Source: a virus. Taken from it: a stretch of DNA of 64,000 bases. The stretch lies in the IMG/VR virus record IMGVR_UViG_3300042090_002148. One strand, given 5' to 3'. The notes beneath the pieces were generated by a model that had not been told where the DNA came from, searched no databases, and saw nothing but the letters and a program-made list of their open reading frames with translations. Within the stretch, counting starts at the first letter, position 1. Each line of letters opens with the position of its first letter. Both the position numbers and the translations under genes were made by a program. Shown here in pieces: positions 1 through 64,000 of this stretch.

Positions 1-298
1 GCGTGGAGAACATTCGGTTCACCGTGCGCGGGTCGTTCTGGTGCATCTCGTGGAGGTCCTCGTTCTCCGCGAGCATGTTCCTGAAGTCGCGTGCCTTGGT
101 GGCTGCGTCGTAGATGGCGTGTCCCGCCATGCCGACCGCTGCGACGGCGCCGGCACCGAGAGCTGCTGCCCCAGCACCGACGATGCTTCCGGCGAGGTTC
201 TTCGGAGCCATCACCGCCTTGGCCGCCTGGCCGAAGGCCTGTCCGTACCCAGCGGCCTTCTTCTCGAGGTACTCCGTCAGCGGGTTCTCACTGGCCAT
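1..298 (-). CDS. Putative virion protein, 3' end runs off the window (MASENPLTEYLEKKAAG...RNMLAENEDLHEMHQNDPRTVNRMFST)
   Basis: Translated by hand; ATG at 298 overlaps the stop of the upstream gene; Gly/Ala-rich; EKKAA motif like neighbouring head-block proteins; not in the ORF track. Confidence 0.7.
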   Translation of the reverse strand, partial: MASENPLTEYLEKKAAGYGQAFGQAAKAVMAPKNLAGSIVGAGAAALGAGAVAAVGMAGHAIYDAATKARDFRNMLAENEDLHEMHQNDPRTVNRMFST

Positions 299-1508
299 TC
301 TGGATTCTCCACTCGTGTTCTTGCTGCGCCTGAGTGCCGGGGACCTGCTGAGCGACGGTGCGGACCGTGGCGCGTGCCGCACGCGCCGGAAGGCTGGGGC
401 TGTTCTGGTAGTGGGTGTACGCCTCGTTGGCTGCCATGCCGGCCGCCAGATGCGGCGCGTACTTCGTGGCGGCTCCTGCGAGAGTGCCGGCGAGCGGGTG
501 GATGTGCTTGGAGACCGCCTTGTCCACGGCGCCACCCGCTTCCGCTGCAGCGCCCGTGATGCCCTTGATGACCTTGCCCGCGGTGGAGTCGGCCTGCTTG
601 AGGATGCCGGTGAGGCCGTTGTGGTTCGCGACCACATCCTTCCGAACCTCGCGCGCCTCGGCGAGCTTGCCGAGGATGCCGCAGAAGTCCGCGAAGTCGA
701 CGACGAGCTCGTGCTCGGCGTTCACCAGGCTGCCCTGGCTAGCCACCTTGTCGAGAGAGGAGAGCATCTCTTCTCCGCCGTGGAACACCCCCTCACGCAG
801 GAGGCGCGGCGTCATGAGCTCGAAGGCGACCTTGATGTGCTCCTCCGTCGGAGCCACGGTCTCCCAGGCCTGCATGATCTGTCCGAGCGAGACGTTGCTG
901 AGCGCCGCCTGCTTCACGTGGTGGTAGACCTGGTCGCCGCACTCGGCGTACGCGATCTCGAGGCCGCTGATCTCGGTGAGGAGATGGTCCGCTGCGCCAG
1001 CGAGCTTGTCACGCAGGTCGATGATGGGACCGTACGGGTTGGCGAAGGGCTCCTCTACTGAGGCCTCCTTGACGCCGAACGCCTCACGCAGGAGCGCATC
1101 GTCATCCTCCGCCGAGGCCGTCTTCGTGTGACCCCCGTGAGAGGGGGGCGAACTGTAGTCGAGCGTGCCGCGGTCGAAAACAGAACCACCGCCTCCATCA
1201 TTCAGGTCTTTCAGGATGTCGCTTATGTTCGCGGGGCCGCCCTCGAACTCGATGACCCGGTGAGCCGAGCCCTCCTTCTTGAACTCGGTCAGGAAGGCCG
1301 ATGTGTTGGCGAACTCCACCACCCGCTTCACCTGCTCGGGGGAGAGCTGCGCCTGCTTCACGATCGAGGTCACCGCCTCGGTGAGCGTTGGGTAGACCGC
1401 CTTCTCCCAGTCTGCCGCGGCCTTCTTCCCCATCAGCTCGAGGTGTTCGCCGGAGACGGGGTGGGCGTGCGTCTGCTGGAGACGGGCTTGTGTCGGCATC
1501 TCGCTCAT
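288..1508 (-). CDS. Putative virion/head-associated protein, 406 aa
   Basis: Protein-like composition (LSPEQVKRVVEFANTSAFL); repeated KQA/KTAS/KEAS/KVAS motifs; lies in the morphogenesis block; function not recognised. Confidence 0.75.
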   Translation of the reverse strand: MSEMPTQARLQQTHAHPVSGEHLELMGKKAAADWEKAVYPTLTEAVTSIVKQAQLSPEQVKRVVEFANTSAFLTEFKKEGSAHRVIEFEGGPANISDILKDLNDGGGGSVFDRGTLDYSSPPSHGGHTKTASAEDDDALLREAFGVKEASVEEPFANPYGPIIDLRDKLAGAADHLLTEISGLEIAYAECGDQVYHHVKQAALSNVSLGQIMQAWETVAPTEEHIKVAFELMTPRLLREGVFHGGEEMLSSLDKVASQGSLVNAEHELVVDFADFCGILGKLAEAREVRKDVVANHNGLTGILKQADSTAGKVIKGITGAAAEAGGAVDKAVSKHIHPLAGTLAGAATKYAPHLAAGMAANEAYTHYQNSPSLPARAARATVRTVAQQVPGTQAQQEHEWRIQNGQ

Positions 1509-1515
1509 GCTTCAG

Positions 1516-1545
1516 AGTGTACTGCACCATCTCGCCGATTCACAA
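1516..1545 (-). promoter_or_regulatory. Sigma70-like promoter TTGTGA-18-TACACT, 7 nt upstream of ATG 1508 (leaderless spacing)
   Basis: Read directly from the minus strand: -35 at 1545-1540, -10 at 1521-1516. Confidence 0.55.
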
Positions 1546-1556
1546 CCCGAGGAGTC

Positions 1557-2282
1557 ATGCCGAAACCCGAACCAAGTGAGTACGTGACCAGGGACGAGGC
1601 AGCCGAGCTCCTGGGAGTAGGAGCCGACACCATCACGCGGTGGACGAAGACGGGCCGACTTGTGTCGGCTTCGCTCGAAAAGAGCGGGCCCAAGGGAGGA
1701 CGGCCTCGCGTTCTGTACAAGCGGGTGCACATCATGGAGATGGCGACACTTCTCGCCAACGAGCCCGACATGGCGCAGACGCACGCGCTCGGTCTGAGGA
1801 ACGCCGCGTCTGTCTCCACCCTCGAGCGGCGGGTCGACGAGATCTACGACGCCATGGGCCTGGGCGTCGCCTCCCTGCCGACGGACGAGAGCTCTGTCCG
1901 CGCGCTGCTCCAAGAGACCAACTACTCCCCGGACCGACAGCAGCTACGGGCAATCACGTGGGTACGTCTGTGGGGCTCCCGCTTCTTCGGCATGAACACC
2001 TTCTACTTCGAGCTCGCAGAACGAGTGCGACCGGATGCCTGGCAGTGCTACGCCGGCTTTGGGGACCTCATCGAGTACCGCGCTCACGACCTACTCGAAG
2101 AGGTCATCCAGCGCGATCCGGAGCTTGTACGCGCGTACAAGTACCTCGCCGCGGCGAAGCGGCACCTCCACTACCAGAGCTTCATGTACTGCGTGCAGCA
2201 CCACGGCCTGAAGGCGACTGTCGCTCAGCTGGGTCGCCCACCGAACGCCATCGCAGAAGTCTCTGCGCTGCTGATGAACTAG
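1557..2282 (+). CDS. HTH DNA-binding protein (excisionase/MerR-like N-terminus), ~241 aa
   Basis: YVTRDEAAELLGVGADTITRWTKTGRL is a classic excisionase-type HTH; GGAG SD precedes ATG 1557; track ORF 1128..2282 has a spurious N-extension. Confidence 0.75.
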   Translation: MPKPEPSEYVTRDEAAELLGVGADTITRWTKTGRLVSASLEKSGPKGGRPRVLYKRVHIMEMATLLANEPDMAQTHALGLRNAASVSTLERRVDEIYDAMGLGVASLPTDESSVRALLQETNYSPDRQQLRAITWVRLWGSRFFGMNTFYFELAERVRPDAWQCYAGFGDLIEYRAHDLLEEVIQRDPELVRAYKYLAAAKRHLHYQSFMYCVQHHGLKATVAQLGRPPNAIAEVSALLMN

Positions 2283-4138
2283 CCCTGGTTCGTCGGTCCG
2301 CTCCAGGTGGAGCGAAGAGGACCCACACCTGGGAGCTCGCGGTTCGGCGCGATGATGTCGGGGCGCGGAAACTTGAGCATCGAGGCGAGGAAGCAGTAGA
2401 GCACTGCGTGCATCGTGTCGTCGGGTCGATCAGGGCGGTGATCGTACTGGAGCATCCGAAGCGTGTTGTTGTACTTCGCGAAGATGTTCAGGAAGTCCGT
2501 GCCGTGCGGGTCCTCGAACTCGTCCCAGTTCGGGAACTCGATCTGCTTGCGCTTCACCGCGTTGAAGAGATCGCTCATCACCTCCGTGCGGACCGCCATG
2601 TAGCGACGGAAGCCGGGGTGGAAGTAGAGCTTCTTCTTGCCGCGGGGGAGGTACTGGTACTTCCAGATGCGCTTCGGTCCGAAGAGGCGCGTCAGGTAGT
2701 CGTTCGGGTGGAAGCCTCCGCCGTAGTCGACGCCCACCAGGAGGACGTTGAAGTACTGCAGCATCTGCGAGATCTTCGCGAGCTGCGGCTCGGGATTCAC
2801 ATCCTCTCCGGTGAAGCGGTGCGCGTAGAAGATGCGGAACCTGTTGCCGATGTACGTGCCCAGGACGAGCACCGTGTACGTGTTCTCTCCTGTGCCCCAG
2901 TCGATGCCTGCGAAGACCGGCTGCCCCGCGCTGAGCGCCTTGTACTTCGCCAGGCTGTGCGAGAGCATCGAGCCGCCCGTGCAGCACTCAACAAGCTGCT
3001 GACGAGTGAGGGGACGCAGGCCGGAGTCGTACGAGATGCCGAGCACCTCGTTGTGGAACCGCGCGCGGTCGTAGCGCGTGTAGTCCAGCATGATCTCTTG
3101 CCAGGACCGCCACGGCACCATCAGCTGGGGGATGCGGTAGCTCTCGAAGATGCCCTTCGACTGGAGCATCGCCCACTGCGCATCGGGGTGCGCGGGGTCG
3201 ATGAGCTTGTGGCACTTCTCGCAGGAGAGACCCTTCTTCTGGATGTTCGCCTCACCGAGGATGTTCCAGTAACGGCCGGTCTCTCCGCCATGGTGATCAC
3301 AGGGGACGACCCACTCCCCCATCGTCGACATCGGGGTGCCGTCCTTCGACGTCCCGCTGCGGTAGTACTCGATGGAGTTGTCCAGGCCCTTGGGTGTGCC
3401 GGCGTAGATGAAGCTCTTCCACTTGTCGTCGGCGTGGCTGACGGCCTGCTCGATGACAGGGATGTTGTCCGAGAGGATGTCCTGGATCTCGTCGATGCAG
3501 AGACGCCAGGCTGAGATACCTCGGATGCGGTCGGCGTTGAGGAAGGCGTAGCGCAGTGTGATCTTCGAGCGGTTCACGAACTGCTTCTCGAAGACGTTCT
3601 GCTGGAGGAGCGTTGTGGTGAAGCCCTTCAGGACGTCGCTGGTCTCGAGGGGCTCCTTCAGACGGTCGACCGAGAAGGTCTTGGTCTGCGTCGCCGATGG
3701 AGAGACGTATAGCGTGCGGTACCCAGGGACCATGCAAGAGTACGCCACAGCCAGGTTCCCGAGCGCCGTCGACTTCTCGACCTGACGTCCGCACATCAGG
3801 TGGATGCGCTTCGCTGGCGTGTCGTAGATGCGCTTCATGTGCCGGCGGCCGTTGAAGCTGAACGGCACGTGTGTAGGGTCGGTCTCCTTCTGGATGTTCG
3901 TGTTTGGCATCCGGAACGCGAACTCGGTGAACTCCGAGGGTGTGACGCTCAGCATCCCCGTAGCCTGCACGCCGGACGTGTCTCCGAAGAGGTCGTAGTC
4001 ACCGCACGGGTCATCACCAGGAGCCCAGCCCGACGCGAGGATCTCGTCGATCAGCTCTTGCTCTCGCAGCTCTTCTTCAGCATCCTCGTCGGTGTAGGGG
4101 ATGTCCTCCGAGACCTCTGTTTCAACAGCCATCGTCAT
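2279..4138 (-). CDS. terL: Terminase large subunit (lambda GpA-like)
   Basis: CGRQVEKST P-loop region, CIDEIQD Walker B, AGTPK coupling motif, GIDWG and DDTMHA nuclease motifs; start re-placed at ATG 4138. Confidence 0.9.
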   Translation of the reverse strand: MTMAVETEVSEDIPYTDEDAEEELREQELIDEILASGWAPGDDPCGDYDLFGDTSGVQATGMLSVTPSEFTEFAFRMPNTNIQKETDPTHVPFSFNGRRHMKRIYDTPAKRIHLMCGRQVEKSTALGNLAVAYSCMVPGYRTLYVSPSATQTKTFSVDRLKEPLETSDVLKGFTTTLLQQNVFEKQFVNRSKITLRYAFLNADRIRGISAWRLCIDEIQDILSDNIPVIEQAVSHADDKWKSFIYAGTPKGLDNSIEYYRSGTSKDGTPMSTMGEWVVPCDHHGGETGRYWNILGEANIQKKGLSCEKCHKLIDPAHPDAQWAMLQSKGIFESYRIPQLMVPWRSWQEIMLDYTRYDRARFHNEVLGISYDSGLRPLTRQQLVECCTGGSMLSHSLAKYKALSAGQPVFAGIDWGTGENTYTVLVLGTYIGNRFRIFYAHRFTGEDVNPEPQLAKISQMLQYFNVLLVGVDYGGGFHPNDYLTRLFGPKRIWKYQYLPRGKKKLYFHPGFRRYMAVRTEVMSDLFNAVKRKQIEFPNWDEFEDPHGTDFLNIFAKYNNTLRMLQYDHRPDRPDDTMHAVLYCFLASMLKFPRPDIIAPNRELPGVGPLRSTWSGPTNQG

Positions 4139-4457
4139 GTTTCCACCGAAGCCTACCCACAACCCTCAAGAGCTGCTGAACAATCTCTGGATGAGCGTTC
4201 AACGCGCCGGCCCGGTCTTCACCGGAGACGCGAACATCATCCCCAAGGGAGACAAGCAGAGCTGCTCCATCTGCCTTGCGCCAGGCACCTTGATGCACGA
4301 GGTGAAGCACGCGCTACGGCGGTACATCAAGGCCTACGCCAAGGACAGCGGCTGGTACTTGAGCGACATCCGCTTCGAGAAGAGCTACCTCGCGTTCTCC
4401 ATCGAGCTCTCGAGCGCAGCATCGAGCTTGTCGCAGAAGCCCAGCGCGAAGCGCTGA
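4137..4457 (+). CDS. Hypothetical protein, ~106 aa
   Basis: Protein-like composition; divergent from terL, sharing the CATG at 4136-4139; 3' end overlaps the convergent gene by 73 nt. Confidence 0.5.
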   Translation: MFPPKPTHNPQELLNNLWMSVQRAGPVFTGDANIIPKGDKQSCSICLAPGTLMHEVKHALRRYIKAYAKDSGWYLSDIRFEKSYLAFSIELSSAASSLSQKPSAKR

Positions 4458-4855
4458 GGATCCAGCTTCATCCCCGCTCCCTTTGCGCGCAGCCACCACG
4501 AGGCCTTCTCCTCGGTGTACGCCGCGACCAGACGACGCTCATCGGCGTCGAAGTACTCGCGCGCGACCTTCTCCATCACCTGCGGGAAGAGCTCGAGCCA
4601 GTACTTGTGTGGAGTGATCCCTAGCGTGAACGTTCCCGCCGAGGTCACCCAATGCGGCAGCGCATTGGCTTCCTTGGTCACGTAGAAGTGGTAGACCGCG
4701 TCACCTTCCGTGACGGCCACCTCCGCAGAGAAGGTCGTGAGGTCCTCAACCCTCGTGAAGTGGAGGGGTAGCAGGGGGAGTACCCCCTTCTGCTCCTCCG
4801 AGACCGTCCTCGTCACCTGGGTCGGGGTCAACTTCGTCGCGGTCATCTTTCCCAT
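4385..4855 (-). CDS. Hypothetical protein, 156 aa
   Basis: Globular composition and phage-like codon usage; no recognised motif. Confidence 0.6.
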   Translation of the reverse strand: MGKMTATKLTPTQVTRTVSEEQKGVLPLLPLHFTRVEDLTTFSAEVAVTEGDAVYHFYVTKEANALPHWVTSAGTFTLGITPHKYWLELFPQVMEKVAREYFDADERRLVAAYTEEKASWWLRAKGAGMKLDPQRFALGFCDKLDAALESSMENAR

Positions 4856-5783
4856 CGGACATTCCCTTCATCGGTACAAGCTCGGCTGTATGGTTTCCAT
4901 GCCCACCCGAGAGCTGACTGAGCGTGGGAACGGGGGCTGGGTCTGTTCGGAGAGCGATGGTCTCCAGGCCCTTGAGGCCGTCGTTCGGACGACCCAACGT
5001 CTGCTGGATGTTCGTGAGCGTCTGAGCTGCGCCCAGCCAGTTCGCGTACTCCTCGGATGCCCGTGGGCCGCCGATCATCAGCGCCTGCGCGGCTGCGTGG
5101 AAAGTGCGCCCCACCAGGTCCTCGATGCTCTCCATGATGTTCCCGACGGGAGGCAGGAAGCCAAGGGCCTGCTGCACCGCGTACGCAGAGAACATCGAGT
5201 TCGGCATCGAGACGGCGAAGTAGCGCGGGTCCTTGTAGTAGGCGCGGCGCAAGATCTCGGCGCGACCTTTGAACTCCGGGATGGACTCCTCCATGATCTT
5301 GTAGCGAATCTCCAGGAGGATGCGGAGCTTCGGTACGTCGAGCGCGGTGGTGTCCCAGAAGTAGTGCTTGTACAGCCCGACAGCGTCTGGCGTCGCGAAG
5401 ATCTGGTACGCGCGCATCAACGCCGCAGAGATCGTCAGGAAGGTCTGCCCGCACATGAGCATCGCCTCTACCTGCAGCTTGGCGCGCGCGTGCTCGAGGA
5501 TGGAACGCGACAACCGCATCGTCTGGTCCGGGATGTAGAACCGGTTGATGCCGTTCTCGCAGATGTACATGAACGACGGCTGGTGACTCTGGTCCGTCGG
5601 GTAGAAGATCCGCGGCCTGGGCGGCATCTTCTTTCGGAGGCTGTCGATGTACTTGACCGAGATGAAGTCGAGCCCGTCGTCGATGAGGCGCTCCTTGATG
5701 TCGGCCGAGGAGTACTCGTCGGGATGAACTACCAGTGCGCGAATGTACCGCTCAGCGGGACTGGTCAGGCGCAGTGATGCCAC
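4746..5783 (-). CDS. Hypothetical protein, 345 aa (possible terminase small subunit by position)
   Basis: Helical N-terminus, acidic disordered C-tail, upstream of terL on the same strand; function is inference only. Confidence 0.6.
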   Translation of the reverse strand: MASLRLTSPAERYIRALVVHPDEYSSADIKERLIDDGLDFISVKYIDSLRKKMPPRPRIFYPTDQSHQPSFMYICENGINRFYIPDQTMRLSRSILEHARAKLQVEAMLMCGQTFLTISAALMRAYQIFATPDAVGLYKHYFWDTTALDVPKLRILLEIRYKIMEESIPEFKGRAEILRRAYYKDPRYFAVSMPNSMFSAYAVQQALGFLPPVGNIMESIEDLVGRTFHAAAQALMIGGPRASEEYANWLGAAQTLTNIQQTLGRPNDGLKGLETIALRTDPAPVPTLSQLSGGHGNHTAELVPMKGMSDGKDDRDEVDPDPGDEDGLGGAEGGTPPATPPLHEG

Positions 5784-5804
5784 AACTCCAGCAGTACAAC
5801 TCGC

Positions 5805-8162
5805 TCAACCGGCTGTAAAGGCCAACTGCTGAAGGCCCTCGATCACCTGCTCCACGGTACGCATGGCCTTCTCGAGCGCGGGGATGGGGATGTTCCGCAG
5901 GCCGAGGCGCGCCGCCAAGAGGAGCTCACAGATCTTCTCCTGCGCCTCGTCGATCTTCGGGAGGTACGAGATGAAGACGCCGAGATTCTCTGCGTTGAGG
6001 AAGCCGAGTGAAAGAACCGCGTCGACCGCCGTCGGGTCCGGGATGACGGCGGCCTCCTTCACGAGGTCATGCTTCAGGCTGTTCGCCACCGCGGTGGCAG
6101 GTCCGATCTCCGTGGCCATATTCACCGCGGCCATCTTTGCCTGGAGCGCGCGCGGCTGGATGTAGTGCGCCACGCGCACCTCGACGGGCATGTTGTGGTA
6201 CTCCGCCTCGCCCATCTTCTTCTGCGCGTAGTTCATGTCCACGCCGAGGCCCGCGAGCAGGAAGAGCGTGTCGTCGATGCTCATAAAGGAGCGCTCGTCA
6301 GACGCGAGCTTGTCCACGGGGAAGCCGCTGACAGAGAAGGCCCCACCGCCACCGCGAAGAGTGACGGTCGCGAGAGTACGCTGCGCCTGGGCCTCCTTGC
6401 CGAAGCCCTCGGGCTTCTCGACCAGCGTGGTGTCCTCCGCCTTGTTGAGCGGGAGCCAGGAGAACGTGTCGGGGATGAGCAGGTGGTCACCGTCAGGAGA
6501 CGGCATGACCTTCTGGATGTTCGGCTGCACCGAGACCTGGACCTCGCGGCCGTCGTAGGTGACGCAGTGGAGCACAGCACCGCCGTTCTCCTGGTCGTTG
6601 ACCGAGCCCTTCACGGTCATCGGGATGGTGGCCTCCGCGCTTCCATTCGAGAGGCGGTGGTAGAAGCAGCCCGCGCCCTTCGGTGTGCCCTCGAAGATGC
6701 TGCCCGCCTGGCTGACCGGGATGCCGACGATGTCGCTCTGGACCGCGTACTGGCTGCCGTTGGTGAAGAGCGCGATGGGCAGTGAGGTGCCGTCGATGTC
6801 GATGAGGTTCGGGAAGACGTAGCCGACCAGGTGACGGCCCTTCTCGTCCTGCACCTTGTAGACGCCGAAGCGATCGACGTGCTCCGGCTTGTCCTCCTCG
6901 GGGCTCTCCGGTTCCTCCACCGGCTTGTCGACGACGTTCTTCGGCGCTGCCTCCCCCTCTGCGGGCGGCGGCGAATCCATGGCCATCGTCGCCGAGCCCG
7001 TCTCATCCGCCGCGAGGACGACCTTCCCGCCGAGCAACTTGTAGGCCGTGCCGCGATCGAGGAGCTCCTCTTTCGGTGCCCAGCTGGTGTGCGAGGCGGA
7101 CTTCATCAAGTACCCCTCGTCCACCTTCTGGAGCTGAACCACGCTCGGATGGAGAGCCGCCGCAGCCGCGGTCTTCGGGGTGTACTCCATGAGCGACTTC
7201 AGGGAGTCACCCGCCGAGTTCCCGTTGGCCACGAACTGTCGCTGCAGCCCGACGCTGCTGCCGAGCTTGGCGATGAACGCGTCGTAGTCCTTCTCACTGA
7301 TGGTTGGCAGGATGGACTCGAGAATCGAACCATGCTTGGTGTTCTCGAACCCCTCCGCCAGTCCCGTGGTGATGGCCAGGCGTTTCTTTGCCTGCTCTTC
7401 CTTACCCAAGGCAGAGAGATGAAGGCCCCTCTCCTGGTTCTTGAACCCGCGCTCGGCAACGTCCTCGCCGGCGCGCCGCAAGCGCTCCCGCGTGGTCGGA
7501 TGAGCCCCCCACGACGAATTCCCGCGCGGGCCTGCGTGTACCCAATCGTGTGCTGCCTCCCCTGTGCGTCGAGCAACCTCCTTCACCTTTTGGACGGAAA
7601 TGGCCTCCTTCTCGAGATACTCCTCGAGCGCAGAGCCCTCCTTCCCCATGCCCACGCTCATCGTGGCGCCGCCGCCACCGAAGCCGTAGTTCTGTCGGTA
7701 CGGCGGGTAGAGCTGGCCGATGAGGGACATGTCGCCAGGTCCGCGGCCCGTGATGTCGAACGCCTGAGGGCGGAAGATGGCCTGGCGGAGACGCATCTCG
7801 GTGAGGGGGAGGAGCTTGTTGTCCGCGGTCACCATCAGGTCGAGAGGCTGGAGCTTCTTGTCCTTGATGATGACAGGGACCTTCACCTTCTGAACACCCG
7901 CTGCTTGCAGACCAGCCGGATCTGCACCATGCTGGATCTCAGTCTGATTGGCGAGCTCGAGAGACCCGAATCCATAGCCGCGCTCTCCGTCGACCTTCTC
8001 CATCGTGACCATGGGAGCGAAGTCAGAGGCCGCAGGGAACTGCTTGTAGAGGGCCTGCATGACCTCCGTGGACCACTGGTTCGGATCGTCGCTTAGCGCC
8101 TCCTCCCCACCGGCAGTCTTCTCAAACTCCACGTCGGGCACCAAGAACAGGGGCTGAACCAT
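5805..8162 (-). CDS. Large putative virion/head protein, ~785 aa
   Basis: Start re-placed at MVQPLFLVPDVEFEKTAGG (the track extension is antisense to the HNH gene); multiple KxA motifs; conserved-looking C-terminus DPTAVDAVLSLGFLNAENL. Confidence 0.75.
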   Translation of the reverse strand: MVQPLFLVPDVEFEKTAGGEEALSDDPNQWSTEVMQALYKQFPAASDFAPMVTMEKVDGERGYGFGSLELANQTEIQHGADPAGLQAAGVQKVKVPVIIKDKKLQPLDLMVTADNKLLPLTEMRLRQAIFRPQAFDITGRGPGDMSLIGQLYPPYRQNYGFGGGGATMSVGMGKEGSALEEYLEKEAISVQKVKEVARRTGEAAHDWVHAGPRGNSSWGAHPTTRERLRRAGEDVAERGFKNQERGLHLSALGKEEQAKKRLAITTGLAEGFENTKHGSILESILPTISEKDYDAFIAKLGSSVGLQRQFVANGNSAGDSLKSLMEYTPKTAAAAALHPSVVQLQKVDEGYLMKSASHTSWAPKEELLDRGTAYKLLGGKVVLAADETGSATMAMDSPPPAEGEAAPKNVVDKPVEEPESPEEDKPEHVDRFGVYKVQDEKGRHLVGYVFPNLIDIDGTSLPIALFTNGSQYAVQSDIVGIPVSQAGSIFEGTPKGAGCFYHRLSNGSAEATIPMTVKGSVNDQENGGAVLHCVTYDGREVQVSVQPNIQKVMPSPDGDHLLIPDTFSWLPLNKAEDTTLVEKPEGFGKEAQAQRTLATVTLRGGGGAFSVSGFPVDKLASDERSFMSIDDTLFLLAGLGVDMNYAQKKMGEAEYHNMPVEVRVAHYIQPRALQAKMAAVNMATEIGPATAVANSLKHDLVKEAAVIPDPTAVDAVLSLGFLNAENLGVFISYLPKIDEAQEKICELLLAARLGLRNIPIPALEKAMRTVEQVIEGLQQLAFTAG

Positions 8163-8760
8163 GCCGACAAGCGTAGCAGAGACTTCGACCGCGCAGAACA
8201 ACGAGAAACGATGCACCAAGTGCGGGGGAACAGGACCCTTCAACAAGAAGCCAGGCGGGCGTGAGGGGCTGAACAGCCGGTGTGTGGGCTGCATGTCAGC
8301 CATGACCAAGGCATGGCGCAAAAACAATCCAGAGAAGAACAAAGCCAACAACTTGCGTGGCAACAAACGCAAGCTCGAACTACACCCCGAGAAGTACAAA
8401 GAACTGAACCGCAAATACTCCAAAGAGTGGGCGTGCAATCATCCGGAAGAACGACTACACGCAGCTGCTCGACAGCGCGCCAACCAGAACAACATCCCTT
8501 TCGACATCAAACGTAGCGACATTGTCATCCCCACACACTGTCCGTTGCTCGGCCTATCGCTGCAGAGAAGCGGATCAGGAAGGGTCGAATACAACTCTCC
8601 ATCTTTGGATCGCATCCACAACAACCGCGGTTACGTGAAGGGAAACATCTGGGTCATCTCCCACCGAGCCAACCGCCTCAAAAGCAACGCTACCCTAGAA
8701 GAGCTCGAGCTCCTCACGACCAACCTCCGCAAGGCGCTAAGCCGTCAGGAAGATGGCTGA
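8161..8760 (+). CDS. Free-standing HNH homing endonuclease
   Basis: CTKC/CVGC Zn knuckles; CPLLG...SPSLDRIHNNRGYVKGNIWVISHRANRLK HNH core; A/T-richer than flanks. Confidence 0.85.
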   Translation: MPTSVAETSTAQNNEKRCTKCGGTGPFNKKPGGREGLNSRCVGCMSAMTKAWRKNNPEKNKANNLRGNKRKLELHPEKYKELNRKYSKEWACNHPEERLHAAARQRANQNNIPFDIKRSDIVIPTHCPLLGLSLQRSGSGRVEYNSPSLDRIHNNRGYVKGNIWVISHRANRLKSNATLEELELLTTNLRKALSRQEDG

Positions 8761-9411
8761 CATCGCAGCCGCCGCTGTCGGGTCCTTCGTGATGAGCGTG
8801 ATGCCGGCCACTTCATCCGTAGGAAGAAGCGTCGTAGATCCGAAGGGTCCGCTACCTGTGATGCCGCCGGCGGCGATCATCCCGGAGAAGTCTGACCCCA
8901 CGTCCTGCAGCGTTTCGGTGCCCTGAGCTGGGAAGCCGAAGGCGAGCAGCATCACCGGTCCTGCGGATACCGCTGCGCTGATGGTGGCGATGAGGTCGAC
9001 GACGGGGAGCTTGATGGCGAGCGAGGCGCTGATGAGGGCCTGGATGCCCGCCACCTGTACGCCCAACAACGCGGTCAGCCCAAGGGACGCGGACAGCGAG
9101 GCACTGAGCTGCACCGAGACAGAAGGGAGGCCAAGCGAGAGTACGACGCTGATGCTCGCCTGGATCTGGATGATGGCCTGAAGCTGGGCCTCGAGTGCCG
9201 CTATGGGGTTCGAGATCGAGAGGCCGACGTTCAGCTGGAAGGAGAGCGATGCCTGGAGCTGAAGGTTCAGCGTCACGCCCAAGCTGCCGAGGCCAAAGCT
9301 GCCCGTGAGCATCAGGTCGAACTGCGAAAGCAGCGGCACGATAGCTGTGATGGAGCCGTCGAGCGCGACGTTGATGGCTCCGAGCGGGAGGGCGCCGATG
9401 ACTGTCAGCAT
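8737..9411 (-). CDS. Very hydrophobic Leu/Ser/Ala-rich protein, 224 aa, probably virion-associated
   Basis: Almost no charged residues over ~150 aa; lies downstream of the baseplate spike gene. Confidence 0.6.
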   Translation of the reverse strand: MLTVIGALPLGAINVALDGSITAIVPLLSQFDLMLTGSFGLGSLGVTLNLQLQASLSFQLNVGLSISNPIAALEAQLQAIIQIQASISVVLSLGLPSVSVQLSASLSASLGLTALLGVQVAGIQALISASLAIKLPVVDLIATISAAVSAGPVMLLAFGFPAQGTETLQDVGSDFSGMIAAGGITGSGPFGSTTLLPTDEVAGITLITKDPTAAAAMSAIFLTA

Positions 9412-9995
9412 GTCGGAAGTACTGTACGCGCAGGCGGGTTCAGGAGGTAGCTTGCTGCACGCTGAAGAAGTGCCGGGTCGTCCTTGAAGCGGCCGATGCC
9501 GTTGTTGCAGCTGCTACAGAGGAGGCCGCGCACCATCTTCCGGACATGGTCATGATCCACGTGCCACCTCACTGGCTTTCCATCGCGCAGCAGAGGTTCC
9601 TTACGCCCGCAGATCGCGCAGCATCCTCCCTGCACCCTCTCGAGCTCCTCGTACTGCTCGAGAGTGATGCCGTAGTTCGACATGAGCTTGATGGAGATGA
9701 CGCGTCTAGGGTCTTTCTCTCGTTGTGCCGCGGCGTAGCCCCTCGCACGCAGAAGCTGCTTGGCGTGCTGTTCAGGGTCTTCTTTACGCCGTTGTTCCTT
9801 CGCACGTAACTTCTCAGTATTGCTGCTGCGCCAGACGCGGTCTTGTGCGCGAGCAGCTGCTGCCTTCTCTGGGTGACGTGCGCGCCATCGACGCGTGTTC
9901 TCCGCAAGCGCGGCTCTTCCCTCTGGCGTAGCTGCACGTTTGCGCGCCTGTTCCCGTGCATAAGCACGGCGCTTCTTCGGGTCCTTGATCGGCAC
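9405..9995 (-). CDS. Endonuclease VII-type HNH endonuclease
   Basis: YGITLEQYE..QGGCCAICG..VDHDH..VRGLLCSSCNNGIGRFKDDP. Confidence 0.9.
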   Translation of the reverse strand: MPIKDPKKRRAYAREQARKRAATPEGRAALAENTRRWRARHPEKAAAARAQDRVWRSSNTEKLRAKEQRRKEDPEQHAKQLLRARGYAAAQREKDPRRVISIKLMSNYGITLEQYEELERVQGGCCAICGRKEPLLRDGKPVRWHVDHDHVRKMVRGLLCSSCNNGIGRFKDDPALLQRAASYLLNPPARTVLPTC

Positions 9996-10001
9996 CGTAA
10001 G

Positions 10002-10030
10002 AGCGTATCACCGGTGGTAATCCTAGGCAA
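10002..10030 (-). promoter_or_regulatory. Sigma70-like promoter TTGCCT-17-TACGCT, 6 nt upstream of GTG 9995
   Basis: -35 at 10030-10025 and -10 at 10007-10002 read directly. Confidence 0.6.
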
Positions 10031-11315
10031 GGACGTCTGGGTTCCCTCCAGTGATCGTTCCCAGCACCTTGCCGATGAGCAGGAGGTTCCCTGGCGACGG
10101 GATGATCTGCAGCATCGCAGACACGGGAGTGCCTGGCACAGGAGGCGACTGCAGCGTGATGGCCACCTGCATCATCGGCGAAGCCGCGGTGAACGGCTGC
10201 GTAACGTCGATGGGCGTTGTTACAACGTCACCCTGTCGACCCACTGGCAGTGTCCCCGCGCCGAGTCGCACGACCTTCCCCTTGATGTTCGTGTACGACC
10301 CTCCGTCGATGTCGATGCCGTTCACTGCGGTCACCGAGATGGAGTCCTCACAGGTGAGCGTCACGGTGCCCGTCACATCGAAGGTGAGGTTCTTCGTGAC
10401 CTGGAAGTAGAAGTTGCCGGCGAAGCGTGTGAGCCCGTTACCCTGTCGGTCGAAGGTGAACTTCATCACCGAAGCAGCGACCGCGCCGCTCAGCGCCTCC
10501 CCTGTCTGGGTGTTGAAGCCCTTCGGAGAGACCGTCACCTCGTAGACGATGGGGTTGCTTCCCTTGCCGTCGTCGCCGGCGCCCACACCCGCTGTGCCGA
10601 TGCCGGTCTGGTCGGGCTCAGGGATGGGGTTGGTCACGTAGCCAGAGGCGATCTTGATGTCGGCCGCTGCGTCGTTCGCGAACACCCGCAGCGTCTGCAT
10701 GAACGTCGCCGGGTACTGCGTGATGGAGGGCCCGGTCTGGATGCCCCATGCGATGGTGCCACCAGCGTTGTCGTGCTCGTAGTTCTGGCTGATGTCGATG
10801 ACCTGGTTGTTCAGCGGGATGAAGATGCGCTGCGCGAGCTCGGTGGATCCGATCTGCAGGACGCCGCCTCGACGCAGGATGATGAAGTTGTCGTCGCGCG
10901 TGCGGAACCAAAGGTCCCCGGGGTTGGCCGGAGGGCGCCCACCCGCGAAGCTAGAATCGGTCGAGTTCGCCGCAGGAGCTCCGTGTGAAGAGGTACCCTG
11001 CGGCGCATCGGCCGCGGAGGCATCGACGGTCTCGGACGTCATGACGAAGCACATCACGAACGGTGGCGAGGTGTCGCTCGGGATCGCCACCATCACCGTC
11101 GCGTTGACCTCCGGGATCACGTACATGCCCTCGCCGTTCGAGTGATGCAGGTACGGAGAGCCGACCGAGATGCCCTTGTAGAAGGTGCGGTCGAACTGTC
11201 CCTGGACGTCGACCGTCCAGTTGTTCAGGTTGTAGTTCACAACCTTGCCCTGGACGATGCGTCCCGCGTCGTGCCCCTGCCGACTCGTGAAGGAGGTGCG
11301 AAACTTGGTCGCCAC
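10023..11315 (-). CDS. Baseplate hub/spike protein (gp5/VgrG/gpV-like)
   Basis: N-terminal OB-fold-like GKVVNYN..TVDV..GMYVIPEVNATVMV; beta-strand repeats; C-terminal PVGRQGDVV..GTITGGNPDVLA spike-tip-like end. Confidence 0.7.
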   Translation of the reverse strand: MATKFRTSFTSRQGHDAGRIVQGKVVNYNLNNWTVDVQGQFDRTFYKGISVGSPYLHHSNGEGMYVIPEVNATVMVAIPSDTSPPFVMCFVMTSETVDASAADAPQGTSSHGAPAANSTDSSFAGGRPPANPGDLWFRTRDDNFIILRRGGVLQIGSTELAQRIFIPLNNQVIDISQNYEHDNAGGTIAWGIQTGPSITQYPATFMQTLRVFANDAAADIKIASGYVTNPIPEPDQTGIGTAGVGAGDDGKGSNPIVYEVTVSPKGFNTQTGEALSGAVAASVMKFTFDRQGNGLTRFAGNFYFQVTKNLTFDVTGTVTLTCEDSISVTAVNGIDIDGGSYTNIKGKVVRLGAGTLPVGRQGDVVTTPIDVTQPFTAASPMMQVAITLQSPPVPGTPVSAMLQIIPSPGNLLLIGKVLGTITGGNPDVLA

Positions 11316-11329
11316 GAGCTGACTCTACC

Positions 11330-14300
11330 TCAGTAGTGGTGCGGCGCGACGTCTTTGAGGTGACCTTGCCCTGGAACGAGGGAGTCCTTCTTGGTCAGCC
11401 CGATCTCTGCGCCGAACGCCAGAGCGGGAATGGGATGCGTGCCGTGGATGAGGGAAACACCGTGGACGGCCGCGGCCTCCTGAAGCGTTTCGCGCAGGTG
11501 GTTGTGCTGCAGCTTCGCCATCCAGTCCTCGTGGAGCTCGCGCGGCATGATGTCGATGCCCTTGAGGACCGGGGTGTGCTCGATGGGTGCCTTGCCGGCG
11601 TGAACGAGCTCCTCGTTCATCTTCCGAACAACAGGGAGCGGACGGAACTCTCCACGCAGAACACTGTCATGGTCTCCTGGATCTTCCACGCGGGTGAGGC
11701 TGCCCATCGACTTCACCACCATCTCGATGGCACGGCGCTTGAGGCCCTCGTTCTTGTACAGATCGAAGATGGACTCCGTCAGGTGGTTCTGGACCTTGTC
11801 CATCGAGCCGGTGGCCGCGAAGAGATGGTGCGGGTTCACCACGGTACGGTTCGGATCCGAGAGACGCTGCCCAGCCTCGACCTTCATCCCTACCTTCGGC
11901 GGGAACCACGGCCTGTAGCCGGCGATCACGGAAGCTCCAGGCAGGTTCTCGTGCAGGGCAAAGCCGCCGGCGTCCTTGCCGACGTGGTGCTTGCGCCCGC
12001 CCACGAAGATGTCCACGCCCGTGGCGGTCGGCTGGATCTTGTCGATGGTCCCCGCGGCGCTAGCGATGGTCGCCTGATTCGCGAGCTTCTTCGGCAGCCG
12101 GAGGAGGTTGTCGAAGTGCGCGAAGGCGCTGAGCAGCTTCGAGCCACCCTGCTCGCTGACACCGCCTGTGTGGAAGCTCTTGAGGGTGAGCTGGACTGCA
12201 CGCTCCCCTACGGCATGCGCCGCCTGGATTCCGACGTTCGTCCCGAGCTCGTAGTGCTGTCCCCCGGAGGTGAGGCCTGCGCACTTCTGACAGACGCCGT
12301 GTTCTTCCTCGCACTTCAGCGGCGAGCGCACCACGATGTTGGCGTGCGGGTCGGCTGCACGAATCTTCCCGACGTCTGCCGGTGTGAGCAGCGTGTTCGC
12401 GGGGATGTGTACGTTGCCGTGGTTGAAGTCCTGCTGGAGATAGCGGTCGTGGACGTCGGGCTCGTTGATGCCGAGCGCGATGCCTTCCTTCGTCCCGCAG
12501 TCGTGGCTGTTCACGAGCACGTTCATCATGCTCTGCATCAGCACCTTTGAGAGCGCGCCGGGCTTCTCGACCTCCTGCACCTTCATCACGGCGCCGCGGC
12601 GAGCTCCGTGCATCTGGGTCCAGTAGCTGCCCATGTCGAGCCCCTCGGAGTAGCTCTTCGTGACAGCGTTAGGGATGGGGCGGTCGTGGGCGTCGCGGTA
12701 GATCATCGGAGCCAGGACCATCTGACGGTACTGATCCCATCCAGGCTTCACACCGGCCTTGTACATCGTGAAGAGGTTGCTCGGGTTCTCCTCCTGGCTC
12801 TTCACGTGGAGCGCCTTCATCTCCGTGGCTGCCTCGTTGTACAACGCGACGACCTGGTGGTCCTTCTGCGCTTGGGTGAGCTTCGTGTTCGCCGCGACCT
12901 GCTTCACCTTCTCCTCGATAGGCCGCAGTGCCTTCTCTCGAGAGGCGACGTCCGGCACGAAGTCCTTGAGCGAGAGGGAGTGCGTGGGCATCGGCACGAA
13001 GATGCTCTTGTGCGGGTCGAGCGCGGCGTTGTGTGCTCCTCCCTTCCCGAGCTCGAACGGGTGACCGATGCCGGTGGGCCGTGGCACCAGCACCGAACCG
13101 AAGGCCGCACCGTTGCCGAGGTCCTTGAGCTTGTTCACCGAGCTGTCGTAGCTCGCGGTGTGCTCCTTCGCGATGCGTGTGAGCAGCTTGTCGAGCCCCT
13201 TCGTTCCGCCGTCCTTCGTACCAGCGTTGTCCAGGCGGTACTGCATGTCGTGCATCATGTGCGCCTCGAGGTCAGGTGGCACCGCGCTGGACAGGAGCAC
13301 ACGACCTGGGGTGGTCACACCGCCGGGGAGGTGGACCTGGTCCGTCATCTGGACATGGCCCTTCTGCACTGCGGACAACACCTCCGCCGGGTTCGCGTAC
13401 TTCTTCCCCGTGTCCTTTCCAACCACCGAGAGCTTGTACAGCCCGAGTGCGCTCTCGAGCGTGGGCTGGTACATGCTCTTGCCCGAGGCATCACTGAAGA
13501 GGTTGTTCGAGGGGTACATCTTGCGCGCCTCGGCCTTGGCTGCCTCCGTGATGGGCACGTACACGCTCATCGTGTCGCCGTCGAAGTCCGCGTTGAAGCC
13601 CCCGGTCACGAGGGGATGGATCTTGATGGCGTTGCCCTCGACCGCGCGCGCCTTGAACGCCTGGATGCTGTACTTGTGCAGCACCGGGTCGCGCTTCAGC
13701 AGCACGGGATGGTCCGCCATCACCTTGTCGAGCGCCTTCCAGACCTGCGCGTTCGGCTTCACGAGCAGCGGAGGCGCGTCCATCTCTGCGTGGATGGCGC
13801 CCATCTCCTTGAGCTTCCTCACCACGAAGGGACGGAACAAGTTGAGCGCAGCGTTCTTCGGTAGGCCCACCTCGTCGAGACCGAGCGCGGGCTCAGGCAC
13901 GATGGTGGACCTCATCGACAGGTCCTGACGCCGACTCAGCAGCACGTTCTGGAAGTAGCCATACTTCGGCGAGCTCCCTGCGATGCGGTGGAGGATGCCC
14001 TTCTCCTTGGCGTCTGCGTACGGTGTCCCGACGCCCATGAGCGCCTTGACCCCGTCGTAGTAGTCGACGCGCAGGTCCCGCTTACCGGACTCGAGGATGT
14101 TCTGCTTGATGACCGGATCCTTGAGCTCGTCGTTGACCTTCGCGAAGTCTGAGTAGAGCTGGTTCAGGTCGTCTGGCTTCAGGCTCCCGTCCGGCATCGG
14201 AGTGATGGGGCGCATCACCGGAGGGAGCACGGGCAGGTGGTGCAGGATGTACGCCTCGCTCGGCTTCAGCTTCAGGTCATGAAGCGCGCGCAAGAACTTC

Positions 14301-17300
14301 ACACGCTTCAACGCCGGATCGATCTTCGCCCCTGTCGCGTGGTCTAGTGCCAGCTGCGCAGGGCCGATCTCCTTGCGAACATCCACACGATCGAGGAGCA
14401 GCTTGATGCCAGCGCCTCCGGTGGCGCCCTTGTTAGGGTCGGTGAGCTGTCCGGTAGCGGTCACGCCCTTCTCGCCGTGGACGATGGACTGGAAGTCCTT
14501 CTTGCCGATCTGCGCCACGCTGCAGATGGCCTTCTCGAAGAAGGGGTTGGGCAGCGGCTCGGCGAGCTCGATGTGCGTCCAGTGTCGGCCGCCGTGCCCA
14601 CCGGTAAGGCGCTCGTCGAAGAGTCCGCCGGTGCGCGGCTTGAGCTCTCCCTTCGAGTCGAGCTTCGTGTTGAGACGCTCGGCCGCATGAGGCAGTGCCT
14701 TGGGCGCTAGCTCGAGGACCTGCGCGTCCGTCATCGGGGAGAGCGCGATGCTGTGTCCGACCTTGTCCACGTTCACGCCGGTCGCCCGCAGCATGTCGGT
14801 GAACTTCTGGTAAGCGAAGGTCGGCTTCGGTGGCGGGATGAGCCCGCCCGACTGGATGGCTGCCCAGATCTTGTTGTGGTCGCTCGGCCACGCCTTGCGT
14901 GGATCGGTCTGGGGGTCCACGCCTTCGGACTTGTACGTCTGCATCTCGCGCAGGTTGGCCTTCGCCCCATGCGCCAAGAGCGCGTAGAGATCGAGGCCGC
15001 CGATGGACGGACCACCGGTGCCCGAACCTCCCACCGGCTGCAGGTTCAGGTCATAGCCCTCGGGCTGTGTTCCGGGGATGTTCATCCCACTGCGCACCGA
15101 GAGCTTCTTCTCGACCTGATGCACGAGCTTGAGCAGGTGCTGCGGGCCCACAAGCGCCTTGCCCAGGGACTGGTGCGTATGGGGGTCGAAGAGCTCCTCG
15201 GTGTCCTCGAGACCGTGAGCCTTGAGATCCGCGGTCACTTTCTCGAGCGCGTTGAACTTCGGCTGGAAGTTCTGGACGATGTACGGCTTGCCTGTCTTCA
15301 GTGCGATCTTGCCGGCAGCGGTCTCGAGGACCTGACCCACGTTCATGCGGCCCGGTACACCGGAGGGGTTGAGCGCCACCTCGATGTGCTTGCCATCCTT
15401 CGTGTGGGGCATCTCCTTGTCCGGGAGGATCATCGTGCAGATGCCCTTGTTGCCGTAGCGACCGGCCAGCTTGTCGCCCACCTGCATGGGTTCCACGGTG
15501 CGCACGTGCACCGTCACGCCCTCCTTGGTGTGGTGGACGCCGACGACCTCGCCGTCGAACTCGCTGTCCCACCGCAGACTCTTGTCCACGTGCGCGGCAG
15601 CCATGATCTTGCGGACCGCGGCCATCCCCGTACGGTCCTTGAGCTGATAGGGCTTCATCGCCGTGATGAGCGGGTCGCCTGGCTTGACCGTCTGGCCGAC
15701 GCGGATGATGCCCTTGTCGTCGAGCTTGTCGAACTGCTTGTTGTTGTAGAGCCCGTGGTGCTCCAGCATGAAGCGCTTCTTGTCGAGCACCAGCGTGTCC
15801 TCGAGCGGCAACGAGGGCTTGTGCATGTGTGCGCTGGAGAGCGCGTCTGCGGCGCTCTGACTGATGACGACGCCGTCCTCGAAGTTGTATCCCTTGAACG
15901 GGATGTACGCGACGCGCAGGTTCGTACCGAGCGCCAACACCCCCTTCTTCGAGTAGTTCGTGTCGGCCACCACCTGGTTCTTCTTCACGCGGTCACCGAC
16001 AGCAACGATGGGCGTGGAGTCGAGCACCCCCTTCGCCTCGTTGACCGGGAAGTTGTGGTAGATCTGGACCTCGTGCTTCTCCCCTGTGTCGCTGTGGATG
16101 GTCACGCCATGTGGGGTCACCGCAGTGACCTTGCCGTCCGCCGGCGACGTGTGTGAGGTGAGCCCTCCCATGAGGCGCTCGAACGTCTGACCGCCCTCCG
16201 TGCTGGCTCCGGTGCCCACCTGTACGAGCGCGGGCTCACGGTGCACGAGGGAGATGGCCTGCTCCATGTGACGACTCGCCATCGAGGCGCGTCCACCCGA
16301 GGTGTTCGCCAGGAACGGCAGCAGGTTCGACGTCATGTTGAAGAGCTGGCTGGGGTAGCGAACGGCGTACTGGGCGTCGGCGAACTTCCCCTGCCGCACG
16401 TCGTCCCCACCACCCGTCATCTGGACCATGTCGCTGATGGGATGGGGCTTGCCGTCCACCCAGTGCACCTGGTCAGGCAGCACGATGCGTACCTTGGAGG
16501 CTTCTCCGGGGGACACGAGGTCGTACTTGCCGGTCTTCAGGTTGTAGAGCCGGATGCGCGCCTCACCGCGAGGCTCACCGTTCACGACGTGGTCGACCTT
16601 CTGCAGTCCGAAGGGAAGGCGCAGGGTCACCCCTGTCGACGCGCCCTCGGGGGTGTTGATGGGGTCGAGGAAGCCGAGGTGGCTGGCATTGATGAACTTC
16701 ACCTCGTCCTTGATCTGCCGATCGCTCTGGATGCCGCCGGGTCCCATGACCGTGGTCTGGAAAGATGCGGCCAGCATCTCCACCGGGTTGATCTGAGCTG
16801 CTGGCCCGGCCGCCGCGTTCTTCTGGAACGTCTCGAGGATGGGCTTGTTGAACATCCCGATCTGAACCACGTCACGAACGTTCTTCGCGGCGTTGATCTT
16901 GGCGGAGATCTTCCGCTGGATGACCTTGCGGCCGGCATCGAGGATGCGCTCGTGCGCGAAGTCACCCACCGAGCGGAGGTCCTTGAAGATGAGGGACTCG
17001 CGGTCGTCTTCCTTCTCACCGCCCTGCACCCGCAGGAGCTTCTGCGTGGCGCGCGTGAGTGCGTCTCCTGTGACGTGCTCGAAGGGCTTGCCCAGCGTGA
17101 GCTCCGTGGAGTCGGGCCGTAGCGTGGAGGCCGTCATCATGTCGTAGAAGTGAGCTGCCGCGGCCTCCCTGTCCGGGGCCGCGACCTTCTTCGTGCTCTT
17201 GTAGAAGGTGGCGAGCGCGCTGTCCTTCTTCGCGGCGTTCTTGTTCGCCTCGTAGACCTCCTTGCCCCAGGCCTTCTCAAGTGCCGCGTCGTCGACACCC

Positions 17301-17839
17301 AGCGTCTTCACGAGCTGGTAGAGCGGGATCTTGCTCGCGCTCTTGCCGTACTCCATGTGGAAGACCTTGCTGTCCGGGTCGAAGACGACGTCGAAGCTCT
17401 TGCGATTCTTGATGTTGAAGCGCGTCTCGAGCTCGCCGTTACTGCGCCGCTGCGTGTAGACGCCGGGCTTGAGCTGCCACTGGTTGTTGACCTGGTACTC
17501 CTTGGCGCCGCTGCGCGAGGCCACGATGTACGAGTACCGGTTCGTCATCTTCGGAATGTCGGCGATGCGCATCTTGCGCGAGTCCACGACGGCCCCGGTC
17601 GCGTTGTCGCGCAGCGTGAGGTTGGCGTACACCGGGACGGACCACGTCTCACCGGCGAGCTTGTGCGCGTGCTGGTCGCGGATGTCCGATGGATCCTTGT
17701 CGTCCTTGATGCTCAGCCCGTCGAGGTGGAGTGACTGAGCCTTCCCCTTGATGACGCCATCCGGGAATTGGCTCTTGATCCCCTCGAGCACGCGCTGCTG
17801 GAGGTTCTCGGACGCTTCTTTGGGATCCAGGTAGGCCAA
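11330..17839 (-). CDS. Single-chain DNA-directed RNA polymerase, bacterial-type beta fused to beta', ~2169 aa
   Basis: beta motifs GPGG, TPEG, GYNFED, GDKLAGRYGNKG, LNPSGVPGRMNVGQ, LKLVHQV; beta' motifs HIELA, LPVLPP, NADFDGD (13574-13594), bridge helix HGARRG, CxxC Zn site, trigger loop QLTLKSFHTGG; TTG start at 17839 preceded by GAGGT. Confidence 0.95.
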   Translation of the reverse strand: MAYLDPKEASENLQQRVLEGIKSQFPDGVIKGKAQSLHLDGLSIKDDKDPSDIRDQHAHKLAGETWSVPVYANLTLRDNATGAVVDSRKMRIADIPKMTNRYSYIVASRSGAKEYQVNNQWQLKPGVYTQRRSNGELETRFNIKNRKSFDVVFDPDSKVFHMEYGKSASKIPLYQLVKTLGVDDAALEKAWGKEVYEANKNAAKKDSALATFYKSTKKVAAPDREAAAAHFYDMMTASTLRPDSTELTLGKPFEHVTGDALTRATQKLLRVQGGEKEDDRESLIFKDLRSVGDFAHERILDAGRKVIQRKISAKINAAKNVRDVVQIGMFNKPILETFQKNAAAGPAAQINPVEMLAASFQTTVMGPGGIQSDRQIKDEVKFINASHLGFLDPINTPEGASTGVTLRLPFGLQKVDHVVNGEPRGEARIRLYNLKTGKYDLVSPGEASKVRIVLPDQVHWVDGKPHPISDMVQMTGGGDDVRQGKFADAQYAVRYPSQLFNMTSNLLPFLANTSGGRASMASRHMEQAISLVHREPALVQVGTGASTEGGQTFERLMGGLTSHTSPADGKVTAVTPHGVTIHSDTGEKHEVQIYHNFPVNEAKGVLDSTPIVAVGDRVKKNQVVADTNYSKKGVLALGTNLRVAYIPFKGYNFEDGVVISQSAADALSSAHMHKPSLPLEDTLVLDKKRFMLEHHGLYNNKQFDKLDDKGIIRVGQTVKPGDPLITAMKPYQLKDRTGMAAVRKIMAAAHVDKSLRWDSEFDGEVVGVHHTKEGVTVHVRTVEPMQVGDKLAGRYGNKGICTMILPDKEMPHTKDGKHIEVALNPSGVPGRMNVGQVLETAAGKIALKTGKPYIVQNFQPKFNALEKVTADLKAHGLEDTEELFDPHTHQSLGKALVGPQHLLKLVHQVEKKLSVRSGMNIPGTQPEGYDLNLQPVGGSGTGGPSIGGLDLYALLAHGAKANLREMQTYKSEGVDPQTDPRKAWPSDHNKIWAAIQSGGLIPPPKPTFAYQKFTDMLRATGVNVDKVGHSIALSPMTDAQVLELAPKALPHAAERLNTKLDSKGELKPRTGGLFDERLTGGHGGRHWTHIELAEPLPNPFFEKAICSVAQIGKKDFQSIVHGEKGVTATGQLTDPNKGATGGAGIKLLLDRVDVRKEIGPAQLALDHATGAKIDPALKRVKFLRALHDLKLKPSEAYILHHLPVLPPVMRPITPMPDGSLKPDDLNQLYSDFAKVNDELKDPVIKQNILESGKRDLRVDYYDGVKALMGVGTPYADAKEKGILHRIAGSSPKYGYFQNVLLSRRQDLSMRSTIVPEPALGLDEVGLPKNAALNLFRPFVVRKLKEMGAIHAEMDAPPLLVKPNAQVWKALDKVMADHPVLLKRDPVLHKYSIQAFKARAVEGNAIKIHPLVTGGFNADFDGDTMSVYVPITEAAKAEARKMYPSNNLFSDASGKSMYQPTLESALGLYKLSVVGKDTGKKYANPAEVLSAVQKGHVQMTDQVHLPGGVTTPGRVLLSSAVPPDLEAHMMHDMQYRLDNAGTKDGGTKGLDKLLTRIAKEHTASYDSSVNKLKDLGNGAAFGSVLVPRPTGIGHPFELGKGGAHNAALDPHKSIFVPMPTHSLSLKDFVPDVASREKALRPIEEKVKQVAANTKLTQAQKDHQVVALYNEAATEMKALHVKSQEENPSNLFTMYKAGVKPGWDQYRQMVLAPMIYRDAHDRPIPNAVTKSYSEGLDMGSYWTQMHGARRGAVMKVQEVEKPGALSKVLMQSMMNVLVNSHDCGTKEGIALGINEPDVHDRYLQQDFNHGNVHIPANTLLTPADVGKIRAADPHANIVVRSPLKCEEEHGVCQKCAGLTSGGQHYELGTNVGIQAAHAVGERAVQLTLKSFHTGGVSEQGGSKLLSAFAHFDNLLRLPKKLANQATIASAAGTIDKIQPTATGVDIFVGGRKHHVGKDAGGFALHENLPGASVIAGYRPWFPPKVGMKVEAGQRLSDPNRTVVNPHHLFAATGSMDKVQNHLTESIFDLYKNEGLKRRAIEMVVKSMGSLTRVEDPGDHDSVLRGEFRPLPVVRKMNEELVHAGKAPIEHTPVLKGIDIMPRELHEDWMAKLQHNHLRETLQEAAAVHGVSLIHGTHPIPALAFGAEIGLTKKDSLVPGQGHLKDVAPHHY

Positions 17840-17857
17840 CGGATGTACCTCAGCATC

Positions 17858-17887
17858 AGCGTACCGCGCGGCAGGAAAGCGGTGCAA
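17858..17887 (-). promoter_or_regulatory. Sigma70-like promoter TTGCAC-18-TACGCT for the RNAP gene
   Basis: -35 at 17887-17882, -10 at 17863-17858, followed by SD GAGGT and TTG 17839. Confidence 0.55.
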
Positions 17888-17919
17888 GCAACGTGTGGAT
17901 GCGGGGACAAGGATCTCGC

Positions 17920-18057
17920 ATGAAACAGACACCTAAACAGCCGCCGCCTACGCAAGGAGCTCGCTTCGCGGATCTCATCGCGGAGATGTTCGAGCCCAGA
18001 AAGAACAACGAACAGAAGACAGAAGAAGACGAGAAACGAGATAAGAAAACTGCGTGA
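17920..18057 (+). CDS. Possible small ORF, 45 aa (MKQTPKQPPP...EKRDKKTA)
   Basis: Translated by hand; below the track cutoff; purine-rich; may be non-coding. Confidence 0.25.
   Translation: MKQTPKQPPPTQGARFADLIAEMFEPRKNNEQKTEEDEKRDKKTA
18038..18053 (+). promoter_or_regulatory. GATAAG-box motif copy 1 (GAGATAAGAAAACTGC)
   Basis: 15/16 identical to the copy at 27880; sits at the head of a plus-strand unit. Confidence 0.6.
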
Positions 18058-18245
18058 ACACGCTGTGGAAGTACTTCATCGCGGGCCTTCTGAATGGACT
18101 CATGATCTGGATGCGCGAACGACTCAAGGAGGATGATGCTGCTCAACGTCTACGAAACGCGTCCGGAGGTGATCCCCGGAACGCGCCGACTGGAGGCGGA
18201 CTTCGGGATCCAAGGCCAGCGCCTCCGGGACCTGCACAACGCTGA
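18054..18245 (+). CDS. Possible small membrane-associated protein, 63 aa
   Basis: GTG directly follows the GATAAG box; hydrophobic LWKYFIAGLLNGLMIW; overlaps the next gene by 113 nt, so doubtful. Confidence 0.3.
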   Translation: MNTLWKYFIAGLLNGLMIWMRERLKEDDAAQRLRNASGGDPRNAPTGGGLRDPRPAPPGPAQR

Positions 18246-18723
18246 ACGGTTCTGGGAGGTGGGCGAGTCCTACCTCCCTTTCTACGGCCGCGCCCTCGGC
18301 GGCATACGCGTCAAGCTTACGGACCAGAAGGGCTTCATCACGTTCTGCAACCAGCGTGACTTCGAGGTGCTTCTGGGGATGGCGCGCCCTGGCGAATGGT
18401 GTCGCTGGGCGCACGAGGAGTACGTCGCACCCGGCCACGAGAAGTGGGTGGGCTTCTGCTGCGACGAAGCGGATGTCGAGGACGTGTTGTTCGGAGCCGA
18501 GCTGACGCTCCGACAGTACAGCCAGTACAACGGCTGGCTCATTCCTCCGATGGACGTGGAGTTCCGCATCCACGTCGAGGCCGGGTACGACGTCGAAGAA
18601 ACGCACGTACTCATCCTGGACCACGACCCGGAGACGGGGCTGGGTCCCGACACACAACTCGAGACGCTTCATCGCCGATGGGCGCGCTCAGAAAGGAGGC
18701 GTATCCAATGGAACCGGGTCTGA
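18133..18723 (+). CDS. Hypothetical protein, 196 aa
   Basis: AAGGAGG SD; globular composition. Confidence 0.65.
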   Translation: MMLLNVYETRPEVIPGTRRLEADFGIQGQRLRDLHNAERFWEVGESYLPFYGRALGGIRVKLTDQKGFITFCNQRDFEVLLGMARPGEWCRWAHEEYVAPGHEKWVGFCCDEADVEDVLFGAELTLRQYSQYNGWLIPPMDVEFRIHVEAGYDVEETHVLILDHDPETGLGPDTQLETLHRRWARSERRRIQWNRV

Positions 18724-19301
18724 CTCTTCCCCCTGCACCCCGGCGCAACTCGGGCAACAACTGCGCCGACCCTGACTGTGACGCCACGCTGTTCTACGGC
18801 GACGAGGTCGTCCGCATCCAGGTTGTCTTCGCTCAACGCGGAGACGGCGAGATTCTCCAGTACCCAGTTCTCGACGAGGAAGATCCGGCCCGGGACTTCT
18901 TGTTCGAGCCGTACTACTTCTGCATGGACTGCTGGAGCAAGACGTACGAGTTCGCGAAGAGCGAGCTCGCAGATCAGCTGCCTGTGTCCGACGTGCACAG
19001 CGTCTTCGAGTGCTCCTTCTGTGCGAGCGGTATCCGCGAGGTGACGGAGTACGCGGGCGTCGCCGAGATCGGAGAGTTCGAGCTCTCCAAGCGCGCGCCG
19101 GACGGACTGAAGGGGCCGATCTTCGTGGTCACCGCAAAGCCGATGCTCCTCTGCATCAGCTGCCTCCAACTCATCAACGAGGGCTACATCGAGCTCTGGT
19201 CGAACCTTTCACAGAACAACGAGTGCATCGACTGCTGCACCGCGCGTTGCTGGCGCGCTCCCTGTTCCTGTACCTGCCACACGGAAGAGACCCCCGAATG
19301 A
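18708..19301 (+). CDS. Cys-rich putative multi-zinc-finger protein, ~197 aa
   Basis: AAGGAGG SD before ATG 18708; CADPDC, CMDC, CSFC, CISC, CIDCC..CSCTC. Confidence 0.7.
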   Translation: MEPGLTLPPAPRRNSGNNCADPDCDATLFYGDEVVRIQVVFAQRGDGEILQYPVLDEEDPARDFLFEPYYFCMDCWSKTYEFAKSELADQLPVSDVHSVFECSFCASGIREVTEYAGVAEIGEFELSKRAPDGLKGPIFVVTAKPMLLCISCLQLINEGYIELWSNLSQNNECIDCCTARCWRAPCSCTCHTEETPE

Positions 19302-20524
19302 ACCTCAAGCTCATCATGTACATCTGCCTCCTCACTCCCGCGAAGCCCGTCGGCAAGGAGTGGCGCTGGGGCGTTCCTTACCTCCTGATGGGGGCTCCTT
19401 CGACCGCGAAGACCAGCAGCATTATCCAGGTCTGCGAACGCATGCAGGCGCCCAACGAGACGCTGTACCTGAGCACCCACATGCCGGAAGACCTCTCCGG
19501 CATCCCGGTGGTGATGAACGGGAAGGGGCAGCGCGTGAACTTCATGGCCGAGGTCGACGCACTTGCAGCACAGGGCTGCGGAGTCTTGGTGCTGGACGAG
19601 CTCACCACCGCGCGAGAGACCACGCAGAACGCCGCGATGGGGCTCGTCCTCGAGCGCGTGTTGGCTGGAACGAAGCTGCCCAACGGCCTACGCATCGCCG
19701 CCGCCGCGAACCCGCCCGAGCAGGCTGCTGCGGCTCGCGACCTGTCCCTCCCGGCTGCGAACCGCTTCCTGCACTTCGACGTGACGGAGGAGAACCGGCA
19801 GGGCTTCGATGAGACCCTCGAGCGGAGCTGCGCGTTGGCGCGCGGCGAGGAACCGCCGCCCTACACCGAGGAAAACGAGCTCGGCACGCTCAAGGACGGC
19901 GAGAAGATGGTCATGCAGCGCTGGGGTGTGGCGTTGCCGCGTACCTGGCGCCTCGTGAAGCGCTTCCTCGACAGCGCACCCGACCGCCTGACCGTCATCC
20001 CGCCCGTCGGGAACCCTGCGCGTGGCCGCGCCTGGGCCTCCAAGCGCAGCTGGGAGATGGGGACCATGGCGATGGCCGCTGCTGAGGCGCTCGCGCATCC
20101 CGAGTGCAACGCAGACCTTCTGACCGCCGCAGTCGGGGAAGACATCGCAGGCGAGTACATCGAGTTCGTCACCAAGCTGAACCTGCCCCACCCGACGGAC
20201 GTCATCAGCGGCAAGTGGACCCCGGACAAGACGCGCCTCGACACCGCTGCAACCGCGTTCGAGTCCGCGACGCTGTTCATCCTCGGCACCACCGACAAGG
20301 CGCTGCAGGCGCAGTACATCACGGACTACTGGGGCGTTCTCCACAAGGCCGCGGTCAAGCACAACTTTCTCGATGTCGTGCGAGGCAGCATCGAGTCCAT
20401 GGTGCAGCGCGGCTTCGCCAACCAGAGCATCAACCCGGAGTTCCACAAGGCGGCCAACCCCCTGCTCACCGCCTTGGGCGAGAAGTTCCACGAGCACCTG
20501 AACTTCCCGACAGCCGCTCCATGA
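19298..20524 (+). CDS. MoxR-type AAA+ ATPase, ~408 aa
   Basis: Walker A GAPSTAKT, Walker B VLVLDELT, sensor AAANP, arginine finger ANRFLH; ATGA overlap with the upstream stop. Confidence 0.85.
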   Translation: MNLKLIMYICLLTPAKPVGKEWRWGVPYLLMGAPSTAKTSSIIQVCERMQAPNETLYLSTHMPEDLSGIPVVMNGKGQRVNFMAEVDALAAQGCGVLVLDELTTARETTQNAAMGLVLERVLAGTKLPNGLRIAAAANPPEQAAAARDLSLPAANRFLHFDVTEENRQGFDETLERSCALARGEEPPPYTEENELGTLKDGEKMVMQRWGVALPRTWRLVKRFLDSAPDRLTVIPPVGNPARGRAWASKRSWEMGTMAMAAAEALAHPECNADLLTAAVGEDIAGEYIEFVTKLNLPHPTDVISGKWTPDKTRLDTAATAFESATLFILGTTDKALQAQYITDYWGVLHKAAVKHNFLDVVRGSIESMVQRGFANQSINPEFHKAANPLLTALGEKFHEHLNFPTAAP

Positions 20525-21807
20525 CAGACATCAACGAAGCCGAGGCGAAGATCTCTCTCGCGCGTACCATCGTTCGCTCGAAGGGTCCCTACTACTCGAA
20601 GACGATGGCCAGCCTGGTGTTCATGCCCCTCGAGGGCATCAAGACCATGTGCGTGACCACGAACCTCATCCTCGGCTACGACCCGGAGTGGGCGCTCATG
20701 GCGCCCGCGACGGTACTCGCCGCGGACGTTGTTCACGAGATCAACCACTTCATCCGGCGGCATCTTTACCGCATCCCCGGCGGAGACCCGCACCTGAAGA
20801 ACATCGCCGGCGACCTGTCCATCAACCCCGACCTCCTCATCGGAGGTTGGGACTTGGCGGACAAGACCTCGCCACGACCTGCCATCCTGCCGAAGGACTT
20901 CAAGTTCCCCGACGGGCTCTCACAGGAGGAGTACTACGCGCTCCTGCTGAAGGAACAACAGAAGAAGAACCCGAAGCTGCAGGAGATGCTCGATGCGCTG
21001 CGCGGTGGCCAGGGCGGCGTAGGCAGCGGTGCCTGCGGCGGCATCGCCCAGGGTGCGGGGCTCTCCGCTGCTGAGAAGGCACTCGAAGCCATCCCCGGAG
21101 TCGGTCGCTCGAAGGCCGAGATCAAGAACGTCGAGGTCATCGCAGCGAAGCAGATCAAGGACTACGTCGCCCAGAAGGGACGGGGTTCCGTCCCTGAGAA
21201 GCTCATTCGCGATGCAGAGCTCTCCAAGGAGATCTCAAGGATCCGCTGGCAGGACATCCTGTCTCGCGTCGTCCGCACCGCCACGGGGCAGATCACGCTG
21301 GGCGGCGAGATCGAGCCCTCGTACATACGACTCTCACGGCGCATGCAGCCGGAGATGGGCATCATCCGTCCGAGCTACATCACGCAGATGCCCGAGATCG
21401 CCATCGTGCGCGACACCTCGGGCTCGATGGGACAGAAGCAGCTGCAGGACTGCGTGCGCGAGTCCTACGCCATCGTGAAGAGCTTGGGCATCGACGAGGT
21501 CTGGTTCACGGACGCAGATGCTGCCGTGGCAATGCCCTGGCAGCGCGTGAGGAAAGAGTTCTTCGAGAAGCTGACAACTTCTCGAGGGGGAGGCGGAACA
21601 GACTTCGCTCCTGCTATCAAAGACGCACTGAAGCTCAAGCCGAAGCCCGACCTCCTCATCTACTGCACCGACGGCGACGGCTACGCAGGCGACGCCCCAC
21701 GAGGCATGGGCGTCGTGTTCGCTGTCGTCCCGTCCCACTACAACAAGGCCCCCTGCGAGTGGGCCACCACCGTCTTCATCGAAGACCCGGAGAAGAGCAC
21801 GTCGTAG
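20521..21807 (+). CDS. DUF2201-type putative metallopeptidase + vWA domain protein, ~428 aa
   Basis: HEINH (HExxH); MIDAS DTSGS; GGGTDF; YCTDGDG; ATGA-coupled to the MoxR gene. Confidence 0.85.
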   Translation: MTDINEAEAKISLARTIVRSKGPYYSKTMASLVFMPLEGIKTMCVTTNLILGYDPEWALMAPATVLAADVVHEINHFIRRHLYRIPGGDPHLKNIAGDLSINPDLLIGGWDLADKTSPRPAILPKDFKFPDGLSQEEYYALLLKEQQKKNPKLQEMLDALRGGQGGVGSGACGGIAQGAGLSAAEKALEAIPGVGRSKAEIKNVEVIAAKQIKDYVAQKGRGSVPEKLIRDAELSKEISRIRWQDILSRVVRTATGQITLGGEIEPSYIRLSRRMQPEMGIIRPSYITQMPEIAIVRDTSGSMGQKQLQDCVRESYAIVKSLGIDEVWFTDADAAVAMPWQRVRKEFFEKLTTSRGGGGTDFAPAIKDALKLKPKPDLLIYCTDGDGYAGDAPRGMGVVFAVVPSHYNKAPCEWATTVFIEDPEKSTS

Positions 21808-21808
21808 T

Positions 21809-21833
21809 GAAGGAGGGCCTCGTGCCCTTCTTC
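21809..21833. terminator. Hairpin between convergent genes, possible bidirectional terminator
   Basis: GAAGGAGGGC-ctcgt-GCCCTTCTTC, a 10-bp stem with one G-U pair, fills the whole intergenic gap. Confidence 0.55.
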
Positions 21834-23879
21834 TTAGGTACCGCCTGCTCTGCGTGGGGGACGCTGCTGTGGCATCGGGCGCGTGTCGACGCCGGCCACC
21901 TGTGACCCGGTGTTCCCCGAGCTCTCTCCACCTTCGCCCCCCATCTGGGCCAGGTACTGACGCACCAGGTCCGCGAGCTCGGGGCTCTGGAAGCCGAGGT
22001 TGGTGATGGCCTGCGCCTGCTGCTGCTTCGGCAGGGTCGCGATGGTGCGCGCCTGCATCAGCGCCAAGGAGGGCAGGTCGATGTTCTGCTTGGCCTGGCC
22101 GCCGCCAGCGCCCTGCATCTTCTGCCCGCCGGAGAGCTGGCTGCCGATCTGCTGGAGGAAGTCCGGAGGAGACGCTCCTCCGTTCGCAGGCTGCTGTTGC
22201 TGCGGAGCCTGCTCTCCGAGCTGCGGGGCCTGTCCCTGCTCGGGCGGTGGAGGTGCCATGCCCGCAGCGCCCTCGAGGCCACCAGGCTCTCCGGGTGCCT
22301 GTGGGGCCCCCATCGCCGTCTGAGTCTCCTGCTGCGCGCGAGCCTGGTACTTCACCATCACGAGCTGGGACTCGCCCTGGATGGTCGCCATCGCAAGCTG
22401 CTGCTTCTTCGTGGCCTCGAGACGTGTGTCGGTCTCGCGGATCATGATCTGGTTCTCGTCCTCCTGGGACATGTCGCTGTCTGCGAGGAGGGTCGTGTCG
22501 CTGATCTTGCCGGCCGCGTTGAGCTGGAAGTTGAACGCCTTGCGCTGCAGGTCGTCCGCCATCTTGAACGGCTTGAAGCGGATGTTCGCGAGCGGCCACC
22601 CGAGGAACGAGGAGACCTGCCGCATGATGAAGCGGGCGAGGTCGCGCTGACGCTGGAGGTAGCCGATGAACATGTTCTCGAGCATGCGCATCGACACGTT
22701 CGTGCCGGCGTAACTCATGCCGCCCTTGATGAACTCGAGGGGGACACCCATGCCGTTGAGGATCTGCTCCGACCAGGTCACGATCTCCTGCGTGAGAAGA
22801 AGCGCACGACCGTCACCGCCGATGGTCTGGTTGCCGATGGGCAGAGGAAGGATGGGGATGTAGTTGTTGTCCGTCCTCCAGCGCGCAATCTCCTGGGCAA
22901 TCTGGTCGCGCCAGTCGATGAGGTTGATGGTGGTGTACGGGTCCGAGCTCCCCGAACCGGCCTGCGGGAAGATGACGCGCAGCGGGACGATGTGCTCGAC
23001 GAGGATGGCCTCCTGCGCCTTCTTCATGATCTGCAGGTAGAAGGTGTCCTTCAGGACCGGCAGAAGAAGGGGAACACCCACGCCGCGGTCCTGCCCTGCC
23101 AGGGTCGGACGACGCATGTGGAAGAAGTTGTCCTTCGAGAAGATGACCCCCTTCTGCTCGCGCATCGCCTGGATGAAGACCTGCGGGATGCCGTCGACGA
23201 CGTCCTTGCGGCCGATGACGATGTCGTTCCGGATGATGGCGGGGATGTCGTAGAAGTACGTGTAGTCCCCGGTCATGTCGTTGTAGCGAACCTCGACATC
23301 CTCCGGGTTCCAGCGGATCGTCTTGATGCCGCTCGCGTTCTTGTAATAGACGTCCTTCGGCGTGGCATCACCGACGCGACCACAGCGCGGGCAGGTGAGC
23401 CGGAAGTTGAAGTTCGTGAAGATCCAGTTCGCCCGGATCTTCGACGCCTCGTCGCGGAAGTTGCACGCGTTGCAGAAGAGGAACTTCTTGAACGGGAACC
23501 CGAGCGAGACGTAGCCGTTGCCGTACGCATGGAAGTCGAGACCCGACTCCACCTGGAACGAACGGTAGCGGAGATGATCCTGGAAGTACTCCGTCCAGCG
23601 CTTCTTCACCTCCGGGTCTTCGTGGTCGATGATGATGTCGGTGACGGGGTACTCGCTCAGCTTGAACACCGTCGCATTGATGAGCGGGTTCGTGAGGAAG
23701 TAGTAGCGGCACCACTTGAAGAGCTGCTTGACCGTGACCGGCAAGTACGTGTGCGCGATGTCGAAGAACGGCGAGGGGTAGTTGACCCCTTGGATGTTGG
23801 AGCCGTTGATGCGCCCGCGTGTTGTGGCGAAGCGGAGCCCGCTTGCCGGGCCTGTCGCCATTCCTCCCAGAAAGCTCAT
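21834..23879 (-). CDS. Portal protein, 681 aa
   Basis: YPSPFFD..CRYYFLTNPLINATVFKLSEYPVT, DFHAYGNGYV, HMRRP..GVPLLLPVL, MGVPLEFIKGG are portal-like blocks; low-complexity C-tail. Confidence 0.75.
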   Translation of the reverse strand: MSFLGGMATGPASGLRFATTRGRINGSNIQGVNYPSPFFDIAHTYLPVTVKQLFKWCRYYFLTNPLINATVFKLSEYPVTDIIIDHEDPEVKKRWTEYFQDHLRYRSFQVESGLDFHAYGNGYVSLGFPFKKFLFCNACNFRDEASKIRANWIFTNFNFRLTCPRCGRVGDATPKDVYYKNASGIKTIRWNPEDVEVRYNDMTGDYTYFYDIPAIIRNDIVIGRKDVVDGIPQVFIQAMREQKGVIFSKDNFFHMRRPTLAGQDRGVGVPLLLPVLKDTFYLQIMKKAQEAILVEHIVPLRVIFPQAGSGSSDPYTTINLIDWRDQIAQEIARWRTDNNYIPILPLPIGNQTIGGDGRALLLTQEIVTWSEQILNGMGVPLEFIKGGMSYAGTNVSMRMLENMFIGYLQRQRDLARFIMRQVSSFLGWPLANIRFKPFKMADDLQRKAFNFQLNAAGKISDTTLLADSDMSQEDENQIMIRETDTRLEATKKQQLAMATIQGESQLVMVKYQARAQQETQTAMGAPQAPGEPGGLEGAAGMAPPPPEQGQAPQLGEQAPQQQQPANGGASPPDFLQQIGSQLSGGQKMQGAGGGQAKQNIDLPSLALMQARTIATLPKQQQAQAITNLGFQSPELADLVRQYLAQMGGEGGESSGNTGSQVAGVDTRPMPQQRPPRRAGGT

Positions 23880-24811
23880 ACGGGTGACTCCGGCGCCTGT
23901 CCGGCAGCAGCGGGACTCATGACGCGTTCAGTGGCGGTCTGCTGTGCCTCGGTTGGCTCCATCGTAGGAGTCGGGGCGTTGTGGAGTCGACGCCCCCGAA
24001 GACGATCTACTCCACGACCTGCCCAGGCACCGACCTGAGAAGACCCCGCACCGAGCGCGGCCTGCCCACCCATCGGCAGCATGCCACCGGCGATGCCGCC
24101 CACCGCACCTCCAACCGCACGACCCACGGACTCACCTCGGCCCTGTCCTTCTTCGGTCGGAGCAAGAGCACCTGCCGCGAGGGGGAGCCCGACGGCTGCT
24201 GCAGTCAGAAGTGGTTGGTTACGCAACTGCTCTTCCGCGCTCGTGCGCAGCGTATTGCCGACGCCGTTGTTCTTCATCGACTTGAGGTAGCCGGGGATGC
24301 TGGTGAGTCCCATGTTCTGCGCCTTCTCGGAAGCGTTTAGCGCTTTCTCCAGCCGTGGGACACTCCTGCTCCCCTCGGCCTTTGCTGTCGCGAGCGCTTG
24401 ACGAGCATCATGTGCTCCGCCGCGCACTCCCTCGATCTCTGCAGGGGAAAGCATTCCGGTGAAGCCATGAACCTGTCGTTGACCGAACCGTGACGCCGCG
24501 CCCATAGCGCCCGAAGCTTGCGTAAGGTGGCTGAGATCTTTCTTGACCAGGCCGCCAGCTGCTCCGCCAGCGAGACCACCAACCATCCCGCCCATCGTCG
24601 CGCCTTGAACAGCACCCCCGAGAGCTCCTGAGACACCACTCTGTCCGTTCTCCTCTGCGTGCTGGTAGCCGTGGATGCCGCCAAGGACTGCTCCACCGCC
24701 GGCGCCCAGCAGAGCACCACGCCCGCCGAGCGCACCGATGTTCTTCAACGCGAAACCGGCCTCCTTGCGGAGCTCGTCGCGGAACGCGAGCAGCATGGCC
24801 TCATCGAGCAT
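23876..24811 (-). CDS. Gly/Ala-rich putative internal virion protein, 311 aa
   Basis: N-terminal AFRDELRKEA; GGAVLGG-type glycine-zipper helices. Confidence 0.65.
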   Translation of the reverse strand: MLDEAMLLAFRDELRKEAGFALKNIGALGGRGALLGAGGGAVLGGIHGYQHAEENGQSGVSGALGGAVQGATMGGMVGGLAGGAAGGLVKKDLSHLTQASGAMGAASRFGQRQVHGFTGMLSPAEIEGVRGGAHDARQALATAKAEGSRSVPRLEKALNASEKAQNMGLTSIPGYLKSMKNNGVGNTLRTSAEEQLRNQPLLTAAAVGLPLAAGALAPTEEGQGRGESVGRAVGGAVGGIAGGMLPMGGQAALGAGSSQVGAWAGRGVDRLRGRRLHNAPTPTMEPTEAQQTATERVMSPAAAGQAPESPV

Positions 24812-25595
24812 GGAACAACCCCAGCTGGTTCATGAGTCGTTCGCGGTTCTCGTTGAGCTGCTGCTGCACCACAAGGAGACGATCCAGCTGCACAGCCACG
24901 GGTGTTGTAGCAGGAAGCGGCTTGCCTGCGCGCAGTACCTCGTCACAACGAGCCTGCACAGCACCGAGGTCCAGTCCCTCGGGGGCGTCAGGTGTCACGA
25001 AGTCAGCGGGTGGCAGCGTGCGGTAGATCCCATCGTGCTCGTAGATGGTCTTGACGTACGCCTTGAGCTCCTCCGACCAAGCCGGCACGCCCTCGGTGCG
25101 AACGTGTCCGGCCGTGGCGCAGGCGATGAGCACCTGACCTACCGTCGGCACCTGCATCACCACGAAGTCCGGGAACTCGCCGTTGAACGGCATGCAGCAT
25201 GCGAGGAAGACTCCCCAGCGTTCCCAGAAGGCGTCAGAGAGAAGGAGCGCACGCACCGCCTGGATCTTCGACAGGTTCAACGCGCTCAACCCGACGCCGA
25301 GGAACTCCTCCGCGATGCGGGGAGCAAACGTCTCGGCTTCCCACTCGAGCCAGTCGTCGCCGAAGGCGCCTCGAAGAAGAGCCTGGAGCACTACGGGGTG
25401 TGCCTCGGGGTGGCCCCAGATGTTCTGCTTCGTCACCGCGGCGAGAGGCAACGGGATGGTGGTCGTGGTCACCGTAGGGACGGGTGGCGTCGACTCGAGG
25501 TGCTCAGTGACGGCGTCCTCCAGAGGAAGATGAGGAGCGCCGACGTTCTTGAGCGTCTCGAGGAAGGTCTCCTCGGAGATGGGCAGCGGGGCCAT
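24801..25595 (-). CDS. Hypothetical head-block protein, 264 aa
   Basis: Trp-rich conserved-looking core HPEAHPVVL..WLEWEAET..KIQAVR..FWERW; SD GAGAGGGA. Confidence 0.7.
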   Translation of the reverse strand: MAPLPISEETFLETLKNVGAPHLPLEDAVTEHLESTPPVPTVTTTTIPLPLAAVTKQNIWGHPEAHPVVLQALLRGAFGDDWLEWEAETFAPRIAEEFLGVGLSALNLSKIQAVRALLLSDAFWERWGVFLACCMPFNGEFPDFVVMQVPTVGQVLIACATAGHVRTEGVPAWSEELKAYVKTIYEHDGIYRTLPPADFVTPDAPEGLDLGAVQARCDEVLRAGKPLPATTPVAVQLDRLLVVQQQLNENRERLMNQLGLFHAR

Positions 25596-25606
25596 CGCGT
25601 CCCTCT

Positions 25607-27298
25607 CTAGTACGCCGGCTCTGCGCCCGGTGCGGTGCCCTGCGCCATGTGGATGACCATCTTCTTCTGGTCGCGGGGCAGGCTCTCGTAGACGCCGATG
25701 GGGTCCTTGCGGAACTCCTCCTGGAAGTCTTCACCGAAGGTGTCACGCACCGTGTGCGTCCCGACGTGCGCGAGACGCTTCAGGTCCGCGTAGGTGATCA
25801 TGTCGTTGCCGATGATGTCGGACCACGACGACTTGCTCGCGATCTTCTCGTTGCCGAAGATGGAGAAGTAGGGGTCAGGGATCGTCTTGTCGTAGGAGCG
25901 GTTCAGCCCGGTGTCCTTGTCGAACTCCGAGAGCAGTGCGCACGCCTCGACGGGATGAAGGGCCAGCGACGCCAGCTTCGAGCCACCCTGCGTGAGGATG
26001 ACGTCCTCCACGGCATCGAGGACACGAAGCACGTCAGGGTACGCCTGGAGCTCTGCCCGTCGCGCGTCGAAGGCGATCTTGATCTCGGTCTCCGGAGCGA
26101 GGCCCTCTGCGCCGTACTTGTGCGCGATGTCCGGGATGTCGATGGCCATCGCCGACGCCTGCTTCACGAGGTTCACGGCGTACTCACGGCGCTCTTCGGG
26201 AGCGAAGAACTTGTAGTACTCCCCGAAGTAGGAGCCTGCTGCCTTCACCTGCGCGTAGCTGTCGAGCGGGTAACGGGACAAGCTTGGCAGCGCGTACTTG
26301 CTGGCCTTCTTCTCCGTCACGTAGGTCGGAGGCTTCGCGTTGGTGACGTCCACTGTCGGCTGCAGGTGCTTCGCCTGCGGCAACGACTTCGGTCCCTCGC
26401 CAGCGATGGCGCTGTTCTCCTGCAGCATCTCCTCGTGGTCGCTCTTCGAGGCCGAGACCAGATGACCGACGCGCGCGGTCTTGTTGATGGTTGTCTTCGA
26501 CGGGGTCGGCGAGAGCTTCCCAGGCTCCTCCATGGGAGCAGTCGTTGTGCCGTTGACCTCTGCCCCTTTGAACGTGCTCATCAACTGTCCGCCTGCCTGG
26601 CCGGCCGCAGCCATGTTGTTCTTGATGGCACCTCCTGCACCTACAGCCGTGCGCGCCAAACCCACGGCCTTACCGATGCCGCCCGGCAACATCTCAGCTG
26701 CGCTACCCAAGAGCTCACCACCAAGACCCGCGAACTTTGCGCCAGCTCCCATGTGCTGCTGCACCGCTTTCTGCGCCGAGGCGACGTTCACAGGCCCACC
26801 GGTGGCACCTGCGTAACCCGCCACCCGATCACCCTGCATGATGCGCTTATACCTTCCTCCATACTGCGCCTTCATGCGGGCCTCTACGGCCATCTGCTCA
26901 GGACTGCCCAGTACGTTGGTAGCATCCGATGAACCCATGCCCGCCTTCTTCACAAGTTCCTCTGGGACCTCGAGGTCGTACCAGCCAGAGGCGACGATGA
27001 GGTTCTCCGCGGCTGTCTTCTGCGCCTCGACGGGAAGCTTGTGCGCGTTCTTGAGGAAGTACGCGACGGAGAGCTCGGTGTTGCCTGGGTCGACGCAGGC
27101 GTACTTCCTGAGCTTCTCTCCGTTGTTCACCATGACGAGTGCGAAGACGTCGTCCGGCAGCCGGTTGCGCGTGCCTTTCAGGTCTGACGCCACCTTCACG
27201 CCTTCCGGCAGCGCGTCGAGCGTGGGGTAGAGAGAACGCAGAGTCTCTCCGTTGAAGTCGTCGTAGACATCGAGAATGAGGCCGCTGATCGAGTCCAT
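25607..27298 (-). CDS. Putative virion/head protein, 563 aa
   Basis: Nine KxA-type motifs; YALP..YPLD..VKAA..YF block; heads an operon leading to the portal. Confidence 0.75.
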   Translation of the reverse strand: MDSISGLILDVYDDFNGETLRSLYPTLDALPEGVKVASDLKGTRNRLPDDVFALVMVNNGEKLRKYACVDPGNTELSVAYFLKNAHKLPVEAQKTAAENLIVASGWYDLEVPEELVKKAGMGSSDATNVLGSPEQMAVEARMKAQYGGRYKRIMQGDRVAGYAGATGGPVNVASAQKAVQQHMGAGAKFAGLGGELLGSAAEMLPGGIGKAVGLARTAVGAGGAIKNNMAAAGQAGGQLMSTFKGAEVNGTTTAPMEEPGKLSPTPSKTTINKTARVGHLVSASKSDHEEMLQENSAIAGEGPKSLPQAKHLQPTVDVTNAKPPTYVTEKKASKYALPSLSRYPLDSYAQVKAAGSYFGEYYKFFAPEERREYAVNLVKQASAMAIDIPDIAHKYGAEGLAPETEIKIAFDARRAELQAYPDVLRVLDAVEDVILTQGGSKLASLALHPVEACALLSEFDKDTGLNRSYDKTIPDPYFSIFGNEKIASKSSWSDIIGNDMITYADLKRLAHVGTHTVRDTFGEDFQEEFRKDPIGVYESLPRDQKKMVIHMAQGTAPGAEPAY

Positions 27299-27305
27299 GC
27301 TCCGT

Positions 27306-27311
27306 ATCCTA
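27306..27311 (-). promoter_or_regulatory. -10-like hexamer TAGGAT, 7 nt upstream of ATG 27298
   Basis: Read directly; no -35 box seen. Confidence 0.45.
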
Positions 27312-27316
27312 CCCGG

Positions 27317-27820
27317 TCACGCGGGCGATTGGTACTGCAGCAGGTACATCCGGGCCTTCTCGGTCCTTACCGGATCCTTCTCCAAGAAGCCGACAGTCAG
27401 GTTGCATCCATGGCACAGCAGCGCCCGCAGCTTGTTCGTTCGGTGGTTGTGATCTACGCACAGCGGCTTCCCGCCTGGCTGTGGCTTGCCACAGATGGCG
27501 CAGACCCCTCCTTGGGCGCGTACACGCTCCTCGTACTCTTCCGCGGTGAGCCCGTACTCTCGAAGGAAACGTTCCCTGTTGTACTGCTTGCGCTCCGCCT
27601 TGTGTGCATCTCTCCAGCGTTGGGCGGTGGCACGCCCCTTCTCGCTGATCGCGTATCTACGCTGAACCGGCTGCGTCGTACGCGGCTTGCCGCGGTAGTA
27701 GTGGGCGTTGTAGTGCTCGCGGCAGAAGGACATGCTGTACGCCTCCCTTTTACAGCCACTCGGCTCTGCGCACTGTTTGCCCTTGTTCTTCTGGTACTTC
27801 TTTCGGCGCTCCGTGTACAC
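27317..27820 (-). CDS. Endonuclease VII-type HNH endonuclease
   Basis: YGLTAEEY..QGGVCAICG..VDHNH..RALLCHGCN..GFLEKDP. Confidence 0.9.
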   Translation of the reverse strand: MYTERRKKYQKNKGKQCAEPSGCKREAYSMSFCREHYNAHYYRGKPRTTQPVQRRYAISEKGRATAQRWRDAHKAERKQYNRERFLREYGLTAEEYEERVRAQGGVCAICGKPQPGGKPLCVDHNHRTNKLRALLCHGCNLTVGFLEKDPVRTEKARMYLLQYQSPA

Positions 27821-27879
27821 AATTCGCTTAGTACTCTGGAACTAAGTGAAAAGCAAACGGCAAGTTAGGCGCGAGCAAG

Positions 27880-27895
27880 GAGATAAGAAACCTGC
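27880..27895 (+). promoter_or_regulatory. GATAAG-box motif copy 2 (GAGATAAGAAACCTGC)
   Basis: Head of the replication block, in a divergent intergenic region. Confidence 0.6.
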
Positions 27896-27919
27896 CACGT
27901 GACTATGCCAGGAGGCCGC

Positions 27920-28585
27920 ATGAACGTATCTGTCGCACCGACACCGAGCGTCTCACAAGGAGCGCCGAGTTGCTTCGGAAAGGAGTGGGACAATCGAGCA
28001 CCCGAGTGTACTGGTGGACCCGACCCGAGCTTCAAGGACGAGGAGGGCAAGCACGTCCGCATCCGTTGTGGATGGTTCACGACGTGCGGGTCCGTGACTC
28101 AATCCGCGCGCCAGCTCATCGCACCGCAGACGTTGATCCGTCCACAAGCCCCCGCGGCGCCGTCGTTCGTGCCGACGCCCCCGGGCATGCCGCCGCGTCC
28201 GATGTGGACGCCCCCCGTTTCTCACCCACCCGTCGCGCCGCAGTCTGTTCAGACTGACTGGCAGCGCATCGAGCAGCAACGACAAGAGGGCCTGCGTCGT
28301 CTACAGGCCACCCCACCCCCGCAGTACCAGCCCATACCGTCAGGGCAGCAGATGCAGCCCCAGCAGTTCGTGCAGATGCAGGGGCCCGTCCACTACCCGG
28401 CGCAGACCTGGCAGGTCGGCTACGGAATGCCCGCCTATCTCACCCACGAAGAAGTACGGCAGACCGGAGAGTCCTGGTGGTCCGTGTTCATACGTGAGAT
28501 CTTTCGCGGCGCGTTGAAGGCGCTGTTTCACTCAGGAGCGCGCTACATAGACGTCAACCCGTTCAAGGGTCCACCCAGGAGCTAG
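27920..28585 (+). CDS. Hypothetical protein with N-terminal Cys cluster and Pro/Gln-rich middle
   Basis: GGAGG SD before ATG 27920; CFG..C..C..C N-terminus; C-terminal amphipathic helix. Confidence 0.65.
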   Translation: MNVSVAPTPSVSQGAPSCFGKEWDNRAPECTGGPDPSFKDEEGKHVRIRCGWFTTCGSVTQSARQLIAPQTLIRPQAPAAPSFVPTPPGMPPRPMWTPPVSHPPVAPQSVQTDWQRIEQQRQEGLRRLQATPPPQYQPIPSGQQMQPQQFVQMQGPVHYPAQTWQVGYGMPAYLTHEEVRQTGESWWSVFIREIFRGALKALFHSGARYIDVNPFKGPPRS

Positions 28586-29089
28586 ATGAGAAGACTGAAC
28601 CTGACGGGGCGGCGCTTTGGCCGCCTCGTCGCAGTAGCACGCGAAGGAAGCGACGGCAGCGGTGGCGCTACCTGGCGTTGCCGTTGCGACTGCGGTCAGG
28701 AGAAAGTCATCAGCGCACACTCGTTGAACAAGGGACGTACCGTCTCGTGCGGTTGCTGGAACCGCACGAGACCACGAGCAACGCACGGTGAAGCATCGCC
28801 CAGCACCCGCACAACTGAGTACCGTATCTGGTCTGCGATGAAGGATCGCTGCGGTAACAGCAAGAACCCACAGTACAAAGACTACGGCGGTAGGGGCATC
28901 ACAGTTGACCCACGCTGGCTAACGTACGAAAACTTTCTCGAGGACATGGGACGTCGGCCTCCTGGTCTCACCATCGAACGAAACAACAACGACGGACCGT
29001 ACGCACCCTGGAACTGTCGCTGGGCTACACGCAAAGAGCAACAAGCCAACACAAGGAAGCGACATGGACATCATCGTACGGCGCCCTAA
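28586..29089 (+). CDS. HNH homing endonuclease
   Basis: LTGRRFGRL..WRCRCDCG..SCGC..YRIWSAMKDRC..YGGRGI..TIERNNNDGPYAPWNCRWAT. Confidence 0.9.
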   Translation: MRRLNLTGRRFGRLVAVAREGSDGSGGATWRCRCDCGQEKVISAHSLNKGRTVSCGCWNRTRPRATHGEASPSTRTTEYRIWSAMKDRCGNSKNPQYKDYGGRGITVDPRWLTYENFLEDMGRRPPGLTIERNNNDGPYAPWNCRWATRKEQQANTRKRHGHHRTAP

Positions 29090-30845
29090 TGTTGGTTATC
29101 TTGACAGTGCGCTTTGGGTACCCAAGGCCGCGATCAATGCCGAGGGGGTGAAGCGCGTCCTCACCTTCGAGTTCTTTGAGCGCGACAAGATGAACGTGCT
29201 CACGCTCTACAAAGAGACGGACCACCACCTCATCGTGCCGCGAGAGTTCTGGCCACCCCAGACCTTCCAGTTTCCGGTCATCGACTGCCGCCCCCTCCGC
29301 TACACGCGGACGGGGGTGGTCAGCCGCATCAAGCTCGACCACGAGTTCGAGGACGGCACGCTGCGTCCCACCGGAAAGACAACGCAGCACGACGCGATGG
29401 CAGCGTTGCTGAGCACACGCGGCGGAGTACTGCAGCTGGCTTGCGGACTCGGCAAGACGGTCATCGCGCTCGACTTTCTAGCTAGGCGCGGCTTCCCCGC
29501 CCTCATCATCCTCGACACCACGCAGCTGATGCACCAGTGGACGAAGGAGATCAACGAGCACCTCATCGTTCCCGGAGGAGTAGGGCTCATCCAGGGGCAG
29601 ACGTTCGACTGGAAGAAGAGCGTCGTCATCGCCACGTACCACACGCTTGCAGAACGAGCGGCCTCGATGCCGGAGGAAGTACGCCAGTGGTTCGGAACAA
29701 TCATCTGGGATGAAGCGCATCACCTTGGGGCACCGAAGTTCTCGCGCACGGCCGATCTCTTCTACGGGTTGCGCCTTCTACTCACCGCGACCCCAGACAG
29801 GGACGACGGCACGCAGGTCATCTACAACTTCCACGCTGGCCCCGTCTTCTACAAGGACCTGAAGCAGGAGCTCACACCGGACATCTTCTTTAGGTGGACG
29901 GGCGTCGGGCTCGACATGACGGACAAGACCGTCGCTGCCGCCGTCAACGACTGCAACGGGGAGATGCACATCGGGAAAGTCGCTGGGCACCTGGGTCGTC
30001 AGCCTGCGCGCATTCAGTTCGTCCTCGACGAGGTGAAGCAAGCCATCGACGCCGGCCGCAAGGTCATCGTTCTCTCGAAGAGCGTCGACGCGCTCGTGAA
30101 CATGTTCGCCGCGTGGAACATGCGGCAGGCCCTCATCACCGACATCCCGTTCCCGACCGCGGCCGAGGTCGGAGAAACGGTGCCGCCGCGAGAGCTCGAC
30201 AAGGCCTCCGCAAGCAAGCTGATGGCTCACATCATGACGGCGAAGAAGGAGCTCGAGAACCCACTCCTACCTCCCCAGAAGCGCATCGAGCTCCAGATCA
30301 AGAAGGAGCACTTCGACCAGGCGTGGCAGGCCCACCTCGTCTTCAAGAAGTGCGAAGCGCTCTACAACGCCAAGCGCGCGGCCTACCTGAAGGAGCTCAT
30401 CACCCTGCCGAGCAACGCCGGGCTGATGATCTACAAGGTCAAGCCGGCGATGCGCGACAAGATGCTGCGAGAGCGGCAGGTCACCTTCGCCGTCATGAAG
30501 TACGGACGTGAAGGGCTCGACGACCGCAACCTCGACACCATCATCATCAACGAGCCGATCTCCAGCCGCAACTCGCTCCAGCAGATAATGGGACGCGTTT
30601 TGCGGAAGAAGAAGGGTAAGCAGACGTCCGTCGTCGTCTTCCTCGAGGACAACATCGGACCCTTCATCGGCATGTGCCAGAAGCTCCGCAACCACCTCCG
30701 TACCTGGGCGCCTGAAGAAGGCGGTCCCTTCGACTACGAGAACATCGGACAGCCCGTCTCCATGCGCACGAAGAAAAAAGCCGTGCTTCAAGCCACCGCC
30801 TACGCACAGTCCACCTCCATCCGACCCGCCACAAGGACCACATGA
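29064..30845 (+). CDS. Superfamily 2 DEAH helicase (UvsW-like)
   Basis: LACGLGKT, IWDEAHH, LTATP, QIMGRVLR. Confidence 0.9.
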   Translation: MDIIVRRPNVGYLDSALWVPKAAINAEGVKRVLTFEFFERDKMNVLTLYKETDHHLIVPREFWPPQTFQFPVIDCRPLRYTRTGVVSRIKLDHEFEDGTLRPTGKTTQHDAMAALLSTRGGVLQLACGLGKTVIALDFLARRGFPALIILDTTQLMHQWTKEINEHLIVPGGVGLIQGQTFDWKKSVVIATYHTLAERAASMPEEVRQWFGTIIWDEAHHLGAPKFSRTADLFYGLRLLLTATPDRDDGTQVIYNFHAGPVFYKDLKQELTPDIFFRWTGVGLDMTDKTVAAAVNDCNGEMHIGKVAGHLGRQPARIQFVLDEVKQAIDAGRKVIVLSKSVDALVNMFAAWNMRQALITDIPFPTAAEVGETVPPRELDKASASKLMAHIMTAKKELENPLLPPQKRIELQIKKEHFDQAWQAHLVFKKCEALYNAKRAAYLKELITLPSNAGLMIYKVKPAMRDKMLRERQVTFAVMKYGREGLDDRNLDTIIINEPISSRNSLQQIMGRVLRKKKGKQTSVVVFLEDNIGPFIGMCQKLRNHLRTWAPEEGGPFDYENIGQPVSMRTKKKAVLQATAYAQSTSIRPATRTT

Positions 30846-31348
30846 ACACGCCCAAGCTCAACGAACTGTTCCAGCCCGAGAAGCACGCCTGGGTCATGGC
30901 GTACCGCCACTCGGCGAAGTACTTCGGTCGCCTCATCGACATCGACGGCGCGAAGCCGCCCGAGGGAAAGGTCAGCGCCTTCGAGGTGCGCAAGGCGAAG
31001 AACGTCGCGCTCAGCCCCATCTTCCAGCTCATCACCGCGCAGCGTCAGGTGCCCCTTGATGCGCGCGGCAAGCCCATCGAGTTCGACGAGTCAGGACGCC
31101 CCACGAGCCGCCCGGTGAGCACCGGCATCACGACCGAGCCTTTCGTGCAGCTCGTCGAGTTCTGCGACTACATGACCCCGATGCACTTCGAGGGCGCGGA
31201 CATCCAGCGGTTCTTCAGCGAGATGACCGAAGAGGACGTGAAGGGCTACCGCGGGCTCCTCGAGGGCGTTGTGGCATCCGTGCAGGCCGCGTCTCCCATC
31301 GCGCTCGCGACGCCGGCGGAGACCAGCAAGGTCACCCGTGGACGTTGA
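30842..31348 (+). CDS. Hypothetical protein, 168 aa
   Basis: ATGA overlap with the helicase stop; globular composition. Confidence 0.6.
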   Translation: MNTPKLNELFQPEKHAWVMAYRHSAKYFGRLIDIDGAKPPEGKVSAFEVRKAKNVALSPIFQLITAQRQVPLDARGKPIEFDESGRPTSRPVSTGITTEPFVQLVEFCDYMTPMHFEGADIQRFFSEMTEEDVKGYRGLLEGVVASVQAASPIALATPAETSKVTRGR

Positions 31349-32195
31349 CGCACGCAAGCCACTCGGCATCCTGCAGAACGAGTGGAGCACCTGCCAACGC
31401 TGCCCGCTCGGGGAGCGACGCCTGAACGTGGGGGCACACTTCGTCCCCGGTGTGGGCTACCCGCGTTCCGTCATGCTCATCGGCGATGGACCGAACGAAG
31501 AGTCCGAGCAGATCGGCGCACCCTTCGTCGGCCGCTCAGGAGGAATCCTGCGCGCCATCCTCGCTCGCTTGGGGCTGAAGGAGTACTACCTCACCAACCT
31601 CGTTGCTTGCCGCTCCTGCGTGCCGCAGACCAACGCCTCTGGCGAACCGATGCAGCGGCGCGTGGGCGGGGTGATGACCCCCGTCTACAAGGACGAGACG
31701 CCCATCCCAGCGCACATCGCAGCGTGCCGCGCTCGTCTCAACGAGGAGATCTACCTCGTGGATCCGACGGTTATCGTAGGGCTGGGTCCGAAGGTCTGCG
31801 AGGCCCTCACGGGACGAGCCGCAAACCTGGCGCGTGACAACGGGGAGGCTCGTCCCATCTCCATCCCCGGTGCTTCACGCGTCGCCGAACTCACTGACAA
31901 GGGCGCCTGGCTCCGCAAGGTGAAGGGCCAGTGGATCCAACCGGTCGCGCGCAGCGAGGTGCGTTACCACTTCGTCCCCACCTACCATCCGCTCGACGTC
32001 GAGCGGGTGATGGACGACATGAGCCCGAACAGCACCTTCAACAAGTTCATCGTCGCACTCCGAACGGCAGTCCAGACGCATGACGCCTACCTCGAGGGAG
32101 CCTACGGCATGACGCCGGCCAACCGCGGACAGGCCACCGATCTCGACCTTCAACACGTAGCGCAGCAAGAGGCACAGACCCATGAAGAAGCGTGA
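31338..32195 (+). CDS. Family 4 uracil-DNA glycosylase-like protein (Fe-S), ~285 aa
   Basis: CQRC..GDGPN..PFVGRSG..LTNLVAC..C..YHP; start re-placed at GTG 31338. Confidence 0.85.
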   Translation: MDVDARKPLGILQNEWSTCQRCPLGERRLNVGAHFVPGVGYPRSVMLIGDGPNEESEQIGAPFVGRSGGILRAILARLGLKEYYLTNLVACRSCVPQTNASGEPMQRRVGGVMTPVYKDETPIPAHIAACRARLNEEIYLVDPTVIVGLGPKVCEALTGRAANLARDNGEARPISIPGASRVAELTDKGAWLRKVKGQWIQPVARSEVRYHFVPTYHPLDVERVMDDMSPNSTFNKFIVALRTAVQTHDAYLEGAYGMTPANRGQATDLDLQHVAQQEAQTHEEA

Positions 32196-32616
32196 AGCGA
32201 GACCCGTCACCGTAGACGAGGTCCCGGAGCTGATGGCGTACGAACTCGCGAAGCGGGATCTCGACAACTTCAAGAAGAAGCACGCAGCCGTCATCGAGGA
32301 GCTGGCATCCCTCGTCGAAGCTCACAACACAACCCTCGAGGCAGCAGACAAGGTGATGCGCGCGAACAACTACACCTGCGCGCCGTTCAACCTCCAGCAC
32401 TTCACCACGAAGTACAGCGCAGACGAGGCCTTCGTCCTGCTCGGCCGCGACGGCTTCCTCGCGGTCGGGGGCAAGATCGACAAGAAGGAGATCTACGACC
32501 TCGACAAGGATCGCTTCGAGGCAGCAGCCTCGCAGGGCAAGATCGCCGACGCCGTTGTAGAGAAGGTCCGCACCGAGACGCCGACCTACAAGAAGCCCAA
32601 GCCCCTGGCTGTCTGA
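32182..32616 (+). CDS. Hypothetical protein, 144 aa
   Basis: Coiled-coil-like N-half; embedded in the operon. Confidence 0.6.
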   Translation: MKKREARPVTVDEVPELMAYELAKRDLDNFKKKHAAVIEELASLVEAHNTTLEAADKVMRANNYTCAPFNLQHFTTKYSADEAFVLLGRDGFLAVGGKIDKKEIYDLDKDRFEAAASQGKIADAVVEKVRTETPTYKKPKPLAV

Positions 32617-32619
32617 GCG

Positions 32620-32916
32620 GTGAACTCCGCGCGGCTCACCATCGAGCGAAACGACGTCATCATCTACGAGAGGATCGAACCGATGGACAAGTTCCAGTCC
32701 CTGCGACAGACAACAGGACCCGAGGCACATGTCGGGATGAACATGGGCGTAGGCCAGGACTTCGGGAAGCTGAAGGTCGGTGCATCCGTCACCCTCAGCT
32801 GCGACCAGAACGAGGCGGCCATCAACGCGGCCGGCTACCAGGCGTTCACCAAGTGCATGGAGCTGGTCGAGCAGGGCATGAAGTACCTCGCGCAGAACCC
32901 GGAGGTGCCGACGTGA
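32620..32916 (+). CDS. Hypothetical protein, 98 aa
   Basis: Operon spacing of 3 nt; protein-like composition. Confidence 0.55.
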   Translation: MNSARLTIERNDVIIYERIEPMDKFQSLRQTTGPEAHVGMNMGVGQDFGKLKVGASVTLSCDQNEAAINAAGYQAFTKCMELVEQGMKYLAQNPEVPT

Positions 32917-33242
32917 TTCGCGGGCACATGAAGTGCGACGGAATCGCGCTGGGCGAAGCGAGTTTCAGCTTCATGAACTCGGGCGGCATCGTCCTCGAGG
33001 CGAAGGCCGCTTTCGTCAGCACGAAGACCGGCGACACGTACGGCTGGACGAAGAACACGGTCTGGTCTCCGCCCACCATCGAGAAGCTGAAGGAGCTCCG
33101 CACGTTGATGGAGATCGATCTCGGTCACCTTCACCTCGAGGAGGGCGGCGAGTCGCTCACGGGCGCCTCAGCGCCTACGGAGGGACGCGGGCTGGGCAGC
33201 ATGCCGAAGGGCGGGATCGGCGAAGAGGTTGGGTCCGTCTGA
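32913..33242 (+). CDS. Hypothetical protein, ~109 aa
   Basis: GTGA overlap with the upstream stop and a GGAGG SD. Confidence 0.55.
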   Translation: MIRGHMKCDGIALGEASFSFMNSGGIVLEAKAAFVSTKTGDTYGWTKNTVWSPPTIEKLKELRTLMEIDLGHLHLEEGGESLTGASAPTEGRGLGSMPKGGIGEEVGSV

Positions 33243-33369
33243 CCCCCTACCGCTAGTGGCGTGACCTGCCGTCCACGCAGCTAATAGAGAAAGCGCGGAG
33301 GCGATTGACGTGGGCCGCGCGGGCGGCCACGGTGATCGTCCCCCGCGTGTCCACTTTTGTTAGCCGTGG

Positions 33370-33385
33370 GGGATAAGAGGTCCGC
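33370..33385 (+). promoter_or_regulatory. GATAAG-box motif copy 3 (GGGATAAGAGGTCCGC)
   Basis: In the largest intergenic gap, 33 nt upstream of the helicase ATG. Confidence 0.5.
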
Positions 33386-33417
33386 CTACGTCATCGATCC
33401 TTGCTCTCCGAGGTGCA

Positions 33418-34896
33418 ATGTCTCACCAGCTCACACTCTGCTCACGCATCATCAGGACCGGTTGTCTAGCGGAGGTACTGGACTACGGGATTACCTCCGA
33501 CGACTTCACCACTCCCGAGGCGCTCTCGATCTGGACCCTTATCCACAACTACCACACGATGGCGCAGACACGTGGGTCTGTGCTCGACATGACAGGGCTG
33601 CTGGAGAAGCATCCCAGCTATGTTCTGGTGCCGGATCGCCCGGAGAGCTCGACACACGCGCTCTGCTTTGCGGTCCGTCGAGAGCGCATACAAGCCGGAG
33701 GCTTGAAGGCAATCGGTGACGCGGCCAGCCTCATCTCCACGGGCATCGACCCGATGGTCCCGCTTGCACGACTGCAGGCGGAAGTGAGCGCGTACCTCGC
33801 CCTGGGCTGCACCGCCAACGCAGACGTCGGGTTCGGCCGCGGTCTCGCCAGCGTCATGCAGCGCATGCAGCTGCAGCGCGACGGCGTAGACCTGGCGCTG
33901 ATGAAGTGGCCGTGGGCGGCGATGAACAAGGCCACGCTCGGACTCCAGCGCGACGACTACGTCGTCTTCTACGGGCGGCCCAAGTCGATGAAGACCTGGA
34001 CGCTCGCGTACCTCGTGGCCTGGTGTTACGAGAACGAAAAGAAGCTCGTGCTCTACACGAAGGAGATGACGCCGGACAACGTCTACCAGCGTGTGCTCGC
34101 CTGCATCTGCCGCATCCACTACGAGTTCGTTCGCGACGCGTACACGATGTCCGACAACGACTGGTACGCCATCCAGAAGCTGTACCACCAGCTGACGTTA
34201 GACCCGGTCCTTGCGAACACCATCGTGGTCCTCAACGGCCGCGACGCTCCTGCAGGTGGAGACACTGTCTCGTGGCTGAACAGCAAGATCGACAAGCACA
34301 AGCCAGTCGTAGCCTTCATCGACGGGCTCTACTTGCTCAGCGACCAGAACAAGAAGAGCAAGGATCATGAGCGCGTAACGAGCATCAGCCGCGACATCCG
34401 CGGCATGGTCCTCGGCAGCGGAGTGCCGGTCATCGCGACGATGCAAGCCAACCGCAAGGCTGCCGGACACACCGACGCGAACCTCGACGAGATCGCGTAC
34501 TCCGATTCCCTTGCCCAGGACTGCACCGCGGCCATCCGCACCATCCAGCGCAAGGTCAACCCCACCGAGGAGGAGAAAGAGAAGAACCCCCAAGCCGAGC
34601 CCAAGAAGTTCATCGACCTCATCTTCGGCGGCAGTCGTGAGTACTCTCTGCACGGCATCCGTCTGCACGCAGTGCCAGCCCGTGACTTCTCGCAGGTGAA
34701 GGAGCTCACCGAAGCCGACGTGCTCGCCTCCAAGGAAGCGGACGCTGAGGAAGAGGAAGAGCGCAAGGCCGCACGCGCCGCGAAACGGCGCAAAGCAAAG
34801 GTGAAGGCCGCACAGAACATGGCGCAGGGAGGCATCAAGGAACAACAAGCCGCAGGCGAACAGGCCGTCGCTGCACGCATGCCACACGTACAATGA
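33418..34896 (+). CDS. Replicative helicase, DnaB/SF4-like
   Basis: GRPKSMKT (variant Walker A), YTKEMT, AFIDGLYLL, TMQANR, IAYSDSLAQD; adjacent to primase. Confidence 0.85.
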   Translation: MSHQLTLCSRIIRTGCLAEVLDYGITSDDFTTPEALSIWTLIHNYHTMAQTRGSVLDMTGLLEKHPSYVLVPDRPESSTHALCFAVRRERIQAGGLKAIGDAASLISTGIDPMVPLARLQAEVSAYLALGCTANADVGFGRGLASVMQRMQLQRDGVDLALMKWPWAAMNKATLGLQRDDYVVFYGRPKSMKTWTLAYLVAWCYENEKKLVLYTKEMTPDNVYQRVLACICRIHYEFVRDAYTMSDNDWYAIQKLYHQLTLDPVLANTIVVLNGRDAPAGGDTVSWLNSKIDKHKPVVAFIDGLYLLSDQNKKSKDHERVTSISRDIRGMVLGSGVPVIATMQANRKAAGHTDANLDEIAYSDSLAQDCTAAIRTIQRKVNPTEEEKEKNPQAEPKKFIDLIFGGSREYSLHGIRLHAVPARDFSQVKELTEADVLASKEADAEEEEERKAARAAKRRKAKVKAAQNMAQGGIKEQQAAGEQAVAARMPHVQ

Positions 34897-35882
34897 CCGA
34901 CCAGATCAAGAGCGCGGTCGCTCCGTACCTGAACCGGATGCGTGCAGCAGGACCCGAGGAGGTCTCTGCGGTGTGTCCGTTTCACCGCCGAGCCGACGGG
35001 TCGGAGGGAGGTGCCACGAACTTCTTCATGAACGTGTACAGCGGGCTGTGGTTCTGCCACTCCTGCCACGCTCGCGGGAACCTCTACACCTTCCTCCGTG
35101 ACGTCGGTCTCTCACGCGACCAGATCAAGATGCAGTACCAACCGGCGCTCGACGATGCCGGGAAGTACGCACCCCCACCGCCGGACCCCGTCAACCCGGT
35201 GGAGGCGGTACTCGAACCGCTAGACGAAGGCTTCCTCGGGTACTTCGACTACTGCCCGCAGCAGCTCCTCGACGACGGCTTCCCGATGGAACTCTTGCGC
35301 AGGTTCGACATCGGGTACGACTGGACCCACCACCGCATCACCTTTCCCCTGCGCGACTGGCGGGGGCGTCTCGTCGGCATCAGCGGACGTGCGGCGCAAG
35401 ACGGAGTCCAGCCCCGGTACAAGCTGTACGACAAGGAGTACCTCGCGTTCGGCCTGCCCATCCGCAAGACCGAACGACGTCCGCTCATCTGGAACATCCA
35501 CAACGTCCTCCTCAAGCAGCACTTCACGTCCAACCCGGAGGTACAGCCCCTTGTCATCGTCGAAGGATACAAGGCCGCGCTGCGTGTCGCGCAGGCCAAC
35601 GTAGAAGTAGGAGCGCTCCTCGGCTCCCACATCACGCAGGAGCAGATCTGGTTGCTTCAGAAGCTAGACTGTCCTCTTCTCTTCATGTTCGACAACGATG
35701 ACGCCGGGAGAATGGGTCAGCTCGATGCTTGCCATCGACTGTCTCAGACCGGCTCCATCGGACACCGCTTGTTCGTCGTCGATTACGCCGCCCGTCAGCC
35801 CAGTGATCTCACCCCACATGCCGTCCTAGAAGCATTGCTCGCACCACAGCCATTCATGGAATGGTTCGTCCGTAACTCGTAG
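34893..35882 (+). CDS. DnaG-like DNA primase
   Basis: CPFH..CHSC zinc finger; TOPRIM VEGY..FDNDDAG. Confidence 0.9.
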   Translation: MTDQIKSAVAPYLNRMRAAGPEEVSAVCPFHRRADGSEGGATNFFMNVYSGLWFCHSCHARGNLYTFLRDVGLSRDQIKMQYQPALDDAGKYAPPPPDPVNPVEAVLEPLDEGFLGYFDYCPQQLLDDGFPMELLRRFDIGYDWTHHRITFPLRDWRGRLVGISGRAAQDGVQPRYKLYDKEYLAFGLPIRKTERRPLIWNIHNVLLKQHFTSNPEVQPLVIVEGYKAALRVAQANVEVGALLGSHITQEQIWLLQKLDCPLLFMFDNDDAGRMGQLDACHRLSQTGSIGHRLFVVDYAARQPSDLTPHAVLEALLAPQPFMEWFVRNS

Positions 35883-35894
35883 CCAGGAGCACAC

Positions 35895-37349
35895 ATGTCA
35901 TACGGTAAGAACGAAGAAGACCAGAAGCGCGTCAGCTCATTCCGAAGGGAGAGTGCCGCTTTCTCCAAGTCGCAGCCACGCACGGGAGGGAAGGCCAAGA
36001 TCCCGGCGTTCCTCGACGAGTACAAGCCCAGCACCAGCTGCATCGACACGGTGCGGCTCATTCCCGGCGCCTACGCGCAGGACAAGATCATCCTGGCACC
36101 CGACGCTGCGGGACAGATGGTGCCGACGCTCACGCAGACCACCTGCGACTTCATCAAGATCACCGAGCACTACGACGGGTACTACAAGAAGGGCTGCATC
36201 TGCAGCGCCGGCCCGTTCAACGATCGCGAGCATCGCAAGCCCTGCCATGGCTGCGACATCTTCTTCGCGACCGGAGCCCGCAACGAGAACGGCCGCTTCG
36301 AGTCCACGCGGATGAGCAAGCAGAACAAGTTCGTCTTCTCGGTCTGGGACTACGGGGTCTACCACAACAACTACCAGCTCGATGAGCAGGGCAACGTCCG
36401 CGCGAACAAGAACACCGGCAAGCCGTATATGCAGTGGCAGAAGTGCATCGGCCAGGGCTGCCCCAGCTGCCGCGCGGGCAACATCGAGACGAAGCAGGGC
36501 TGCATGCGCTGCTGGCCTCTGAGCTTCACCTGGTTCCAGGTGCTGCGTCAGCAGGACATCAACGTCATCGGCCGCAACTGCGTCCGCTGCCTCAACCAGA
36601 ACTGCATCAACAGCGTCTCCTGGAACACCACCTGCTGCGGAGCGTGCGTCATCGACATGCGCACCACGCAGATGACGACGGAGGAGATCAACAAGGTCAC
36701 CAACGACGAGTTCACCTGCCAGCGCTGCCGCACGACGGGCATGCTCAACGAGGTGTACGAGTGCGGCTACTGCGTGCAGCGCGGCCAGTACGGCGTGCGC
36801 GCATCTCTCTTCGACGTCGACCTCAACGTCACTGTCGTGCAGAGCGGCGTGAACAAGATCCTCCAGGTCACGGGCTTCACGGGACCGAACGTCATCCCCG
36901 ACGCCTGGAAAGAGTACCTCAAGCCGATGGACCTGCTCGCGCGCTACGCTCCGGACTCTCTCGAGTTCCAGGCCAAGCGCTTCAACGTGCAGCCCCCTCC
37001 GCCCCAGCTCGGACCGCAACCCCAGCAGGGCTACCCCCAGCAGTACCCGCAGCAGCAGGCGATGCCGCCCCAGCAGCCGCAGGGATACCCGCAGCAGGCC
37101 CCCCAGGGCTACGCTCCGCCGCCGATGCAGCAGCCGGCCTACCAGGCTCCGCAGCAGCCTGCCCAGCAGCCCTGGGCACCCCAGCAGGCAGCCCCGCCGC
37201 CGATGTACCCGCCGCAGCCAGGCTTCGGCCAGCCGCAGCAGGCACCCGCACAGCCGCCGCAGTACGCGCAGCAACCCCAGCAGGGCTACCCGCAGGGGTT
37301 CACACCGCCGCCCGCACAGCCGCCGGCGACGCCGTACGGTCGTCGCTGA
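35895..37349 (+). CDS. Putative single-stranded DNA-binding protein (gp32-like core) with Zn fingers and a Pro/Gln-rich tail
   Basis: VRLIPG..EHY..C..CHGC..KFVFSVWD layout; position between primase and polymerase; seven CxxC pairs. Confidence 0.6.
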   Translation: MSYGKNEEDQKRVSSFRRESAAFSKSQPRTGGKAKIPAFLDEYKPSTSCIDTVRLIPGAYAQDKIILAPDAAGQMVPTLTQTTCDFIKITEHYDGYYKKGCICSAGPFNDREHRKPCHGCDIFFATGARNENGRFESTRMSKQNKFVFSVWDYGVYHNNYQLDEQGNVRANKNTGKPYMQWQKCIGQGCPSCRAGNIETKQGCMRCWPLSFTWFQVLRQQDINVIGRNCVRCLNQNCINSVSWNTTCCGACVIDMRTTQMTTEEINKVTNDEFTCQRCRTTGMLNEVYECGYCVQRGQYGVRASLFDVDLNVTVVQSGVNKILQVTGFTGPNVIPDAWKEYLKPMDLLARYAPDSLEFQAKRFNVQPPPPQLGPQPQQGYPQQYPQQQAMPPQQPQGYPQQAPQGYAPPPMQQPAYQAPQQPAQQPWAPQQAAPPPMYPPQPGFGQPQQAPAQPPQYAQQPQQGYPQGFTPPPAQPPATPYGRR

Positions 37350-37364
37350 TCCCACAACCAGTAC

Positions 37365-37394
37365 ACGGCCCCCGCGTAGGGGGCCGTTTCTTTT
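37365..37394 (+). terminator. Rho-independent terminator
   Basis: Perfect 9-bp stem ACGGCCCCC-gcgta-GGGGGCCGT followed by TTCTTTT. Confidence 0.85.
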
Positions 37395-37405
37395 AGGTGC
37401 CCCAC

Positions 37406-39472
37406 ATGGCGACGTGGAACATCGAGCTTCCGACTGCCGACTGGTATCTGCCCGGTGACGAACGCATGGACGGCCTCGTGCGCGAGGTCATGGACCAGGA
37501 CCTCGTTGCCATCGACACCGAGACCACCGGTCTCTGCGTCTTCCGTGATGTTCCGTTGTACTGGTCGTTGGCATGGGGTGAGAACCGTCGCTGCGCGATG
37601 CCCATCTCGACGCTCCCGTACTTCGACCGCGCCTTCAACGACCCCAGCCGCGCCTGGGTCTTCGCCAACGCGAAGTTCGACGCACACATGCTGGCCAACC
37701 GCGGTGTCGTCCTCGCAGGCGCCTGGTACGACGTGGCCGTCATGCACGCGCTTCTCTACGAGGAGGAGTCGCACAAGCTCAAGGACATGGCCAAGGAGGT
37801 CCTCGGCTGGACCTGGCGAGACTTCTTCGACGTCTTCAAGCGCCTGCTGCTTCCCGACTACTCGCAGGCACCGAAGATCCTCCGTGGAGGTCGTCTAGGT
37901 GCGCAGCCCACGCGCCCCGAGACCAACGCTGAGATGTTCCTCCGAACGGAGCGGAACAACCTCTACGAGCTCGTCGACTACGCCTCGAACGATGCGTTCG
38001 GAACGCTGAAGATCTTCTGGGCGCTGCTCAAGGAGCTCCAGGAGTGCAACATCTACTCGCTCTACCCCGAGTGGCTGCCGACGATGGCCGACCTCTTCTT
38101 CAAGACCGAGGTGCCGTACACCAAGGTCCTCTGGCAGACGGAGCGCAACGGCTTCTACGTCGACAAGGACTACCTGGTCGGTGTCGGGACGCCGATGGGG
38201 GCAGAGCTCAACGACCTGAACCGCGAGATCACTCGCCTGGCAGCTCAAGTCGGGATGGTGGGCTTCAACCCCAAGTCTGTGGACGACCTGCGCAAGTACT
38301 TCATCGACATCAAGGGGCTTCGGCCGCTGATGATGACGAAGGGCGGCGAGAGCGGAAACAAGCAGGCCTCCATCGACAAGGGATTCCTCGAGCACTACGA
38401 GCACGAGGACGACATGGCGCACGTCCTCATGCGCCACCGTCAGCTCTCGAAGCTGAAGGGCACGTACATCGACAACATCGACGAGTTCCGCGACAACAAC
38501 GGGCGCATCCACACGAAGTACAACCAGGACGTGGCGCGCACGGGTCGTCTCTCTTCGAGCGAGCCCAACATCCAGAACATCCCGAAGCCCGACAGCGACA
38601 AGTTCAAGCTGCGCGGAGCCTTCAAGCCACAGCCAGGCGCCGGCACCTGCCTCATCGTCGGTGACTACAGTGCACTCGAGATGCGTCTTCTCGCGTGCGC
38701 CACAGTCACCAACGAGCACCCCAAGGGCGCCGAGGACATGATCCAGATCTTCCTCGACGGCAAGGACATCCACATGGGCAACGCGGCCATGGTGTTCGGG
38801 CCGCTGGTGAAACAGCGCTACGGCTGGGACCTGACCTACGACTTCATCAAGGAGGCGAAGAAGATCGACGGACAGGTGAAGGAAGGCAAGTTGCCCGCAG
38901 AGGCGATGACCGAACGCCACCAGATGGCGCTCACCTTCCGCTCGCAGATCAAGGCTACAGCCTTCGGCATCAACTATGGCCTGCGGGAAGGCAAGCTAGG
39001 TCGTCAGCTCGGCATCACCAAGGCCGCAGCGAAGGACGTCATCGACCAGTACATGGCGGCCTACCCGGCGGTGGACAAGTTCTACAAGGACGCCATCGCC
39101 GAAGCGCGCAAGCTCGGTTCTTCATGGACCGTGCTTGGCCGCCGCCGCACGCACAACGCCATCAACTCCCCGAACACGATGGATCGGTGGTCGGAAGAAC
39201 GGAAGGCGGTGTCGATGGCCATCCAGGGCACAGCCGCCGACGTCGTGCGCCTCGCCATGATCAACATCAGCAACGCGCGCCTCGACTACAAGTACGGCTG
39301 CCACATGATCCTCCAGGTGCACGACGAGCTCGGCTTCGAGTGTCCTCGTGAGACCGCTGAGGAGGCGCGCAAGGAGATCCAGTACCTGATGGAGAACGCT
39401 CTGCCCACGCAGCTGGCGGTACCCCTCGAGGTGTCGCTGGGGATTGGTGACGCATGGAACCAGGCAAAGTGA
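37406..39472 (+). CDS. Family A DNA polymerase with 3'-5' exonuclease, no 5'-3' nuclease, ~688 aa
   Basis: ExoI DTETTG, motif A GDYSALEMR, motif B RSQIKATAFGINYG, motif C QVHDEL. Confidence 0.95.
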   Translation: MATWNIELPTADWYLPGDERMDGLVREVMDQDLVAIDTETTGLCVFRDVPLYWSLAWGENRRCAMPISTLPYFDRAFNDPSRAWVFANAKFDAHMLANRGVVLAGAWYDVAVMHALLYEEESHKLKDMAKEVLGWTWRDFFDVFKRLLLPDYSQAPKILRGGRLGAQPTRPETNAEMFLRTERNNLYELVDYASNDAFGTLKIFWALLKELQECNIYSLYPEWLPTMADLFFKTEVPYTKVLWQTERNGFYVDKDYLVGVGTPMGAELNDLNREITRLAAQVGMVGFNPKSVDDLRKYFIDIKGLRPLMMTKGGESGNKQASIDKGFLEHYEHEDDMAHVLMRHRQLSKLKGTYIDNIDEFRDNNGRIHTKYNQDVARTGRLSSSEPNIQNIPKPDSDKFKLRGAFKPQPGAGTCLIVGDYSALEMRLLACATVTNEHPKGAEDMIQIFLDGKDIHMGNAAMVFGPLVKQRYGWDLTYDFIKEAKKIDGQVKEGKLPAEAMTERHQMALTFRSQIKATAFGINYGLREGKLGRQLGITKAAAKDVIDQYMAAYPAVDKFYKDAIAEARKLGSSWTVLGRRRTHNAINSPNTMDRWSEERKAVSMAIQGTAADVVRLAMINISNARLDYKYGCHMILQVHDELGFECPRETAEEARKEIQYLMENALPTQLAVPLEVSLGIGDAWNQAK

Positions 39473-39717
39473 CGACACTGGCTACAGCCGCAACAAGGCC
39501 CGAACTGTTGGCTCTGGCCGATCTCCTGTGTGCACCAGGACGCCCGGTATCTCCACGCTCTCTCCGTAAGTGGAAGTGGCGAGGGAAGAACACCTGGCGT
39601 CGCTGCCCCGCGTGCATGGAGGACAGGCGCAGCTTCGGCACGCTGTACGGCTACCGGATGCACCGGCGAGATGCACACGGAGAAAGACAGCGTGGAATGG
39701 GAAGGATGCTGCAATGA
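39469..39717 (+). CDS. Small C2H2-like zinc-finger protein
   Basis: GTGA overlap with the polymerase stop; CPAC..YRMHRRDAH. Confidence 0.45.
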   Translation: MTTLATAATRPELLALADLLCAPGRPVSPRSLRKWKWRGKNTWRRCPACMEDRRSFGTLYGYRMHRRDAHGERQRGMGRMLQ

Positions 39718-39881
39718 CCGTCGATGAAGAGTACCGCTGGCACACCGCGATGGTCATCGGAGCCATCATCCTCGCTGTTGCGGGCAGCATCGTCTACGTG
39801 AGCACCTGCGACGACTGCGAGGCCAAGGGCGGTGTGCTCGTCCAGACTGCCACAGGCTTCGCCTGCGTGGAGAAGAAGTGA
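39714..39881 (+). CDS. Small single-pass membrane protein, 55 aa
   Basis: ATGA overlap; AMVIGAIILAVAGSIVYV transmembrane segment; Cys-containing tail. Confidence 0.55.
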   Translation: MTVDEEYRWHTAMVIGAIILAVAGSIVYVSTCDDCEAKGGVLVQTATGFACVEKK

Positions 39882-40219
39882 TGGCCGTCACCGCTGATGA
39901 TCTACGCGCGAAGGGTTGGCATGTCGCAGTCCACAACGACTATCGACTGCGCGGTACTTGGATGACCTTCTGGTTGTTCACGAAGGACAACATGTGCGCA
40001 AAGGGGGAGGGTGGGGACGACGGCGACGCCCTCCTTGAGGTCCTGCAAGAGATCGACAAGCTCGAGGCCCGCGAGTGGGAAGAGGTCACAGGCGCGGCCA
40101 GGCCCTTCGCGAGCAACGAGCCACCCGGTACCTACGGCCTCTGCTGGAAGCCCATCGAAGGATCAGCGCGTCACTGCACCGAGTACATCAACCACAGCGG
40201 TAGGTGCAGCGTCCGATGA
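39878..40219 (+). CDS. Hypothetical protein, 113 aa
   Basis: 4-nt overlaps at both ends. Confidence 0.55.
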   Translation: MMAVTADDLRAKGWHVAVHNDYRLRGTWMTFWLFTKDNMCAKGEGGDDGDALLEVLQEIDKLEAREWEEVTGAARPFASNEPPGTYGLCWKPIEGSARHCTEYINHSGRCSVR

Positions 40220-40590
40220 ACAAGACCGAGCTCGACAGGAGGACCGCCCATCAGCTCGGCGTATCGATCCACGACGTGCGCGAGATCACCGACAGCTTCT
40301 TGCGGCAGGTCATCAAGGGCCTCCTCGAGCGCGGCGTCGGAGGCATCGTCCAGATCGACGGCTTCGGTACCCTGCACATCTCCCGTCGTGTCGGTACGCA
40401 GAACAACCACCCCGTCGTGAAGTACTATGTGAACCTGCGCAGAGCCGAGCCACTCACGCGCGCGTTGCGCGAGAAGTTCGGCAAGACGCAGAAGGAGATT
40501 CGTCATGGAAGAGAAGTACGCAGTCGACGAGAACGTCGATCAAGAGCAGCTCGAGAAGCAAGCCGCAAGCGGGTGCCCCGAGTGCGGTAA
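40216..40590 (+). CDS. HU/IHF-like DNA-binding protein
   Basis: MNKTELDRRTA..VQIDGFGTLHISRR. Confidence 0.75.
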   Translation: MNKTELDRRTAHQLGVSIHDVREITDSFLRQVIKGLLERGVGGIVQIDGFGTLHISRRVGTQNNHPVVKYYVNLRRAEPLTRALREKFGKTQKEIRHGREVRSRRERRSRAAREASRKRVPRVR

Positions 40591-40666
40591 GAAGGTCGAA
40601 CGACACGGCAACGTGCTCATGTGCCCAACCCACGGCAGTGAGCCCTTCGAGAACAAGAGGAAGTAG
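40505..40666 (+). CDS. Small zinc-ribbon protein, 53 aa (MEEKYAVD..EKQAASGCPECG..CPTHGSEPFE)
   Basis: Translated by hand; AAGGAG SD; stop abuts the RecA ATG; below the track cutoff. Confidence 0.65.
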   Translation: MEEKYAVDENVDQEQLEKQAASGCPECGKKVERHGNVLMCPTHGSEPFENKRK

Positions 40667-41917
40667 ATGAGCCGACTGACCGTCGCCGAGATCAGCAAGG
40701 GAGTTGCAAAGCTACAAGCGGGTCTGAACCGCAGCGCCGCCGAGAAGGGGGCGACGGTGTGCACCAACATCGACCTGGCGCCCAACGTCTACTTCACTCG
40801 TCGACCGAGCGGGATTCCTGAGCTGGACATCCATCTCGGCGGCGGTCTTCCGGCGGGAGGGCTCTCCTACTTGAGCGGGCCCGACGGCAGCTTCAAGTCG
40901 TCCCTCCTGTACCACTTCATCGCGGAGAACCAGCGCATCTGGGGGGAGCGCTCCTGCGTGGCCCTCGGTGTGAGCGAGGCCGCGCCCGACCACTTCTGGA
41001 TGCGGAAGTGCGGGGTGCAGATCGCCATCCCCGAAGAGATGATCGCCGAGCGCGTGCAGATGCGGAAGGTCAACGGCCTCCCTCCCTTCACTAAGGAGGA
41101 GCTCAAGGCCTTCCGTACGCCCACCGTGGGCAAGGTCATGCTCCTCCGCGGCGCCACCGGCGAGGAGCTCCTCAGCGCCATCCTCCAGTTCTTCGACTGG
41201 GGTGGCTGCGACCTGCTGATGCTCGACTCGGTGTCCGCCGTCCTCCCCGAGGCCGACGCCGACAAGAGCCTCGACGAGGCGCAGAAGCGCGCGGCAGCAG
41301 CTGGTCTCCTCACGAAGTTCTTCCAGCACTATCTGAACGGAACGACCGGCTACAACGGCACGAACAAGACCACGGTCATCTTCACGTCGCAGGTGCGCTC
41401 GAACTCGAAGAAGGCCGAGGCCCCCGGGCACATCGCGAAGTACCTTCCCGACTACGCCCCCCAGGGCGCGTGGGCCGCGAAGCACGGCAAGCTCATCGAC
41501 ATCCTGATGAAGCCGGGCGAAAAGGAGAAAGAGAAGGTCGCTGCGGAGCCCATGAACCTCGGGCAGGCCGTCGAGCAGAAGAAGCGCCTCACCCAGACCG
41601 GCAAGCTGGTGCGATACGAGATCCTCAAAGGCAAGGCCGGCATCCACGAGGGCATCACCGGCGAGTTCCCGTTCTCCTTCAACGAGAACGTGGACAAGCA
41701 GCGCCTGCTCATCAGCACGGGCCTCCGCCTCGGCATCGCTGAGGAGAAGAAAGGACTCGTGACGTACTACGACCTGAAGACCCGCGCTCCCATCCCCGAG
41801 CTCGAGAAGCGTCCGATGGACGAGCTCGCCGCCACACTGCGCGGGGACTTCGAGCTGGAGCTCTCGCTCCGCCTCATGACTCTCGCCAGCGTGGGCATCG
41901 AGTGCGCATATCGCTGA
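40667..41917 (+). CDS. RecA/UvsX-like recombinase
   Basis: SGIPELDIHLGGGLP, GPDGSFKS, LMLDSVSA, IFTSQVR. Confidence 0.9.
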   Translation: MSRLTVAEISKGVAKLQAGLNRSAAEKGATVCTNIDLAPNVYFTRRPSGIPELDIHLGGGLPAGGLSYLSGPDGSFKSSLLYHFIAENQRIWGERSCVALGVSEAAPDHFWMRKCGVQIAIPEEMIAERVQMRKVNGLPPFTKEELKAFRTPTVGKVMLLRGATGEELLSAILQFFDWGGCDLLMLDSVSAVLPEADADKSLDEAQKRAAAAGLLTKFFQHYLNGTTGYNGTNKTTVIFTSQVRSNSKKAEAPGHIAKYLPDYAPQGAWAAKHGKLIDILMKPGEKEKEKVAAEPMNLGQAVEQKKRLTQTGKLVRYEILKGKAGIHEGITGEFPFSFNENVDKQRLLISTGLRLGIAEEKKGLVTYYDLKTRAPIPELEKRPMDELAATLRGDFELELSLRLMTLASVGIECAYR

Positions 41918-42462
41918 GCCTCGAGGCACACGCAGGAGAGTGCAGTCGCTGCGAAGCGGAGGGGCAGGTCATCCTCCACTTCGCAGTGACGACGGACGAA
42001 GAAGTCGGTGACCTGCCCGCACTGTGCGTAGCCTGTGCCATCAAGGGCGGCGAGATCACCACCTACCTCGCGCCGCTCAACGAGAAGCCCTCGAGAAGGA
42101 AGGCCTTCAAGAAGGCGAAGAAGACCTCACTGAAGCAGGAGGTGGAGGTCTGCGAGCTCCTCGGCGCACGTACCCAGCCCGGCTCAGGGAACCAGGCCGG
42201 CGCCAAGGGAGACGGAAGGAGAAAGGGAGAGCTTCGCATCGAGGCGAAGTTCACCAAGGCCGCGTCCTACAGCCTCAAGCTCGAGGAGCTGGGAAAGCTG
42301 ATGGGAGAGGCCACGCACGGAGAGCTCCCCGTGTTCGTCATCGACTACCTCGATCCGGGGACAAGCAAGCTGCGGGACCGATACGCGGTCCTTCCGTTCG
42401 CAGATGCACAGGAGCTCATCGAGCTCAGGAGAGAGAAGAATGGCGCTACGAAGCATCGCTGA
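41902..42462 (+). CDS. PD-(D/E)xK Holliday junction resolvase-like nuclease with N-terminal Zn finger
   Basis: QE..GSG..KGD..IEAK; CSRC/CVAC. Confidence 0.75.
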   Translation: MRISLSLEAHAGECSRCEAEGQVILHFAVTTDEEVGDLPALCVACAIKGGEITTYLAPLNEKPSRRKAFKKAKKTSLKQEVEVCELLGARTQPGSGNQAGAKGDGRRKGELRIEAKFTKAASYSLKLEELGKLMGEATHGELPVFVIDYLDPGTSKLRDRYAVLPFADAQELIELRREKNGATKHR

Positions 42463-43321
42463 CCTCAACGGTCCGCCCGACGAGATCACGCGACGGATCA
42501 ACCAGGCGAAGCAGCTGTCCGTCCTCTACGACACCTACGTCAACACGACCCAGGACGGCCACGAGCGCGAGCCCGGCATCCATGCCTCCGAGCTCTATCC
42601 GTGCCTGCGGCAGCCGGTCTACTCGCTGACCAACACCCCACGGAAGCCGAAGGTCCAGAAGTACTGGAAGCAGCGCTTCAAGATGGGAACGAAGATCCAC
42701 GACATGGTGCAGGAGGACTTCGAGCAGATCTCGAAGGCCACGGTGCAGACCGAGGCCTTCCGCATCGCCACGGCGATGGCTCTGCAGATGAACTGCCGCA
42801 TCGAGTTCCAGAAGGAGGCCAAGGTCCGTCCAGAGCTCCAGGCCATCGCCGCGTACTGGAAGATCTACTCGGCGTGTGACGGCATCTTCACCTTCATCGA
42901 TCTGGACACCAACGAAGTCGTGCTCCGCGTCGGCCTCGAGATCAAGTCCGAGGCGATGGACGGCTTCGCCGCGCTCAAGGGGCCGAAGTTCGAGCACATG
43001 CGGCAGGGGCACCTCTACATGGGCTGCTACGACCTGCCGCTCATGTGGTTCTTCTACATGAACAAGAACAACCAGAACAACACGAAGTCGGAGGCTCCCT
43101 ACCTCGTGGTGTTCCAGCCGGAGATCTGGCAGGAGCTCGAACAGCGCTTCACCGAGATCCATACACACGCGTACAACGGGACTCTCCCCGAGAGGACGGA
43201 GACCGTCATCTGCGAGTTCTGCGCGTGGAACTACGTCTGCGAGCCCAAGGCAGAGAAGATCCAGGCGAAGCAACTCGTACGGAACAAGAACGAGTCCCTC
43301 CGCCCACAAGGAAAGGTCTGA
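42440..43321 (+). CDS. Cas4/RecB-like PD-(D/E)xK exonuclease, ~293 aa
   Basis: HASEL..C, GTKIH, CDG, LEIKS, QGHLYM, CEFC..C. Confidence 0.85.
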   Translation: MALRSIADLNGPPDEITRRINQAKQLSVLYDTYVNTTQDGHEREPGIHASELYPCLRQPVYSLTNTPRKPKVQKYWKQRFKMGTKIHDMVQEDFEQISKATVQTEAFRIATAMALQMNCRIEFQKEAKVRPELQAIAAYWKIYSACDGIFTFIDLDTNEVVLRVGLEIKSEAMDGFAALKGPKFEHMRQGHLYMGCYDLPLMWFFYMNKNNQNNTKSEAPYLVVFQPEIWQELEQRFTEIHTHAYNGTLPERTETVICEFCAWNYVCEPKAEKIQAKQLVRNKNESLRPQGKV

Positions 43322-43322
43322 C

Positions 43323-44003
43323 ATGCGCGAACCCAAACCAGCCCCTCCCCCGCTCGACCAGCCGTACCCAGAGGCCGGCGGGCTCCAGCTCCCTCGAGAC
43401 GTCGGCATCTCGGAGAGTCAGGCCGCCGCTGTCGAGCAACGATGGAGCGCCACCATCGCCCGTGTGAACGCTCGCCTGCACGCACAGGGCTTCTACGACG
43501 TCGCCCAGCCACAGCTGCAGTGCCCCGAGGTCTCGACCGAGGCCCTTCTGTCCACGGATCTACGAAGCTACACGGTGACCTACGCCGGGCAGCTGCAGTG
43601 GTACCGCTACACGGTGGTGCTGCTGGCAAAGACGCGCGCGGCGCTCCTTGGTGTCGAGAACGAGATGGCGGACATCGCTGCCAAGAAGCGCATCGAGTTC
43701 CGGAAGCAGAACCAGCACGCAGCGAAGGCCGACAAGCTGGGCGCCCAAGAGATGGCAGACCTCATCGACCAGGACCCCATCTACAACGACCTCAAGCTGC
43801 AGGAGCAAGAGCTGACGCAGTACAAGCTGCAGATCCAGGTGCGAGCCGAGACGCTCGAGGAGTCGCTGAAAGTCGTCTCCCGGCAGATCGAGAATCGCAA
43901 GATGGAGACGAGCGCCGGCGGACGCGAGCAGAACATGCCGTACGGCAATCGACCCCCAGGACCCCCACAACAGCCACCCCCAGGGTGGAGGCCCCACGGA
44001 TGA
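43323..44003 (+). CDS. Coiled-coil protein, possibly a UvsY-like recombination mediator
   Basis: Helical C-half (LIDQDPIYNDL..VVSRQIENRK); located among recombination genes; assignment is inference. Confidence 0.45.
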   Translation: MREPKPAPPPLDQPYPEAGGLQLPRDVGISESQAAAVEQRWSATIARVNARLHAQGFYDVAQPQLQCPEVSTEALLSTDLRSYTVTYAGQLQWYRYTVVLLAKTRAALLGVENEMADIAAKKRIEFRKQNQHAAKADKLGAQEMADLIDQDPIYNDLKLQEQELTQYKLQIQVRAETLEESLKVVSRQIENRKMETSAGGREQNMPYGNRPPGPPQQPPPGWRPHG

Positions 44004-44446
44004 TTCGACTCGAGCTGCCGTTCATTCCGCCGTCGTCGAACAAGGCGTACTTCAACCTTCCAACCGGTGGACGTGGACTCGCTACCGCGGGCAAGAAGTT
44101 CAAGAACGAGACCACAGCGCATCTTGCGCGCACCTACCCGCAGGAGCTCCGATTCTTCCAGGCGAACATGCCTTACCTGGTCGTCATCCGCTTCTTCTTC
44201 GAGGACGTGGAGACGAAGGGCTTCTCCAGCGGCAAGGCGAAGAACCGGTACAAAGTGTTCGACGGAGGCAACCGAACCAAGCTACTGGAGGACGTCCTCA
44301 AGGACGTGGGCGGCATCGACGACTCGCAAACGCTGACGTCGATCTGGGAGAAGAAGCAAGGTCTCCCTGAGCGCACGCTGCTCTGGGCCTGGAACCTCGA
44401 GGAGGAGGCGACGCCGTTCGATGGAGCACTCACAAGCCTCACCTAA
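44000..44446 (+). CDS. RusA-like resolvase, ~148 aa
   Basis: LPFIPPSSNKAY..DGGNRTKLLEDVL..IDDSQ. Confidence 0.8.
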   Translation: MIRLELPFIPPSSNKAYFNLPTGGRGLATAGKKFKNETTAHLARTYPQELRFFQANMPYLVVIRFFFEDVETKGFSSGKAKNRYKVFDGGNRTKLLEDVLKDVGGIDDSQTLTSIWEKKQGLPERTLLWAWNLEEEATPFDGALTSLT

Positions 44447-44810
44447 CCTGTCGTTCGAGTACCTCTACGAGCTCTACGCCGGCTGCAACGACAGCGAGCT
44501 CTATCAGATCGCGCGGTCTGCGGGACACACCGTCCTACCAAGCCTCAGCCGAGACGCTCTCATCCGCGTCATCATCGGCGCTGAAGCACCTCCTCCGTTG
44601 CACGAGCACATCGTCGACGAGTACCGGCGCGCCATCATGGCTTTCGTCATCGACCACCGAAAGGCACTGGAGACGCAGATCAAGTGCCCCGCGCGCTCAT
44701 TCAAGCCCGATGCGTGCTTCGGTTGTCTCGACCAGCAAGTCTTCAGCTGCCTCGTCAGCAACCCGAACCAGCAACGCCTCATCCAGCTCTACAAGAGAAA
44801 GCTCACGTAA
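44421..44810 (+). CDS. Hypothetical protein, 129 aa
   Basis: Cys-containing C-terminus; embedded in the operon. Confidence 0.6.
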   Translation: MEHSQASPNLSFEYLYELYAGCNDSELYQIARSAGHTVLPSLSRDALIRVIIGAEAPPPLHEHIVDEYRRAIMAFVIDHRKALETQIKCPARSFKPDACFGCLDQQVFSCLVSNPNQQRLIQLYKRKLT

Positions 44811-44825
44811 GGAGACCACCCACGC

Positions 44826-45992
44826 ATGTCCGACGATTCCCTCGCGCCGCTCACCCTCCAGACAGCGCCCCGCAACGCGCAGGTGCTGATGGAGCAAACC
44901 TCTCACACACTCCGCACACTGGCGTACGACCTCGGGCGGCTCACCAGCGGTGAGCAGATGATGGCGTGGCATCCGCTCACGCATCAGCAGCGCGCCGAGC
45001 TCGTGCTGGTCGGTCTCCAGGAGTGGGACAAGCAGAACCCCGGCGCCTACGCCGGTCCCGTCGTCACCCCAGGTCCTCAACCCCAACCCACCCAGTCCCA
45101 GGAGACAGCCGCACCCATGAACCAGCCCCCGTACCCGCCGCAGTACCCGCAGCAGCAGCCCCAGCAGCAGTTCCCATCGCCGGCTCCGCAGCAGCCGGGC
45201 TTCGGGCAGCAGCCGCCCCAGGGATACGGAGCTCCGCAGCCGGGCTTCGCGCCGCCTCAGCAGCCGCAGGCTCCGCAGCAGCAGTACGTGCCACCCCAAG
45301 CCCCGCAGGGCGGACCTCCCCCTCCTCCGGCGTTCACGCCGCAGGCGCAGCCCTACCCCCAACAGCAGCAGCCCCAGATGGCGCCGTCGTTCCAGCCAAC
45401 GGCTCCCCAGCACGCTCCGCAGTACCCGCAGCCGGGCTTCTCCCAGCCCCCTCCGATGCAGCCGCAGGCTCCGCAGCAGATGCAGCAGCCCCAGCAGCCG
45501 CAGATGCAGCCCCAGGCACCGCAAGGAATGCCGCCGTCGTTCCAGCCGAACGGAGCTCCCCGCCCCGCAGGCTTCGCACCGCCGGCCATCGTGCCCCCGC
45601 CGCAGCCGATGCCGCCTCCCCAGCAGCCCCCTCCGATGCAGCAGCAGCCGATGTTCCCCGCTCCCGCGGGAGTCGACCCCGCTGCTCAGGGGTTCGCCGG
45701 CGCCGCGACTGCCGGCGAGGCACCGGGCAAGACGCGCGGCAAGCGCGAGCCCAAGCCGGCGGCAGCTCCCGGGGTCTCGGGTGACGCCATCCAGCTCCTC
45801 ACCAACCTCACCTCGATGGTGCAGCAGCAGGGCGAGGAGATCGCCGTGCTGAAGCGCCTGGCAGGTGTGTCCGCCGCCTCTGCGGTCACCATCTTCTGCT
45901 CCACCTACGGCGGTGACGCCGCGTCCGGACTGCAGCGCCTCCTCAGCGAGGCAGCGGTCATCACCCAGCAGCTCACCCCGGGAAAAGGCTAG
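44826..45992 (+). CDS. Protein with a long Pro/Gln-rich low-complexity region, 388 aa
   Basis: AAGGAG SD; folded-looking termini flank a ~200-aa PQ-rich tract. Confidence 0.7.
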   Translation: MSDDSLAPLTLQTAPRNAQVLMEQTSHTLRTLAYDLGRLTSGEQMMAWHPLTHQQRAELVLVGLQEWDKQNPGAYAGPVVTPGPQPQPTQSQETAAPMNQPPYPPQYPQQQPQQQFPSPAPQQPGFGQQPPQGYGAPQPGFAPPQQPQAPQQQYVPPQAPQGGPPPPPAFTPQAQPYPQQQQPQMAPSFQPTAPQHAPQYPQPGFSQPPPMQPQAPQQMQQPQQPQMQPQAPQGMPPSFQPNGAPRPAGFAPPAIVPPPQPMPPPQQPPPMQQQPMFPAPAGVDPAAQGFAGAATAGEAPGKTRGKREPKPAAAPGVSGDAIQLLTNLTSMVQQQGEEIAVLKRLAGVSAASAVTIFCSTYGGDAASGLQRLLSEAAVITQQLTPGKG

Positions 45993-46654
45993 TCGCCGTC
46001 CTCGACGACCCGTGGCCTGGCGCTGTTCGTGCTGGGGTGGAGACGTTCTCCCTCGCCAGCACAGCAGTGGATACGCTGGACTACGGGTCGCTCGTCGAGC
46101 TCGCACGGCAGCTCGGTCTCCTTGTTCTCGAGGAACAAGGGTACCCGGAGATGATCCGGACGCGACTGAGGCGCTCGCAGCAGCTGTGAAGAATGGAACT
46201 TCGCCGTGTACGGAATCTCGTGCACGGCGAAGGGCCGCCTCAGGTACTCGAGCGTTGCAACCAGCTTCTGCAGATTGCCCTCCAGGTGTCCGACGAACAC
46301 GTTGCAGCGCGAGCACAAGAGCCCTCGCACGGTGTTCTTGCGATGACAGTGATCAACACCCAGCCTCTTTGCTTTACCTGTCCGAGAGTCAACTGCGGTC
46401 TCGGGTTTCTTGCAGATGGCGCACACACCGCCCTGCTCGTCGAACATCTGTTGCCAGACCTTCAACGGCAAACCGTAGTCGCGCAACAGATCCTTTCTTT
46501 GTCCATACGAAGGGTTCGCTTTGCGTTTGGCCGCCTCGTATCCGGGTGCGCTTTGCCTGGCACGCGTACACGGTCGACACGGACCACTGGGATAGCGATC
46601 TGTGGCCCCACAAACGCTGCATGGCTTCTCGAGCCGCTCCGTGGTTGCTGCCAC
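45989..46654 (-). CDS. Endonuclease VII-type HNH endonuclease
   Basis: YGLPL..QGGVCAIC..VDHCH..VRGLLCSRCN. Confidence 0.9.
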   Translation of the reverse strand: MAATTERLEKPCSVCGATDRYPSGPCRPCTRARQSAPGYEAAKRKANPSYGQRKDLLRDYGLPLKVWQQMFDEQGGVCAICKKPETAVDSRTGKAKRLGVDHCHRKNTVRGLLCSRCNVFVGHLEGNLQKLVATLEYLRRPFAVHEIPYTAKFHSSQLLRAPQSRPDHLRVPLFLENKETELPCELDERPVVQRIHCCAGEGERLHPSTNSARPRVVEDGD

Positions 46655-46660
46655 TTTTTC

Positions 46661-47050
46661 TTAGCCGTTCGGCGGCGGGGGATCCGAGTCACCCGGCAGC
46701 GACAGGTTCCACTTCTTCTTCAGGACAGCCGAGATGCCGCGGTAGCCACCCGAGGAGAACCACCCGAGCGCGAAGCCGTAGAGCACGAGGGACAGCCTCG
46801 TAACGGAGGCCACCGGCGGGTACGGGTAGTACTGCGGGGACACGACGAGGCAGAAGAGGGTGCCGAGCAGCGCAGGGAGCGCCGGCAAGAAGAACATCTC
46901 CCAGACACGCTGCGCCCTAGAGACCGGCGTGGCGTTGGAGAGCGTGGGCCACAGCGCCTCTACGAGACGGCGGATGAGCAGCGTCAGCACGGCGAGCACC
47001 ACGATGAGGCACGCGGTCGGAACCGTCAGGATGTCGTCGAGCTTGTTCAT
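46661..47050 (-). CDS. Holin-like membrane protein, 129 aa
   Basis: Three hydrophobic segments and a basic C-terminus; end of the tail operon; no endolysin recognised in the window. Confidence 0.55.
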   Translation of the reverse strand: MNKLDDILTVPTACLIVVLAVLTLLIRRLVEALWPTLSNATPVSRAQRVWEMFFLPALPALLGTLFCLVVSPQYYPYPPVASVTRLSLVLYGFALGWFSSGGYRGISAVLKKKWNLSLPGDSDPPPPNG

Positions 47051-47051
47051 G

Positions 47052-50000
47052 TCACACCTGGATGGGCGAGATGCCGCTGGGAAGACTCACAGCGTAGTAC
47101 TGGCCGTTGATCCCGAGGAACTGCGTATCACCGGCAATCAGCGTCTGGTAGAGGCCGTTGCCTGGTGAAGGGTTGGCCGGCAGACGGTTGTTGCCGTAGT
47201 GCCAGGTGGCACCCTGGTCCAAGGACCAGAGCACCGTCGGCCCGCGGTTTCCTTCCGAGAGAGCGCAGACCCACAACTGTCCGAGGACGGCGATGCCAGC
47301 GCCTGTGAAGTTCGACTGCCCGAACAACGAGCCGTTGAACGTCTTGATGCTCGTCCACGTCGCCCCGTTGTCCGTCGACTTGTAGACCGAGGTGTTGCCG
47401 TCCCCAGAGCCCGACAGGCCCACGAGGGCGAGAAAGACAGGCTGCAGCGGGTTGGTGTTGTCGACCGCGAGCCCGTTGAGGAAGTGGCCGTTGTTCGCCC
47501 CGAACGGGTTGGTGACCGCCGAGAAGGTCGCTCCATCGGTCGTGCTCACGATGACCGAGGTGTACGTCCCCGTGCCGTTGTTCCAGACGGTCGTCCCGAA
47601 GATCGCCGCAGTCGACGCCTGGCCCGGCGGTGTCGCGACCGCCGAGTAGACATTGAACGGTGAGTTCGGACCGCTGAGGCCCGTCCAGGCTGCGGGGAGT
47701 GCGCCTGCGATGTTGGTCCAGCTCGTGCCGGTTGTCGACTTGACTCCGCCGCCCGAGGTGATAGCTCCGCCGACTCCTGCGGAGCCTGCAACGCCGAGCA
47801 CGATGAACTCGCCGGCAGAAGGAGACGTGTAGAACCACGCAGCCGCGGCCAAGACGAAGTTGGGCTCGGCACTGCCGCTGACGATCGTGTACGACCAAGT
47901 ACCGTTGAACGGACAGTACGCGTAACCGCCGAAGGCCGTGCTGACGGGTCCGAGGATCTGGATCATCTCCCCGTTCAAGGGGTTCACGCACACCGCGATC
48001 GAGAGCATCAGATCCGAGAGCGTGCCTGATCCGTAGGAGGACCAAGTCTTCCCACCGTCCGTCGAGATGGAGGGCTGGTGGAGCACGGACGACAGCTGCC
48101 ATCCGCCAACCACCCAGCGGTAGCCGAACGGATCCCAGCAGGCCGAGAAACTGCCCTGCATGTTGCTGCCCTGGCCCGGGTACTGACCGGTCGTGGGCCA
48201 GTCGATGGCGGTGAGTGCTCGCCATGCGCCACGGTCCGGCACGTAGTCGTTCGCCGATGTGTCGCCGAAGCGAGTGACCATGCCGATGGGGGTCTGGAAC
48301 GGCAGGATCTCGATCTCGTAGATGTCGATCGCGTTGGCCGCGCCCGTGAGCGGAGGAACGTTGGTCCCCCAGGGGTCTCCATAGTTGACGGTCTTGCCTG
48401 CGGCGCTCGCGAGGAAGTTCGTCGCACCGAACGCGCATCCCGCACTGTTCTGCTGGATGATGACCTTGATCTTCCGACCCGGCTGCAGCGGGTAACCCGA
48501 GGGACTGATGCTGTCCGCCGTCTGGTTGCTCACGTACCCGATGTTGAGCGTGTACGCGCCGCTCGCGAGGTCCAAGTAGAACGTGTCGAAGTGGTCGAGG
48601 TCGAGTGTCCAGGTGACCGTCCCGGGTGAGGTGAAGCGCGCGTTGTTCCCCGTCACACCGAGGTCGCTGTCCGTCGAGTTGGTGTTGTAGCCGGCATAGA
48701 CCTGCTGCGAGTAGCCGTAGTGGACGCCACCGTCGCTCGTAAGGAACGCGAGCTCTTCCCAGAGCCCACCGCTGCCCGAGATGCTCGACTGGTTGAACGA
48801 GCCCCAGCCCAGGATGCGGTTCCCATCCACGAGGTTGGTGTCACGCCCGAAGTAGTTCATCGACACGCCGGCAGGCGGACCGTTGTACTGGCCGTACCCA
48901 GCCGAGCTCGCGGAGTTGGTGTCGGTCGCCGGAGGCGGGATGACGAGGAAGAGCCCGTCGTCGTTGTAGATCGGCAGGTTGCCTGGCAGCGGATCCGTGA
49001 GGAAGTACTGCTTCGACGCCATCGCGCCGTTGCCGTGCACCATCGTGGGAGTGACCCACTCGACGTTCGTCACGGTCACCGGGAGCGTGTCCAGGTCATC
49101 GGACGGGCCGCCATCGAGCATCGTGAAGTAGACAACCTTGGCGTTGCTGGCGGAGAGCTCCACCATGCGCACGACGATGACGTTGCCGGATGCCAGCGTG
49201 AGGCGGAGAAGGTCACGTCCCAGCCCGACAGCAGTGCGCTTGGTGCCGTTGGTGTCCGCCTGCCAGAAGTAGGTGTTCGAGACGCTGTCGAGGGTCAGGT
49301 AGTAGAGCCCCGTGAACGAGCCGCTCGCGATGGTCCCTGTGGCGCTGCCGGTGATGCGCGTCCAGTACCCCTGCCCCGCGCTGGGCGCAGAGCCCACAGG
49401 CTGTGCGCGGTTGATGATGTTCGCGAAGGCGGCCACCGCGGGAGCGTGCGGAGTCTCGCCGCTGACGCTCCAGCGCTTCGTGTACGCCATGAAGCCGATG
49501 GAGCCGATGGCTCCGTAGTTGCCATTGGTGTTGATCGCCGCGTCATCCGTCAGGTCCGCGCGCCACGCGGCATTGAACGCGTCGGGCATGTGCCGATCCG
49601 CGATCTCTGACTTCATCGTCATGGCCTGGGCAGTGCGGACGGCAACAGCGCCTGCTCCTGGCGTGTTCTCAGTGCCCCCATCGCCGGTCGTCGAGAGGTT
49701 GTAGAGCCCATTCAGCCCGCGCGTGGTGAGATCGAAGATGGTCGAGTCCCAGGGGTCGCTCCATGCCTCGCTGTTGCCGTGCAGCTGCCGCAGGAGCTCC
49801 TGCGCGTTGAAGACCGTCTTGTAGAGACGCTCCGGACCTCGAAGAAGAGCATCTGCGGGAAGACTCGCGAGACATGTCCGTCGGCCGAAGATGATGCGGT
49901 ACTGCACGCCCTCGGGGATGGTCGCGTTGTACGTGAGCTGCACGTCACCCGTCGAGAACCCGCCGCTGCCCGCCGCGGTAGGAGGGGTGCCGAGATCCGT

Positions 50001-50441
50001 GGCCGTGTGCACCACGACCTGCGTGCCTGCGACGTTGATCTGATCCCCGCCGGTGGTGAGGATGATGAAGCCGAAGTTCTGGTCCTGATCCTGTCCCATA
50101 AAGATGGGACCCGTTAGAGCGTAGGGAATCGTCGCGCCCGTATCGCCGCCTGCCCCCGCGGTCATCGTGGCCGAGGGCCATTCGATGGCGAGATCAGCAT
50201 GCAGGATGTTGTCGATGAAGTCCGTGTTCTGCGCGAGGGCCATCGCGGGACGGTTCACGTTCTTGCTGGTGCCGTCGTCCGTGAAGGCGACGAAGTACGT
50301 CCCCGCGTTGATCCCGTCCGCCCTCTGTCCATCGGCGAGTGCGGGGGTGCCCGTGACCGCGTTGTTGATGTAGTCGTAGTTCGACGGCAGGGCACCGAAG
50401 TACGTGGGGACCGTGAGGCGGTGGAAGACAGGCGTCGTCAT
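47052..50441 (-). CDS. Tail fibre/receptor-binding protein with C-terminal Asp-box beta-propeller, 1129 aa
   Basis: STDGGKTW, STTDGATF, KSTDNGATW and WSLDQGATW BNR repeats; paralogous to the adjacent gene. Confidence 0.8.
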   Translation of the reverse strand: MTTPVFHRLTVPTYFGALPSNYDYINNAVTGTPALADGQRADGINAGTYFVAFTDDGTSKNVNRPAMALAQNTDFIDNILHADLAIEWPSATMTAGAGGDTGATIPYALTGPIFMGQDQDQNFGFIILTTGGDQINVAGTQVVVHTATDLGTPPTAAGSGGFSTGDVQLTYNATIPEGVQYRIIFGRRTCLASLPADALLRGPERLYKTVFNAQELLRQLHGNSEAWSDPWDSTIFDLTTRGLNGLYNLSTTGDGGTENTPGAGAVAVRTAQAMTMKSEIADRHMPDAFNAAWRADLTDDAAINTNGNYGAIGSIGFMAYTKRWSVSGETPHAPAVAAFANIINRAQPVGSAPSAGQGYWTRITGSATGTIASGSFTGLYYLTLDSVSNTYFWQADTNGTKRTAVGLGRDLLRLTLASGNVIVVRMVELSASNAKVVYFTMLDGGPSDDLDTLPVTVTNVEWVTPTMVHGNGAMASKQYFLTDPLPGNLPIYNDDGLFLVIPPPATDTNSASSAGYGQYNGPPAGVSMNYFGRDTNLVDGNRILGWGSFNQSSISGSGGLWEELAFLTSDGGVHYGYSQQVYAGYNTNSTDSDLGVTGNNARFTSPGTVTWTLDLDHFDTFYLDLASGAYTLNIGYVSNQTADSISPSGYPLQPGRKIKVIIQQNSAGCAFGATNFLASAAGKTVNYGDPWGTNVPPLTGAANAIDIYEIEILPFQTPIGMVTRFGDTSANDYVPDRGAWRALTAIDWPTTGQYPGQGSNMQGSFSACWDPFGYRWVVGGWQLSSVLHQPSISTDGGKTWSSYGSGTLSDLMLSIAVCVNPLNGEMIQILGPVSTAFGGYAYCPFNGTWSYTIVSGSAEPNFVLAAAAWFYTSPSAGEFIVLGVAGSAGVGGAITSGGGVKSTTGTSWTNIAGALPAAWTGLSGPNSPFNVYSAVATPPGQASTAAIFGTTVWNNGTGTYTSVIVSTTDGATFSAVTNPFGANNGHFLNGLAVDNTNPLQPVFLALVGLSGSGDGNTSVYKSTDNGATWTSIKTFNGSLFGQSNFTGAGIAVLGQLWVCALSEGNRGPTVLWSLDQGATWHYGNNRLPANPSPGNGLYQTLIAGDTQFLGINGQYYAVSLPSGISPIQV

Positions 50442-50450
50442 GGTCGTTCC

Positions 50451-52556
50451 TCAGAATGATACGGCAGACTGACCCACCGAGAGAGAGGTCGCGTAGTGGT
50501 CTCCGTTGTACGCCAGGAACTGCGTACCGGAGCTGACGATGCTGTTCAGGGCGGAGAAGCCCGTCGAGCCGAACTGCAGCGGGAGGTTGCAGTAGCGCCA
50601 GGTTGCTCCTTGGTCCTGCGAGTAGATCGAGGGCTGCTCCCAGGCCTCAGCGTAGCCCTGCTCTTGTCCGGGACCGACGAGCATGACCCACGTGGAGCCG
50701 TTGCAAGCGACGCCAGTGTTCCCGATGCCGATGAAGCCCAAGCTACGGACCATCGTCCACGTAGTGCCGTTGTCTCGTGTCACCCAGACTTCGGTGGCCC
50801 CGGTGCCCAGATTGAGCGCACCTACGACGAAGGCAGGATTCGGAGAAGATGTGTCAGCCGCGATGCCGTTGATGAAGTAGTTCGAGAACCCGGGGGGCGT
50901 GACGTCCGTGAAGGTGTTGCCGTCGGTCGTGCAGATGAACACCGGAGGAACGGAGCCAAACAACACTCCGCTTTGTACGAACATCATCACGCTCGATGTC
51001 TGCGCGCGGTACACCGACATGCCCGTGCCGGTCTCGCCTGTCCAGTTGGGGATGCCGGACACCGCAGAACCCGTGTACTTCGACCAGGTGCTTCCGTTAT
51101 CGGAGTACCAGACCTCTCCACCGGTGGTCGATGTGTACGACGCACCCGTAAAGCCGGCGGCGATGAAGCGGCCTGCATGTGCACCAGTCTCCATGCACAT
51201 CATCTGGCCGCCCCAGTGACGGGGATAGGAGCTGCTGCCGAGGTAGTACGTCCACGTGGCTGACCCGCCGCCTCCCGCGACGTAGGCGATGCCACCCCCA
51301 CCAGCCGGTCCAGAGGGACCGTTGCCGATGTACATGACCGTCTCACCGTCCGTAGAACGCACACAGATGTCGATCGGTGAGCAGTACGTGGAGGCCTGCG
51401 TGGGAGACGAGACCGCGTTCCACGTCAGCCCCCCGTCGTGGGAAGCAACAGGCACCTGGATGGTGTTGTGCCCGCCCGTGCCGTTGAGCACGCAGGCCAA
51501 CCAGCGGCTGTAAGCCCCATCCCAGCAGACGCAGGCCGTTGCGTAGGTGCCCATGTCCGTCCCGACCACGGGCCAGTTCGTGGCCCCCATCGAGGATGCG
51601 GTGTTGCTCTGGACCGGCGTGTAGCGGGTCGAGAGCCATGCGCCCAGGGAGCTCGGCTCGGTGTCCGTCGGCTTGATGACGTTGACCCCGTCATCGGCAA
51701 GCGCAGAGGTGGAGTTCCAGGCGAAGAGCCCGCAGCCCACCACCATGGCGATCTCGTTCGAGACAAGACCTCCACTCGAGATCGCGCGTAGGGCCGCGAT
51801 GCTGGCGACCTGCGCGAGCACGTTGACTCCCGTCACCGTGGTGAGCTGGTCGAGAGCGTAGATGGTCGTGTCCCACGCCGAGTTCCAGGCCTCGGTGTTG
51901 CCGTGGAGGCTGTAGAGGATCGCCTGGATCTTCTGGAGAGCAGTGGGGTAGTCGAAGGCTGCGCGAAGGAGCTCATCTCCCGCGAGGCTTGCCAGGTTCG
52001 TCCGCTTCCCGTACCCGATGTAGTACTGCACTCCCGCGGGGATGGTGACGTTGAACGTCAGAAGAACCGCCCCAGTAGACATGCCGCCACCGATGGAGAC
52101 GGGCGGCACACCCTGGTCGACGGCCGTGTCCACTACGACCGGGCCACCGTCAAGCATGAGCGGGTTGTTGTTCAGGTCGTAGACCACGAACAGAACGGTC
52201 GGTGACGAACCGCCCGACCCCATGAAGCAAGGACCTGGCGTGATGAGCCGCGTTGCATCGCCGCCGCCCCCGGCTGTGAAGACGGCCGAGCCTGTGAAGT
52301 TCCCCAGGTCGACGTGCATCAGGTTGTCGATGAGGTCGGTGTTCTGCGCGAGGGCGAGGTTTCCCCGGTTGACGTTCGCGCTGGCTGCCGACTCCTGAAA
52401 CGCCGTGAAGTACGACCCCGCGTTGAGGCCCGTCGGGACGACCCCGTTAGCCGGAGCCGGAGTCCCCGTGACCGCGTTGTTGATGTAGTCGTAGTCGCTG
52501 GGCAACCCGCCGAAGTAGCTCGGCACGGTCAGACGGTGGAAGACAGGCGTGGTCAT
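50451..52556 (-). CDS. Tail fibre/receptor-binding protein with Asp-box beta-propeller, 701 aa
   Basis: SHDGGLTW, YSDNGSTW, TRDNGTTW, YSQDQGATW; shares the N-terminus MTTPVFHRLTVP with the adjacent gene. Confidence 0.8.
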   Translation of the reverse strand: MTTPVFHRLTVPSYFGGLPSDYDYINNAVTGTPAPANGVVPTGLNAGSYFTAFQESAASANVNRGNLALAQNTDLIDNLMHVDLGNFTGSAVFTAGGGGDATRLITPGPCFMGSGGSSPTVLFVVYDLNNNPLMLDGGPVVVDTAVDQGVPPVSIGGGMSTGAVLLTFNVTIPAGVQYYIGYGKRTNLASLAGDELLRAAFDYPTALQKIQAILYSLHGNTEAWNSAWDTTIYALDQLTTVTGVNVLAQVASIAALRAISSGGLVSNEIAMVVGCGLFAWNSTSALADDGVNVIKPTDTEPSSLGAWLSTRYTPVQSNTASSMGATNWPVVGTDMGTYATACVCWDGAYSRWLACVLNGTGGHNTIQVPVASHDGGLTWNAVSSPTQASTYCSPIDICVRSTDGETVMYIGNGPSGPAGGGGIAYVAGGGGSATWTYYLGSSSYPRHWGGQMMCMETGAHAGRFIAAGFTGASYTSTTGGEVWYSDNGSTWSKYTGSAVSGIPNWTGETGTGMSVYRAQTSSVMMFVQSGVLFGSVPPVFICTTDGNTFTDVTPPGFSNYFINGIAADTSSPNPAFVVGALNLGTGATEVWVTRDNGTTWTMVRSLGFIGIGNTGVACNGSTWVMLVGPGQEQGYAEAWEQPSIYSQDQGATWRYCNLPLQFGSTGFSALNSIVSSGTQFLAYNGDHYATSLSVGQSAVSF

Positions 52557-52559
52557 GAT

Positions 52560-53276
52560 TCAGGCAGCTTTCTGACCGCAACGGGTCTCGGTCCGAAGGC
52601 GATGGCAGCACGCACAGACTAGCTCGGTCTTGGCCAGCTCGGCGAGGACCTCAAGCTGCGTGAACTGCCAGCCGTTCGAGATGCTAAGGAGCTTCTCTCC
52701 GCGCACATGGTCGAAGTCCATCGCCGCTGGATGGAAGATCTCACGGCAGTCCGTACAGGGGGCCTGCTTCAGAACAAGCACCCAGCTGCGGAAGGATGCG
52801 ATCTTCTCGAGCTGCTTCAGCGCCTTGTTGCGCTTCCACGTAGGTAAGTCTGCATCCGGGAGCTTCGGCGCCGGTCGTCGCAACGCGGTGCGGACACGAT
52901 GGCAGTTGGCGCATACCGGCTCGCACTTCTCGATCTCTGCGAGCACAGTCTCGGTGGCACAGCTGTTCATCGCACTCACGTTGTTCCGTTTGCCAGGACG
53001 AACATGATCGAACTCCATGCACGGAGCAGCGAACTTCTTGCTGCAATCCATGCAGGGCACATCCTTCAGCGGATTGATCAATTCCTTGTGCGTCACGTTC
53101 TTCCTGCGCATGTAGGAAGGACGGTCACCGGGCGGACGGTGCTTCGAGATGGTGCGATCGTAGTAGGTGTTGTTGTACTTACGCGCACACGCCTTGCAGT
53201 AGACGGACAGACCATCCGGCCGAGCCTTGTTTTTCCCAAAGCCATCGATCGCACCGCACTGAGGACAGGTCTTCAT
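52560..53276 (-). CDS. HNH endonuclease with two tandem HNH domains, ~238 aa
   Basis: CMDC..FDHV..VCANCHRVRT and CTDC..FDHV..VCACCHRLRT; TGATG overlap gives start 53276. Confidence 0.85.
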   Translation of the reverse strand: MKTCPQCGAIDGFGKNKARPDGLSVYCKACARKYNNTYYDRTISKHRPPGDRPSYMRRKNVTHKELINPLKDVPCMDCSKKFAAPCMEFDHVRPGKRNNVSAMNSCATETVLAEIEKCEPVCANCHRVRTALRRPAPKLPDADLPTWKRNKALKQLEKIASFRSWVLVLKQAPCTDCREIFHPAAMDFDHVRGEKLLSISNGWQFTQLEVLAELAKTELVCACCHRLRTETRCGQKAA

Positions 53277-53971
53277 CAGAAGCGAATGGTCCACTGGATC
53301 TCGAGATCGAACGCATCGGTCTTACTGATAGTATCGAAAGTGTCATAGGCTATCGGTGCGTTGTTGTAGATGTTCGGGTTCGCTGCCGCGGTGAAGAGGC
53401 CGACCTCCGAAAGAGGGACGAGCAGGTACGGGTTGTAGCTCACATCCGTCTGCTGGAAGAGGACCGAGAAGGTCGCGTCGTAGGGCACGTCGTCGACCGA
53501 CCAGGCCGGAGCCTGCACCTGCGCGAGCCACACATCCGTCGGGTAGTAGGGGTACGGCAAGACACCACCACTCACGCGCACTGGGCGCTCGAGGGCGACG
53601 ACAGTCGGATCCGTGTCCGTCTGAATGTTGGTGCCTGGATAGGCCCCGCTGGGTGCTGGCGGTGATGCCCCGAGTGGGGAGGCATTCGCGACGCCCAAGG
53701 CGATCTGCTGGTTGCCGCCGATGCCGAGGCCCATGTACTGCACGCGGTCGTTGCGCAGCGGTGTTCCCACGCTGCCGACGAACGAGTTGTACGTGATGAG
53801 CTGAGCGAGGTACTGCCGCCCGAGGTTCAACCAGATGTTGTGCCCCTTGCGGCGCGCGACGATCTTGCCGCGCTCACGCATCGTGAGCTCGAGGTTGCTG
53901 CGGACCATCAACCGGTCGGTGATCCGCATTCCGCCGCGACGACGGCCGGGGGTGTTGGTCCTCATTCTCAT
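53276..53971 (-). CDS. Baseplate/tail-fibre attachment protein, 231 aa
   Basis: HNIWLNLGRQYLAQL..MGLGIG..LSEVGLF..TISKT..IQWTIRF pattern of tail-collar/fibre-attachment proteins. Confidence 0.6.
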   Translation of the reverse strand: MRMRTNTPGRRRGGMRITDRLMVRSNLELTMRERGKIVARRKGHNIWLNLGRQYLAQLITYNSFVGSVGTPLRNDRVQYMGLGIGGNQQIALGVANASPLGASPPAPSGAYPGTNIQTDTDPTVVALERPVRVSGGVLPYPYYPTDVWLAQVQAPAWSVDDVPYDATFSVLFQQTDVSYNPYLLVPLSEVGLFTAAANPNIYNNAPIAYDTFDTISKTDAFDLEIQWTIRF

Positions 53972-54525
53972 CGGGAGCTCCAGATCGCAGTCAGTTCATC
54001 CGCGAAGCCTGCGTACGTGACGGACGAGATCTTCGTGAGGGTCTTCTTTTCCGAGAGTAGCGCCTTGAGACGTTCCATGGGTACTTCCTTGATGGGGCCC
54101 AAGAACTTGCTCGTGTTGTAGTGCACGAGGTACAGCTTGCGTGCCTCGTCCAGGCTGTCGCAGCCGAGCATGACCTTGTCCTCGTCGTAGTCTCCGTTGT
54201 CTTTCTTCTGGTGGACGACGTAGGCGTTTACGGCATCCTTGCTCGGCCCGACGTAGCAGTCGACCCCCTCGTCGTCCGCTCCCTTGCTCCCGACGATGTA
54301 CCCGTAGGGTGCTTTCATCAAGGTGTGCCAGGGCTTACCGTCCTTGTCGTGACCAGAGCGCGTGCTGCCTTTCTTGTTCTCGACGGCGATGTGCAGCCCC
54401 TGGAAGGACATGTGCCCCTCGAGCTTGTACTTCTTGGGCGGGTGCTTCTTCTCCGTCAGCTTCTCCGGGTACTTCCCCTGCGTACGGTGCTCCATCCGTA
54501 CCACCCTTTGCGCAAGCTCGGTCAT
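53968..54525 (-). CDS. Stand-alone InPase (phage inorganic-pyrophosphatase-like domain), ~185 aa
   Basis: IAVENKKGSTRSG..W..M..PYGYI.GSKGADDEGVD.YVG..YVVHQ..DEDKVMLG..AR..YL.HY; start re-placed at ATG 54525 (TGATG overlap). Confidence 0.8.
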   Translation of the reverse strand: MTELAQRVVRMEHRTQGKYPEKLTEKKHPPKKYKLEGHMSFQGLHIAVENKKGSTRSGHDKDGKPWHTLMKAPYGYIVGSKGADDEGVDCYVGPSKDAVNAYVVHQKKDNGDYDEDKVMLGCDSLDEARKLYLVHYNTSKFLGPIKEVPMERLKALLSEKKTLTKISSVTYAGFADELTAIWSSR

Positions 54526-57500
54526 CAGAGCGCCCTGTAGCTGACGTAGGTGCCAGCGGTGAGATCCGTGTCGAAGGACCAGGCCACCGACTGCCCCATG
54601 GTGACGAGGATGTTCTCCCAGAGCACCTCCACATCCGACGGAGATCCGGCTGTCGAGTGGATGAAGCAGGTGATGGTGTCCCCTCCTACCACGGCGAGGC
54701 TGACCGTGGTCTCGAGGATGAAGTCGCCCACCGTAGTCGTGAAGTCGATGGTTTCGATGGTGACGTTGTTCTGCTTGATGATGAGCGCGAACGAGTTGTG
54801 CGCGTAGAGCGCGTTCACCCGGATCTCGAGGGAGACCGAGTTGAGGGTGCCCGACGAGAGCAGCACCATCGGTTCGCCGATCATCTTCCCTGGCGTCGCG
54901 ATGGGGATGTAGTCCGTGAGTCCCGAGTCGAACTCTGCGACCACCGAGTTGTAGACCGGAAGGTCGAACATGAAGACGCTGTCGAAGATGGGTTCGCTGG
55001 TCCCGATGGTCGTCGTGAGCGTAGCGAACGCCGCATCCTCGGGGCAGAGGTACTTCTTGTCGAAGGCCCAGAGGATGGGGAGCGTGGGGTTGGGCCACGT
55101 CGCGTCCGCGAACGGGCTCTGGTCGAACTGGTTGCGCCACCCGCCGCCGGCCGAGTTCGGCTGATCGAACATGGTGGCCACGCCGATGTAGCCGTTCGTG
55201 CAGGCGCCGTCGTAGATGTAGAGCGTCCCAGTCGCCAGCACCGAATCGGAGACCGAGACTGACGTGGACGGAATCGTCTCGAGCACGACGAAGAGCGGGT
55301 ACGTGTACGTCGGCTTGATGCGGTTGATGAACGTCTGGCAGAAGAGCAACGCCTGGAGGTTGAAGGCCGACGCATCGACCTGCACCAGGAACTTGAAGAA
55401 CTTCTCGACCTCGAAGAAGTCTCCCTGCTCGAGGTACCCTTGGAACCAGGTCGGGTTGCTGACGTAGTCCTCGACGAGCACTCCCGTGACGAGGGGTGAG
55501 AACTGCTGGACCGTGTCCCCGACAGCGTACGGCTTTCCGGTGGCGGGGTTGGTCTCGAGGCTGAGCGAGACCGGGTACGTGTACGACCGCACGATGGCTG
55601 CGGTGCTCGCGTCCTGGACAAGGATGCGTCCCTGCGTCTGACTGAAGTCGCTGCGGATCTCGACGATGGTGCCTGTCTGCTCAGCGAAAGGCAGCCCCAG
55701 CAGGATCTGGGTGCCGACTCGGAGGTTGAAGACCGTCGGGCCGTTCCAGTACGCGTACCAGAGCCCCTGCACCGACGAGAGGTAGTCGATGTTCGAGGGA
55801 AGCTGGGCAAGGTCGTCGAGCGTGAACTCCGCAGGGATGCCGAAGTTCGCCTCGATGGTTGGGCGGTTGTCCAGGTAGCTGGTCTCGGCCCACATCCGCG
55901 CTGGCGGAGGAGCTCCTTCCCAGACGTCGGGTCCGCCGGCGTCTGCGGGCACGGGCGTGACGAAAGCAAGAGCGGACGCGCCACGGAACGTCGTGAAGAA
56001 GAAGTCGACGTTCCGACGGAGCACCTGCGTGTCGTCGGTGTTGACGATGAGCTCCTGCAGGAGCGGGATGTCGACGATGAGCGGGTCGAGCGGGATGTAC
56101 TTCCGGCGCAGCACACTCGCCAGAGAGACCGTGTACACCGAGGGCTGCGCCAGGTAGACGCCGACAGGCGTGGCGTCCACCGGCAGGCTTCTCGTCACCT
56201 GCGAACTCGAACCCAGCACCACCGACGTGACTGACATCGGTGCCTGCGTCGAGTTCTGCACGACCTGGAAAGTGACGATGTCCCCGGCCTCACACATCCC
56301 GTTCCAGAAGTCGAGGTCGGTGGAGGTGGCTGTGCCCGAGATGGACCAGGAGGTTCCGCAGGGGATGGGCAGCGGATCGAGCAGCGTGATCCGCTGGAAG
56401 TAGAAGGGGTCACTCGAGACGTCTACGACGCGAGCGATGCGGTACGCCACCCCGTCCACGCAGAGGAACGAACCGGAAGGGATGTTGAGGAACTGCAGGC
56501 TCGAGTCGACGTAGTACGTGTTCGTGCCGAGTGCGGCACCTGCCGTCCCGCTGGGGGCCTCGATGGTCTCCCCGACCGGGTAGAGCGGCGAGGTGCTCGA
56601 GGAGAGGACCGTGATGGGGTAGTCCGCGTCGATGCGAAGGATCGTGGATGTCCCGAGACGGTTGTCGATGGCGTTCACGACGATGGAGCTGTCGTACTGC
56701 TGCAGGATGTTCTGGATCACCTGCTGGATCGACGAGGGGGTGTACGGATCGGTGTGGACGAACGGGATGACCACCGGCGCAGTGCGCGTCGAGAGCTGCA
56801 GGTCAAGATGCGTCCCAGCGACGCCGGAGATGCCCGTGTTCGGGATGAGGATGCTCGGGAGCCCGCCGAAGATGGCGCTCACCGAGGTCACTCCGATGAG
56901 GTTCGGGTTCTCCTGCATGAGCAGGTCGTAGTGAAGCCAACGCCGCTGGAACGTGCGCTGGATGTCTCGGAGGCTCTTCCCGTAGTTCACCTGCCAGAGC
57001 GTCAGGAGCTCGGCCGCGGCGACCTGCGCCAGGCCCTGCCAGAACGCGGTGATGCGCTCCGTGCCGTCCACCAGGCTCCAGAAGTCCGAGAGGTAGTTCC
57101 AGACGAACGAGAGGTCTGGGATGCACCCGCGTGCGATGGCGGACTCGACGACGTTCACCACCATCGTCGTCGGCACGGAGAAGACGGCGCCGTCGTAGAC
57201 GGTGAGCTGGAACTTGAAGAACCCGGGAACGTCCGGGTAGAACGTCGGCGTCGGGCTCGTCGGGGTGTTGATGCCGTTCTGCGGCAGATACGAGAACGCC
57301 GTCGCGGAGCTCAGGCTGTCGGGCAGGTCGAACTCGGTGATCTCCGCGTAGAAGCCGTGGAGCATGTCCGTGCCCACGGTGACGATGGAGTACGGGATGC
57401 CTTGGACAACAAGAACACCGCCCGGCTGGATCGGGCTGAGCGCGTTCACCTGCGCGAGCGAGGCCGAGTAGAGGAGGTTAGTGAACCCCGTCGGCATCGC

Positions 57501-58448
57501 GAGCGGGTACGTGAAACCGTCGGTCAGCGTGTAGATGTACTGGCTGGTCGGCGGAGCGTCGATGAGCTCCCAGTAGTAGGTGAGAGACGCGCCTTGCGGG
57601 TCTGTGCTCGCGGTTCCGTCGAGCTGGAGGATCTCGCAGAGCTGGATGGCCTGGTCCGGGCCAGGGTCCGCGCTCGGAGGGATAGCGGGGATGAGCACAC
57701 CAGCGCCGAGCGCGATGCTCTGGATGGCCACCGTGACGGGAGCCGGATTGCACCGCACCGAGACCACCGAGAGACTCAGCGGGGTCTGCGCCGCGCTCGA
57801 GGACGGGATGACCGGGAGGATGTACTTCAGCTGGTGCCCTAGCGCCTGGTAGTCCGCCTCCGGGGTGACGTAGACGTAGACCGTGCCGGTGGACCAGCTG
57901 ACTGCCACGAGCACGACGAAAAGCTCGTCTTCCCCGACCAGCGTCTGGCTGTTCGGCAGCGGCATGACCGGCGTGTCGAGGACGATGTTGCCGTCCGTAT
58001 CGAAGTGAACCGAGCCGGTGTAGGCGATGCCCTCCTGTGAGAAGAACAGCCCCATGCAAGCAGCCGAGGGGCAGAACGTGCCGAAGTACGAGTGCGTGTT
58101 GACGATGTCGCTGAAGTCCGCGGGAAGGTCCGGCCACGACACGACGAACTGCATCGTGAAGTCTTGCGGGACATCCACCTCGAGAAGAACCGCCGCGGTC
58201 CCGGTGTTGGTGCCTCCAGACGTGAGGTCCTGGAAGTTGTTGTCGTCGATGGGGAACTGGTCGTCGCCGCCGAGCGCGATGACCTGGTCGTACGTCAGAA
58301 GAAGCGTGACGTCGTTGTAGTCACCTACGTAGTAGATGTTGAACGGGTCGACGAACGGGAGCGGTCCGCCCGAGCCTTCTCCCGATCCTCCCCACGGCGC
58401 CGAGCCCCACGGGGATTCACCCCACCCAATCGGCGTGCTTGGCGACAT
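54525..58448 (-). CDS. Large baseplate wedge-like protein with PKD/REJ Ig-like domains, 1307 aa
   Basis: GWGESPWG N-terminus; ADPGPDQ..LDGTASTDPQG..YYWEL and TFYPDVPG..FQLTV PKD motifs; YWNGPT..L..G..ILLGLP wedge-like block. Confidence 0.65.
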   Translation of the reverse strand: MSPSTPIGWGESPWGSAPWGGSGEGSGGPLPFVDPFNIYYVGDYNDVTLLLTYDQVIALGGDDQFPIDDNNFQDLTSGGTNTGTAAVLLEVDVPQDFTMQFVVSWPDLPADFSDIVNTHSYFGTFCPSAACMGLFFSQEGIAYTGSVHFDTDGNIVLDTPVMPLPNSQTLVGEDELFVVLVAVSWSTGTVYVYVTPEADYQALGHQLKYILPVIPSSSAAQTPLSLSVVSVRCNPAPVTVAIQSIALGAGVLIPAIPPSADPGPDQAIQLCEILQLDGTASTDPQGASLTYYWELIDAPPTSQYIYTLTDGFTYPLAMPTGFTNLLYSASLAQVNALSPIQPGGVLVVQGIPYSIVTVGTDMLHGFYAEITEFDLPDSLSSATAFSYLPQNGINTPTSPTPTFYPDVPGFFKFQLTVYDGAVFSVPTTMVVNVVESAIARGCIPDLSFVWNYLSDFWSLVDGTERITAFWQGLAQVAAAELLTLWQVNYGKSLRDIQRTFQRRWLHYDLLMQENPNLIGVTSVSAIFGGLPSILIPNTGISGVAGTHLDLQLSTRTAPVVIPFVHTDPYTPSSIQQVIQNILQQYDSSIVVNAIDNRLGTSTILRIDADYPITVLSSSTSPLYPVGETIEAPSGTAGAALGTNTYYVDSSLQFLNIPSGSFLCVDGVAYRIARVVDVSSDPFYFQRITLLDPLPIPCGTSWSISGTATSTDLDFWNGMCEAGDIVTFQVVQNSTQAPMSVTSVVLGSSSQVTRSLPVDATPVGVYLAQPSVYTVSLASVLRRKYIPLDPLIVDIPLLQELIVNTDDTQVLRRNVDFFFTTFRGASALAFVTPVPADAGGPDVWEGAPPPARMWAETSYLDNRPTIEANFGIPAEFTLDDLAQLPSNIDYLSSVQGLWYAYWNGPTVFNLRVGTQILLGLPFAEQTGTIVEIRSDFSQTQGRILVQDASTAAIVRSYTYPVSLSLETNPATGKPYAVGDTVQQFSPLVTGVLVEDYVSNPTWFQGYLEQGDFFEVEKFFKFLVQVDASAFNLQALLFCQTFINRIKPTYTYPLFVVLETIPSTSVSVSDSVLATGTLYIYDGACTNGYIGVATMFDQPNSAGGGWRNQFDQSPFADATWPNPTLPILWAFDKKYLCPEDAAFATLTTTIGTSEPIFDSVFMFDLPVYNSVVAEFDSGLTDYIPIATPGKMIGEPMVLLSSGTLNSVSLEIRVNALYAHNSFALIIKQNNVTIETIDFTTTVGDFILETTVSLAVVGGDTITCFIHSTAGSPSDVEVLWENILVTMGQSVAWSFDTDLTAGTYVSYRAL

Positions 58449-58460
58449 GTTCGAGCTCGC

Positions 58461-58489
58461 AGTCTAGGCCACAACGTGGGCGCATCCAA
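58461..58489 (-). promoter_or_regulatory. Sigma70-like promoter TTGGAT-17-TAGACT
   Basis: Occupies the 44-nt intergenic gap; -10 is 12 nt from ATG 58448. Confidence 0.5.
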
Positions 58490-58492
58490 GGA

Positions 58493-58864
58493 TCATAGGT
58501 TCGGGGCGATGGTGAACCTCGCGGTCTCCACCGTCGTGACGGTGCTCGTCAGATCCGTGAGAACCCACGTGAAGGTCATCGGGATGCGCACGTTGGGGAA
58601 GCTGCTGGTCATCGACGGCTGGATCGGGAAGATGGCCACGCCCCCAGGACCATCCGTGATGATGACCGAGCCGTCCTCCGTTGTGCCGCTGAGAAACACT
58701 GACGGGCTTCCGCAGACCGCGGTGAACACGAGCTTGCACCCCGTGATGTCGACTGGCGCCCCGTTCAGCAGCACGGTGACCTGCAGGACCCTCGAGTCTC
58801 CTCGCGGCATCCAGAGGTCGGCGATCTCCACGGGCTTCTTCGGCCATTGTCTGCTCTTGTTCAT
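58493..58864 (-). CDS. BppU-like baseplate/tail adaptor domain protein, 123 aa
   Basis: RGDSRVLQVTV..NGAPVDITG..I..GPGG.A.F.I.P..T. Confidence 0.6.
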   Translation of the reverse strand: MNKSRQWPKKPVEIADLWMPRGDSRVLQVTVLLNGAPVDITGCKLVFTAVCGSPSVFLSGTTEDGSVIITDGPGGVAIFPIQPSMTSSFPNVRIPMTFTWVLTDLTSTVTTVETARFTIAPNL

Positions 58865-61800
58865 CGGATCCTCGTTGTTCCTACAGCCGACGGAAGCATC
58901 GTGGTGATCCCGTAGGGTACCAGAGAGGGTGTGGCCGCCGGTACTGCCGAAGGCGCGACGATGGTTGCTGTGGGGGCTCCCACGAGCATCGCGGTCTGCC
59001 CTTCGGGGACGGGCAGGAACGTGGACACGCCGTACACCACGTCCACGGGCAGATCCGGCGGAACAACCACCGACGCAGCCTGTGGTGCACCAAAGAACGC
59101 CCCCGTCAGCAAGGCGCTCTGTCCCTGTGGCGTAGCCAGGAACACAGTGGAGCTGCGGGGGAACGGAAGAACAACCGTGTGTGACCGCGCACCGCTGAGG
59201 TCGCGGTGCACCACCGCCATCACGATGTCGTACGGCTCCTCGATGCTCTCGAGCAGGGCGCGGGCTCCGACGAAGCTGCGAACCACTGCGTCGAAGGGAG
59301 TACCAACCGACTCACCGATGGTCCTCCCCTCGACCGGGATGCGCGTGACCGAGTCGGTGGGGGTAGGCACGAGCTCGTTCAGAGCCCGGCTGAAGACGGC
59401 CGCACGGGCGACCATGCCAGCGGGATCTGCCAGGGCCTCGAGCAGGAGCCGGCTGCCAGCGAATGCGCGGACCACGGCATCGAGGGGCGCGGGGAGGCTC
59501 TCCATGAACGCGCGCGGGGCGGCATAGACCCCGCTCACGCTGTCGGTGGGCGTGGAGATGCTCTCCGCGATCGACCGCGTAAGGATGGGGGTGTTGCTTA
59601 CGCTGTCGGTGGGCGTGGGGATCAGCTCAGCGATCGGTCGCGTAAAGACGCCGGCACGACTTACGCTGTCCGCTATGGCTGGAATCAGCTCGAACACCGT
59701 CCGGTGTGCGCCGAAGACCCGGCTGAGGGCGTCGGTCGGAGCGGGGGCAGCCTCGCTCACAGCGCGCGCCAGAGCGACCTGCCGCAGGACGATGTCCACC
59801 GGAGAGGGCACCGTCTCTGCCTGGGCACGCGCGCCTACGAAGACCCGTGTGGGGGTGTCGCCGGGGGAGGGCACCGCCTCGGTCAGCATCCGCGTCTTGG
59901 GGGAGAGGCGGGTCACGGCGTCGGTCGGCGACGGGATGCTCTCGGCCAAGGCGCGGGGGAAGGCCGCCAGCCGCACCACCACATCCACCGGCGCCGGCAT
60001 CACCTCCTCGACCGTTCGGTAGGCGGCGGTCGTGCGCACCAGGGCATCCGAAGGAGCAGGCACCGTCTCGGCGATGCTGCGGTAGAGCATCTCCTGCCGA
60101 GACACGGCGTCGGTCGGCGTGATGACCGTCTCGCTGAGGGTGCGCAGGGCTGAGAGCAAGCCGACAACGCTGTCTGTGGGACTCGCGACACTCTCGCTGA
60201 AGGAGCGCGCTCCGATGAACGCCCGAGAGAGCGAGTCGCTCGGTGACACGATCGACTCGCTGATGCTCATCAGGTAAGGGATCCCGTGCGTGATCGAGTC
60301 CGTCGGAGTCGGGATGCTCTCACCCACGGAGCGGTACGCAGCGAGTACCCTCGCCACCGCGTCTGTCGGACTCGCCATGCTCTCCGAGACGCTGCGGTCT
60401 CCGGCGAAGACACGGGAAGGTGTGTCGCTCGGGCTCACGATGCTCTCCGCGACAGACCGAGCCGCCGCGAGCATGCGCAGAACAGCATCCACAGGAGTCG
60501 CTACGGACTCACTGAAGCTTCGGTAGCCGACGTAGAGACGCGACGGATCATCGACCGGCGAGCTCACAGCCTCGCTGATGGACCGCAGGACGGTCTGCGC
60601 TCGGGCCACTGCGTCTGAAGGAGTGCCGATGGCTTCCGTGGTCTGACGCTGGCCGGCGTACACACGCGCCGGCGCGTCACTCGGGGTGGGCACGGACTCA
60701 GAAAGTGTCCGAGACAGAACAAGCGCCCGAACAACAGCATCGACCGGACTGACCACGGTCTCGGAAAGCAAACGGTAGCCGACGAACACTCGAGTGGGTG
60801 CGTCGCTTGGTGCTGCCACGGCCTCGCTGAGACTTCGGGCAAGAGCGGCCTCGCGTGTTGGAGAATCCGACGGACTGGTGACCGTCTCGCTGAGGCTGCG
60901 GTAGTACGCCGCCATCCGCGTCACGGCATCGACCGGAGTACTCACCGACTCGGTGGCGGAACGCGCTGCCGCCACTGTGCGAGAGACAGCATCAGAAGGG
61001 CTGGTAACGGACTCCGACACGGAGCCGTAGAAGCCGGCCACCCTCGTCACAGCATCGCCCGGAGCCGCAACCGACTCACCGATGGACCTCGAGGTGGTGC
61101 TCAGCGCCGCGACCGCGTCTGAAGGGGTCGGCACCGACTCGGAGATGCCGCGATGGCCCGCGAATAGCCTCGACACGGCATCCGTAGGCGTGGCGACCGT
61201 CTCGCTCAAAGAACGGGCCACAACCTCCACCCGCGTGACAGCATCCGTCGGGCTCGTGACCGCTTCGGCGATGCTGCGGTAGCCGGAGAAGTCTCGCGTC
61301 GGAGTGTCTGTTGGCGTTGCCACGGACTCGTTGATCGAGCGGCTGTTCATCACTGCCCGCGCCACGGCGGCAGAGAGTGTGGTCACGGACTCCGCCGTTG
61401 AGCGTGCCTGGACTACGAGACGCGCAACTGCATCGGTGGGAGAGCTCACGGACTCGCTGGTCGATCGGGCAGCCGCGGTCGTGCGCGCCACGCTGTCTGT
61501 CGGTGAAGTGACGCTCTCTGCGATGCTCGCGTAGTAGGCCGCGACACGCGTCGGTGTGTCCGTGGGTGTAGCCACGCTCTCGGTGAGCGCGCGGGAAGAA
61601 ACTACTGCCCGAGCTGGACTGTCGGTCGGTGTGGCTACGGTCTCGCTGACCGCCCGGAAGAAGCCGACCACAGCAGTGACCGAGTCCGAGGGAGATGGGA
61701 CGCTCTCGGCGGTGCTGCGGCTTCCGGAGAATGCACGCGAGGGAGCGTCGCTGGGCGCGGTCACGCTCTCCGTGAGAGAACGAGACGCACCGACCACGCG

Positions 61801-63105
61801 AGAGGCTGAATCACTGGGCGCAGCCACCGCCTCGCTGATGGACCGTGCACCTGCGTAGGCGCGCGCGACAAGCGCCGAGGGAGTGGTGATCGTCTCCGTC
61901 GTGGAACGCGTGACAGCCGTCGCCCTAGCCACGGCATCGGTGGGCGAAGCGACCGATTCGGTGGTGGAGCGCACCGCCGTGGCCACGCGCGCAACAGAGT
62001 CGCTTGGAGTAGCGACGCTCTCTGCGATCGAGCGTGCCTCTGCGGTACTCCGGGTAACTGCATCGGTCGGCGTGGAGATGCTTTCGGTAGCTGCTCGAGC
62101 TCCAGCAAAAGAACGCGATGCTGCGTCGGTGGGGGTGGCAAGACTCTCCGAAAGAGCGCGAGCCACCACCACCAGACGCGCCAAAGCGTCGGCCGGCAGC
62201 GTGATGCTCTCGGCGGTGGCTCGGGCCACGGCGATGGCACGGCTGGCCGAGTCGCTGGGGGTGGTGATGGACTCAGCGACAAGCCGCGCTGCCGCCACCG
62301 CTCTCGCCATCGCATCCGCGGGAGAGCCGATGCTCTCGGTGGTGGTACGCGCCGCAGCTGCCGTGCGCGACACCGCGTCTGTCACCGCGGGCACGGACTC
62401 AGAGATGGCCCGAACGAAGCTGGCCATGCGCGCTGGTGTGTCTGTGGGCGTTGCGACGCTCTCAGGGACAGAACGCGAGGCCTGGAGCTGGCGGGTGACG
62501 GCGTCGGTTGGGGTAGACAGGGACTCCGAGGTCGCTCGAACAGCCCCACGTACTCGCACCACCGCATCTGAGGGAGCTGCCACGGACTCGGCGACAGACC
62601 GAGCTCCGGCGTAGGTGCGCGCAGGAGAATCACTGGGGTTACTCACCGCCTCACTGACGGCGCGCTGTAGAACAACTGCTCGTGCGGGTGAGTCGCTGGG
62701 TGAGGACACTGCCTCGCTGATCGTCCTCGAGCCAGAGTAGACACGGGCTGCTGCATCCGTGGCTGCTGCGATGGCCTCAGACACGGAGCGGAAGGTCGTA
62801 GTTGCACGTGTGGGCGAATCACTTGGGGTGGCGACAGATTCACCGATGGATCGCTGATAGGCGGCGGCACGGGCTACTGCGTCGGAGATACCACCGAAGC
62901 TCTCAGAGATGGAGCGCGCACCCACGAACGCGCGGGCGACCGAGTCGCTTACGCTGACGCTCTCGCTGATCGACCGCGTGTAGGGAGTACTGGTCGCCGT
63001 GTCCTGGAGGAGGTCGCCATCTAGGACGCCCTGCGGCTGCGCGGCGTCGTCGACCCACCCCGCGGGGACGAGCGTCGGATCGTAAAGGCCAAGAGGCAAA
63101 CCCAT
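58861..63105 (-). CDS. Highly repetitive putative fibre/virion surface protein, 1414 aa
   Basis: About 60 tandem 21-aa repeats; located in the tail operon; AGGAGG SD. Confidence 0.75.
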   Translation of the reverse strand: MGLPLGLYDPTLVPAGWVDDAAQPQGVLDGDLLQDTATSTPYTRSISESVSVSDSVARAFVGARSISESFGGISDAVARAAAYQRSIGESVATPSDSPTRATTTFRSVSEAIAAATDAAARVYSGSRTISEAVSSPSDSPARAVVLQRAVSEAVSNPSDSPARTYAGARSVAESVAAPSDAVVRVRGAVRATSESLSTPTDAVTRQLQASRSVPESVATPTDTPARMASFVRAISESVPAVTDAVSRTAAAARTTTESIGSPADAMARAVAAARLVAESITTPSDSASRAIAVARATAESITLPADALARLVVVARALSESLATPTDAASRSFAGARAATESISTPTDAVTRSTAEARSIAESVATPSDSVARVATAVRSTTESVASPTDAVARATAVTRSTTETITTPSALVARAYAGARSISEAVAAPSDSASRVVGASRSLTESVTAPSDAPSRAFSGSRSTAESVPSPSDSVTAVVGFFRAVSETVATPTDSPARAVVSSRALTESVATPTDTPTRVAAYYASIAESVTSPTDSVARTTAAARSTSESVSSPTDAVARLVVQARSTAESVTTLSAAVARAVMNSRSINESVATPTDTPTRDFSGYRSIAEAVTSPTDAVTRVEVVARSLSETVATPTDAVSRLFAGHRGISESVPTPSDAVAALSTTSRSIGESVAAPGDAVTRVAGFYGSVSESVTSPSDAVSRTVAAARSATESVSTPVDAVTRMAAYYRSLSETVTSPSDSPTREAALARSLSEAVAAPSDAPTRVFVGYRLLSETVVSPVDAVVRALVLSRTLSESVPTPSDAPARVYAGQRQTTEAIGTPSDAVARAQTVLRSISEAVSSPVDDPSRLYVGYRSFSESVATPVDAVLRMLAAARSVAESIVSPSDTPSRVFAGDRSVSESMASPTDAVARVLAAYRSVGESIPTPTDSITHGIPYLMSISESIVSPSDSLSRAFIGARSFSESVASPTDSVVGLLSALRTLSETVITPTDAVSRQEMLYRSIAETVPAPSDALVRTTAAYRTVEEVMPAPVDVVVRLAAFPRALAESIPSPTDAVTRLSPKTRMLTEAVPSPGDTPTRVFVGARAQAETVPSPVDIVLRQVALARAVSEAAPAPTDALSRVFGAHRTVFELIPAIADSVSRAGVFTRPIAELIPTPTDSVSNTPILTRSIAESISTPTDSVSGVYAAPRAFMESLPAPLDAVVRAFAGSRLLLEALADPAGMVARAAVFSRALNELVPTPTDSVTRIPVEGRTIGESVGTPFDAVVRSFVGARALLESIEEPYDIVMAVVHRDLSGARSHTVVLPFPRSSTVFLATPQGQSALLTGAFFGAPQAASVVVPPDLPVDVVYGVSTFLPVPEGQTAMLVGAPTATIVAPSAVPAATPSLVPYGITTMLPSAVGTTRIR
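59200..62976 (-). repeat. Coding tandem repeat, 63-nt (21-aa) period, about 60 units, consensus R-S-(I/V)-(S/A)-E-S-(V/I)-x-(T/S)-P-(S/T)-D-(A/S)-(V/P)-x-R-x5
   Basis: Read from the translation; repeats span aa 44 to ~1300. Confidence 0.85.
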
Positions 63106-63119
63106 CGCAGCCTCCTAGC

Positions 63120-64000
63120 CTAGCTGTACTCCTCGACGAGCCAGCATCCAGGCGATCCGCTACCACCGGCCTCCGCCGTTCCGGCCGTTCCCGACACGCC
63201 GCCGCTCCCACCCGCGCCGTATCCGCTCGCGTTGTTGCCGACGCCGACGGCCGTCACGCCCACGGCGCCCGCGCCGAACGGGGAGCTACCACCGTCGCCG
63301 GAGCACGCGGTCGGAGGCCCGCCGACGATCAAGACGAAGCCGTGCGATCCTGGGTCGCCGGTCGTGTTGAGCGTTCCGTTCGTGCTCACCGTACCGCCCG
63401 CTGTCCCAGGTCGGATTGTCAGCGTCGTCGCCGCCCCCGCGTTCGCGGCGGAGGTCCCGCCGTTGCACGTGACCGTGGTGGCGCCGATGACGAACGTCGA
63501 GCTACCACCGCTGACCGATGGCGATGTTCCGCCCGCGCCGCACGTGTACGTGCACTCCTGGCCGCCCGTGACGGTCGCCGTGTACTCGGCATAGCTCCCC
63601 GCGCCACCGCCACCACCAGCCGCGGAATCGCCGGACGTGCCGCCCGCACCTGTACCGGCGCCGCCTCCTCCCACGCCGTAGATCTTGAGAGTCGTGGCCT
63701 CCAGGCTCACCTGGTAGGTCCCCGACGTGCCGGTCAGGAGCGTCCGCCGAATCAGGCGACCGGTCTGCGTCGTGACGACGAGGTTGCCGTTGCCGTCGCG
63801 CGTGTTGAACCCGGTCCCCTCGTAGGTGACCGTGTAGCCGATGCCCATCGACGCGGACCAGAGCGTGACCACGTTCGTCCCGTCCGTGTGCTTGAGGACC
63901 ACCGTGTTTGTCGCGACTACGTTGTTGACGGTGATCGACTTCACCACGCGGACCACGCCCGAGGCGGGGCTCGCGACGACCACGACGGGCGTCGTCGCGG
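63120..64000 (-). CDS. Glycine-rich tail fibre-like protein, 5' end outside the window
   Basis: IYGVGGGGAG..GGGGAGSY..GAGG glycine-rich domain; the frame stays open to the window edge. Confidence 0.7.
   Translation of the reverse strand, partial: ATTPVVVVASPASGVVRVVKSITVNNVVATNTVVLKHTDGTNVVTLWSASMGIGYTVTYEGTGFNTRDGNGNLVVTTQTGRLIRRTLLTGTSGTYQVSLEATTLKIYGVGGGGAGTGAGGTSGDSAAGGGGGAGSYAEYTATVTGGQECTYTCGAGGTSPSVSGGSSTFVIGATTVTCNGGTSAANAGAATTLTIRPGTAGGTVSTNGTLNTTGDPGSHGFVLIVGGPPTACSGDGGSSPFGAGAVGVTAVGVGNNASGYGAGGSGGVSGTAGTAEAGGSGSPGCWLVEEYS

Follow-up and report, generated by a model that had tools for sequence, protein, structure and literature searches.

The crAss-like phage phi14:2 carries in its virion a single-chain RNA polymerase (RNAP), gp66, of about 2200 aa for its early replication module, and leaves the middle and late genes, its RNAP gene among them, to host RNAP with its primary sigma factor, the two sets lying on opposite strands (bioRxiv 10.1101/2020.03.07.982082). 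Phage N4 also uses a virion RNAP first and host RNAP for the late genes (PMC13434306), and phiKZ and AR9 package an enzyme homologous to beta and beta' that serves a conserved early motif (PMC7598289). Phage beta and beta' are detectable with cellular profiles in the mReC Caudovirales (PMC7481178) and in YerA41, with RNAP subunits and a sigma associated with its particles (PMC7354516). For the characterized virion RNAPs that we found (N4, phi14:2, phiKZ/AR9, and P23-45), no use of a sigma70-family factor is reported.

We analyzed a stretch of 64,000 nt (the window) from IMG/VR record IMGVR_UViG_3300042090_002148, which contains a fused RNAP gene. The original prediction had read it as an N4-like programme and had held that the known examples have non-bacterial architectures. 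The closest precedent is instead phi14:2 with its two tiers, N4 having three, and the virion RNAPs of phiKZ and AR9, homologous to beta and beta' but with split subunits and no sigma, had been overlooked (PMC7598289). Most likely, a large uncultured phage carries a stripped-down bacterial-type RNAP together with its own sigma factor in the particle. Our literature search, whose coverage excluded most subscription papers, retrieved no paper on the fused enzyme or on the two promoter motifs (class E and class L) described below. The RNAP gene lies inside the virion-morphogenesis block and upstream of the spike gene, as anticipated: it adjoins the gp5/gpV-like gene and shares its strand with the terminase and portal genes. 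The surrounding features are:

10023–11327, minus strand: gp5/gpV-like spike gene (10023–11315) with its own candidate class-L −10 hexamer, TAGAGT, at 11322–11327
11330–17839, minus strand: fused beta-beta' RNAP, 2169 aa, with catalytic motif, flap, and clamp helices
17920–18057, plus strand: short charged ORF of 45 aa that opens the class-E (MoxR) unit
18136–21807, plus strand: MoxR unit, with two conserved unknown genes, an AAA+ ATPase, and its partner
19298–20524, plus strand: AAA+ ATPase of the MoxR unit
20521–21807, plus strand: ATPase partner with HExxH and vWA-type DxSxS motifs, as read from the sequence
21812–21836, no strand assigned: hairpin plus T-rich tract (−17.7 kcal/mol), a candidate terminator where the MoxR unit and the portal gene converge
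21834–27298, minus strand: portal and three upstream virion-strand genes, including a 563-aa gene with KxA tags
21834–23879, minus strand: portal, matching the Arash portal (E 5e-81)

A short hydrophobic ORF starts at 18054, directly after the 45-aa ORF, and most relatives have similar short ORFs at the place of 17920–18057.

The RNAP gene is a single uninterrupted ORF with the beta domains first and the beta' domains thereafter, and its likely start codon is the TTG at 17839. An intact NADFDGD motif, the beta lysines, the bridge helix, and the trigger loop are all present, and profile matches to bacterial beta and beta' are strong, placing the enzyme among the two-barrel bacterial-type RNAPs. 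The zinc-binding Cys loop at the N terminus of beta' is deleted. The enzyme is probably resistant to rifampicin, a prediction made because residues of the rifampicin pocket are substituted. No alpha homolog was found with PF01000 and PF01193 in four near-complete relatives and Arash, and the assembly of an active core is therefore unexplained, which counts against our model; use of host alpha is a possible alternative to a phage-encoded subunit.

Class E is a bipartite motif, GCAAG-N15-GGNATAAGA, whose spacing matches the geometry of sigma-28 promoters (PMC12784957). It is oriented, has a fixed spacing, and usually lies tens of nucleotides before genes. The search of related genomes carrying the RNAP, proposed earlier as a check, recovered a class-E box divergent from the RNAP gene in 68 of 69 related loci (perfect in 42), counts that are not independent since the approximately 70 loci share ancestry. 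The box also occurs in the cultured phages Arash (Salmonella; OQ632216; PMC10585845) and D69 (Vibrio). De novo k-mer searches gave a strong strand bias in both, with GGTATAAG found 30 times against once by strand in Arash and GTTATAAG 18 times against once in D69. That cultured phages of other hosts yield the same core indicates that class-E recognition travels with the phage. With a matrix derived from the relatives, four sites in the window score at least 14, all on the plus strand, while shuffled sequences yield zero or one. The class-E candidates, followed by the GATAAG of the original prediction at 18040, are:

17884–17912, plus strand: candidate class-E promoter at the head of the MoxR unit (GCAAG at 17884–17888, 15 nt, GGGACAAGG at 17904–17912), score 19.0 from a matrix built without this window
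27860–27888, plus strand: candidate class-E promoter, top site in the window, score 23.5, with an equal score in the nearest relative (G002)
33350–33378, plus strand: candidate class-E promoter at the head of the DnaB unit, with a perfect core (16.7) and a weaker upstream element, kept in G002
44326–44354, plus strand: weaker class-E candidate within coding sequence, 75 nt ahead of the gene at 44421, score 17.4, equal in G002
18038–18046, plus strand: the GATAAG (18040) of the original prediction, within the 45-aa ORF, either an additional promoter or a coincidence of the coding sequence

The unit headed by the 27860 site contains a Zn/QP-rich ORF, an SF2 helicase, and UDG, and that headed by the 33350 site contains DnaB, primase, and PolA. 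Conservation of these two sites (27880 and 33370) is judged from G002, the only relative found for the dnaB region, and from the matrix. GATAAG had been proposed to head the replication and MoxR units. It does occur at 18040, 27882, and 33372, all on the plus strand, but the conserved box heading the MoxR unit is the GACAAG variant at 17904–17912, which stands back to back with the RNAP promoter. We rejected the bare hexamer as the signal in favor of the longer bipartite motif, as the hexamer is not enriched (4 seen in the window versus 7.6 expected, and likewise in five relatives). Even the 9-mer core alone gives no clear genome-wide enrichment in the high-GC relatives, which is why the upstream element and the position are needed. 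The GATAAG at 18040 spells Asp-Lys codons in the ORF 17920–18057, and it remains ambiguous because a second box occupies the equivalent place in only 12 of 63 loci.

Class L, TAnnnT, stands just before virion genes: it precedes 9 of 20 minus-strand genes and 0 of 24 plus-strand genes in the window (p = 2e-4), and 52 of 69 RNAP genes against a background of 11%. Stop codons were rejected as its source, since overlaps with stops were few and had been removed. Besides the sites at the spike and RNAP genes, the candidates are:

1516–1521, minus strand: class-L −10
4150–4155, minus strand: class-L −10, terminase
8170–8175, minus strand: class-L −10
9421–9426, minus strand: class-L −10
27306–27311, minus strand: class-L −10, TAGGAT, 7 nt before an ATG (leaderless geometry)
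50456–50461 and 58461–58466: class-L −10 sites beyond the span 1516–9426

Of the sigma70-like promoter predicted ahead of the structural genes, the −10 hexamer is common to them and the −35 element is missing. A general −35 was rejected, as no TTG peak appears among 118 non-RNAP sites. The claim that the two classes are mutually exclusive is borne out when each gene is considered on its own strand (only 4 of 1073 genes have both); on opposite strands they overlap at the RNAP locus. Orthologs of the HTH gene at 1557–2282 are an exception to the strand rule, with TAnnnT in 10 of 17. The two strand-segregated motif classes are real, and both motifs very probably function as promoters.

On these grounds we propose, with moderate confidence, a two-tier programme. 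The single-chain core and a sigma-28-like factor would be made late and packed together into the virion. Upon injection, this alpha-less holoenzyme would recognize class E and transcribe the early, accessory, and replication units. A primary-sigma-type holoenzyme, in all likelihood that of the host, would next use the TAnnnT promoters to transcribe the virion genes and the RNAP gene, many of the mRNAs having a short leader or none. Injection, timing, and the assignment of enzymes to classes are inferred. Motif conservation over approximately 70 loci and in two cultured phages, together with the Arash virion proteome, independently supports the overall scheme of the original proposal, with a packaged RNAP for early and replication genes and sigma70-type promoters for late ones, the RNAP gene among them; it needs amending in that a sigma factor would read class E, and late reading by the host is the inferred part.

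The reader of the late promoters is the weakest step of the model. That host sigma70 reads them is somewhat favored by the sequences; yet outside the RNAP gene the late sites lack a −35, and no late activator turned up, both of which we count against it. Absence of a −35 is unusual for host sigma70 without help. T4 gp55 is a phage late sigma that uses a −10 only, and a gp55-like sigma, bound to either the host core or that of the phage, could read TAnnnT largely independently of host sigma70, as could the phage core aided by a different factor, the early tier being unchanged. The −10-only sites would suit such a phage-modified machine, as would the second, RpoD/RpoS-like sigma of Arash (gp196) and D69 (0246), which has a region-2 Pfam match only and also counts against our model. 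In D69 its gene is preceded by class-E boxes, gp196 is not among the Arash virion proteins, and both phages have a tight late motif, TAAAAT(A). However, no homolog of this sigma was found in the 16 near-complete closer relatives, where general sigma models give only sporadic extras and no second conserved sigma in G002 and most others. An hhalign search of the window genes for a late sigma returned nothing, with only a weak signal from its positive control, and says little either way. The RNAP promoter keeps TTG-18-TAnnnT in 26 of 64 loci, spread over a FastTree tree of the loci and with spacers at random identity, and the late hexamer, which varies by lineage (TAAAAT in the phages of Salmonella and Vibrio, TACGCT-like here), is degenerate in this phage, as a host primary sigma would lead one to expect. 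We thus regard a phage-modified late machine as rather unlikely and retain late transcription by host RNAP.

A FliA/WhiG-like sigma, missed in the original prediction, is encoded by 15 of 16 near-complete relatives. Among them is G002, which has an RNAP 95% identical to that of the window. In the phage studied here the sigma gene would lie outside the window, and the sigma (279 aa) was studied in G002. Its best family matches are FliA/WhiG, with TIGR02479 scores of 14–37 bits, far under the cut-off of 189.6. The fold comprises regions 2, 3, and 4 of the sigma70 superfamily, and the 50 Foldseek hits listed for the predicted model are all sigma70-family chains (E about 1e-6, with low TM-scores and a model pTM of 0.44). 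An N-terminal KxA tag, common to three virion-strand protein families, occurs in 15 of 16 sigma orthologs and in 18 of 348 opposite-strand proteins. The same tag on RNAP was rejected (10 of 69, not conserved), which counts against our model. Class-E recognition is better assigned to this factor than to the core alone, and reading of class E by the phage sigma appears highly probable; that the transcription runs on the phage core is likely, though held less firmly. The sigma might redirect the host core to class E, with the packaged core limited to tasks such as the very first transcripts or genome internalization. Its ordinary three-domain fold would allow this, a class-E box at the sigma gene in 2–3 of 16 relatives could provide extra early sigma without extra core, and no phage alpha was found. 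Most relatives, however, have no such box within about 350 nt of the gene, the sigma as well as the clamp helices of the RNAP depart from the bacterial consensus, as two partners that evolved together would, and RNAP and sigma are near-equal in spectral density in Arash virions (2.3, 2.0, and 2.0 spectra per residue). Redirection of the host core is accordingly improbable, and a phage core paired with its own sigma is preferred.

Virion mass spectrometry of Arash, whose RNAP is only about 32% identical to that of the window and has a split beta', places both RNAP and the sigma ortholog in particles at capsid-level peptide density (PMC10585845). Unique peptides per 100 aa are 10.3 for sigma, 9.8 for capsid, 8.4 and 6.6 for RNAP, and 5.5 for portal, as compared with 0–2.5 for the tabulated early-strand enzymes and 0 for terminase and endolysin. 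By analogy, the RNAP studied here is probably packaged. That class E is instead a promoter of host FliA/WhiG or a protein-binding operator, with RNAP as carry-over, is very unlikely. In its favor, the motif resembles host sigma-28 promoters, the Arash preparation holds many non-virion enzymes, and the particle-associated RNAP genes of the more distant YerA41 peak early rather than late (PMC7354516); the last two points, like the low identity and split beta' of the Arash enzyme, count against our model as well. On the other side, the core reads GGNATAAG instead of GCCGATAA and stays constant in phages of unrelated hosts as an oriented bipartite element before genes, and no Arash protein is detected more often than RNAP, with late non-virion proteins going undetected.

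The two classes adjoin at the RNAP gene, where the predicted TTGCAC-18-TACGCT was located:

17858–17887, minus strand: candidate class-L promoter ahead of the RNAP gene (TTGCAC at 17887–17882, 18 nt, TACGCT at 17863–17858)

A GTGSRG-like extension ahead of this −10 is conserved, and TTGCAC overlaps, by four bases, the upstream element of the class-E promoter that faces the opposite way. We speculate that this divergent overlap occludes the RNAP gene, and so postpones its expression, until replicated genomes outnumber the injected enzyme. The full scenario, in which a widespread lineage of approximately 185-kb phages injects a minimal holoenzyme (a self-assembling alpha-less core plus sigma-28-like factor) and times its early-late switch through one −35 region from which the injected enzyme excludes the host enzyme until titrated, is tentative.

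Compared with known systems, the closest are Arash and the Vibrio phages D69, D148, and D181, which encode a homologous RNAP (31–32% identity) by the portal on the virion strand, an orthologous sigma (Gp10), both promoter classes, and back-to-back E/L pairs. They differ in having the C-terminal third of beta' as a separate gene, a second RpoD/RpoS-like sigma, and the tight TAAAAT late motif. The Arash paper describes no promoters or transcription programme (PMC10585845). Since cultured Arash has the same motifs, the whole model is testable now. The phi14:2 gp66 is highly divergent and RNAi-polymerase-related, with no sigma, no detectable early motif, a DFDID-type site, and no detectable cellular-profile match, whereas the enzyme described here is a recognizable bacterial beta-beta' with NADFDGD, its own sigma, and a bipartite motif. 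N4 (Schitoviridae) differs by its T7-like vRNAP (PMC7824862), single-stranded hairpin promoters, middle RNAPII, and SSB activator; here the enzyme is two-barrel, class E is linear and bipartite, and no N4-type middle enzyme or activator was identified. In phiKZ and AR9 the subunits are split, sigma is absent, and a second phage RNAP serves late genes, unlike the single chain with a conserved sigma70-family factor found here. By their descriptions, the mReC phages and YerA41 have separate subunits and no reported promoters, and the RNAP genes of YerA41 are early. Bacterial sigma-28 (FliA/WhiG) promoters have two boxes, matching spacing, and an ATAA core in common with class E, but a different consensus, and the sigma-28 holoenzyme differs from a phage core without encoded alpha or the beta' zinc-binding domain (PMC12784957). 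If our model is true, a packaged, sigma-dependent single-chain core without phage alpha would be a natural test of whether a bacterial-type RNAP can dispense with alpha, a candidate for a compact and orthogonal expression system that works from a defined promoter and resists rifampicin, and a fourth way to start infection.

The window covers a portion of a large tailed phage with a high GC content (about 63%), of which the nearest relative is a 183-kb IMG/VR contig (G002) encoding a 95% identical RNAP. Virion genes lie on the minus strand and the replication and MoxR genes on the plus strand, a split that is unchanged throughout the related loci.

2279-4138, minus strand, terminase (virion gene)
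10023-11315, minus strand, spike (virion gene)
11330-17839, minus strand, fused RNAP
21834-23879, minus strand, portal (virion gene)
Past 46.6 kb, minus strand, probable tail genes (virion genes)
Plus strand, MoxR, helicases, primase, PolA, UDG, RecA-like gene and Cas4-like gene (non-virion genes)

The replication and tail blocks converge on a gap with a long stable hairpin (45992-46100; -61.9 kcal/mol). Four ORFs resemble homing endonucleases by eye: 8302-8760 (+), 28586-29089 (+), 52560-53276 (-) and 27317-27820 (-), the last of which is flanked by a class-L promoter (27306) and a class-E promoter (27860) that diverge from each other. An HTH_17 regulator gene (1557-2282, +) belongs to the early strand and points away from a neighboring virion gene; a class-L-type -10 is present at 10 out of 17 orthologs, and the protein is a candidate late or switch regulator. 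The product of 20521-21807 (+) carries the PHROG label HNH endonuclease, yet its HExxH and DxSxS motifs resemble those of the metallopeptidase-vWA partner described for MoxR (PMC7824862).

In the single chain encoded by the RNAP ORF, the beta domains come first and the beta' domains second, and the NADFDGD motif is intact. Alignments to the bacterial beta (E 1e-76) and beta' (E 2e-97) subunits span nearly the full length of the chain. By inspection of the sequence, the enzyme retains diverged versions of the flap tip and clamp helices and has lost the zinc-binding Cys loop of beta'. The aligned rifampicin pocket is substituted at the equivalents of Q513, D516, H526, R529 and S531 (E. coli numbering), so that rifampicin resistance is predicted. 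A profile scan confirmed 232 viral-contig stretches as encoding RNAP relatives, and 72 non-redundant loci were analyzed. The RNAP ORFs of L032, L077, L098, L106, L118, L123 and L125 are 2391-3249 aa long instead of the usual ~2150 aa, probably through intein insertions. Searches of four near-complete relatives and of the cultured Salmonella phage Arash gave no alpha-subunit homologue.

The original prediction assigned the early units to a bare GATAAG box, which is rarer than chance within the window. The motif that we found instead (class E) is bipartite. On the opposite strand upstream of the RNAP gene, the core GGNATAAG occurs with at most one mismatch in 68 of 69 loci (perfect in 42); a second element, GCAAG, begins 20 nt ahead of it, and these RNAP-divergent sites share TG at +13/+14. 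The upstream element recurs at 45 other intergenic cores, picked by core alone, with AA at -18/-17 in 30. Using a matrix derived without the window, for which shuffled sequence yields 0-1 comparable matches, the top sites are 27880 (23.5), 17904 (19.0), 18038 (17.9) and 44346 (17.4), all on the plus strand, and the best core lies at 33370. The GATAAG at 18040, formerly proposed to head the MoxR unit, lies within the coding sequence of a 45-aa ORF; only 12 of 63 loci have a second box, and the unit is headed by a GACAAG variant at 17904. Across loci, class E precedes 31 of 338 opposite-strand genes versus 2 of 735 RNAP-strand genes, counts whose p-values are overstated by the relatedness of the loci. 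An unsupervised k-mer search recovered the core in Arash (30 versus 1 genome-wide, non-virion strand first) and in the cultured Vibrio phage D69 (18 versus 1). Since the motif is constant across unrelated hosts, it is most simply recognized by a phage protein. Its layout agrees with sigma-28 promoters such as that of P. aeruginosa fliC (TCTAAAG and GCCGATAA; PMC12784957).

In most relatives, two short ORFs lead the unit of the RNAP-adjacent class-E promoter, the first charged and the second hydrophobic (17920-18245, +). The first gene past the strongest site (27920-28585, +) encodes a Cys-containing N-terminus and a Gln/Pro-rich middle, and a Pfam search of its product gave zero matches. Locus L016 (G002 81145-82543) clusters tandem class-E promoters, each followed by a small ORF, and is the probable earliest region of the genome.

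A phage sigma factor orthologous to Arash Gp10 is encoded once in each of 15 out of 16 near-complete relatives (G002 61819-62199, E 3e-20); in the genomes checked for orientation, it lies on the virion strand. The orthologs are alignable across regions 2-4; their best family matches are FliA/WhiG models with scores far under the cut-off, and the structural model of the G002 protein retrieved only sigma70-family chains among the 50 matches listed. Additional FliA/ECF/RpoD-like sigma genes occur sporadically (G003 127288-127815 and 145447-146001; G009, G011, G014) and are absent from G002. A class-E box 23-28 nt upstream of the sigma gene in L130, L131 and L137 suggests positive autoregulation in some lineages.

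The Arash particle preparation was impure; the RNAP Gp206 tops its list of detected proteins (3516 spectra versus 1333 for the capsid), and Gp216 and the sigma Gp10 are also present (PMC10585845). Length-normalized from these data, the sigma yields 10.3 unique peptides per 100 aa, the capsid 9.8, the RNAP parts 8.4 and 6.6 and the portal 5.5, versus 0-2.5 for the tabulated early-strand enzymes and zero peptides for terminase, endolysin and a second sigma. An N-terminal KxA tag, a pattern picked after inspection of the sigma alignment, marks 15 of 16 sigma orthologs and three virion-strand families versus 5% of opposite-strand proteins; we infer a putative head-targeting or protease signal. No conserved tag was found on the RNAP. 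KxA motifs also occur at the Arash capsid N-terminus and reach 1.2-2.0 per 100 aa in the virion-strand families at 288-1508, 5805-8162 and 25607-27298 (-), versus about 0.1-0.2 in others, possibly as prohead-protease or head-targeting sites. A point of caution is that expression of particle-associated RNAP genes peaks early in the more distant phage YerA41 (PMC7354516).

A -10-type motif, TAnnnT (class L), is found 4-20 nt ahead of 9 of 20 minus-strand versus 0 of 24 plus-strand window genes (p 2e-4; chance rate about 2% per gene) and ahead of 52 of 69 RNAP genes (background 11%). In four window cases it lies 6-7 nt from the start codon, the geometry of a leaderless mRNA starting from a -10 element of the primary-sigma type. 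A sigma70-like promoter was originally assigned to the RNAP gene and the structural genes alike. At the RNAP gene, the -10 lies exactly 18 nt from the TTG element in 26 of 64 loci (next commonest spacing in 3); no -35 element was found at 118 non-RNAP TAnnnT sites, and the TAAAAT sites of Arash and D69 lack one as well. TTGCAC (17887-17882) shares positions with the class-E GCAAG (17884-17888) on opposite strands, and this overlap accounts for a large part of the conservation of TTGCAC. Even so, the segment probably serves both promoters, because of the 18-nt spacing, the retention of TTG (27 of 28 loci with 17-18 nt spacing versus 12 of the 36 remaining) and the scatter of such loci over the tree, with spacer identity down to 33%. 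The portal-RNAP unit of Arash and D69 is likewise headed by back-to-back E/L pairs. In a deep branch (L117, L120, L121, L122), the divergent class-E box is so close to the RNAP start codon (9-21 nt) that a class-L promoter would not fit between them.

In the simplest reading, the injected RNAP core and the phage sigma would transcribe the class-E units, a primary-sigma holoenzyme would transcribe the class-L units including the RNAP gene, and this late RNAP would be packaged for the following round of infection. As a rival, the phage sigma may act on the host core; in 2-3 of 16 relatives, a class-E box of its own precedes the sigma gene. The reader of class L is the least secure part of the model. 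A second, RpoD/RpoS-like phage sigma could read such -10-only promoters, as Arash and D69 each encode one (class-E-driven in D69), but none was found in the closer relatives, which favors the host holoenzyme, perhaps with an additional activator, in the window phage. Timing by occlusion at the overlapping E/L promoters is speculation.

At the sequence level, the two-promoter RNAP-sigma system is real and well conserved, and a literature search found no paper on the class-E/L promoters, the fused enzyme or the role of the sigma. Of the N4-like programme originally proposed, the logic of a virion RNAP for early and host RNAP for late genes is partly supported. The proposed division of labor resembles phi14:2, in which a virion RNAP transcribes early and the host RNAP middle and late genes, more than N4; the system belongs to neither family and is not of the phiKZ type. 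It would represent a new form of the virion-RNAP strategy, testable in Arash.

Follow-up and report, generated by a model that had tools for sequence, protein, structure and literature searches.

The 64,000-nt window analysed here (the whole stretch of DNA of IMGVR_UViG_3300042090_002148) derives from a large, uncultured wetland phage and includes genes for the terminase and the major head protein. At the head of its virion operon lies one ORF in which the Pfam domains Rpb2_3, Rpb2_6, Rpb1_1, Rpb1_2 and Rpb1_5 follow each other, such that a beta-like half of RNA polymerase continues into a beta'-like half (Table 1). Beta reaches its C-terminus at 14762 and beta' starts at 14752, with a 3-residue turn between them, and 80 of the 81 homologs in the alignment share this junction length. 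A contig from an independent sequencing run covers 14216-15100 with zero differences, which confirms the single chain claimed in a preliminary description of this DNA. The junction lies where that description placed it, but the block quoted first as part of it (GGPSIGG...) is found earlier in the chain, at 14963-15016. The catalytic motifs, which it gave as intact, were all located: GYNFED, the beta lysines, NADFDGD, the bridge helix and the trigger loop. The two double-psi barrels that carry NADFDGD and the beta lysines are present, as is typical of the bacterial-like two-barrel core, together with the trigger-loop His, clamp, flap and switch regions. All of this is accommodated in 2169 aa as against 2749 for Salmonella RpoB+RpoC, i.e. 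580 aa less, where several hundred had been estimated. The predicted structure of aa 560-1560 is one folded unit (pLDDT 87.7, pTM 0.80), which matches the bacterial beta and beta' chains in structure comparison. The best explanation for this ORF is that it specifies the complete catalytic core of a phage RNA polymerase, which its sequence suggests to be active. Exact matches to pieces of the gene occur in RNA contigs from two wetland metatranscriptomes; they are no proof of expression, because such contigs cannot distinguish transcripts from carried-over DNA.

Table 1. Features of the polymerase locus and of other parts of the window (positions in nt; aa, residues of the polymerase chain)
Feature	Position	Strand	Remarks
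Co-oriented virion gene	10023..11315	-	14 nt downstream of polymerase gene; weak baseplate-protein match
Single-chain beta-beta' RNA polymerase	11330..17839	-	one ORF, TTG start 17839, stop 11330, 2169 aa
Beta'-like half	11330..14752	-	aa 1030-2169; without clamp zinc-binding domain and SI3; second zinc site retained
Trigger loop	12161..12190	-	Q929/H936 equivalents retained
Bridge helix start	12593..12625	-	
NADFDGD catalytic loop	13574..13594	-	
Clamp helices	14039..14170	-	aa 1224-1267; modelled docking site for phage sigma region 2
Zinc-binding-domain deletion site in beta'	14597..14626	-	short Gly-rich loop in place
Beta/beta' junction	14752..14779	-	predicted beta-hairpin turn
Beta-like half	14762..17839	-	aa 1-1026; without beta i4, i9, i11 inserts
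H1237 equivalent	15116-15130	-	
Beta double-psi barrel lysines	15443..15478	-	K1065/K1073 equivalents
Flap-tip helix	15608..15640	-	diverged sequence, local pLDDT low
GYNFED motif	15875..15892	-	E813/D814 equivalent
Candidate sigma-A-type late polymerase promoter, TTGCAC-N18-TACGCT	17858..17887	-	overlaps -35 of the divergent promoter; weaker inference
Candidate phage-sigma promoter, CAA-N16-GGGACAAG	17885..17911	+	divergent from polymerase gene; heads AAA/vWA operon
Further -10-only match	18038-18045		
Second complete candidate phage-sigma promoter	27861..27887	+	heads helicase/replication operon
-10-only match	33370..33377	+	ahead of DnaB-primase-PolA operon
Terminator-like site	46640..46672	+	hairpin, T-run, TTAGC; end of + strand replication block

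Several elements of the bacterial enzyme have been lost or replaced. The beta' zinc-binding domain is deleted (four-Cys pattern in 2/255 homologs, deletion signature in 213/255), and the rifampicin-pocket residues Q513, D516, H526 and R529 are replaced in the beta-like half; both losses are absent from the preliminary description. The sigma docking surfaces, which it took to be retained, are so as folds in the case of the flap tip and clamp helices, but the sigma-70-binding residues R275, R278, R281 and E295 (E. coli numbering) are replaced family-wide. This suggests that the docking surfaces are meant for a phage sigma, not the host's.

The members of this polymerase family number in the hundreds and form a clade of their own outside bacteria, in keeping with the deep branching suspected earlier. 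The separating branch has a support of 100 in trees that derive from a quick LG+G4 search with five bacterial lineages, set up without archaea or deep bacterial phyla, and that were flagged for uneven composition, include a single NCLDV row (beta' tree only) and do not settle the deep branching order. The nearest relative in these trees belongs to a decayed prophage of the myxobacterium Pendulispora rubella, where it is part of a phage element next to an integrase and a tRNA and, as in the window, adjoins a baseplate-like virion gene; no att repeats were found flanking this element. Further copies occur in two MAGs, whereas a search of 400 other Myxococcota genomes yielded none. There is one polymerase each in the Pendulispora prophage, in G002, in G003 and in G001, a colinear genome of 183 kb (85-89% nucleotide identity), which we used as a stand-in for the full genome of the window phage; no tyrosine integrase was found in G001, G002, G003, or the phages Arash and D69. 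The Pendulispora prophage points to myxobacteria, of which few phages are known, as hosts of the window phage's sub-clade, while the family extends from Myxococcota to Gammaproteobacteria.

Among known systems, Salmonella phage Arash (OQ632216) and the Vibrio phages D69/D181/D148 come closest. They belong to the same clade, have the same junction and zinc-domain deletion, and share with the window's lineage an orthologous sigma in the tail cluster, a related -10 motif and a genome size of 180-187 kb. However, a break behind the catalytic loop divides their chain into 1525 + 606 aa, whereas that of the window is uncut (31% identity to the Arash polymerase), and they carry a second sigma, in Arash gp196. 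The accessible part of the Arash paper labels 'beta' and 'beta prime' and gives no account of a fusion, promoter or mechanism (PMC10585845). The earlier surmise that the lineage may already be catalogued is, as far as could be tested, not borne out for the mReC enzymes, tailed-phage polymerases with deep-branching, alignable beta and beta' and an NADFDGD motif (Weinheimer and Aylward 2020, PMC7481178). The window, too, comes from a tailed phage, and its beta and beta' are alignable, with NADxDGD and at least 800 aa, as used to delimit that group (PMC7481178). However, in the mReC rows examined beta and beta' are always separate genes, often in two sets per genome, as opposed to one fused gene. 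The mReC capsids match PF07068 (PF07068/VOG11186), and the window capsid matched phrog_2522. Split-gene phage enzymes of mReC-like size, taken as stand-ins for the published mReC, fall on a separate branch, although a joint clade was not rejected (p-AU 0.07); the zinc-domain signature is retained in four of the five. A search largely without subscription papers found nothing relevant on a fused phage beta-beta', on mReC with a sigma or on the Pendulispora prophage, consistent with the earlier view that the mechanism is uncharacterised.

With the bacterial RNA polymerase, including the Helicobacter/Wolbachia RpoBC, the chain has ~30% identity; it shares the fold, domain order and catalytic residues of the sigma-28 (FliA/WhiG/SigD) holoenzyme, but is without the zinc-binding domain, SI1, SI3, beta i9 and i11, has an altered rifampicin pocket, and belongs to a separate lineage in which no alpha or omega gene was found. 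Its NCBIfam scores are under the equivalog cut-offs (rpoC 412 vs 963.5, rpoB 296 vs 801) and those of the fusion models (459 vs 5372, 413 vs 4632). The phiKZ/AR9 enzymes are likewise two-barrel, without alpha and omega, with one set being virion-borne (PMC7598289); however, they comprise 4-5 chains in two sets without a recognisable sigma-70-family factor, in contrast to one chain, one copy and a sigma in the lineage, and the window polymerase shows only short weak matches to them, being much nearer to the bacterial enzyme. YonO, crAss-like gp66 and P23-45 also unite both barrels in one polypeptide, but by description align poorly to the cellular subunits (PMC7481178), whereas this chain aligns over nearly its full length.

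That no sigma gene was recognised in the preliminary description holds for the 64-kb window, where none of the FliA-like phage family was found, but not for the lineage: G001 encodes a FliA-like sigma (P0002/P0210), and the apparent absence is thus an effect of the window's edge. Because the 64-kb window rather than the full genome is in hand, we infer the window phage's own sigma from its relatives. A 94% identical copy of the sigma and an identical polymerase occur in one sample, with a 187,301-bp longest contig listed for both; G001, G002 and the prophage have one FliA-like-family sigma each; and a sigma is present in 5/5 other polymerase-bearing records searched. None was found in the G003 record (88% complete), though the promoters discussed below are present there. 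The sigma gene, located in the tail cluster, was missed in G001 by Pfam Sigma70_r2 and Arash gp196 queries and was recognised in the gene list; its Pfam Sigma70_r3 match (E 1e-4) is below the cut-off, and it has 35% identity to Arash gp10. Sigma70_r4 matches in G001 were rejected as a sigma, being to an HNH/HTH protein, and no second sigma like Arash gp196 was found in G001-G005. The structural model of the sigma (pLDDT 86) has the sigma-2, -3 and -4 helical domains, and among the 49 Foldseek matches listed there are only sigma-70-family chains, including SigD, SigA, SigB and WhiG.

A putative sigma-28-like promoter, GCAA-N16-GGGATAAG, precedes the non-structural genes, with ~6 nt between it and the ribosome site. 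First found in G001 (14 sites vs 2.5 in shuffles), it was reproduced in two independent genomes, G002 (spacer 16 at 19/91 sites, p 7e-12) and G003 (13/57, p 2e-10), and its complete form occurs twice in the window against 0.16 expected. It is also seen ahead of small-gene clusters typical of early regions, and 8 of 10 loci of the family have the divergent promoter next to the polymerase gene in this position. In the 133 kb of Arash that were read there are 22 GGTATAAG sites, 21 on the non-structural strand and one ahead of the gp9-gp10 operon. The register of this promoter is that of sigma-28, but its elements GCAA and GGGATAAG differ from the flagellar consensus with -35 TAAA and -10 GCCGATAA (PMC8325347). 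Given these differing elements, and as the phage sigma gave no match to the FliA model and weak SigB/F/G matches only, we consider that it likely works like sigma-28 but do not assign it to FliA. The polymerase gene itself has a sigma-A-like TAnnnT 8-25 nt before its start in 9 of 10 loci, as against 25/201 genes; a scan with the generic sigma-70 consensus found nothing upstream of it. TCTTAGC was dropped as a -35 element, its distance to the -10 varying from 28 to 39 nt.

We propose that a virion-delivered holoenzyme serves the early and replication genes, a reading to which we give a probability of roughly two-thirds (0.68). The polymerase would be made late, from the virion operon, and packed into the head together with the phage FliA-like sigma, with core and sigma delivered at infection forming a ready transcription machine. 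Sigma region 2 would dock on the clamp helices, as in the bacterial sigma-28 holoenzyme, with whose two-part promoters those of the phage share their register. The holoenzyme would then read the GCAA-N16-GGGATAAG promoters, which lie ahead of the sigma operon as well as of early, accessory and replication genes, while late genes, including the polymerase, may use a different, sigma-A-like promoter. The polymerase most likely pairs with its own flagellar-type sigma and promoters. A complex model of the sigma with polymerase aa 680-1330 scored 0.65 (best control 0.00) and passed a mark that 58 of the 80 solved complexes attained, as did 2 of the 110 mismatched pairs, although this pass may reflect likeness to solved holoenzymes, because this is a textbook pair. 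The runs share at least 61% of contacts with a partner pLDDT of at least 66, and the modelled interface joins the clamp helices with sigma residues 36-79.

To our knowledge, every cellular multisubunit polymerase assembles on an alpha-like dimer; here the beta-beta' fusion probably does the alpha dimer's assembly job. In agreement with the preliminary description, no alpha or omega was found in the colinear sister genome or four other genomes, where positive controls worked, or in Pfam scans of the larger ORFs of the window. The alternative that survives best, doubtful though we hold it, keeps the same sigma and promoters and differs only in that the host alpha dimer (perhaps omega) is borrowed for the chain to fold or work. 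The alpha-facing segments (1080-1090 and 1209-1232 in beta, 520-550 in beta') can be aligned, and those of beta are only partly changed (D1084 to E in 61/81, G1218 kept in 41/81), so that the chain might still bind alpha. The cellular fusions of Helicobacter and Wolbachia retain alpha, and the phage enzyme is far closer to the bacterial polymerase than phiKZ/AR9 are. A change of beta DGRTGE to DPHTHQ was dropped as a sign of alpha-site loss, since half of the family keeps the Gly and the Pro at 1215 also occurs in Mycoplasma RpoB, and is therefore not diagnostic. Against such borrowing, the 81 homologs do not conserve E1083 and R1216 and mostly have another residue in place of Y1087, the hosts span Myxococcota to Gammaproteobacteria, and the jumbo-phage enzymes function without alpha (PMC7598289). 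On balance, we lean slightly towards a chain independent of alpha.

It is less probable still that the enzyme is kept out of the virion, with its gene and that of the sigma being transcribed by the host polymerase following entry, and the phage holoenzyme limited to middle genes. The sigma-A-like TAnnnT ahead of the polymerase would fit this, as would the temperate relative, which must start from host machinery at induction. However, the polymerase heads the virion operon, the sigma lies in the tail cluster, and the promoter motif stands before clusters of small genes such as early regions typically have. The virion proteome of Arash includes Gp206, with the most spectra, Gp216 and the sigma Gp10, although its 116 proteins include many metabolic enzymes, and the authors allow for lysate carry-over (PMC10585845). 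We retain virion delivery in our preferred reading, with packaging in the window phage itself being likely by extension.

Phage sigmas that steer the host core are common (PMC7824862), and a T4-like/SPO1-like role of this kind, with the big chain left to late transcription or priming, is a further but quite improbable explanation. The sigma accompanies the polymerase in all five other records searched, the host sigma-70-binding clamp residues are replaced, the phage core gives a passing complex model (with the proviso on likeness given above), and a DnaG-type primase is separately encoded. Finally, the copies in the Pendulispora chromosome and two MAGs might speak for a host rpoBC captured recently, an inactive relic or an error of assembly. 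Recent capture and mis-assembly are refuted, and a dead relic is very improbable: grouping of the family with Pendulispora and a deltaproteobacterial MAG is rejected (p-AU 6e-61), the rpoB and rpoC scores are far too low, the Pendulispora copy is itself in a phage element, and the independent contig bridges the junction.

In its fullest form, which we advance tentatively and at somewhat less than even odds, the proposal is of a two-protein holoenzyme of core chain and sigma-70-family factor, which would be alpha/omega-free, virion-injected and rifampicin-insensitive, with its own sigma-28-like promoters and hairpin-U-UUAGC termination without a zinc-binding domain. If true, this would be the smallest sigma-dependent bacterial-type polymerase known to us, and orthogonal to that of the host. 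The jumbo-phage enzymes, which lack alpha, have diverged too far to reveal what replaced it. As the present chain aligns residue-by-residue with the bacterial core and comes with a real sigma, it would allow one to test directly if such an enzyme can do without alpha, omega and the zinc-binding domain, and with the sigma, the promoter consensus and the cultured member Arash in hand, two genes suffice for this. A working two-protein system would also be a compact orthogonal expression tool.

In the 2169-aa chain encoded by the window, Pfam domains of beta are followed by those of beta', and its top relatives of solved structure are bacterial beta' chains. Mapping on Salmonella RpoB and RpoC (1342 and 1407 aa, lengths equal to those of E. 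coli) revealed that beta E565, R678, Q688, E813/D814, K1065, K1073, R1106 and H1237 are retained, as are beta' R425, NADFDGD, the second zinc site, the bridge helix, Q929 and H936. These residues show a complete predicted active site within one chain, which bears out the preliminary description of a seamless beta-beta' polymerase with its catalytic motifs. Structure prediction, a check proposed there, gave a good AlphaFold2 model of a 1001-aa core (pLDDT 87.7, pTM 0.80) that matches both bacterial beta and beta' chains and in which the join is a hairpin turn; one contig of an independent wetland run spans the join with zero differences. The chain had also been judged several hundred residues shorter than E. 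coli beta plus beta', and on the Salmonella reference the saving is 580 aa. First, the lineage-specific inserts beta i4, i9 and i11, beta' SI3 and some of the jaw are gone. Second, the beta' clamp zinc-binding domain, conserved in bacteria, is swapped for a short Gly-rich loop; the signature of this deletion recurs in 213 of 255 long homologs, and the four-Cys pattern in two. In the rifampicin pocket, the window chain has other residues in place of Q513, D516, H526 and R529, and these positions vary across the family, which predicts rifampicin insensitivity.

Full-length single-chain relatives occur in IMG/VR at 50-95% identity, some on contigs of 160-189 kb. At E <= 1e-50 a database clustered at 90% gives 971 proteins, some of which may be cellular fusions, and the 120 listed are long single chains throughout. 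With clustering at 50%, the top 150 representatives, down to 38% identity, are almost all either single chains of 2000-2100 aa or insert-bearing forms of greater length. Since the single-chain form is widespread and the junction is equally long in 80 of the 81 rows aligned, the fusion is, on sequence grounds, old and conserved. Many homologs reach 2400-4700 aa (P0004, P0006, P0014, P0218-P0363); those with Pfam data bear LAGLIDADG domains (PF14528), probably as inteins, and in the Vibrio phages D181 and D148 a homing endonuclease is annotated inside the match. The nearest cultured phages, Vibrio D69/D181/D148 and Salmonella Arash, are 31% identical to the window chain; Arash and D69 have the junction in common with it, but their beta' is cut after the catalytic loop. 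The beta' tree places these two within the family, so this split is probably secondary. The junction and the Arash-type split recur together in a 1502-aa protein encoded on a viral contig (L095, IMGVR_UViG_2791354756_000002) whose identifier looks like that of an isolate genome, making it a possible second host link.

In quickly built beta' and concatenated trees, the family and the bacteria are each set apart by a branch with SH-aLRT 100, except that the family's support in the beta' tree is 90, or 100 with one fragment. Recent capture from a host clade, the alternative raised in the preliminary description, does not hold in this phylogeny: a topology that forces the family together with Pendulispora and a deltaproteobacterial MAG is rejected (p-AU 6e-61). 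Phage enzymes that have split genes and are similar in size to mReC sit on another branch, and a joint clade with the family is neither favoured nor rejected (p 0.07). The examined rows of mReC itself, a metagenomic lineage of tailed-phage polymerases, have separate beta and beta' genes (PMC7481178), in contrast to the one chain of the window. Family members also occur on a 204-kb contig, probably a whole phage, in a Bacteroidales MAG (L038, DAOQAF010000001.1) and binned in a Deltaproteobacteria MAG (L037, JAKPDW010000082.1).

In both trees the window protein has as its nearest neighbour a chromosomal copy from the cultured myxobacterium Pendulispora rubella. The element around this copy spans at least 127 kb and carries genes for terminase, capsid (77% identical), sheath, tape measure, sigma and the polymerase itself (its called start about 100 aa too late); it adjoins a tyrosine integrase and tRNA-Met and has unrelated genes inserted, and PolA, DnaB, primase, RecA and helicase have no match in it. 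We take the element to be a decayed prophage, and its presence to be evidence that the window's sub-clade infects myxobacteria, a claim that does not extend to the window phage's own host. None of 400 other Myxococcota genomes searched holds a polymerase copy; runs with the phage DNA come from wetland, soil and peat.

The window belongs to a tailed phage, with a terminase gene and a plus strand that encodes PolA, DnaB, primase and RecA; the polymerase gene is first in a minus-strand series of virion-type genes. The two endonuclease VII genes are likely mobile. The MoxR-like ATPase pair recurs in the further family genomes G002 and G003 and in the Pendulispora element. In head-cluster proteins of G001, the 183-kb sister genome, the repeated motif (E/D)K(T/V/L/I)A(S/A/G) occurs as many as four times per protein and may be a protease or packaging signal; the sigma N-terminus opens with a similar stretch, and apart from its catalytic motif the polymerase shows no clear copy.

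Coordinates of features in the window and related genomes
Feature	Sequence	Coordinates	Strand	Remark
Single-chain beta-beta' RNA polymerase	Window	11330-17839	minus	One open frame, 2169 aa, TTG start
Last beta strand, end	Window	14762	minus	
First beta' strand, start	Window	14752	minus	
Terminase	Window	2279-4162		
Complete candidate promoter sites	Window	17885 and 27861	plus	Each heads a non-structural operon
MoxR-like AAA ATPase with DUF2201/vWA partner	Window	19298-21807	plus	Divergent from polymerase
Endonuclease VII (HNH-type), two genes	Window	9405-9995, 27317-27820	minus	In virion operons
(E/D)K(T/V/L/I)A(S/A/G) motif regions	Window	288-1508, 5805-8438, 25607-27298		
(E/D)K(T/V/L/I)A(S/A/G) motif regions	G001	112353-136515, 153441-154883		
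Terminator-like hairpin-T-run-TTAGC	Window	46659		
Terminator-like hairpin-T-run-TTAGC	G001	24728/24752		
Terminator-like hairpin-T-run-TTAGC	G003	155292/155318		
Extra ECF-like sigma and further Sigma70_r4 match	G002	127294-127812 and 145450-145602		
Pendulispora rubella element (L049-L056)	CP089983.1	about 9,115,000-9,244,400		

The reported lack of a sigma gene stands for the window itself but not for its lineage. G001, colinear with the window at 85-89% identity, encodes in its tail cluster a 279-aa protein with a weak Sigma70_r3 match (Pfam); all Foldseek-listed matches of its model are sigma-70-family chains, led by SigD, SigA and SigB, and it is 35% identical to Arash gp10 over 128 aa. 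It has 74 homologs, and each of the five further records with the polymerase that were searched also encodes it. Sample ERZ27249951 holds both a protein identical to the window polymerase and a 94% identical sigma copy (P0210), and for each the longest contig given is 187,301 bp; very probably, the window phage's own genome encodes this sigma. In a complex model, sigma residues 36-79 dock on the polymerase clamp helices (score 0.65, best control 0.00; contact agreement at least 61%, partner pLDDT at least 66), the mark being reached by 58 of 80 solved pairs and 2 of 110 mismatched ones; sigma and core being a textbook pair, the model may pass by likeness. On these helices the sigma-70-binding residues of E. 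coli, R275, R278, R281 and E295, are V, E, D and L in the window chain, and the family is mostly non-bacterial there. G002 has an extra ECF-like sigma (194-aa frame) beside the conserved FliA-like one, and Arash a second sigma, gp196. The polymerase is present once each in G001, G002, G003 and the prophage.

Two-barrel polymerases of phages, single-chain enzymes and cellular fusions are all known individually; our literature search, with most subscription papers outside its reach, found no paper on a bacterial-type core that can be aligned in full, forms one chain and comes with a sigma-70-family factor of its own. The absence of alpha and omega genes noted in the window holds more widely, with no family match above cut-off in G001, G002, G003, Arash or D69 and positive controls detected. 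Alpha-facing segments are still present in the family and only partly changed, and jumbo-phage enzymes set a precedent for the loss of alpha (PMC7598289). Judging from the sequences, we lean slightly towards the phage chain being alpha-independent.

The motif G[GA][GCA]A[TC]AAG lies 6-7 nt ahead of ribosome sites in G001 (14 versus 2.5 in shuffles), with CAA 16 nt upstream. As it was defined on G001, it was tested on two other genomes with polymerases 54% and 61% identical, and the spacer peak was found again in G002 (19/91, p 7e-12) and G003 (13/57, p 2e-10). Sigma-28 promoters have a 15-nt spacer. With that spacer, the consensus from 46 sites, GCAA-N16-GGGATAAG, is in register with the flagellar one, TAAA/GCCGATAA (PMC8325347), when their common GATAA cores are aligned. 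In the 133 kb of Arash examined there are 22 GGTATAAG sites with a looser -35, of which 21 lie on the non-structural strand and one precedes the sigma operon; a candidate site also precedes the sigma operon of G001. Terminator-like hairpins end in a T-run and then TTAGC, on both sides where bidirectional. AGC follows 20 of 50 hairpin-plus-pyrimidine sites versus 52 of 1060 other tracts (p 1e-12; G001-G003), an enrichment real in the window's sub-clade and weak or absent in Arash. Of 10 loci, 8 have a complete site that is divergent from the polymerase gene, and 9 have TAnnnT 8-25 nt before the polymerase start, versus 25 of 201 genes. In the window both candidate -35 elements, of the polymerase and of the divergent site, overlap, and we speculate that this could make an early/late switch.

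Genome comparison shows a predicted sigma co-occurring with the polymerase, a conserved two-part candidate promoter on non-structural genes, and no alpha or omega gene found. The Arash study reports polymerase and sigma in the phage's particles, and its authors allow carry-over (PMC10585845). We posit, with a probability of about 0.68, that polymerase and sigma would be made late, packaged in the virion as a holoenzyme and injected into the cell, where this phage holoenzyme would transcribe the early genes; transcription of the late genes may need the host polymerase.

Follow-up and report, generated by a model that had tools for sequence, protein, structure and literature searches.

Phages such as T4 and SPO1 encode sigma factors, gp55 for T4 late promoters and gp28/gp34 in SPO1, that redirect the host core polymerase, and to our knowledge the known phage sigma factors all act on the host core enzyme. 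Phages of the PhiKZ/AR9 type carry RNA polymerases (RNAPs) made of several polypeptides without a sigma factor, and in a comparative survey jumbo phages carried either a multisubunit RNAP or a sigma factor (PMC7824862). The FliA/sigma28 promoter class has the consensus TAAAGTTT-N11-GCCGATAA (PMC7286023).

We analysed a 64-kb stretch of viral DNA (the window) together with its relatives. Boxes with a GATAAG-like core head replication and accessory gene blocks in these little-studied phages of about 180 kb, which by their gene content have their own RNAP and sigma factor. The box is probably the -10-like half of a bipartite, lineage-specific phage-sigma promoter class for non-structural genes, and this class is best read as sigma28-like by geometry, not by sequence. 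As in PhiKZ/AR9-type phages, there is a phage multisubunit RNAP, possibly virion-borne, that would read phage-specific promoters (PMC7598289, PMC9209446, PMC7824862); PhiKZ/AR9-type promoters are single short elements, however, whereas those predicted here are bipartite and accompanied by a sigma-70-family factor, and the β-β′ chain of the window, unlike PhiKZ/AR9-type enzymes, is near enough to cellular enzymes for a Pfam Rpb2_6 match of 1e-58. As in T4 and SPO1, a phage sigma-family protein would define a promoter class for one temporal gene block, but those phages lack a polymerase of their own, whereas here catalytic subunits are encoded and the genes that the class marks are non-structural, not late. 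We found no paper on this motif in the literature.

Four oriented sites in the window

The preliminary description had placed a 16-nt GATAAG box at the head of each plus-strand unit. Its sequences are exact: GAGATAAGAAAACTGC (18038-18053), GAGATAAGAAACCTGC (27880-27895), GGGATAAGAGGTCCGC (33370-33385) and a copy that it called weaker, GGGGACAAG (17903-17911), all on the plus strand. The real unit is instead a bipartite motif of about 35 nt, and family-wide recurrence within the 16 nt is limited to the 8-mer and to Y-G at positions 14-15. The motif reads (G)CAA(G), 15 nt, GG-N-A-[T/C]-AAG, 5 nt and YG, usually followed by GGAGG and ATG. Numbered from the predicted start, (G)CAA(G) lies at about -34 to -30, followed by a 17-bp spacer, GG at -14/-13, the hexamer N-A-[T/C]-A-A-G at -12 to -7, a purine-rich 5-nt discriminator, and Y(-1) and G(+1). 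The GATAAG hexamer thus stands 17 bp 3′ of a phased, -35-like (G)CAA(G) and 7 nt 5′ of the conserved Y-G. Position 2 of the hexamer is invariably A and position 6 invariably G in the window and in the relatives G1, G2, L004 and Salmonella phage Arash, whereas the sigma70 -10 element has T at position 6 (-7). A scan of positions 17000-34000 found no sigma70-type promoter.

Four sites are present, with boxes at 17904 (A), 18038 (B), 27880 (C) and 33370 (D); the box always points towards the downstream gene, and the spacer is 17 bp at A, C and D. Boxes do not head every plus-strand unit: the lone plus-strand gene at 1557-2282 has none in its 48-nt upstream spacer. At site A, the supposedly weaker copy, GGGACAAG (17904..17911, plus strand) follows a proper -35-like GCAAG (17884..17888, plus strand), 17 bp from the hexamer GACAAG (17906-17911), and it scores 18.4 bits against our matrix (described below) compared with 16.8 bits for 18038, making it the better promoter candidate. 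The same -35-like element and spacing occur in L001 and G1, and orthologous boxes lie at 145729 in G1, at 83386 in G2 (GGGATAAG) and in L001 (GGAACAAG). The predicted start, G at 17918, is 2 nt 5′ of ATG 17920, which opens a conserved ORF of 45 aa whose charged tail varies (17920..18057, plus strand, by translation); this ORF has homologues in L001, L003 and G2.

Box B (GAGATAAG, 18038..18045, plus strand, weak -35) had been placed at a strand-switch point; it is not in a spacer but inside this ORF, within its last codons (R-D-K), 199 nt from the RNAP start TTG at 17839. The sequence CGAGATAAG is kept in the window, G1 and L001 within an otherwise diverged tail, and the G2 counterpart, GGAATAAG, is in a spacer, 6 nt before the GTG of the same downstream small ORF. 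In the window this membrane-type ORF (18054..18245, plus strand), whose first approximately 27 residues, a hydrophobic helix, are conserved in four relatives, begins with GTG 18054, 2 nt 3′ of the predicted start G at 18052. Because the predicted starts at A and B fall 2 nt before a start codon, the AAGGA 5′ of ATG 17920 would fall outside the mRNA, and both sites would therefore need leaderless translation or another start.

Site C scores highest in the window (27.5 bits): its box, discriminator and predicted start, GAGATAAG AAACC TG C (27880..27895, plus strand), lie 3′ of a -35-like GCAAG (27860..27864, plus strand; 17 bp to the hexamer at 27882-27887) that is identical in G1 and replaced by GCCAA in G2. 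The predicted start G (27894) is followed by AGGAGG (27910-27915) and ATG 27920, and the orthologous boxes, at 154950 in G1 and 72155 in G2, both lie 5′ of the same gene (MNV...). Site D, GGGATAAG AGGTC CG C (33370..33385, plus strand, 24.4 bits), has TCCAC at the -35 position (33350..33354, plus strand), a variant also common in Arash; its predicted start G (33384) precedes GAGGT (33409-33413) and the ATG of a DnaB helicase (33418), and its orthologues are at 159986 in G1 and at 67105 in G2 (GGAATAAG). The preliminary description had expected helicase, primase and SSB genes after this box. Both DnaB (33418-34896, DnaB_C 3e-17) and a DnaG-type primase (34893-35882) were confirmed, but a Pfam search matched nothing in the proposed SSB (35895-37349).

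The sites predict three plus-strand transcription units. Unit 1 would run from 17904 (plus 18038) to a terminator-like hairpin with a CTTAGG tail (21810..21838, plus strand; 9-bp stem, -19.9 kcal/mol, z -2.1). Unit 2 would run from 27880 to a long terminator-like hairpin ending in TTTTGTTAGC (33280..33365, plus strand; -65.9 kcal/mol, z -2.95, with 0 of 200 shuffles as stable), which runs up to and into the -35 region of promoter D. Unit 3 would extend from 33370 to about 46666, where a weak hairpin is followed by TTTTTCTTAGCC (46602..46666, plus strand); the same end in G1 has a clean hairpin and a T-tract with TTAGC. At this place the window also carries a 465-bp insertion relative to G1. 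The units encode small accessory proteins, a MoxR-type ATPase with a VWA protein, helicases and UDG, as well as DnaB, primase, a family A DNA polymerase and a RecA-like protein. The box is absent from the blocks on the minus strand, which encode the RNAP, terminase and large virion-type proteins.

Conservation and phasing in related phages

The window by itself is insufficient to prove the motif, as its counts do not exceed chance. An exhaustive scan of the 64 kb for GRGATAAG gave three copies, all on the plus strand with none antisense, against 1.0 expected, and this count was reached or exceeded in 10 of 100 shuffles of the window. The 15/16 identity between the boxes at 18038 and 27880 is unremarkable: 187 distinct locus pairs of 16-mers in the window differ by at most one mismatch, and shuffles give about 82 raw pairs. 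It is comparison with relatives, not window statistics, that establishes the GATAAG core as real.

The motif stands at corresponding gene heads in relatives whose identity is 87% at the nucleotide level or 59% and 42% at the protein level. G1, L001 and G2 retain all four window sites in orthologous positions while the flanks have diverged, and L004, at 42% RNAP identity, has GCAAC-N15-GGTATAAG-N5-TG at the same gene head. No 7-mer of G2 is more strongly enriched between genes than GGGATAA, which has 12 of its 13 copies there (p 3.5e-12). A position weight matrix built from the GRGATAAG sites of G1 and G2, whose evidence is partly circular, found 20 sites in G1 and 23 in G2 at 13 bits or more (0-4 in shuffles); 35 of these 43 are intergenic and one is antisense to a gene, according to crude gene calls by a codon-bias script. 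At 12 bits or more, the matrix found four sites in the window (0.5 expected), all on the plus strand and at the heads of plus-strand units. Neither the CAA phasing nor the GGGACAAG, GGAATAAG, GGCATAAG and GGTATAAG sites depend on that training set. Of 52 intergenic G[GA]NA[TC]AAG sites from G1 and G2, 24 have a CAA beginning exactly 19 nt 5′ of the box and 4 have one at 18 nt, with other offsets at 0-2; 42 have Y-G at box+6/+7, an indirect sign of a start 6-8 nt 3′ of the hexamer, as in sigma-70-family promoters.

The closest cultured relative is Salmonella phage Arash (OQ632216.1; PMC10585845), with a genome of about 181 kb and a bacterial-type RNAP 35% identical to that of the window; its record lists β and β′ as separate, non-adjacent genes (Gp206, Gp216), whereas they are fused in the window. 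Arash contains 43 copies of GGNATAAG against 15 in a control; of the 43, the form GGTATAAG accounts for 31, and the strand that codes for the non-structural genes carries 36. The Arash consensus, GGTATAAG-tAAnG-TGTA, shares with the window the box core, the downstream N5-TG and the placement on the non-structural-gene strand, but has T at hexamer position 1 where the window has G, and its -35 is weak. The Arash paper makes no mention of promoters (PMC10585845). Vibrio phage D181, which has an RNAP and a sigma homologue, shows no enrichment of GGNATAAG (20 against 24 in the control), so the motif does not extend to the whole of the wider group.

RNA polymerase and sigma factor of the lineage

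The window encodes a candidate core enzyme, a fused β-β′ multisubunit RNAP of 2169 aa (11330..17839, minus strand; Rpb2_6 as above, Rpb1_2 2e-28) with NADFDGD at residue 1416. Alignment with L002 and L004, where the gene starts with ATG, set its start at TTG 17839, and no GATAAG-type box lies upstream of the gene. A search of G1, G2 and Arash for an alpha-like (RNA_pol_L) gene found none.

The preliminary description had proposed the phage RNAP or an unidentified specificity factor as the reader of a -10 analogue. A concrete candidate for that factor now exists, encoded outside the window: the divergent sigma-70-family protein of the lineage, closest to FliA/WhiG. Arash gp10 matches Sigma70_r3 (9e-9), and its best NCBIfam match is FliA/WhiG (7e-12), yet its 45 bits fall far short of the cut-off, 326. 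The homologue of gp10 in G1 (279 aa, 61426-62265) reaches 0.01-0.03 for SigBFG and FliA_WhiG. A profile of 24 members of the family matches SigA/HrdB across regions 2-4 (1e-16) and FliA along almost its entire length (5e-7). In G1 a box (63823) also stands at the head of the sigma operon, and in G2 synteny places one there too (163327); we did not find the sigma gene in the G2 contig (88% complete), and synteny puts its locus just past the contig end. In Arash, the operon is preceded by the only plus-strand GGTATAAG of the genome (11588).

We infer that transcription initiates at the boxes, which are most likely recognised by the phage sigma-70-family factor (group-3-like, nearest to FliA/WhiG); this factor would recognise the -35 element through its region 4 and the -10 element through its region 2, and would work with the phage's own fused β-β′ polymerase. 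The phage β′ retains recognisable clamp helices, and the placement of sigma on clamp helices is a solved, textbook interface. A predicted complex sets sigma residues 36-79 on these helices with a score of 0.73, against 0.00 for the best of three controls; at least 36% of contacts agree between runs, and the partner pLDDT is at least 68. Among solved complexes, 58 of 80 attain the mark used, compared with 2 of 110 pairs that were mismatched; passing it indicates likeness, not binding, and may reflect memory of solved structures.

Candidate readers of the motif

The nearest described promoter class is that of FliA. Both classes consist of two parts whose 8-mers are 11 nt apart, and both have a GATAA core; site C reads GCAAGTTA-N11-GGAGATAA from 27860, the phasing is the same family-wide, and an AAGTT-like -35 recurs at 27860 (GCAAGTTA) and at G1 81343 and G2 45611 (both GCAAGTTT). 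The two differ in the -10 element, which has GG(N) here against GCC in sigma28 and gains an invariant G after GATAA (nGG[G/A/T/C]A[T/C]AAG against GCCGATAA); CCGATAA is absent from all window sites. They differ also in the -35 core, CAA preceded by G or C against TAAA, and in the genes served, which are flagellar for FliA and replicative or accessory here.

Reading by the host holoenzyme, through host FliA/sigma28 or an unusual housekeeping sigma that expresses early genes before phage polymerase is made, would account for the bacterial sigma-70-family geometry (17-bp spacer, A at -11, Y-1/G+1), for the match of site C to the FliA consensus at 11 of 16 positions with identical spacing (PMC7286023) and for boxed genes of an early-expressed kind. 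We regard it as quite unlikely. The -10 element has neither the sigma28 CCGA nor the sigma70 T(-7), the lineage has a phage sigma, which in Arash is associated with the virion, and the box core is common to Arash, whose host is Salmonella, and to wetland phages of 59-64% GC, which argues that the factor travels with the phage. That factor might still recruit the host core, as T4 gp55 and SPO1 gp28 do, leaving the fused β-β′ to other signals. The failure to find an alpha-like gene in G1, G2 and Arash fits such an arrangement, as do the alignment of the sigma family with cellular sigmas over regions 2-4 and the lack of boxes at the RNAP block and structural genes, which means that a second promoter class must exist. 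This arrangement is nevertheless unlikely in our judgement: mass spectrometry detected all of β, β′ and gp10 in Arash virions (PMC10585845), and the recognisable β′ clamp helices, on which the complex model seats sigma, favour a phage holoenzyme.

The remaining readings take the box as the operator of some phage DNA-binding protein, for example the helix-turn-helix (HTH) protein at 1557-2282, as an RNA-level 5′-leader signal for processing or translation, or as a chance repeat, and seem very improbable. They draw on the weak window-only statistics and on the many boxes 17-20 nt 5′ of ATG, against the ribosome-binding site. The operator, offered earlier as the alternative, does not fit an asymmetric motif without dyad symmetry that is strictly oriented, with one of 43 matrix sites in G1 and G2 antisense and all four window sites on the plus strand. 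A leader signal would not need a phased upstream element 15 nt away; the box lies anywhere between 8 and about 56 nt from the start codon, while its distances to CAA and Y-G stay fixed, and box 33370 directly follows a terminator-like hairpin. Enrichment in G2, G1 and Arash excludes chance. Geometry and comparison support a -10 analogue, as first proposed, although one of the three headline copies, 18038, is intragenic with a weak -35.

The promoter class would give a sequence handle on the gene-expression programme of these phages, predicting transcription units from boxes at their heads and hairpin-TTAG tails at their ends, and separating non-structural from structural genes. The change in -10 recognition (G for T at -7) is a further testable feature. 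Because the cultured phage Arash has the same box core, the prediction is bench-testable and not confined to metagenomes. The lineage combines near-bacterial catalytic subunits, a sigma-70-family factor and a candidate promoter class. We suggest, tentatively, that it packages in the virion a bacterial-type holoenzyme, a single-chain β-β′ with its own FliA-like sigma and no alpha, which on infection might transcribe non-structural genes from GG-N-AYAAG promoters without host polymerase. If so, it would be the first virion RNA polymerase to depend on a sigma factor, and the sigma gene would be controlled by its own promoter.

Comparative definition of the motif

The preliminary description had proposed a 16-nt GATAAG box at the head of each plus-strand unit, and the sequences it quoted are exact. 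An exhaustive scan for GRGATAAG, suggested there as a check, returned three copies, all on the plus strand, against 1.0 expected; at least three were also reached by 10 of 100 shuffles of the window. Little weight attaches to the 15/16 identity of two of the quoted 16-mers, as 187 distinct pairs of 16-mer loci in the window differ at no more than one position (about 82 raw pairs in Markov shuffles). From the window alone, the reality of the box would be undecided.

The window makes up the right-hand third of a ~183-kb phage genome. A close relative, G1 (IMG/VR contig UViG_3300047498_000060), is collinear at 85–89% nucleotide identity, with window 1–60000 corresponding to G1 126229–182487. L001 (86% protein identity, RNA polymerase (RNAP) N terminus), G2 (UViG_3300042090_002370, 164 kb; 59% protein identity) and L004 (42% protein identity) are more distant. 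Searching with the RNAP by tblastn retrieved the cultured Salmonella phage Arash (181 kb, 35% identity) and Vibrio phages D181, D148 and D69; megablast of window 17000–29000 matched no GenBank phage. Near-identical DNA to window 24500–34400 occurs in wetland, soil and moss metagenome runs (shares 0.27–0.87, seven studies), and the run with the largest share may represent the sample of origin.

GGGATAA is the top intergenic-enriched 7-mer of G2, 12 of its 13 copies lying between genes (p 3.5e-12). Alignment of the GRGATAAG sites of G1 and G2 revealed a further conserved element, (G)CAA(G), 15 nt 5′ of the box, together with two purines directly 3′ of it and T/C-G at box +6/+7, mostly followed immediately by GGAGG, with ATG 17–20 nt past the box. 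In these two genomes, 52 intergenic sites fit the relaxed pattern G[GA]NA[TC]AAG; CAA starts exactly 19 nt 5′ of the box in 24 of them and 18 nt in 4, but at any other offset between −40 and −9 in at most 2, and Y-G stands at +6/+7 in 42. A weight matrix spanning −22 to +9 identified 20 sites of at least 13 bits in G1 and 23 in G2, against 0–4 in shuffles. By crude gene calls, 35 of these are intergenic, 7 same-strand ‘coding’ and 1 antisense, with intergenic DNA making up ~9% of both genomes. With the conserved G set as +1, GCAAG occupies −34 to −30, followed by a 17-bp spacer, GG at −14/−13 and a hexamer at −12 to −7, which, judged from sequence, is sigma-70-family promoter geometry. The 16-nt unit originally described covers −14 to +2 and needs correcting, the comparison having added the (G)CAA(G) block upstream.

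The box extends to Arash, in which we counted 43 copies of GGNATAAG against 15 in a reversed-pattern control. Thirty-one are GGTATAAG, and 36 of the 43 share the strand of the non-structural genes and precede start codons. The Arash consensus, GGTATAAG-tAAnG-TGTA, has the N5-TG phasing of the G1/G2 motif. The first base of the hexamer differs within the group, being G in the window, T in Arash and L004, and mixed in G2. In Vibrio phage D181, GGNATAAG is not enriched (20 versus 24 in the control), although a sigma factor is present.

Four sites in the window

With 0.5 matrix sites of at least 12 bits expected in the window, four plus-strand sites, A to D, stand out, each with a counterpart at the corresponding gene head in relatives. 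Site A (18.4 bits) comprises GCAAG at 17884–17888 and GGGACAAG at 17904–17911, with a predicted start at 17918 and ATG at 17920; its counterparts are G1 145729, L001 GGAACAAG and G2 83386 (GGGATAAG). Site B (16.8 bits) has its box at 18038–18045, a weak −35 element, a predicted start at 18052 and GTG at 18054; it corresponds to G1 145863, L001 5209 and G2 83162 (GGAATAAG, intergenic in G2). In L004, GCAAC-N15-GGTATAAG-N5-TG stands 5′ of the small ORFs equivalent to those at sites A and B. Site C (27.5 bits; G1 154950, G2 72155) combines GCAAG at 27860–27864, a box at 27880–27887, a predicted start at 27894, AGGAGG at 27910–27915 and ATG at 27920. Homology to G1 restarts 2 nt 5′ of its −35 block, and a window-specific endonuclease VII gene lies upstream of that edge. 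Site D (24.4 bits; G1 159986, G2 67105 GGAATAAG) has TCCAC at 33350–33354, a box at 33370–33377 and a predicted start at 33384, ahead of the DnaB helicase ATG at 33418.

A conserved 45-aa ORF (17920–18057) contains site B within its R-D-K codons, and its TGA overlaps the GTG of a second ORF, which is small, hydrophobic and likewise conserved. As CGAGATAAG at this site is identical in the window and L001 while the surrounding tail has diverged, site B may be a genuine internal promoter. At the 18-kb strand switch, however, the predicted promoter heading the unit is site A, which had been listed as a weaker copy, rather than B. Nor does every plus-strand unit carry a box: the plus-strand gene at 1557–2282 (HTH_17, excisionase-like) has none.

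The relaxed pattern has 19 matches in the window, and the 15 beyond sites A–D lack a phased CAA except for GGTACAAG at 35416–35423 (+), within the primase gene. Here GCAAG lies at the spacing expected of a −35 element, and +6/+7 reads C-G; the match may have arisen by chance or mark an internal promoter. A search of 17000–34000 for sigma70-type promoters found 0 against 1.6 expected.

At the small ORFs starting at 17920 and 18054, the predicted start G lies only 2 nt (G-C) before the start codon, which suggests leaderless messages for the two small peptides. At the G2 box before the membrane-type one of these ORFs, the predicted start falls on the G of GTG. In wetland metatranscriptome runs (X10 and X11), 16500–36400 is represented only by contigs of 150–380 nt at depth 2–7, in which no transcript start or end is recognisable; one contig (27732–27921) spans the box of site C, with DNA carry-over possible.

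Genes and boundaries of the predicted transcription units

Genes under boxes encode two small ORFs, a MoxR-type ATPase, a VWA/DUF2201 protein, an SNF2/ResIII helicase, a UDG-family protein, DnaB, a DnaG-type primase, a family A DNA polymerase and a RecA-like protein. Minus-strand blocks encoding the RNAP, terminase (2279–4138), large virion-type proteins and pyrophosphatase are without a box, and in G1 the boxes are likewise confined, to 21–100 kb and 145–160 kb. A search upstream of minus-strand genes in the window, G1 and G2 found no signal driving the RNAP, terminase and structural blocks; CAGTAC-like words, tried as a second promoter class (4 versus 1.1 expected in the window), were rejected, not being enriched in G1 or G2.

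Plus-strand units end in a hairpin followed by a pyrimidine run closing in TTAG. Such ends lie at 21810–21838 (z −2.1), at 33280–33365, where a long hairpin runs into promoter D (z −2.95), and, degraded, at 46602–46666, where the window is longer than G1 by a 465-bp insertion and the G1 hairpin is clean, with T8-CTTAGC. A generic terminator scan stayed at background level and missed the TTAG-tailed hairpins. In the window and throughout the G1 and G2 genomes, the T/C-rich run after terminator-like hairpins closes with TTAG(C/G). Of the 17 copies of GCTAAGA in G1, 13 are intergenic, as are 26 of the 40 copies of TAGCTA in G2, invariably next to a GC-rich hairpin. Some TTAG-tailed hairpins of G2 are followed, 8–25 nt on, by a ribosome-binding site and ATG. 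A signal for termination or re-initiation, specific to the polymerase, is one possible role of the TTAG-tailed hairpin.

The minus strand carries, at 27317–27820, 9405–9995 and 45989–46654, a pair of endonuclease VII-family genes (Pfam 2e-17 and 4e-22) and an ORF whose HNH-like match is weak. Segments 27339–27858 and 46190–46654 have no counterpart in G1 and look like homing-endonuclease-type insertions at transcription-unit boundaries.

The sigma factor, the polymerase and known promoter classes

The RNAP gene (11330–17839, −) encodes a bacterial-type, single-chain β–β′ polymerase of 2169 aa (Rpb2_6 1e-58, Rpb1_2 2e-28), starting at TTG 17839 as aligned to relatives that start with ATG. Clamp helices are still recognisable in the phage β′ (residues ~1222–1270), and G1, G2 and Arash yielded no alpha-like domain. 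At the β′ start (GGLFDERLTGGHGGRHWTHIELAEP; residues ~1040–1095, 14560–14720, −), where Escherichia coli β′ has a zinc-binding domain, cysteines are absent as judged by eye.

Purified Arash virions are reported to contain β (Gp206, the top protein by spectral count), β′ (Gp216) and a ‘sigma factor RpoS’ (Gp10), in a paper that does not mention promoters (PMC10585845). Gp10 matches Sigma70_r3 at 9e-9; its best NCBIfam match, FliA/WhiG at 7e-12, is far below the family cut-off. A Sigma70_r2 (PF04542) search of G1 and G2 gave no match; it took the Arash annotation, tblastn and a family profile to find the factor. A 279-aa homologue is encoded in G1 at 61426–62265 (tblastn 5e-19), and metagenomes contain at least 74 homologues, many on contigs of 120–200 kb. 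A profile of 24 homologues matches SigA/HrdB at 1e-16 over regions 2–4 and FliA at 5e-7 over nearly full length. These sequence comparisons give the lineage a divergent sigma-70-family factor that includes region 4, in keeping with a promoter that has a −35 element. In G1 a box (63823) also stands at the head of the operon encoding this factor. In G2 the profile found no sigma gene within the contig; by synteny, the box at 163327 heads this operon, with the gene just past the contig end. The Arash operon is preceded by that genome’s only plus-strand GGTATAAG (11588).

Complex modelling placed sigma residues 36–79 on the β′ clamp helices with a score of 0.73 (best of three controls, 0.00). Among solved complexes 58 of 80 attained this mark, and among mismatched pairs 2 of 110; at least 36% of contacts agreed between runs, with partner pLDDT of at least 68. 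As this interface has been solved for cellular enzymes, the modelled placement shows likeness to the cellular interface, not binding.

Arash may encode two sigma-like proteins, a 291-aa frame containing a second, weak Sigma70_r3 match (89987–90133, −; E 0.004). The chromosome of the myxobacterium Pendulispora rubella (CP089983.1, 9221145–9241924) encodes a protein homologous to the phage sigma (46% identity, Sigma70_r3), within a block of 62.8% GC whose genes are mostly unannotated. This block may represent an integrated relative and give a hint as to the host phylum; the 20.8 kb surrounding the homologue showed no clear box.

PhiKZ and AR9 polymerases are split, use no sigma and read single short promoter elements (PMC7598289, PMC9209446), and in a survey of jumbo phages those with a polymerase had no sigma and those with sigma no polymerase (PMC7824862). 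Full-text searches for the 8-mers returned primer lists only, and the literature on phage multisubunit polymerases with sigma and a promoter consensus held nothing on this lineage; within the literature searched, we found no publication on this promoter class. The preliminary description identified a real element and read it broadly correctly, with its unit, one copy and the word ‘each’ in need of correction; every functional step of the promoter reading is one that we infer. The invariant G at −7 departs from sigma70 promoters. The nearest known class is that of FliA/sigma28, with consensus TAAAGTTT-N11-GCCGATAA (PMC7286023), which site C (GCAAGTTA-N11-GGAGATAA) matches at 11 of 16 positions with an equal gap. 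The family consensus lacks the CCGA and TAAA that define the sigma28 class, and so the motif would resemble a sigma28-type promoter in its working without being one.
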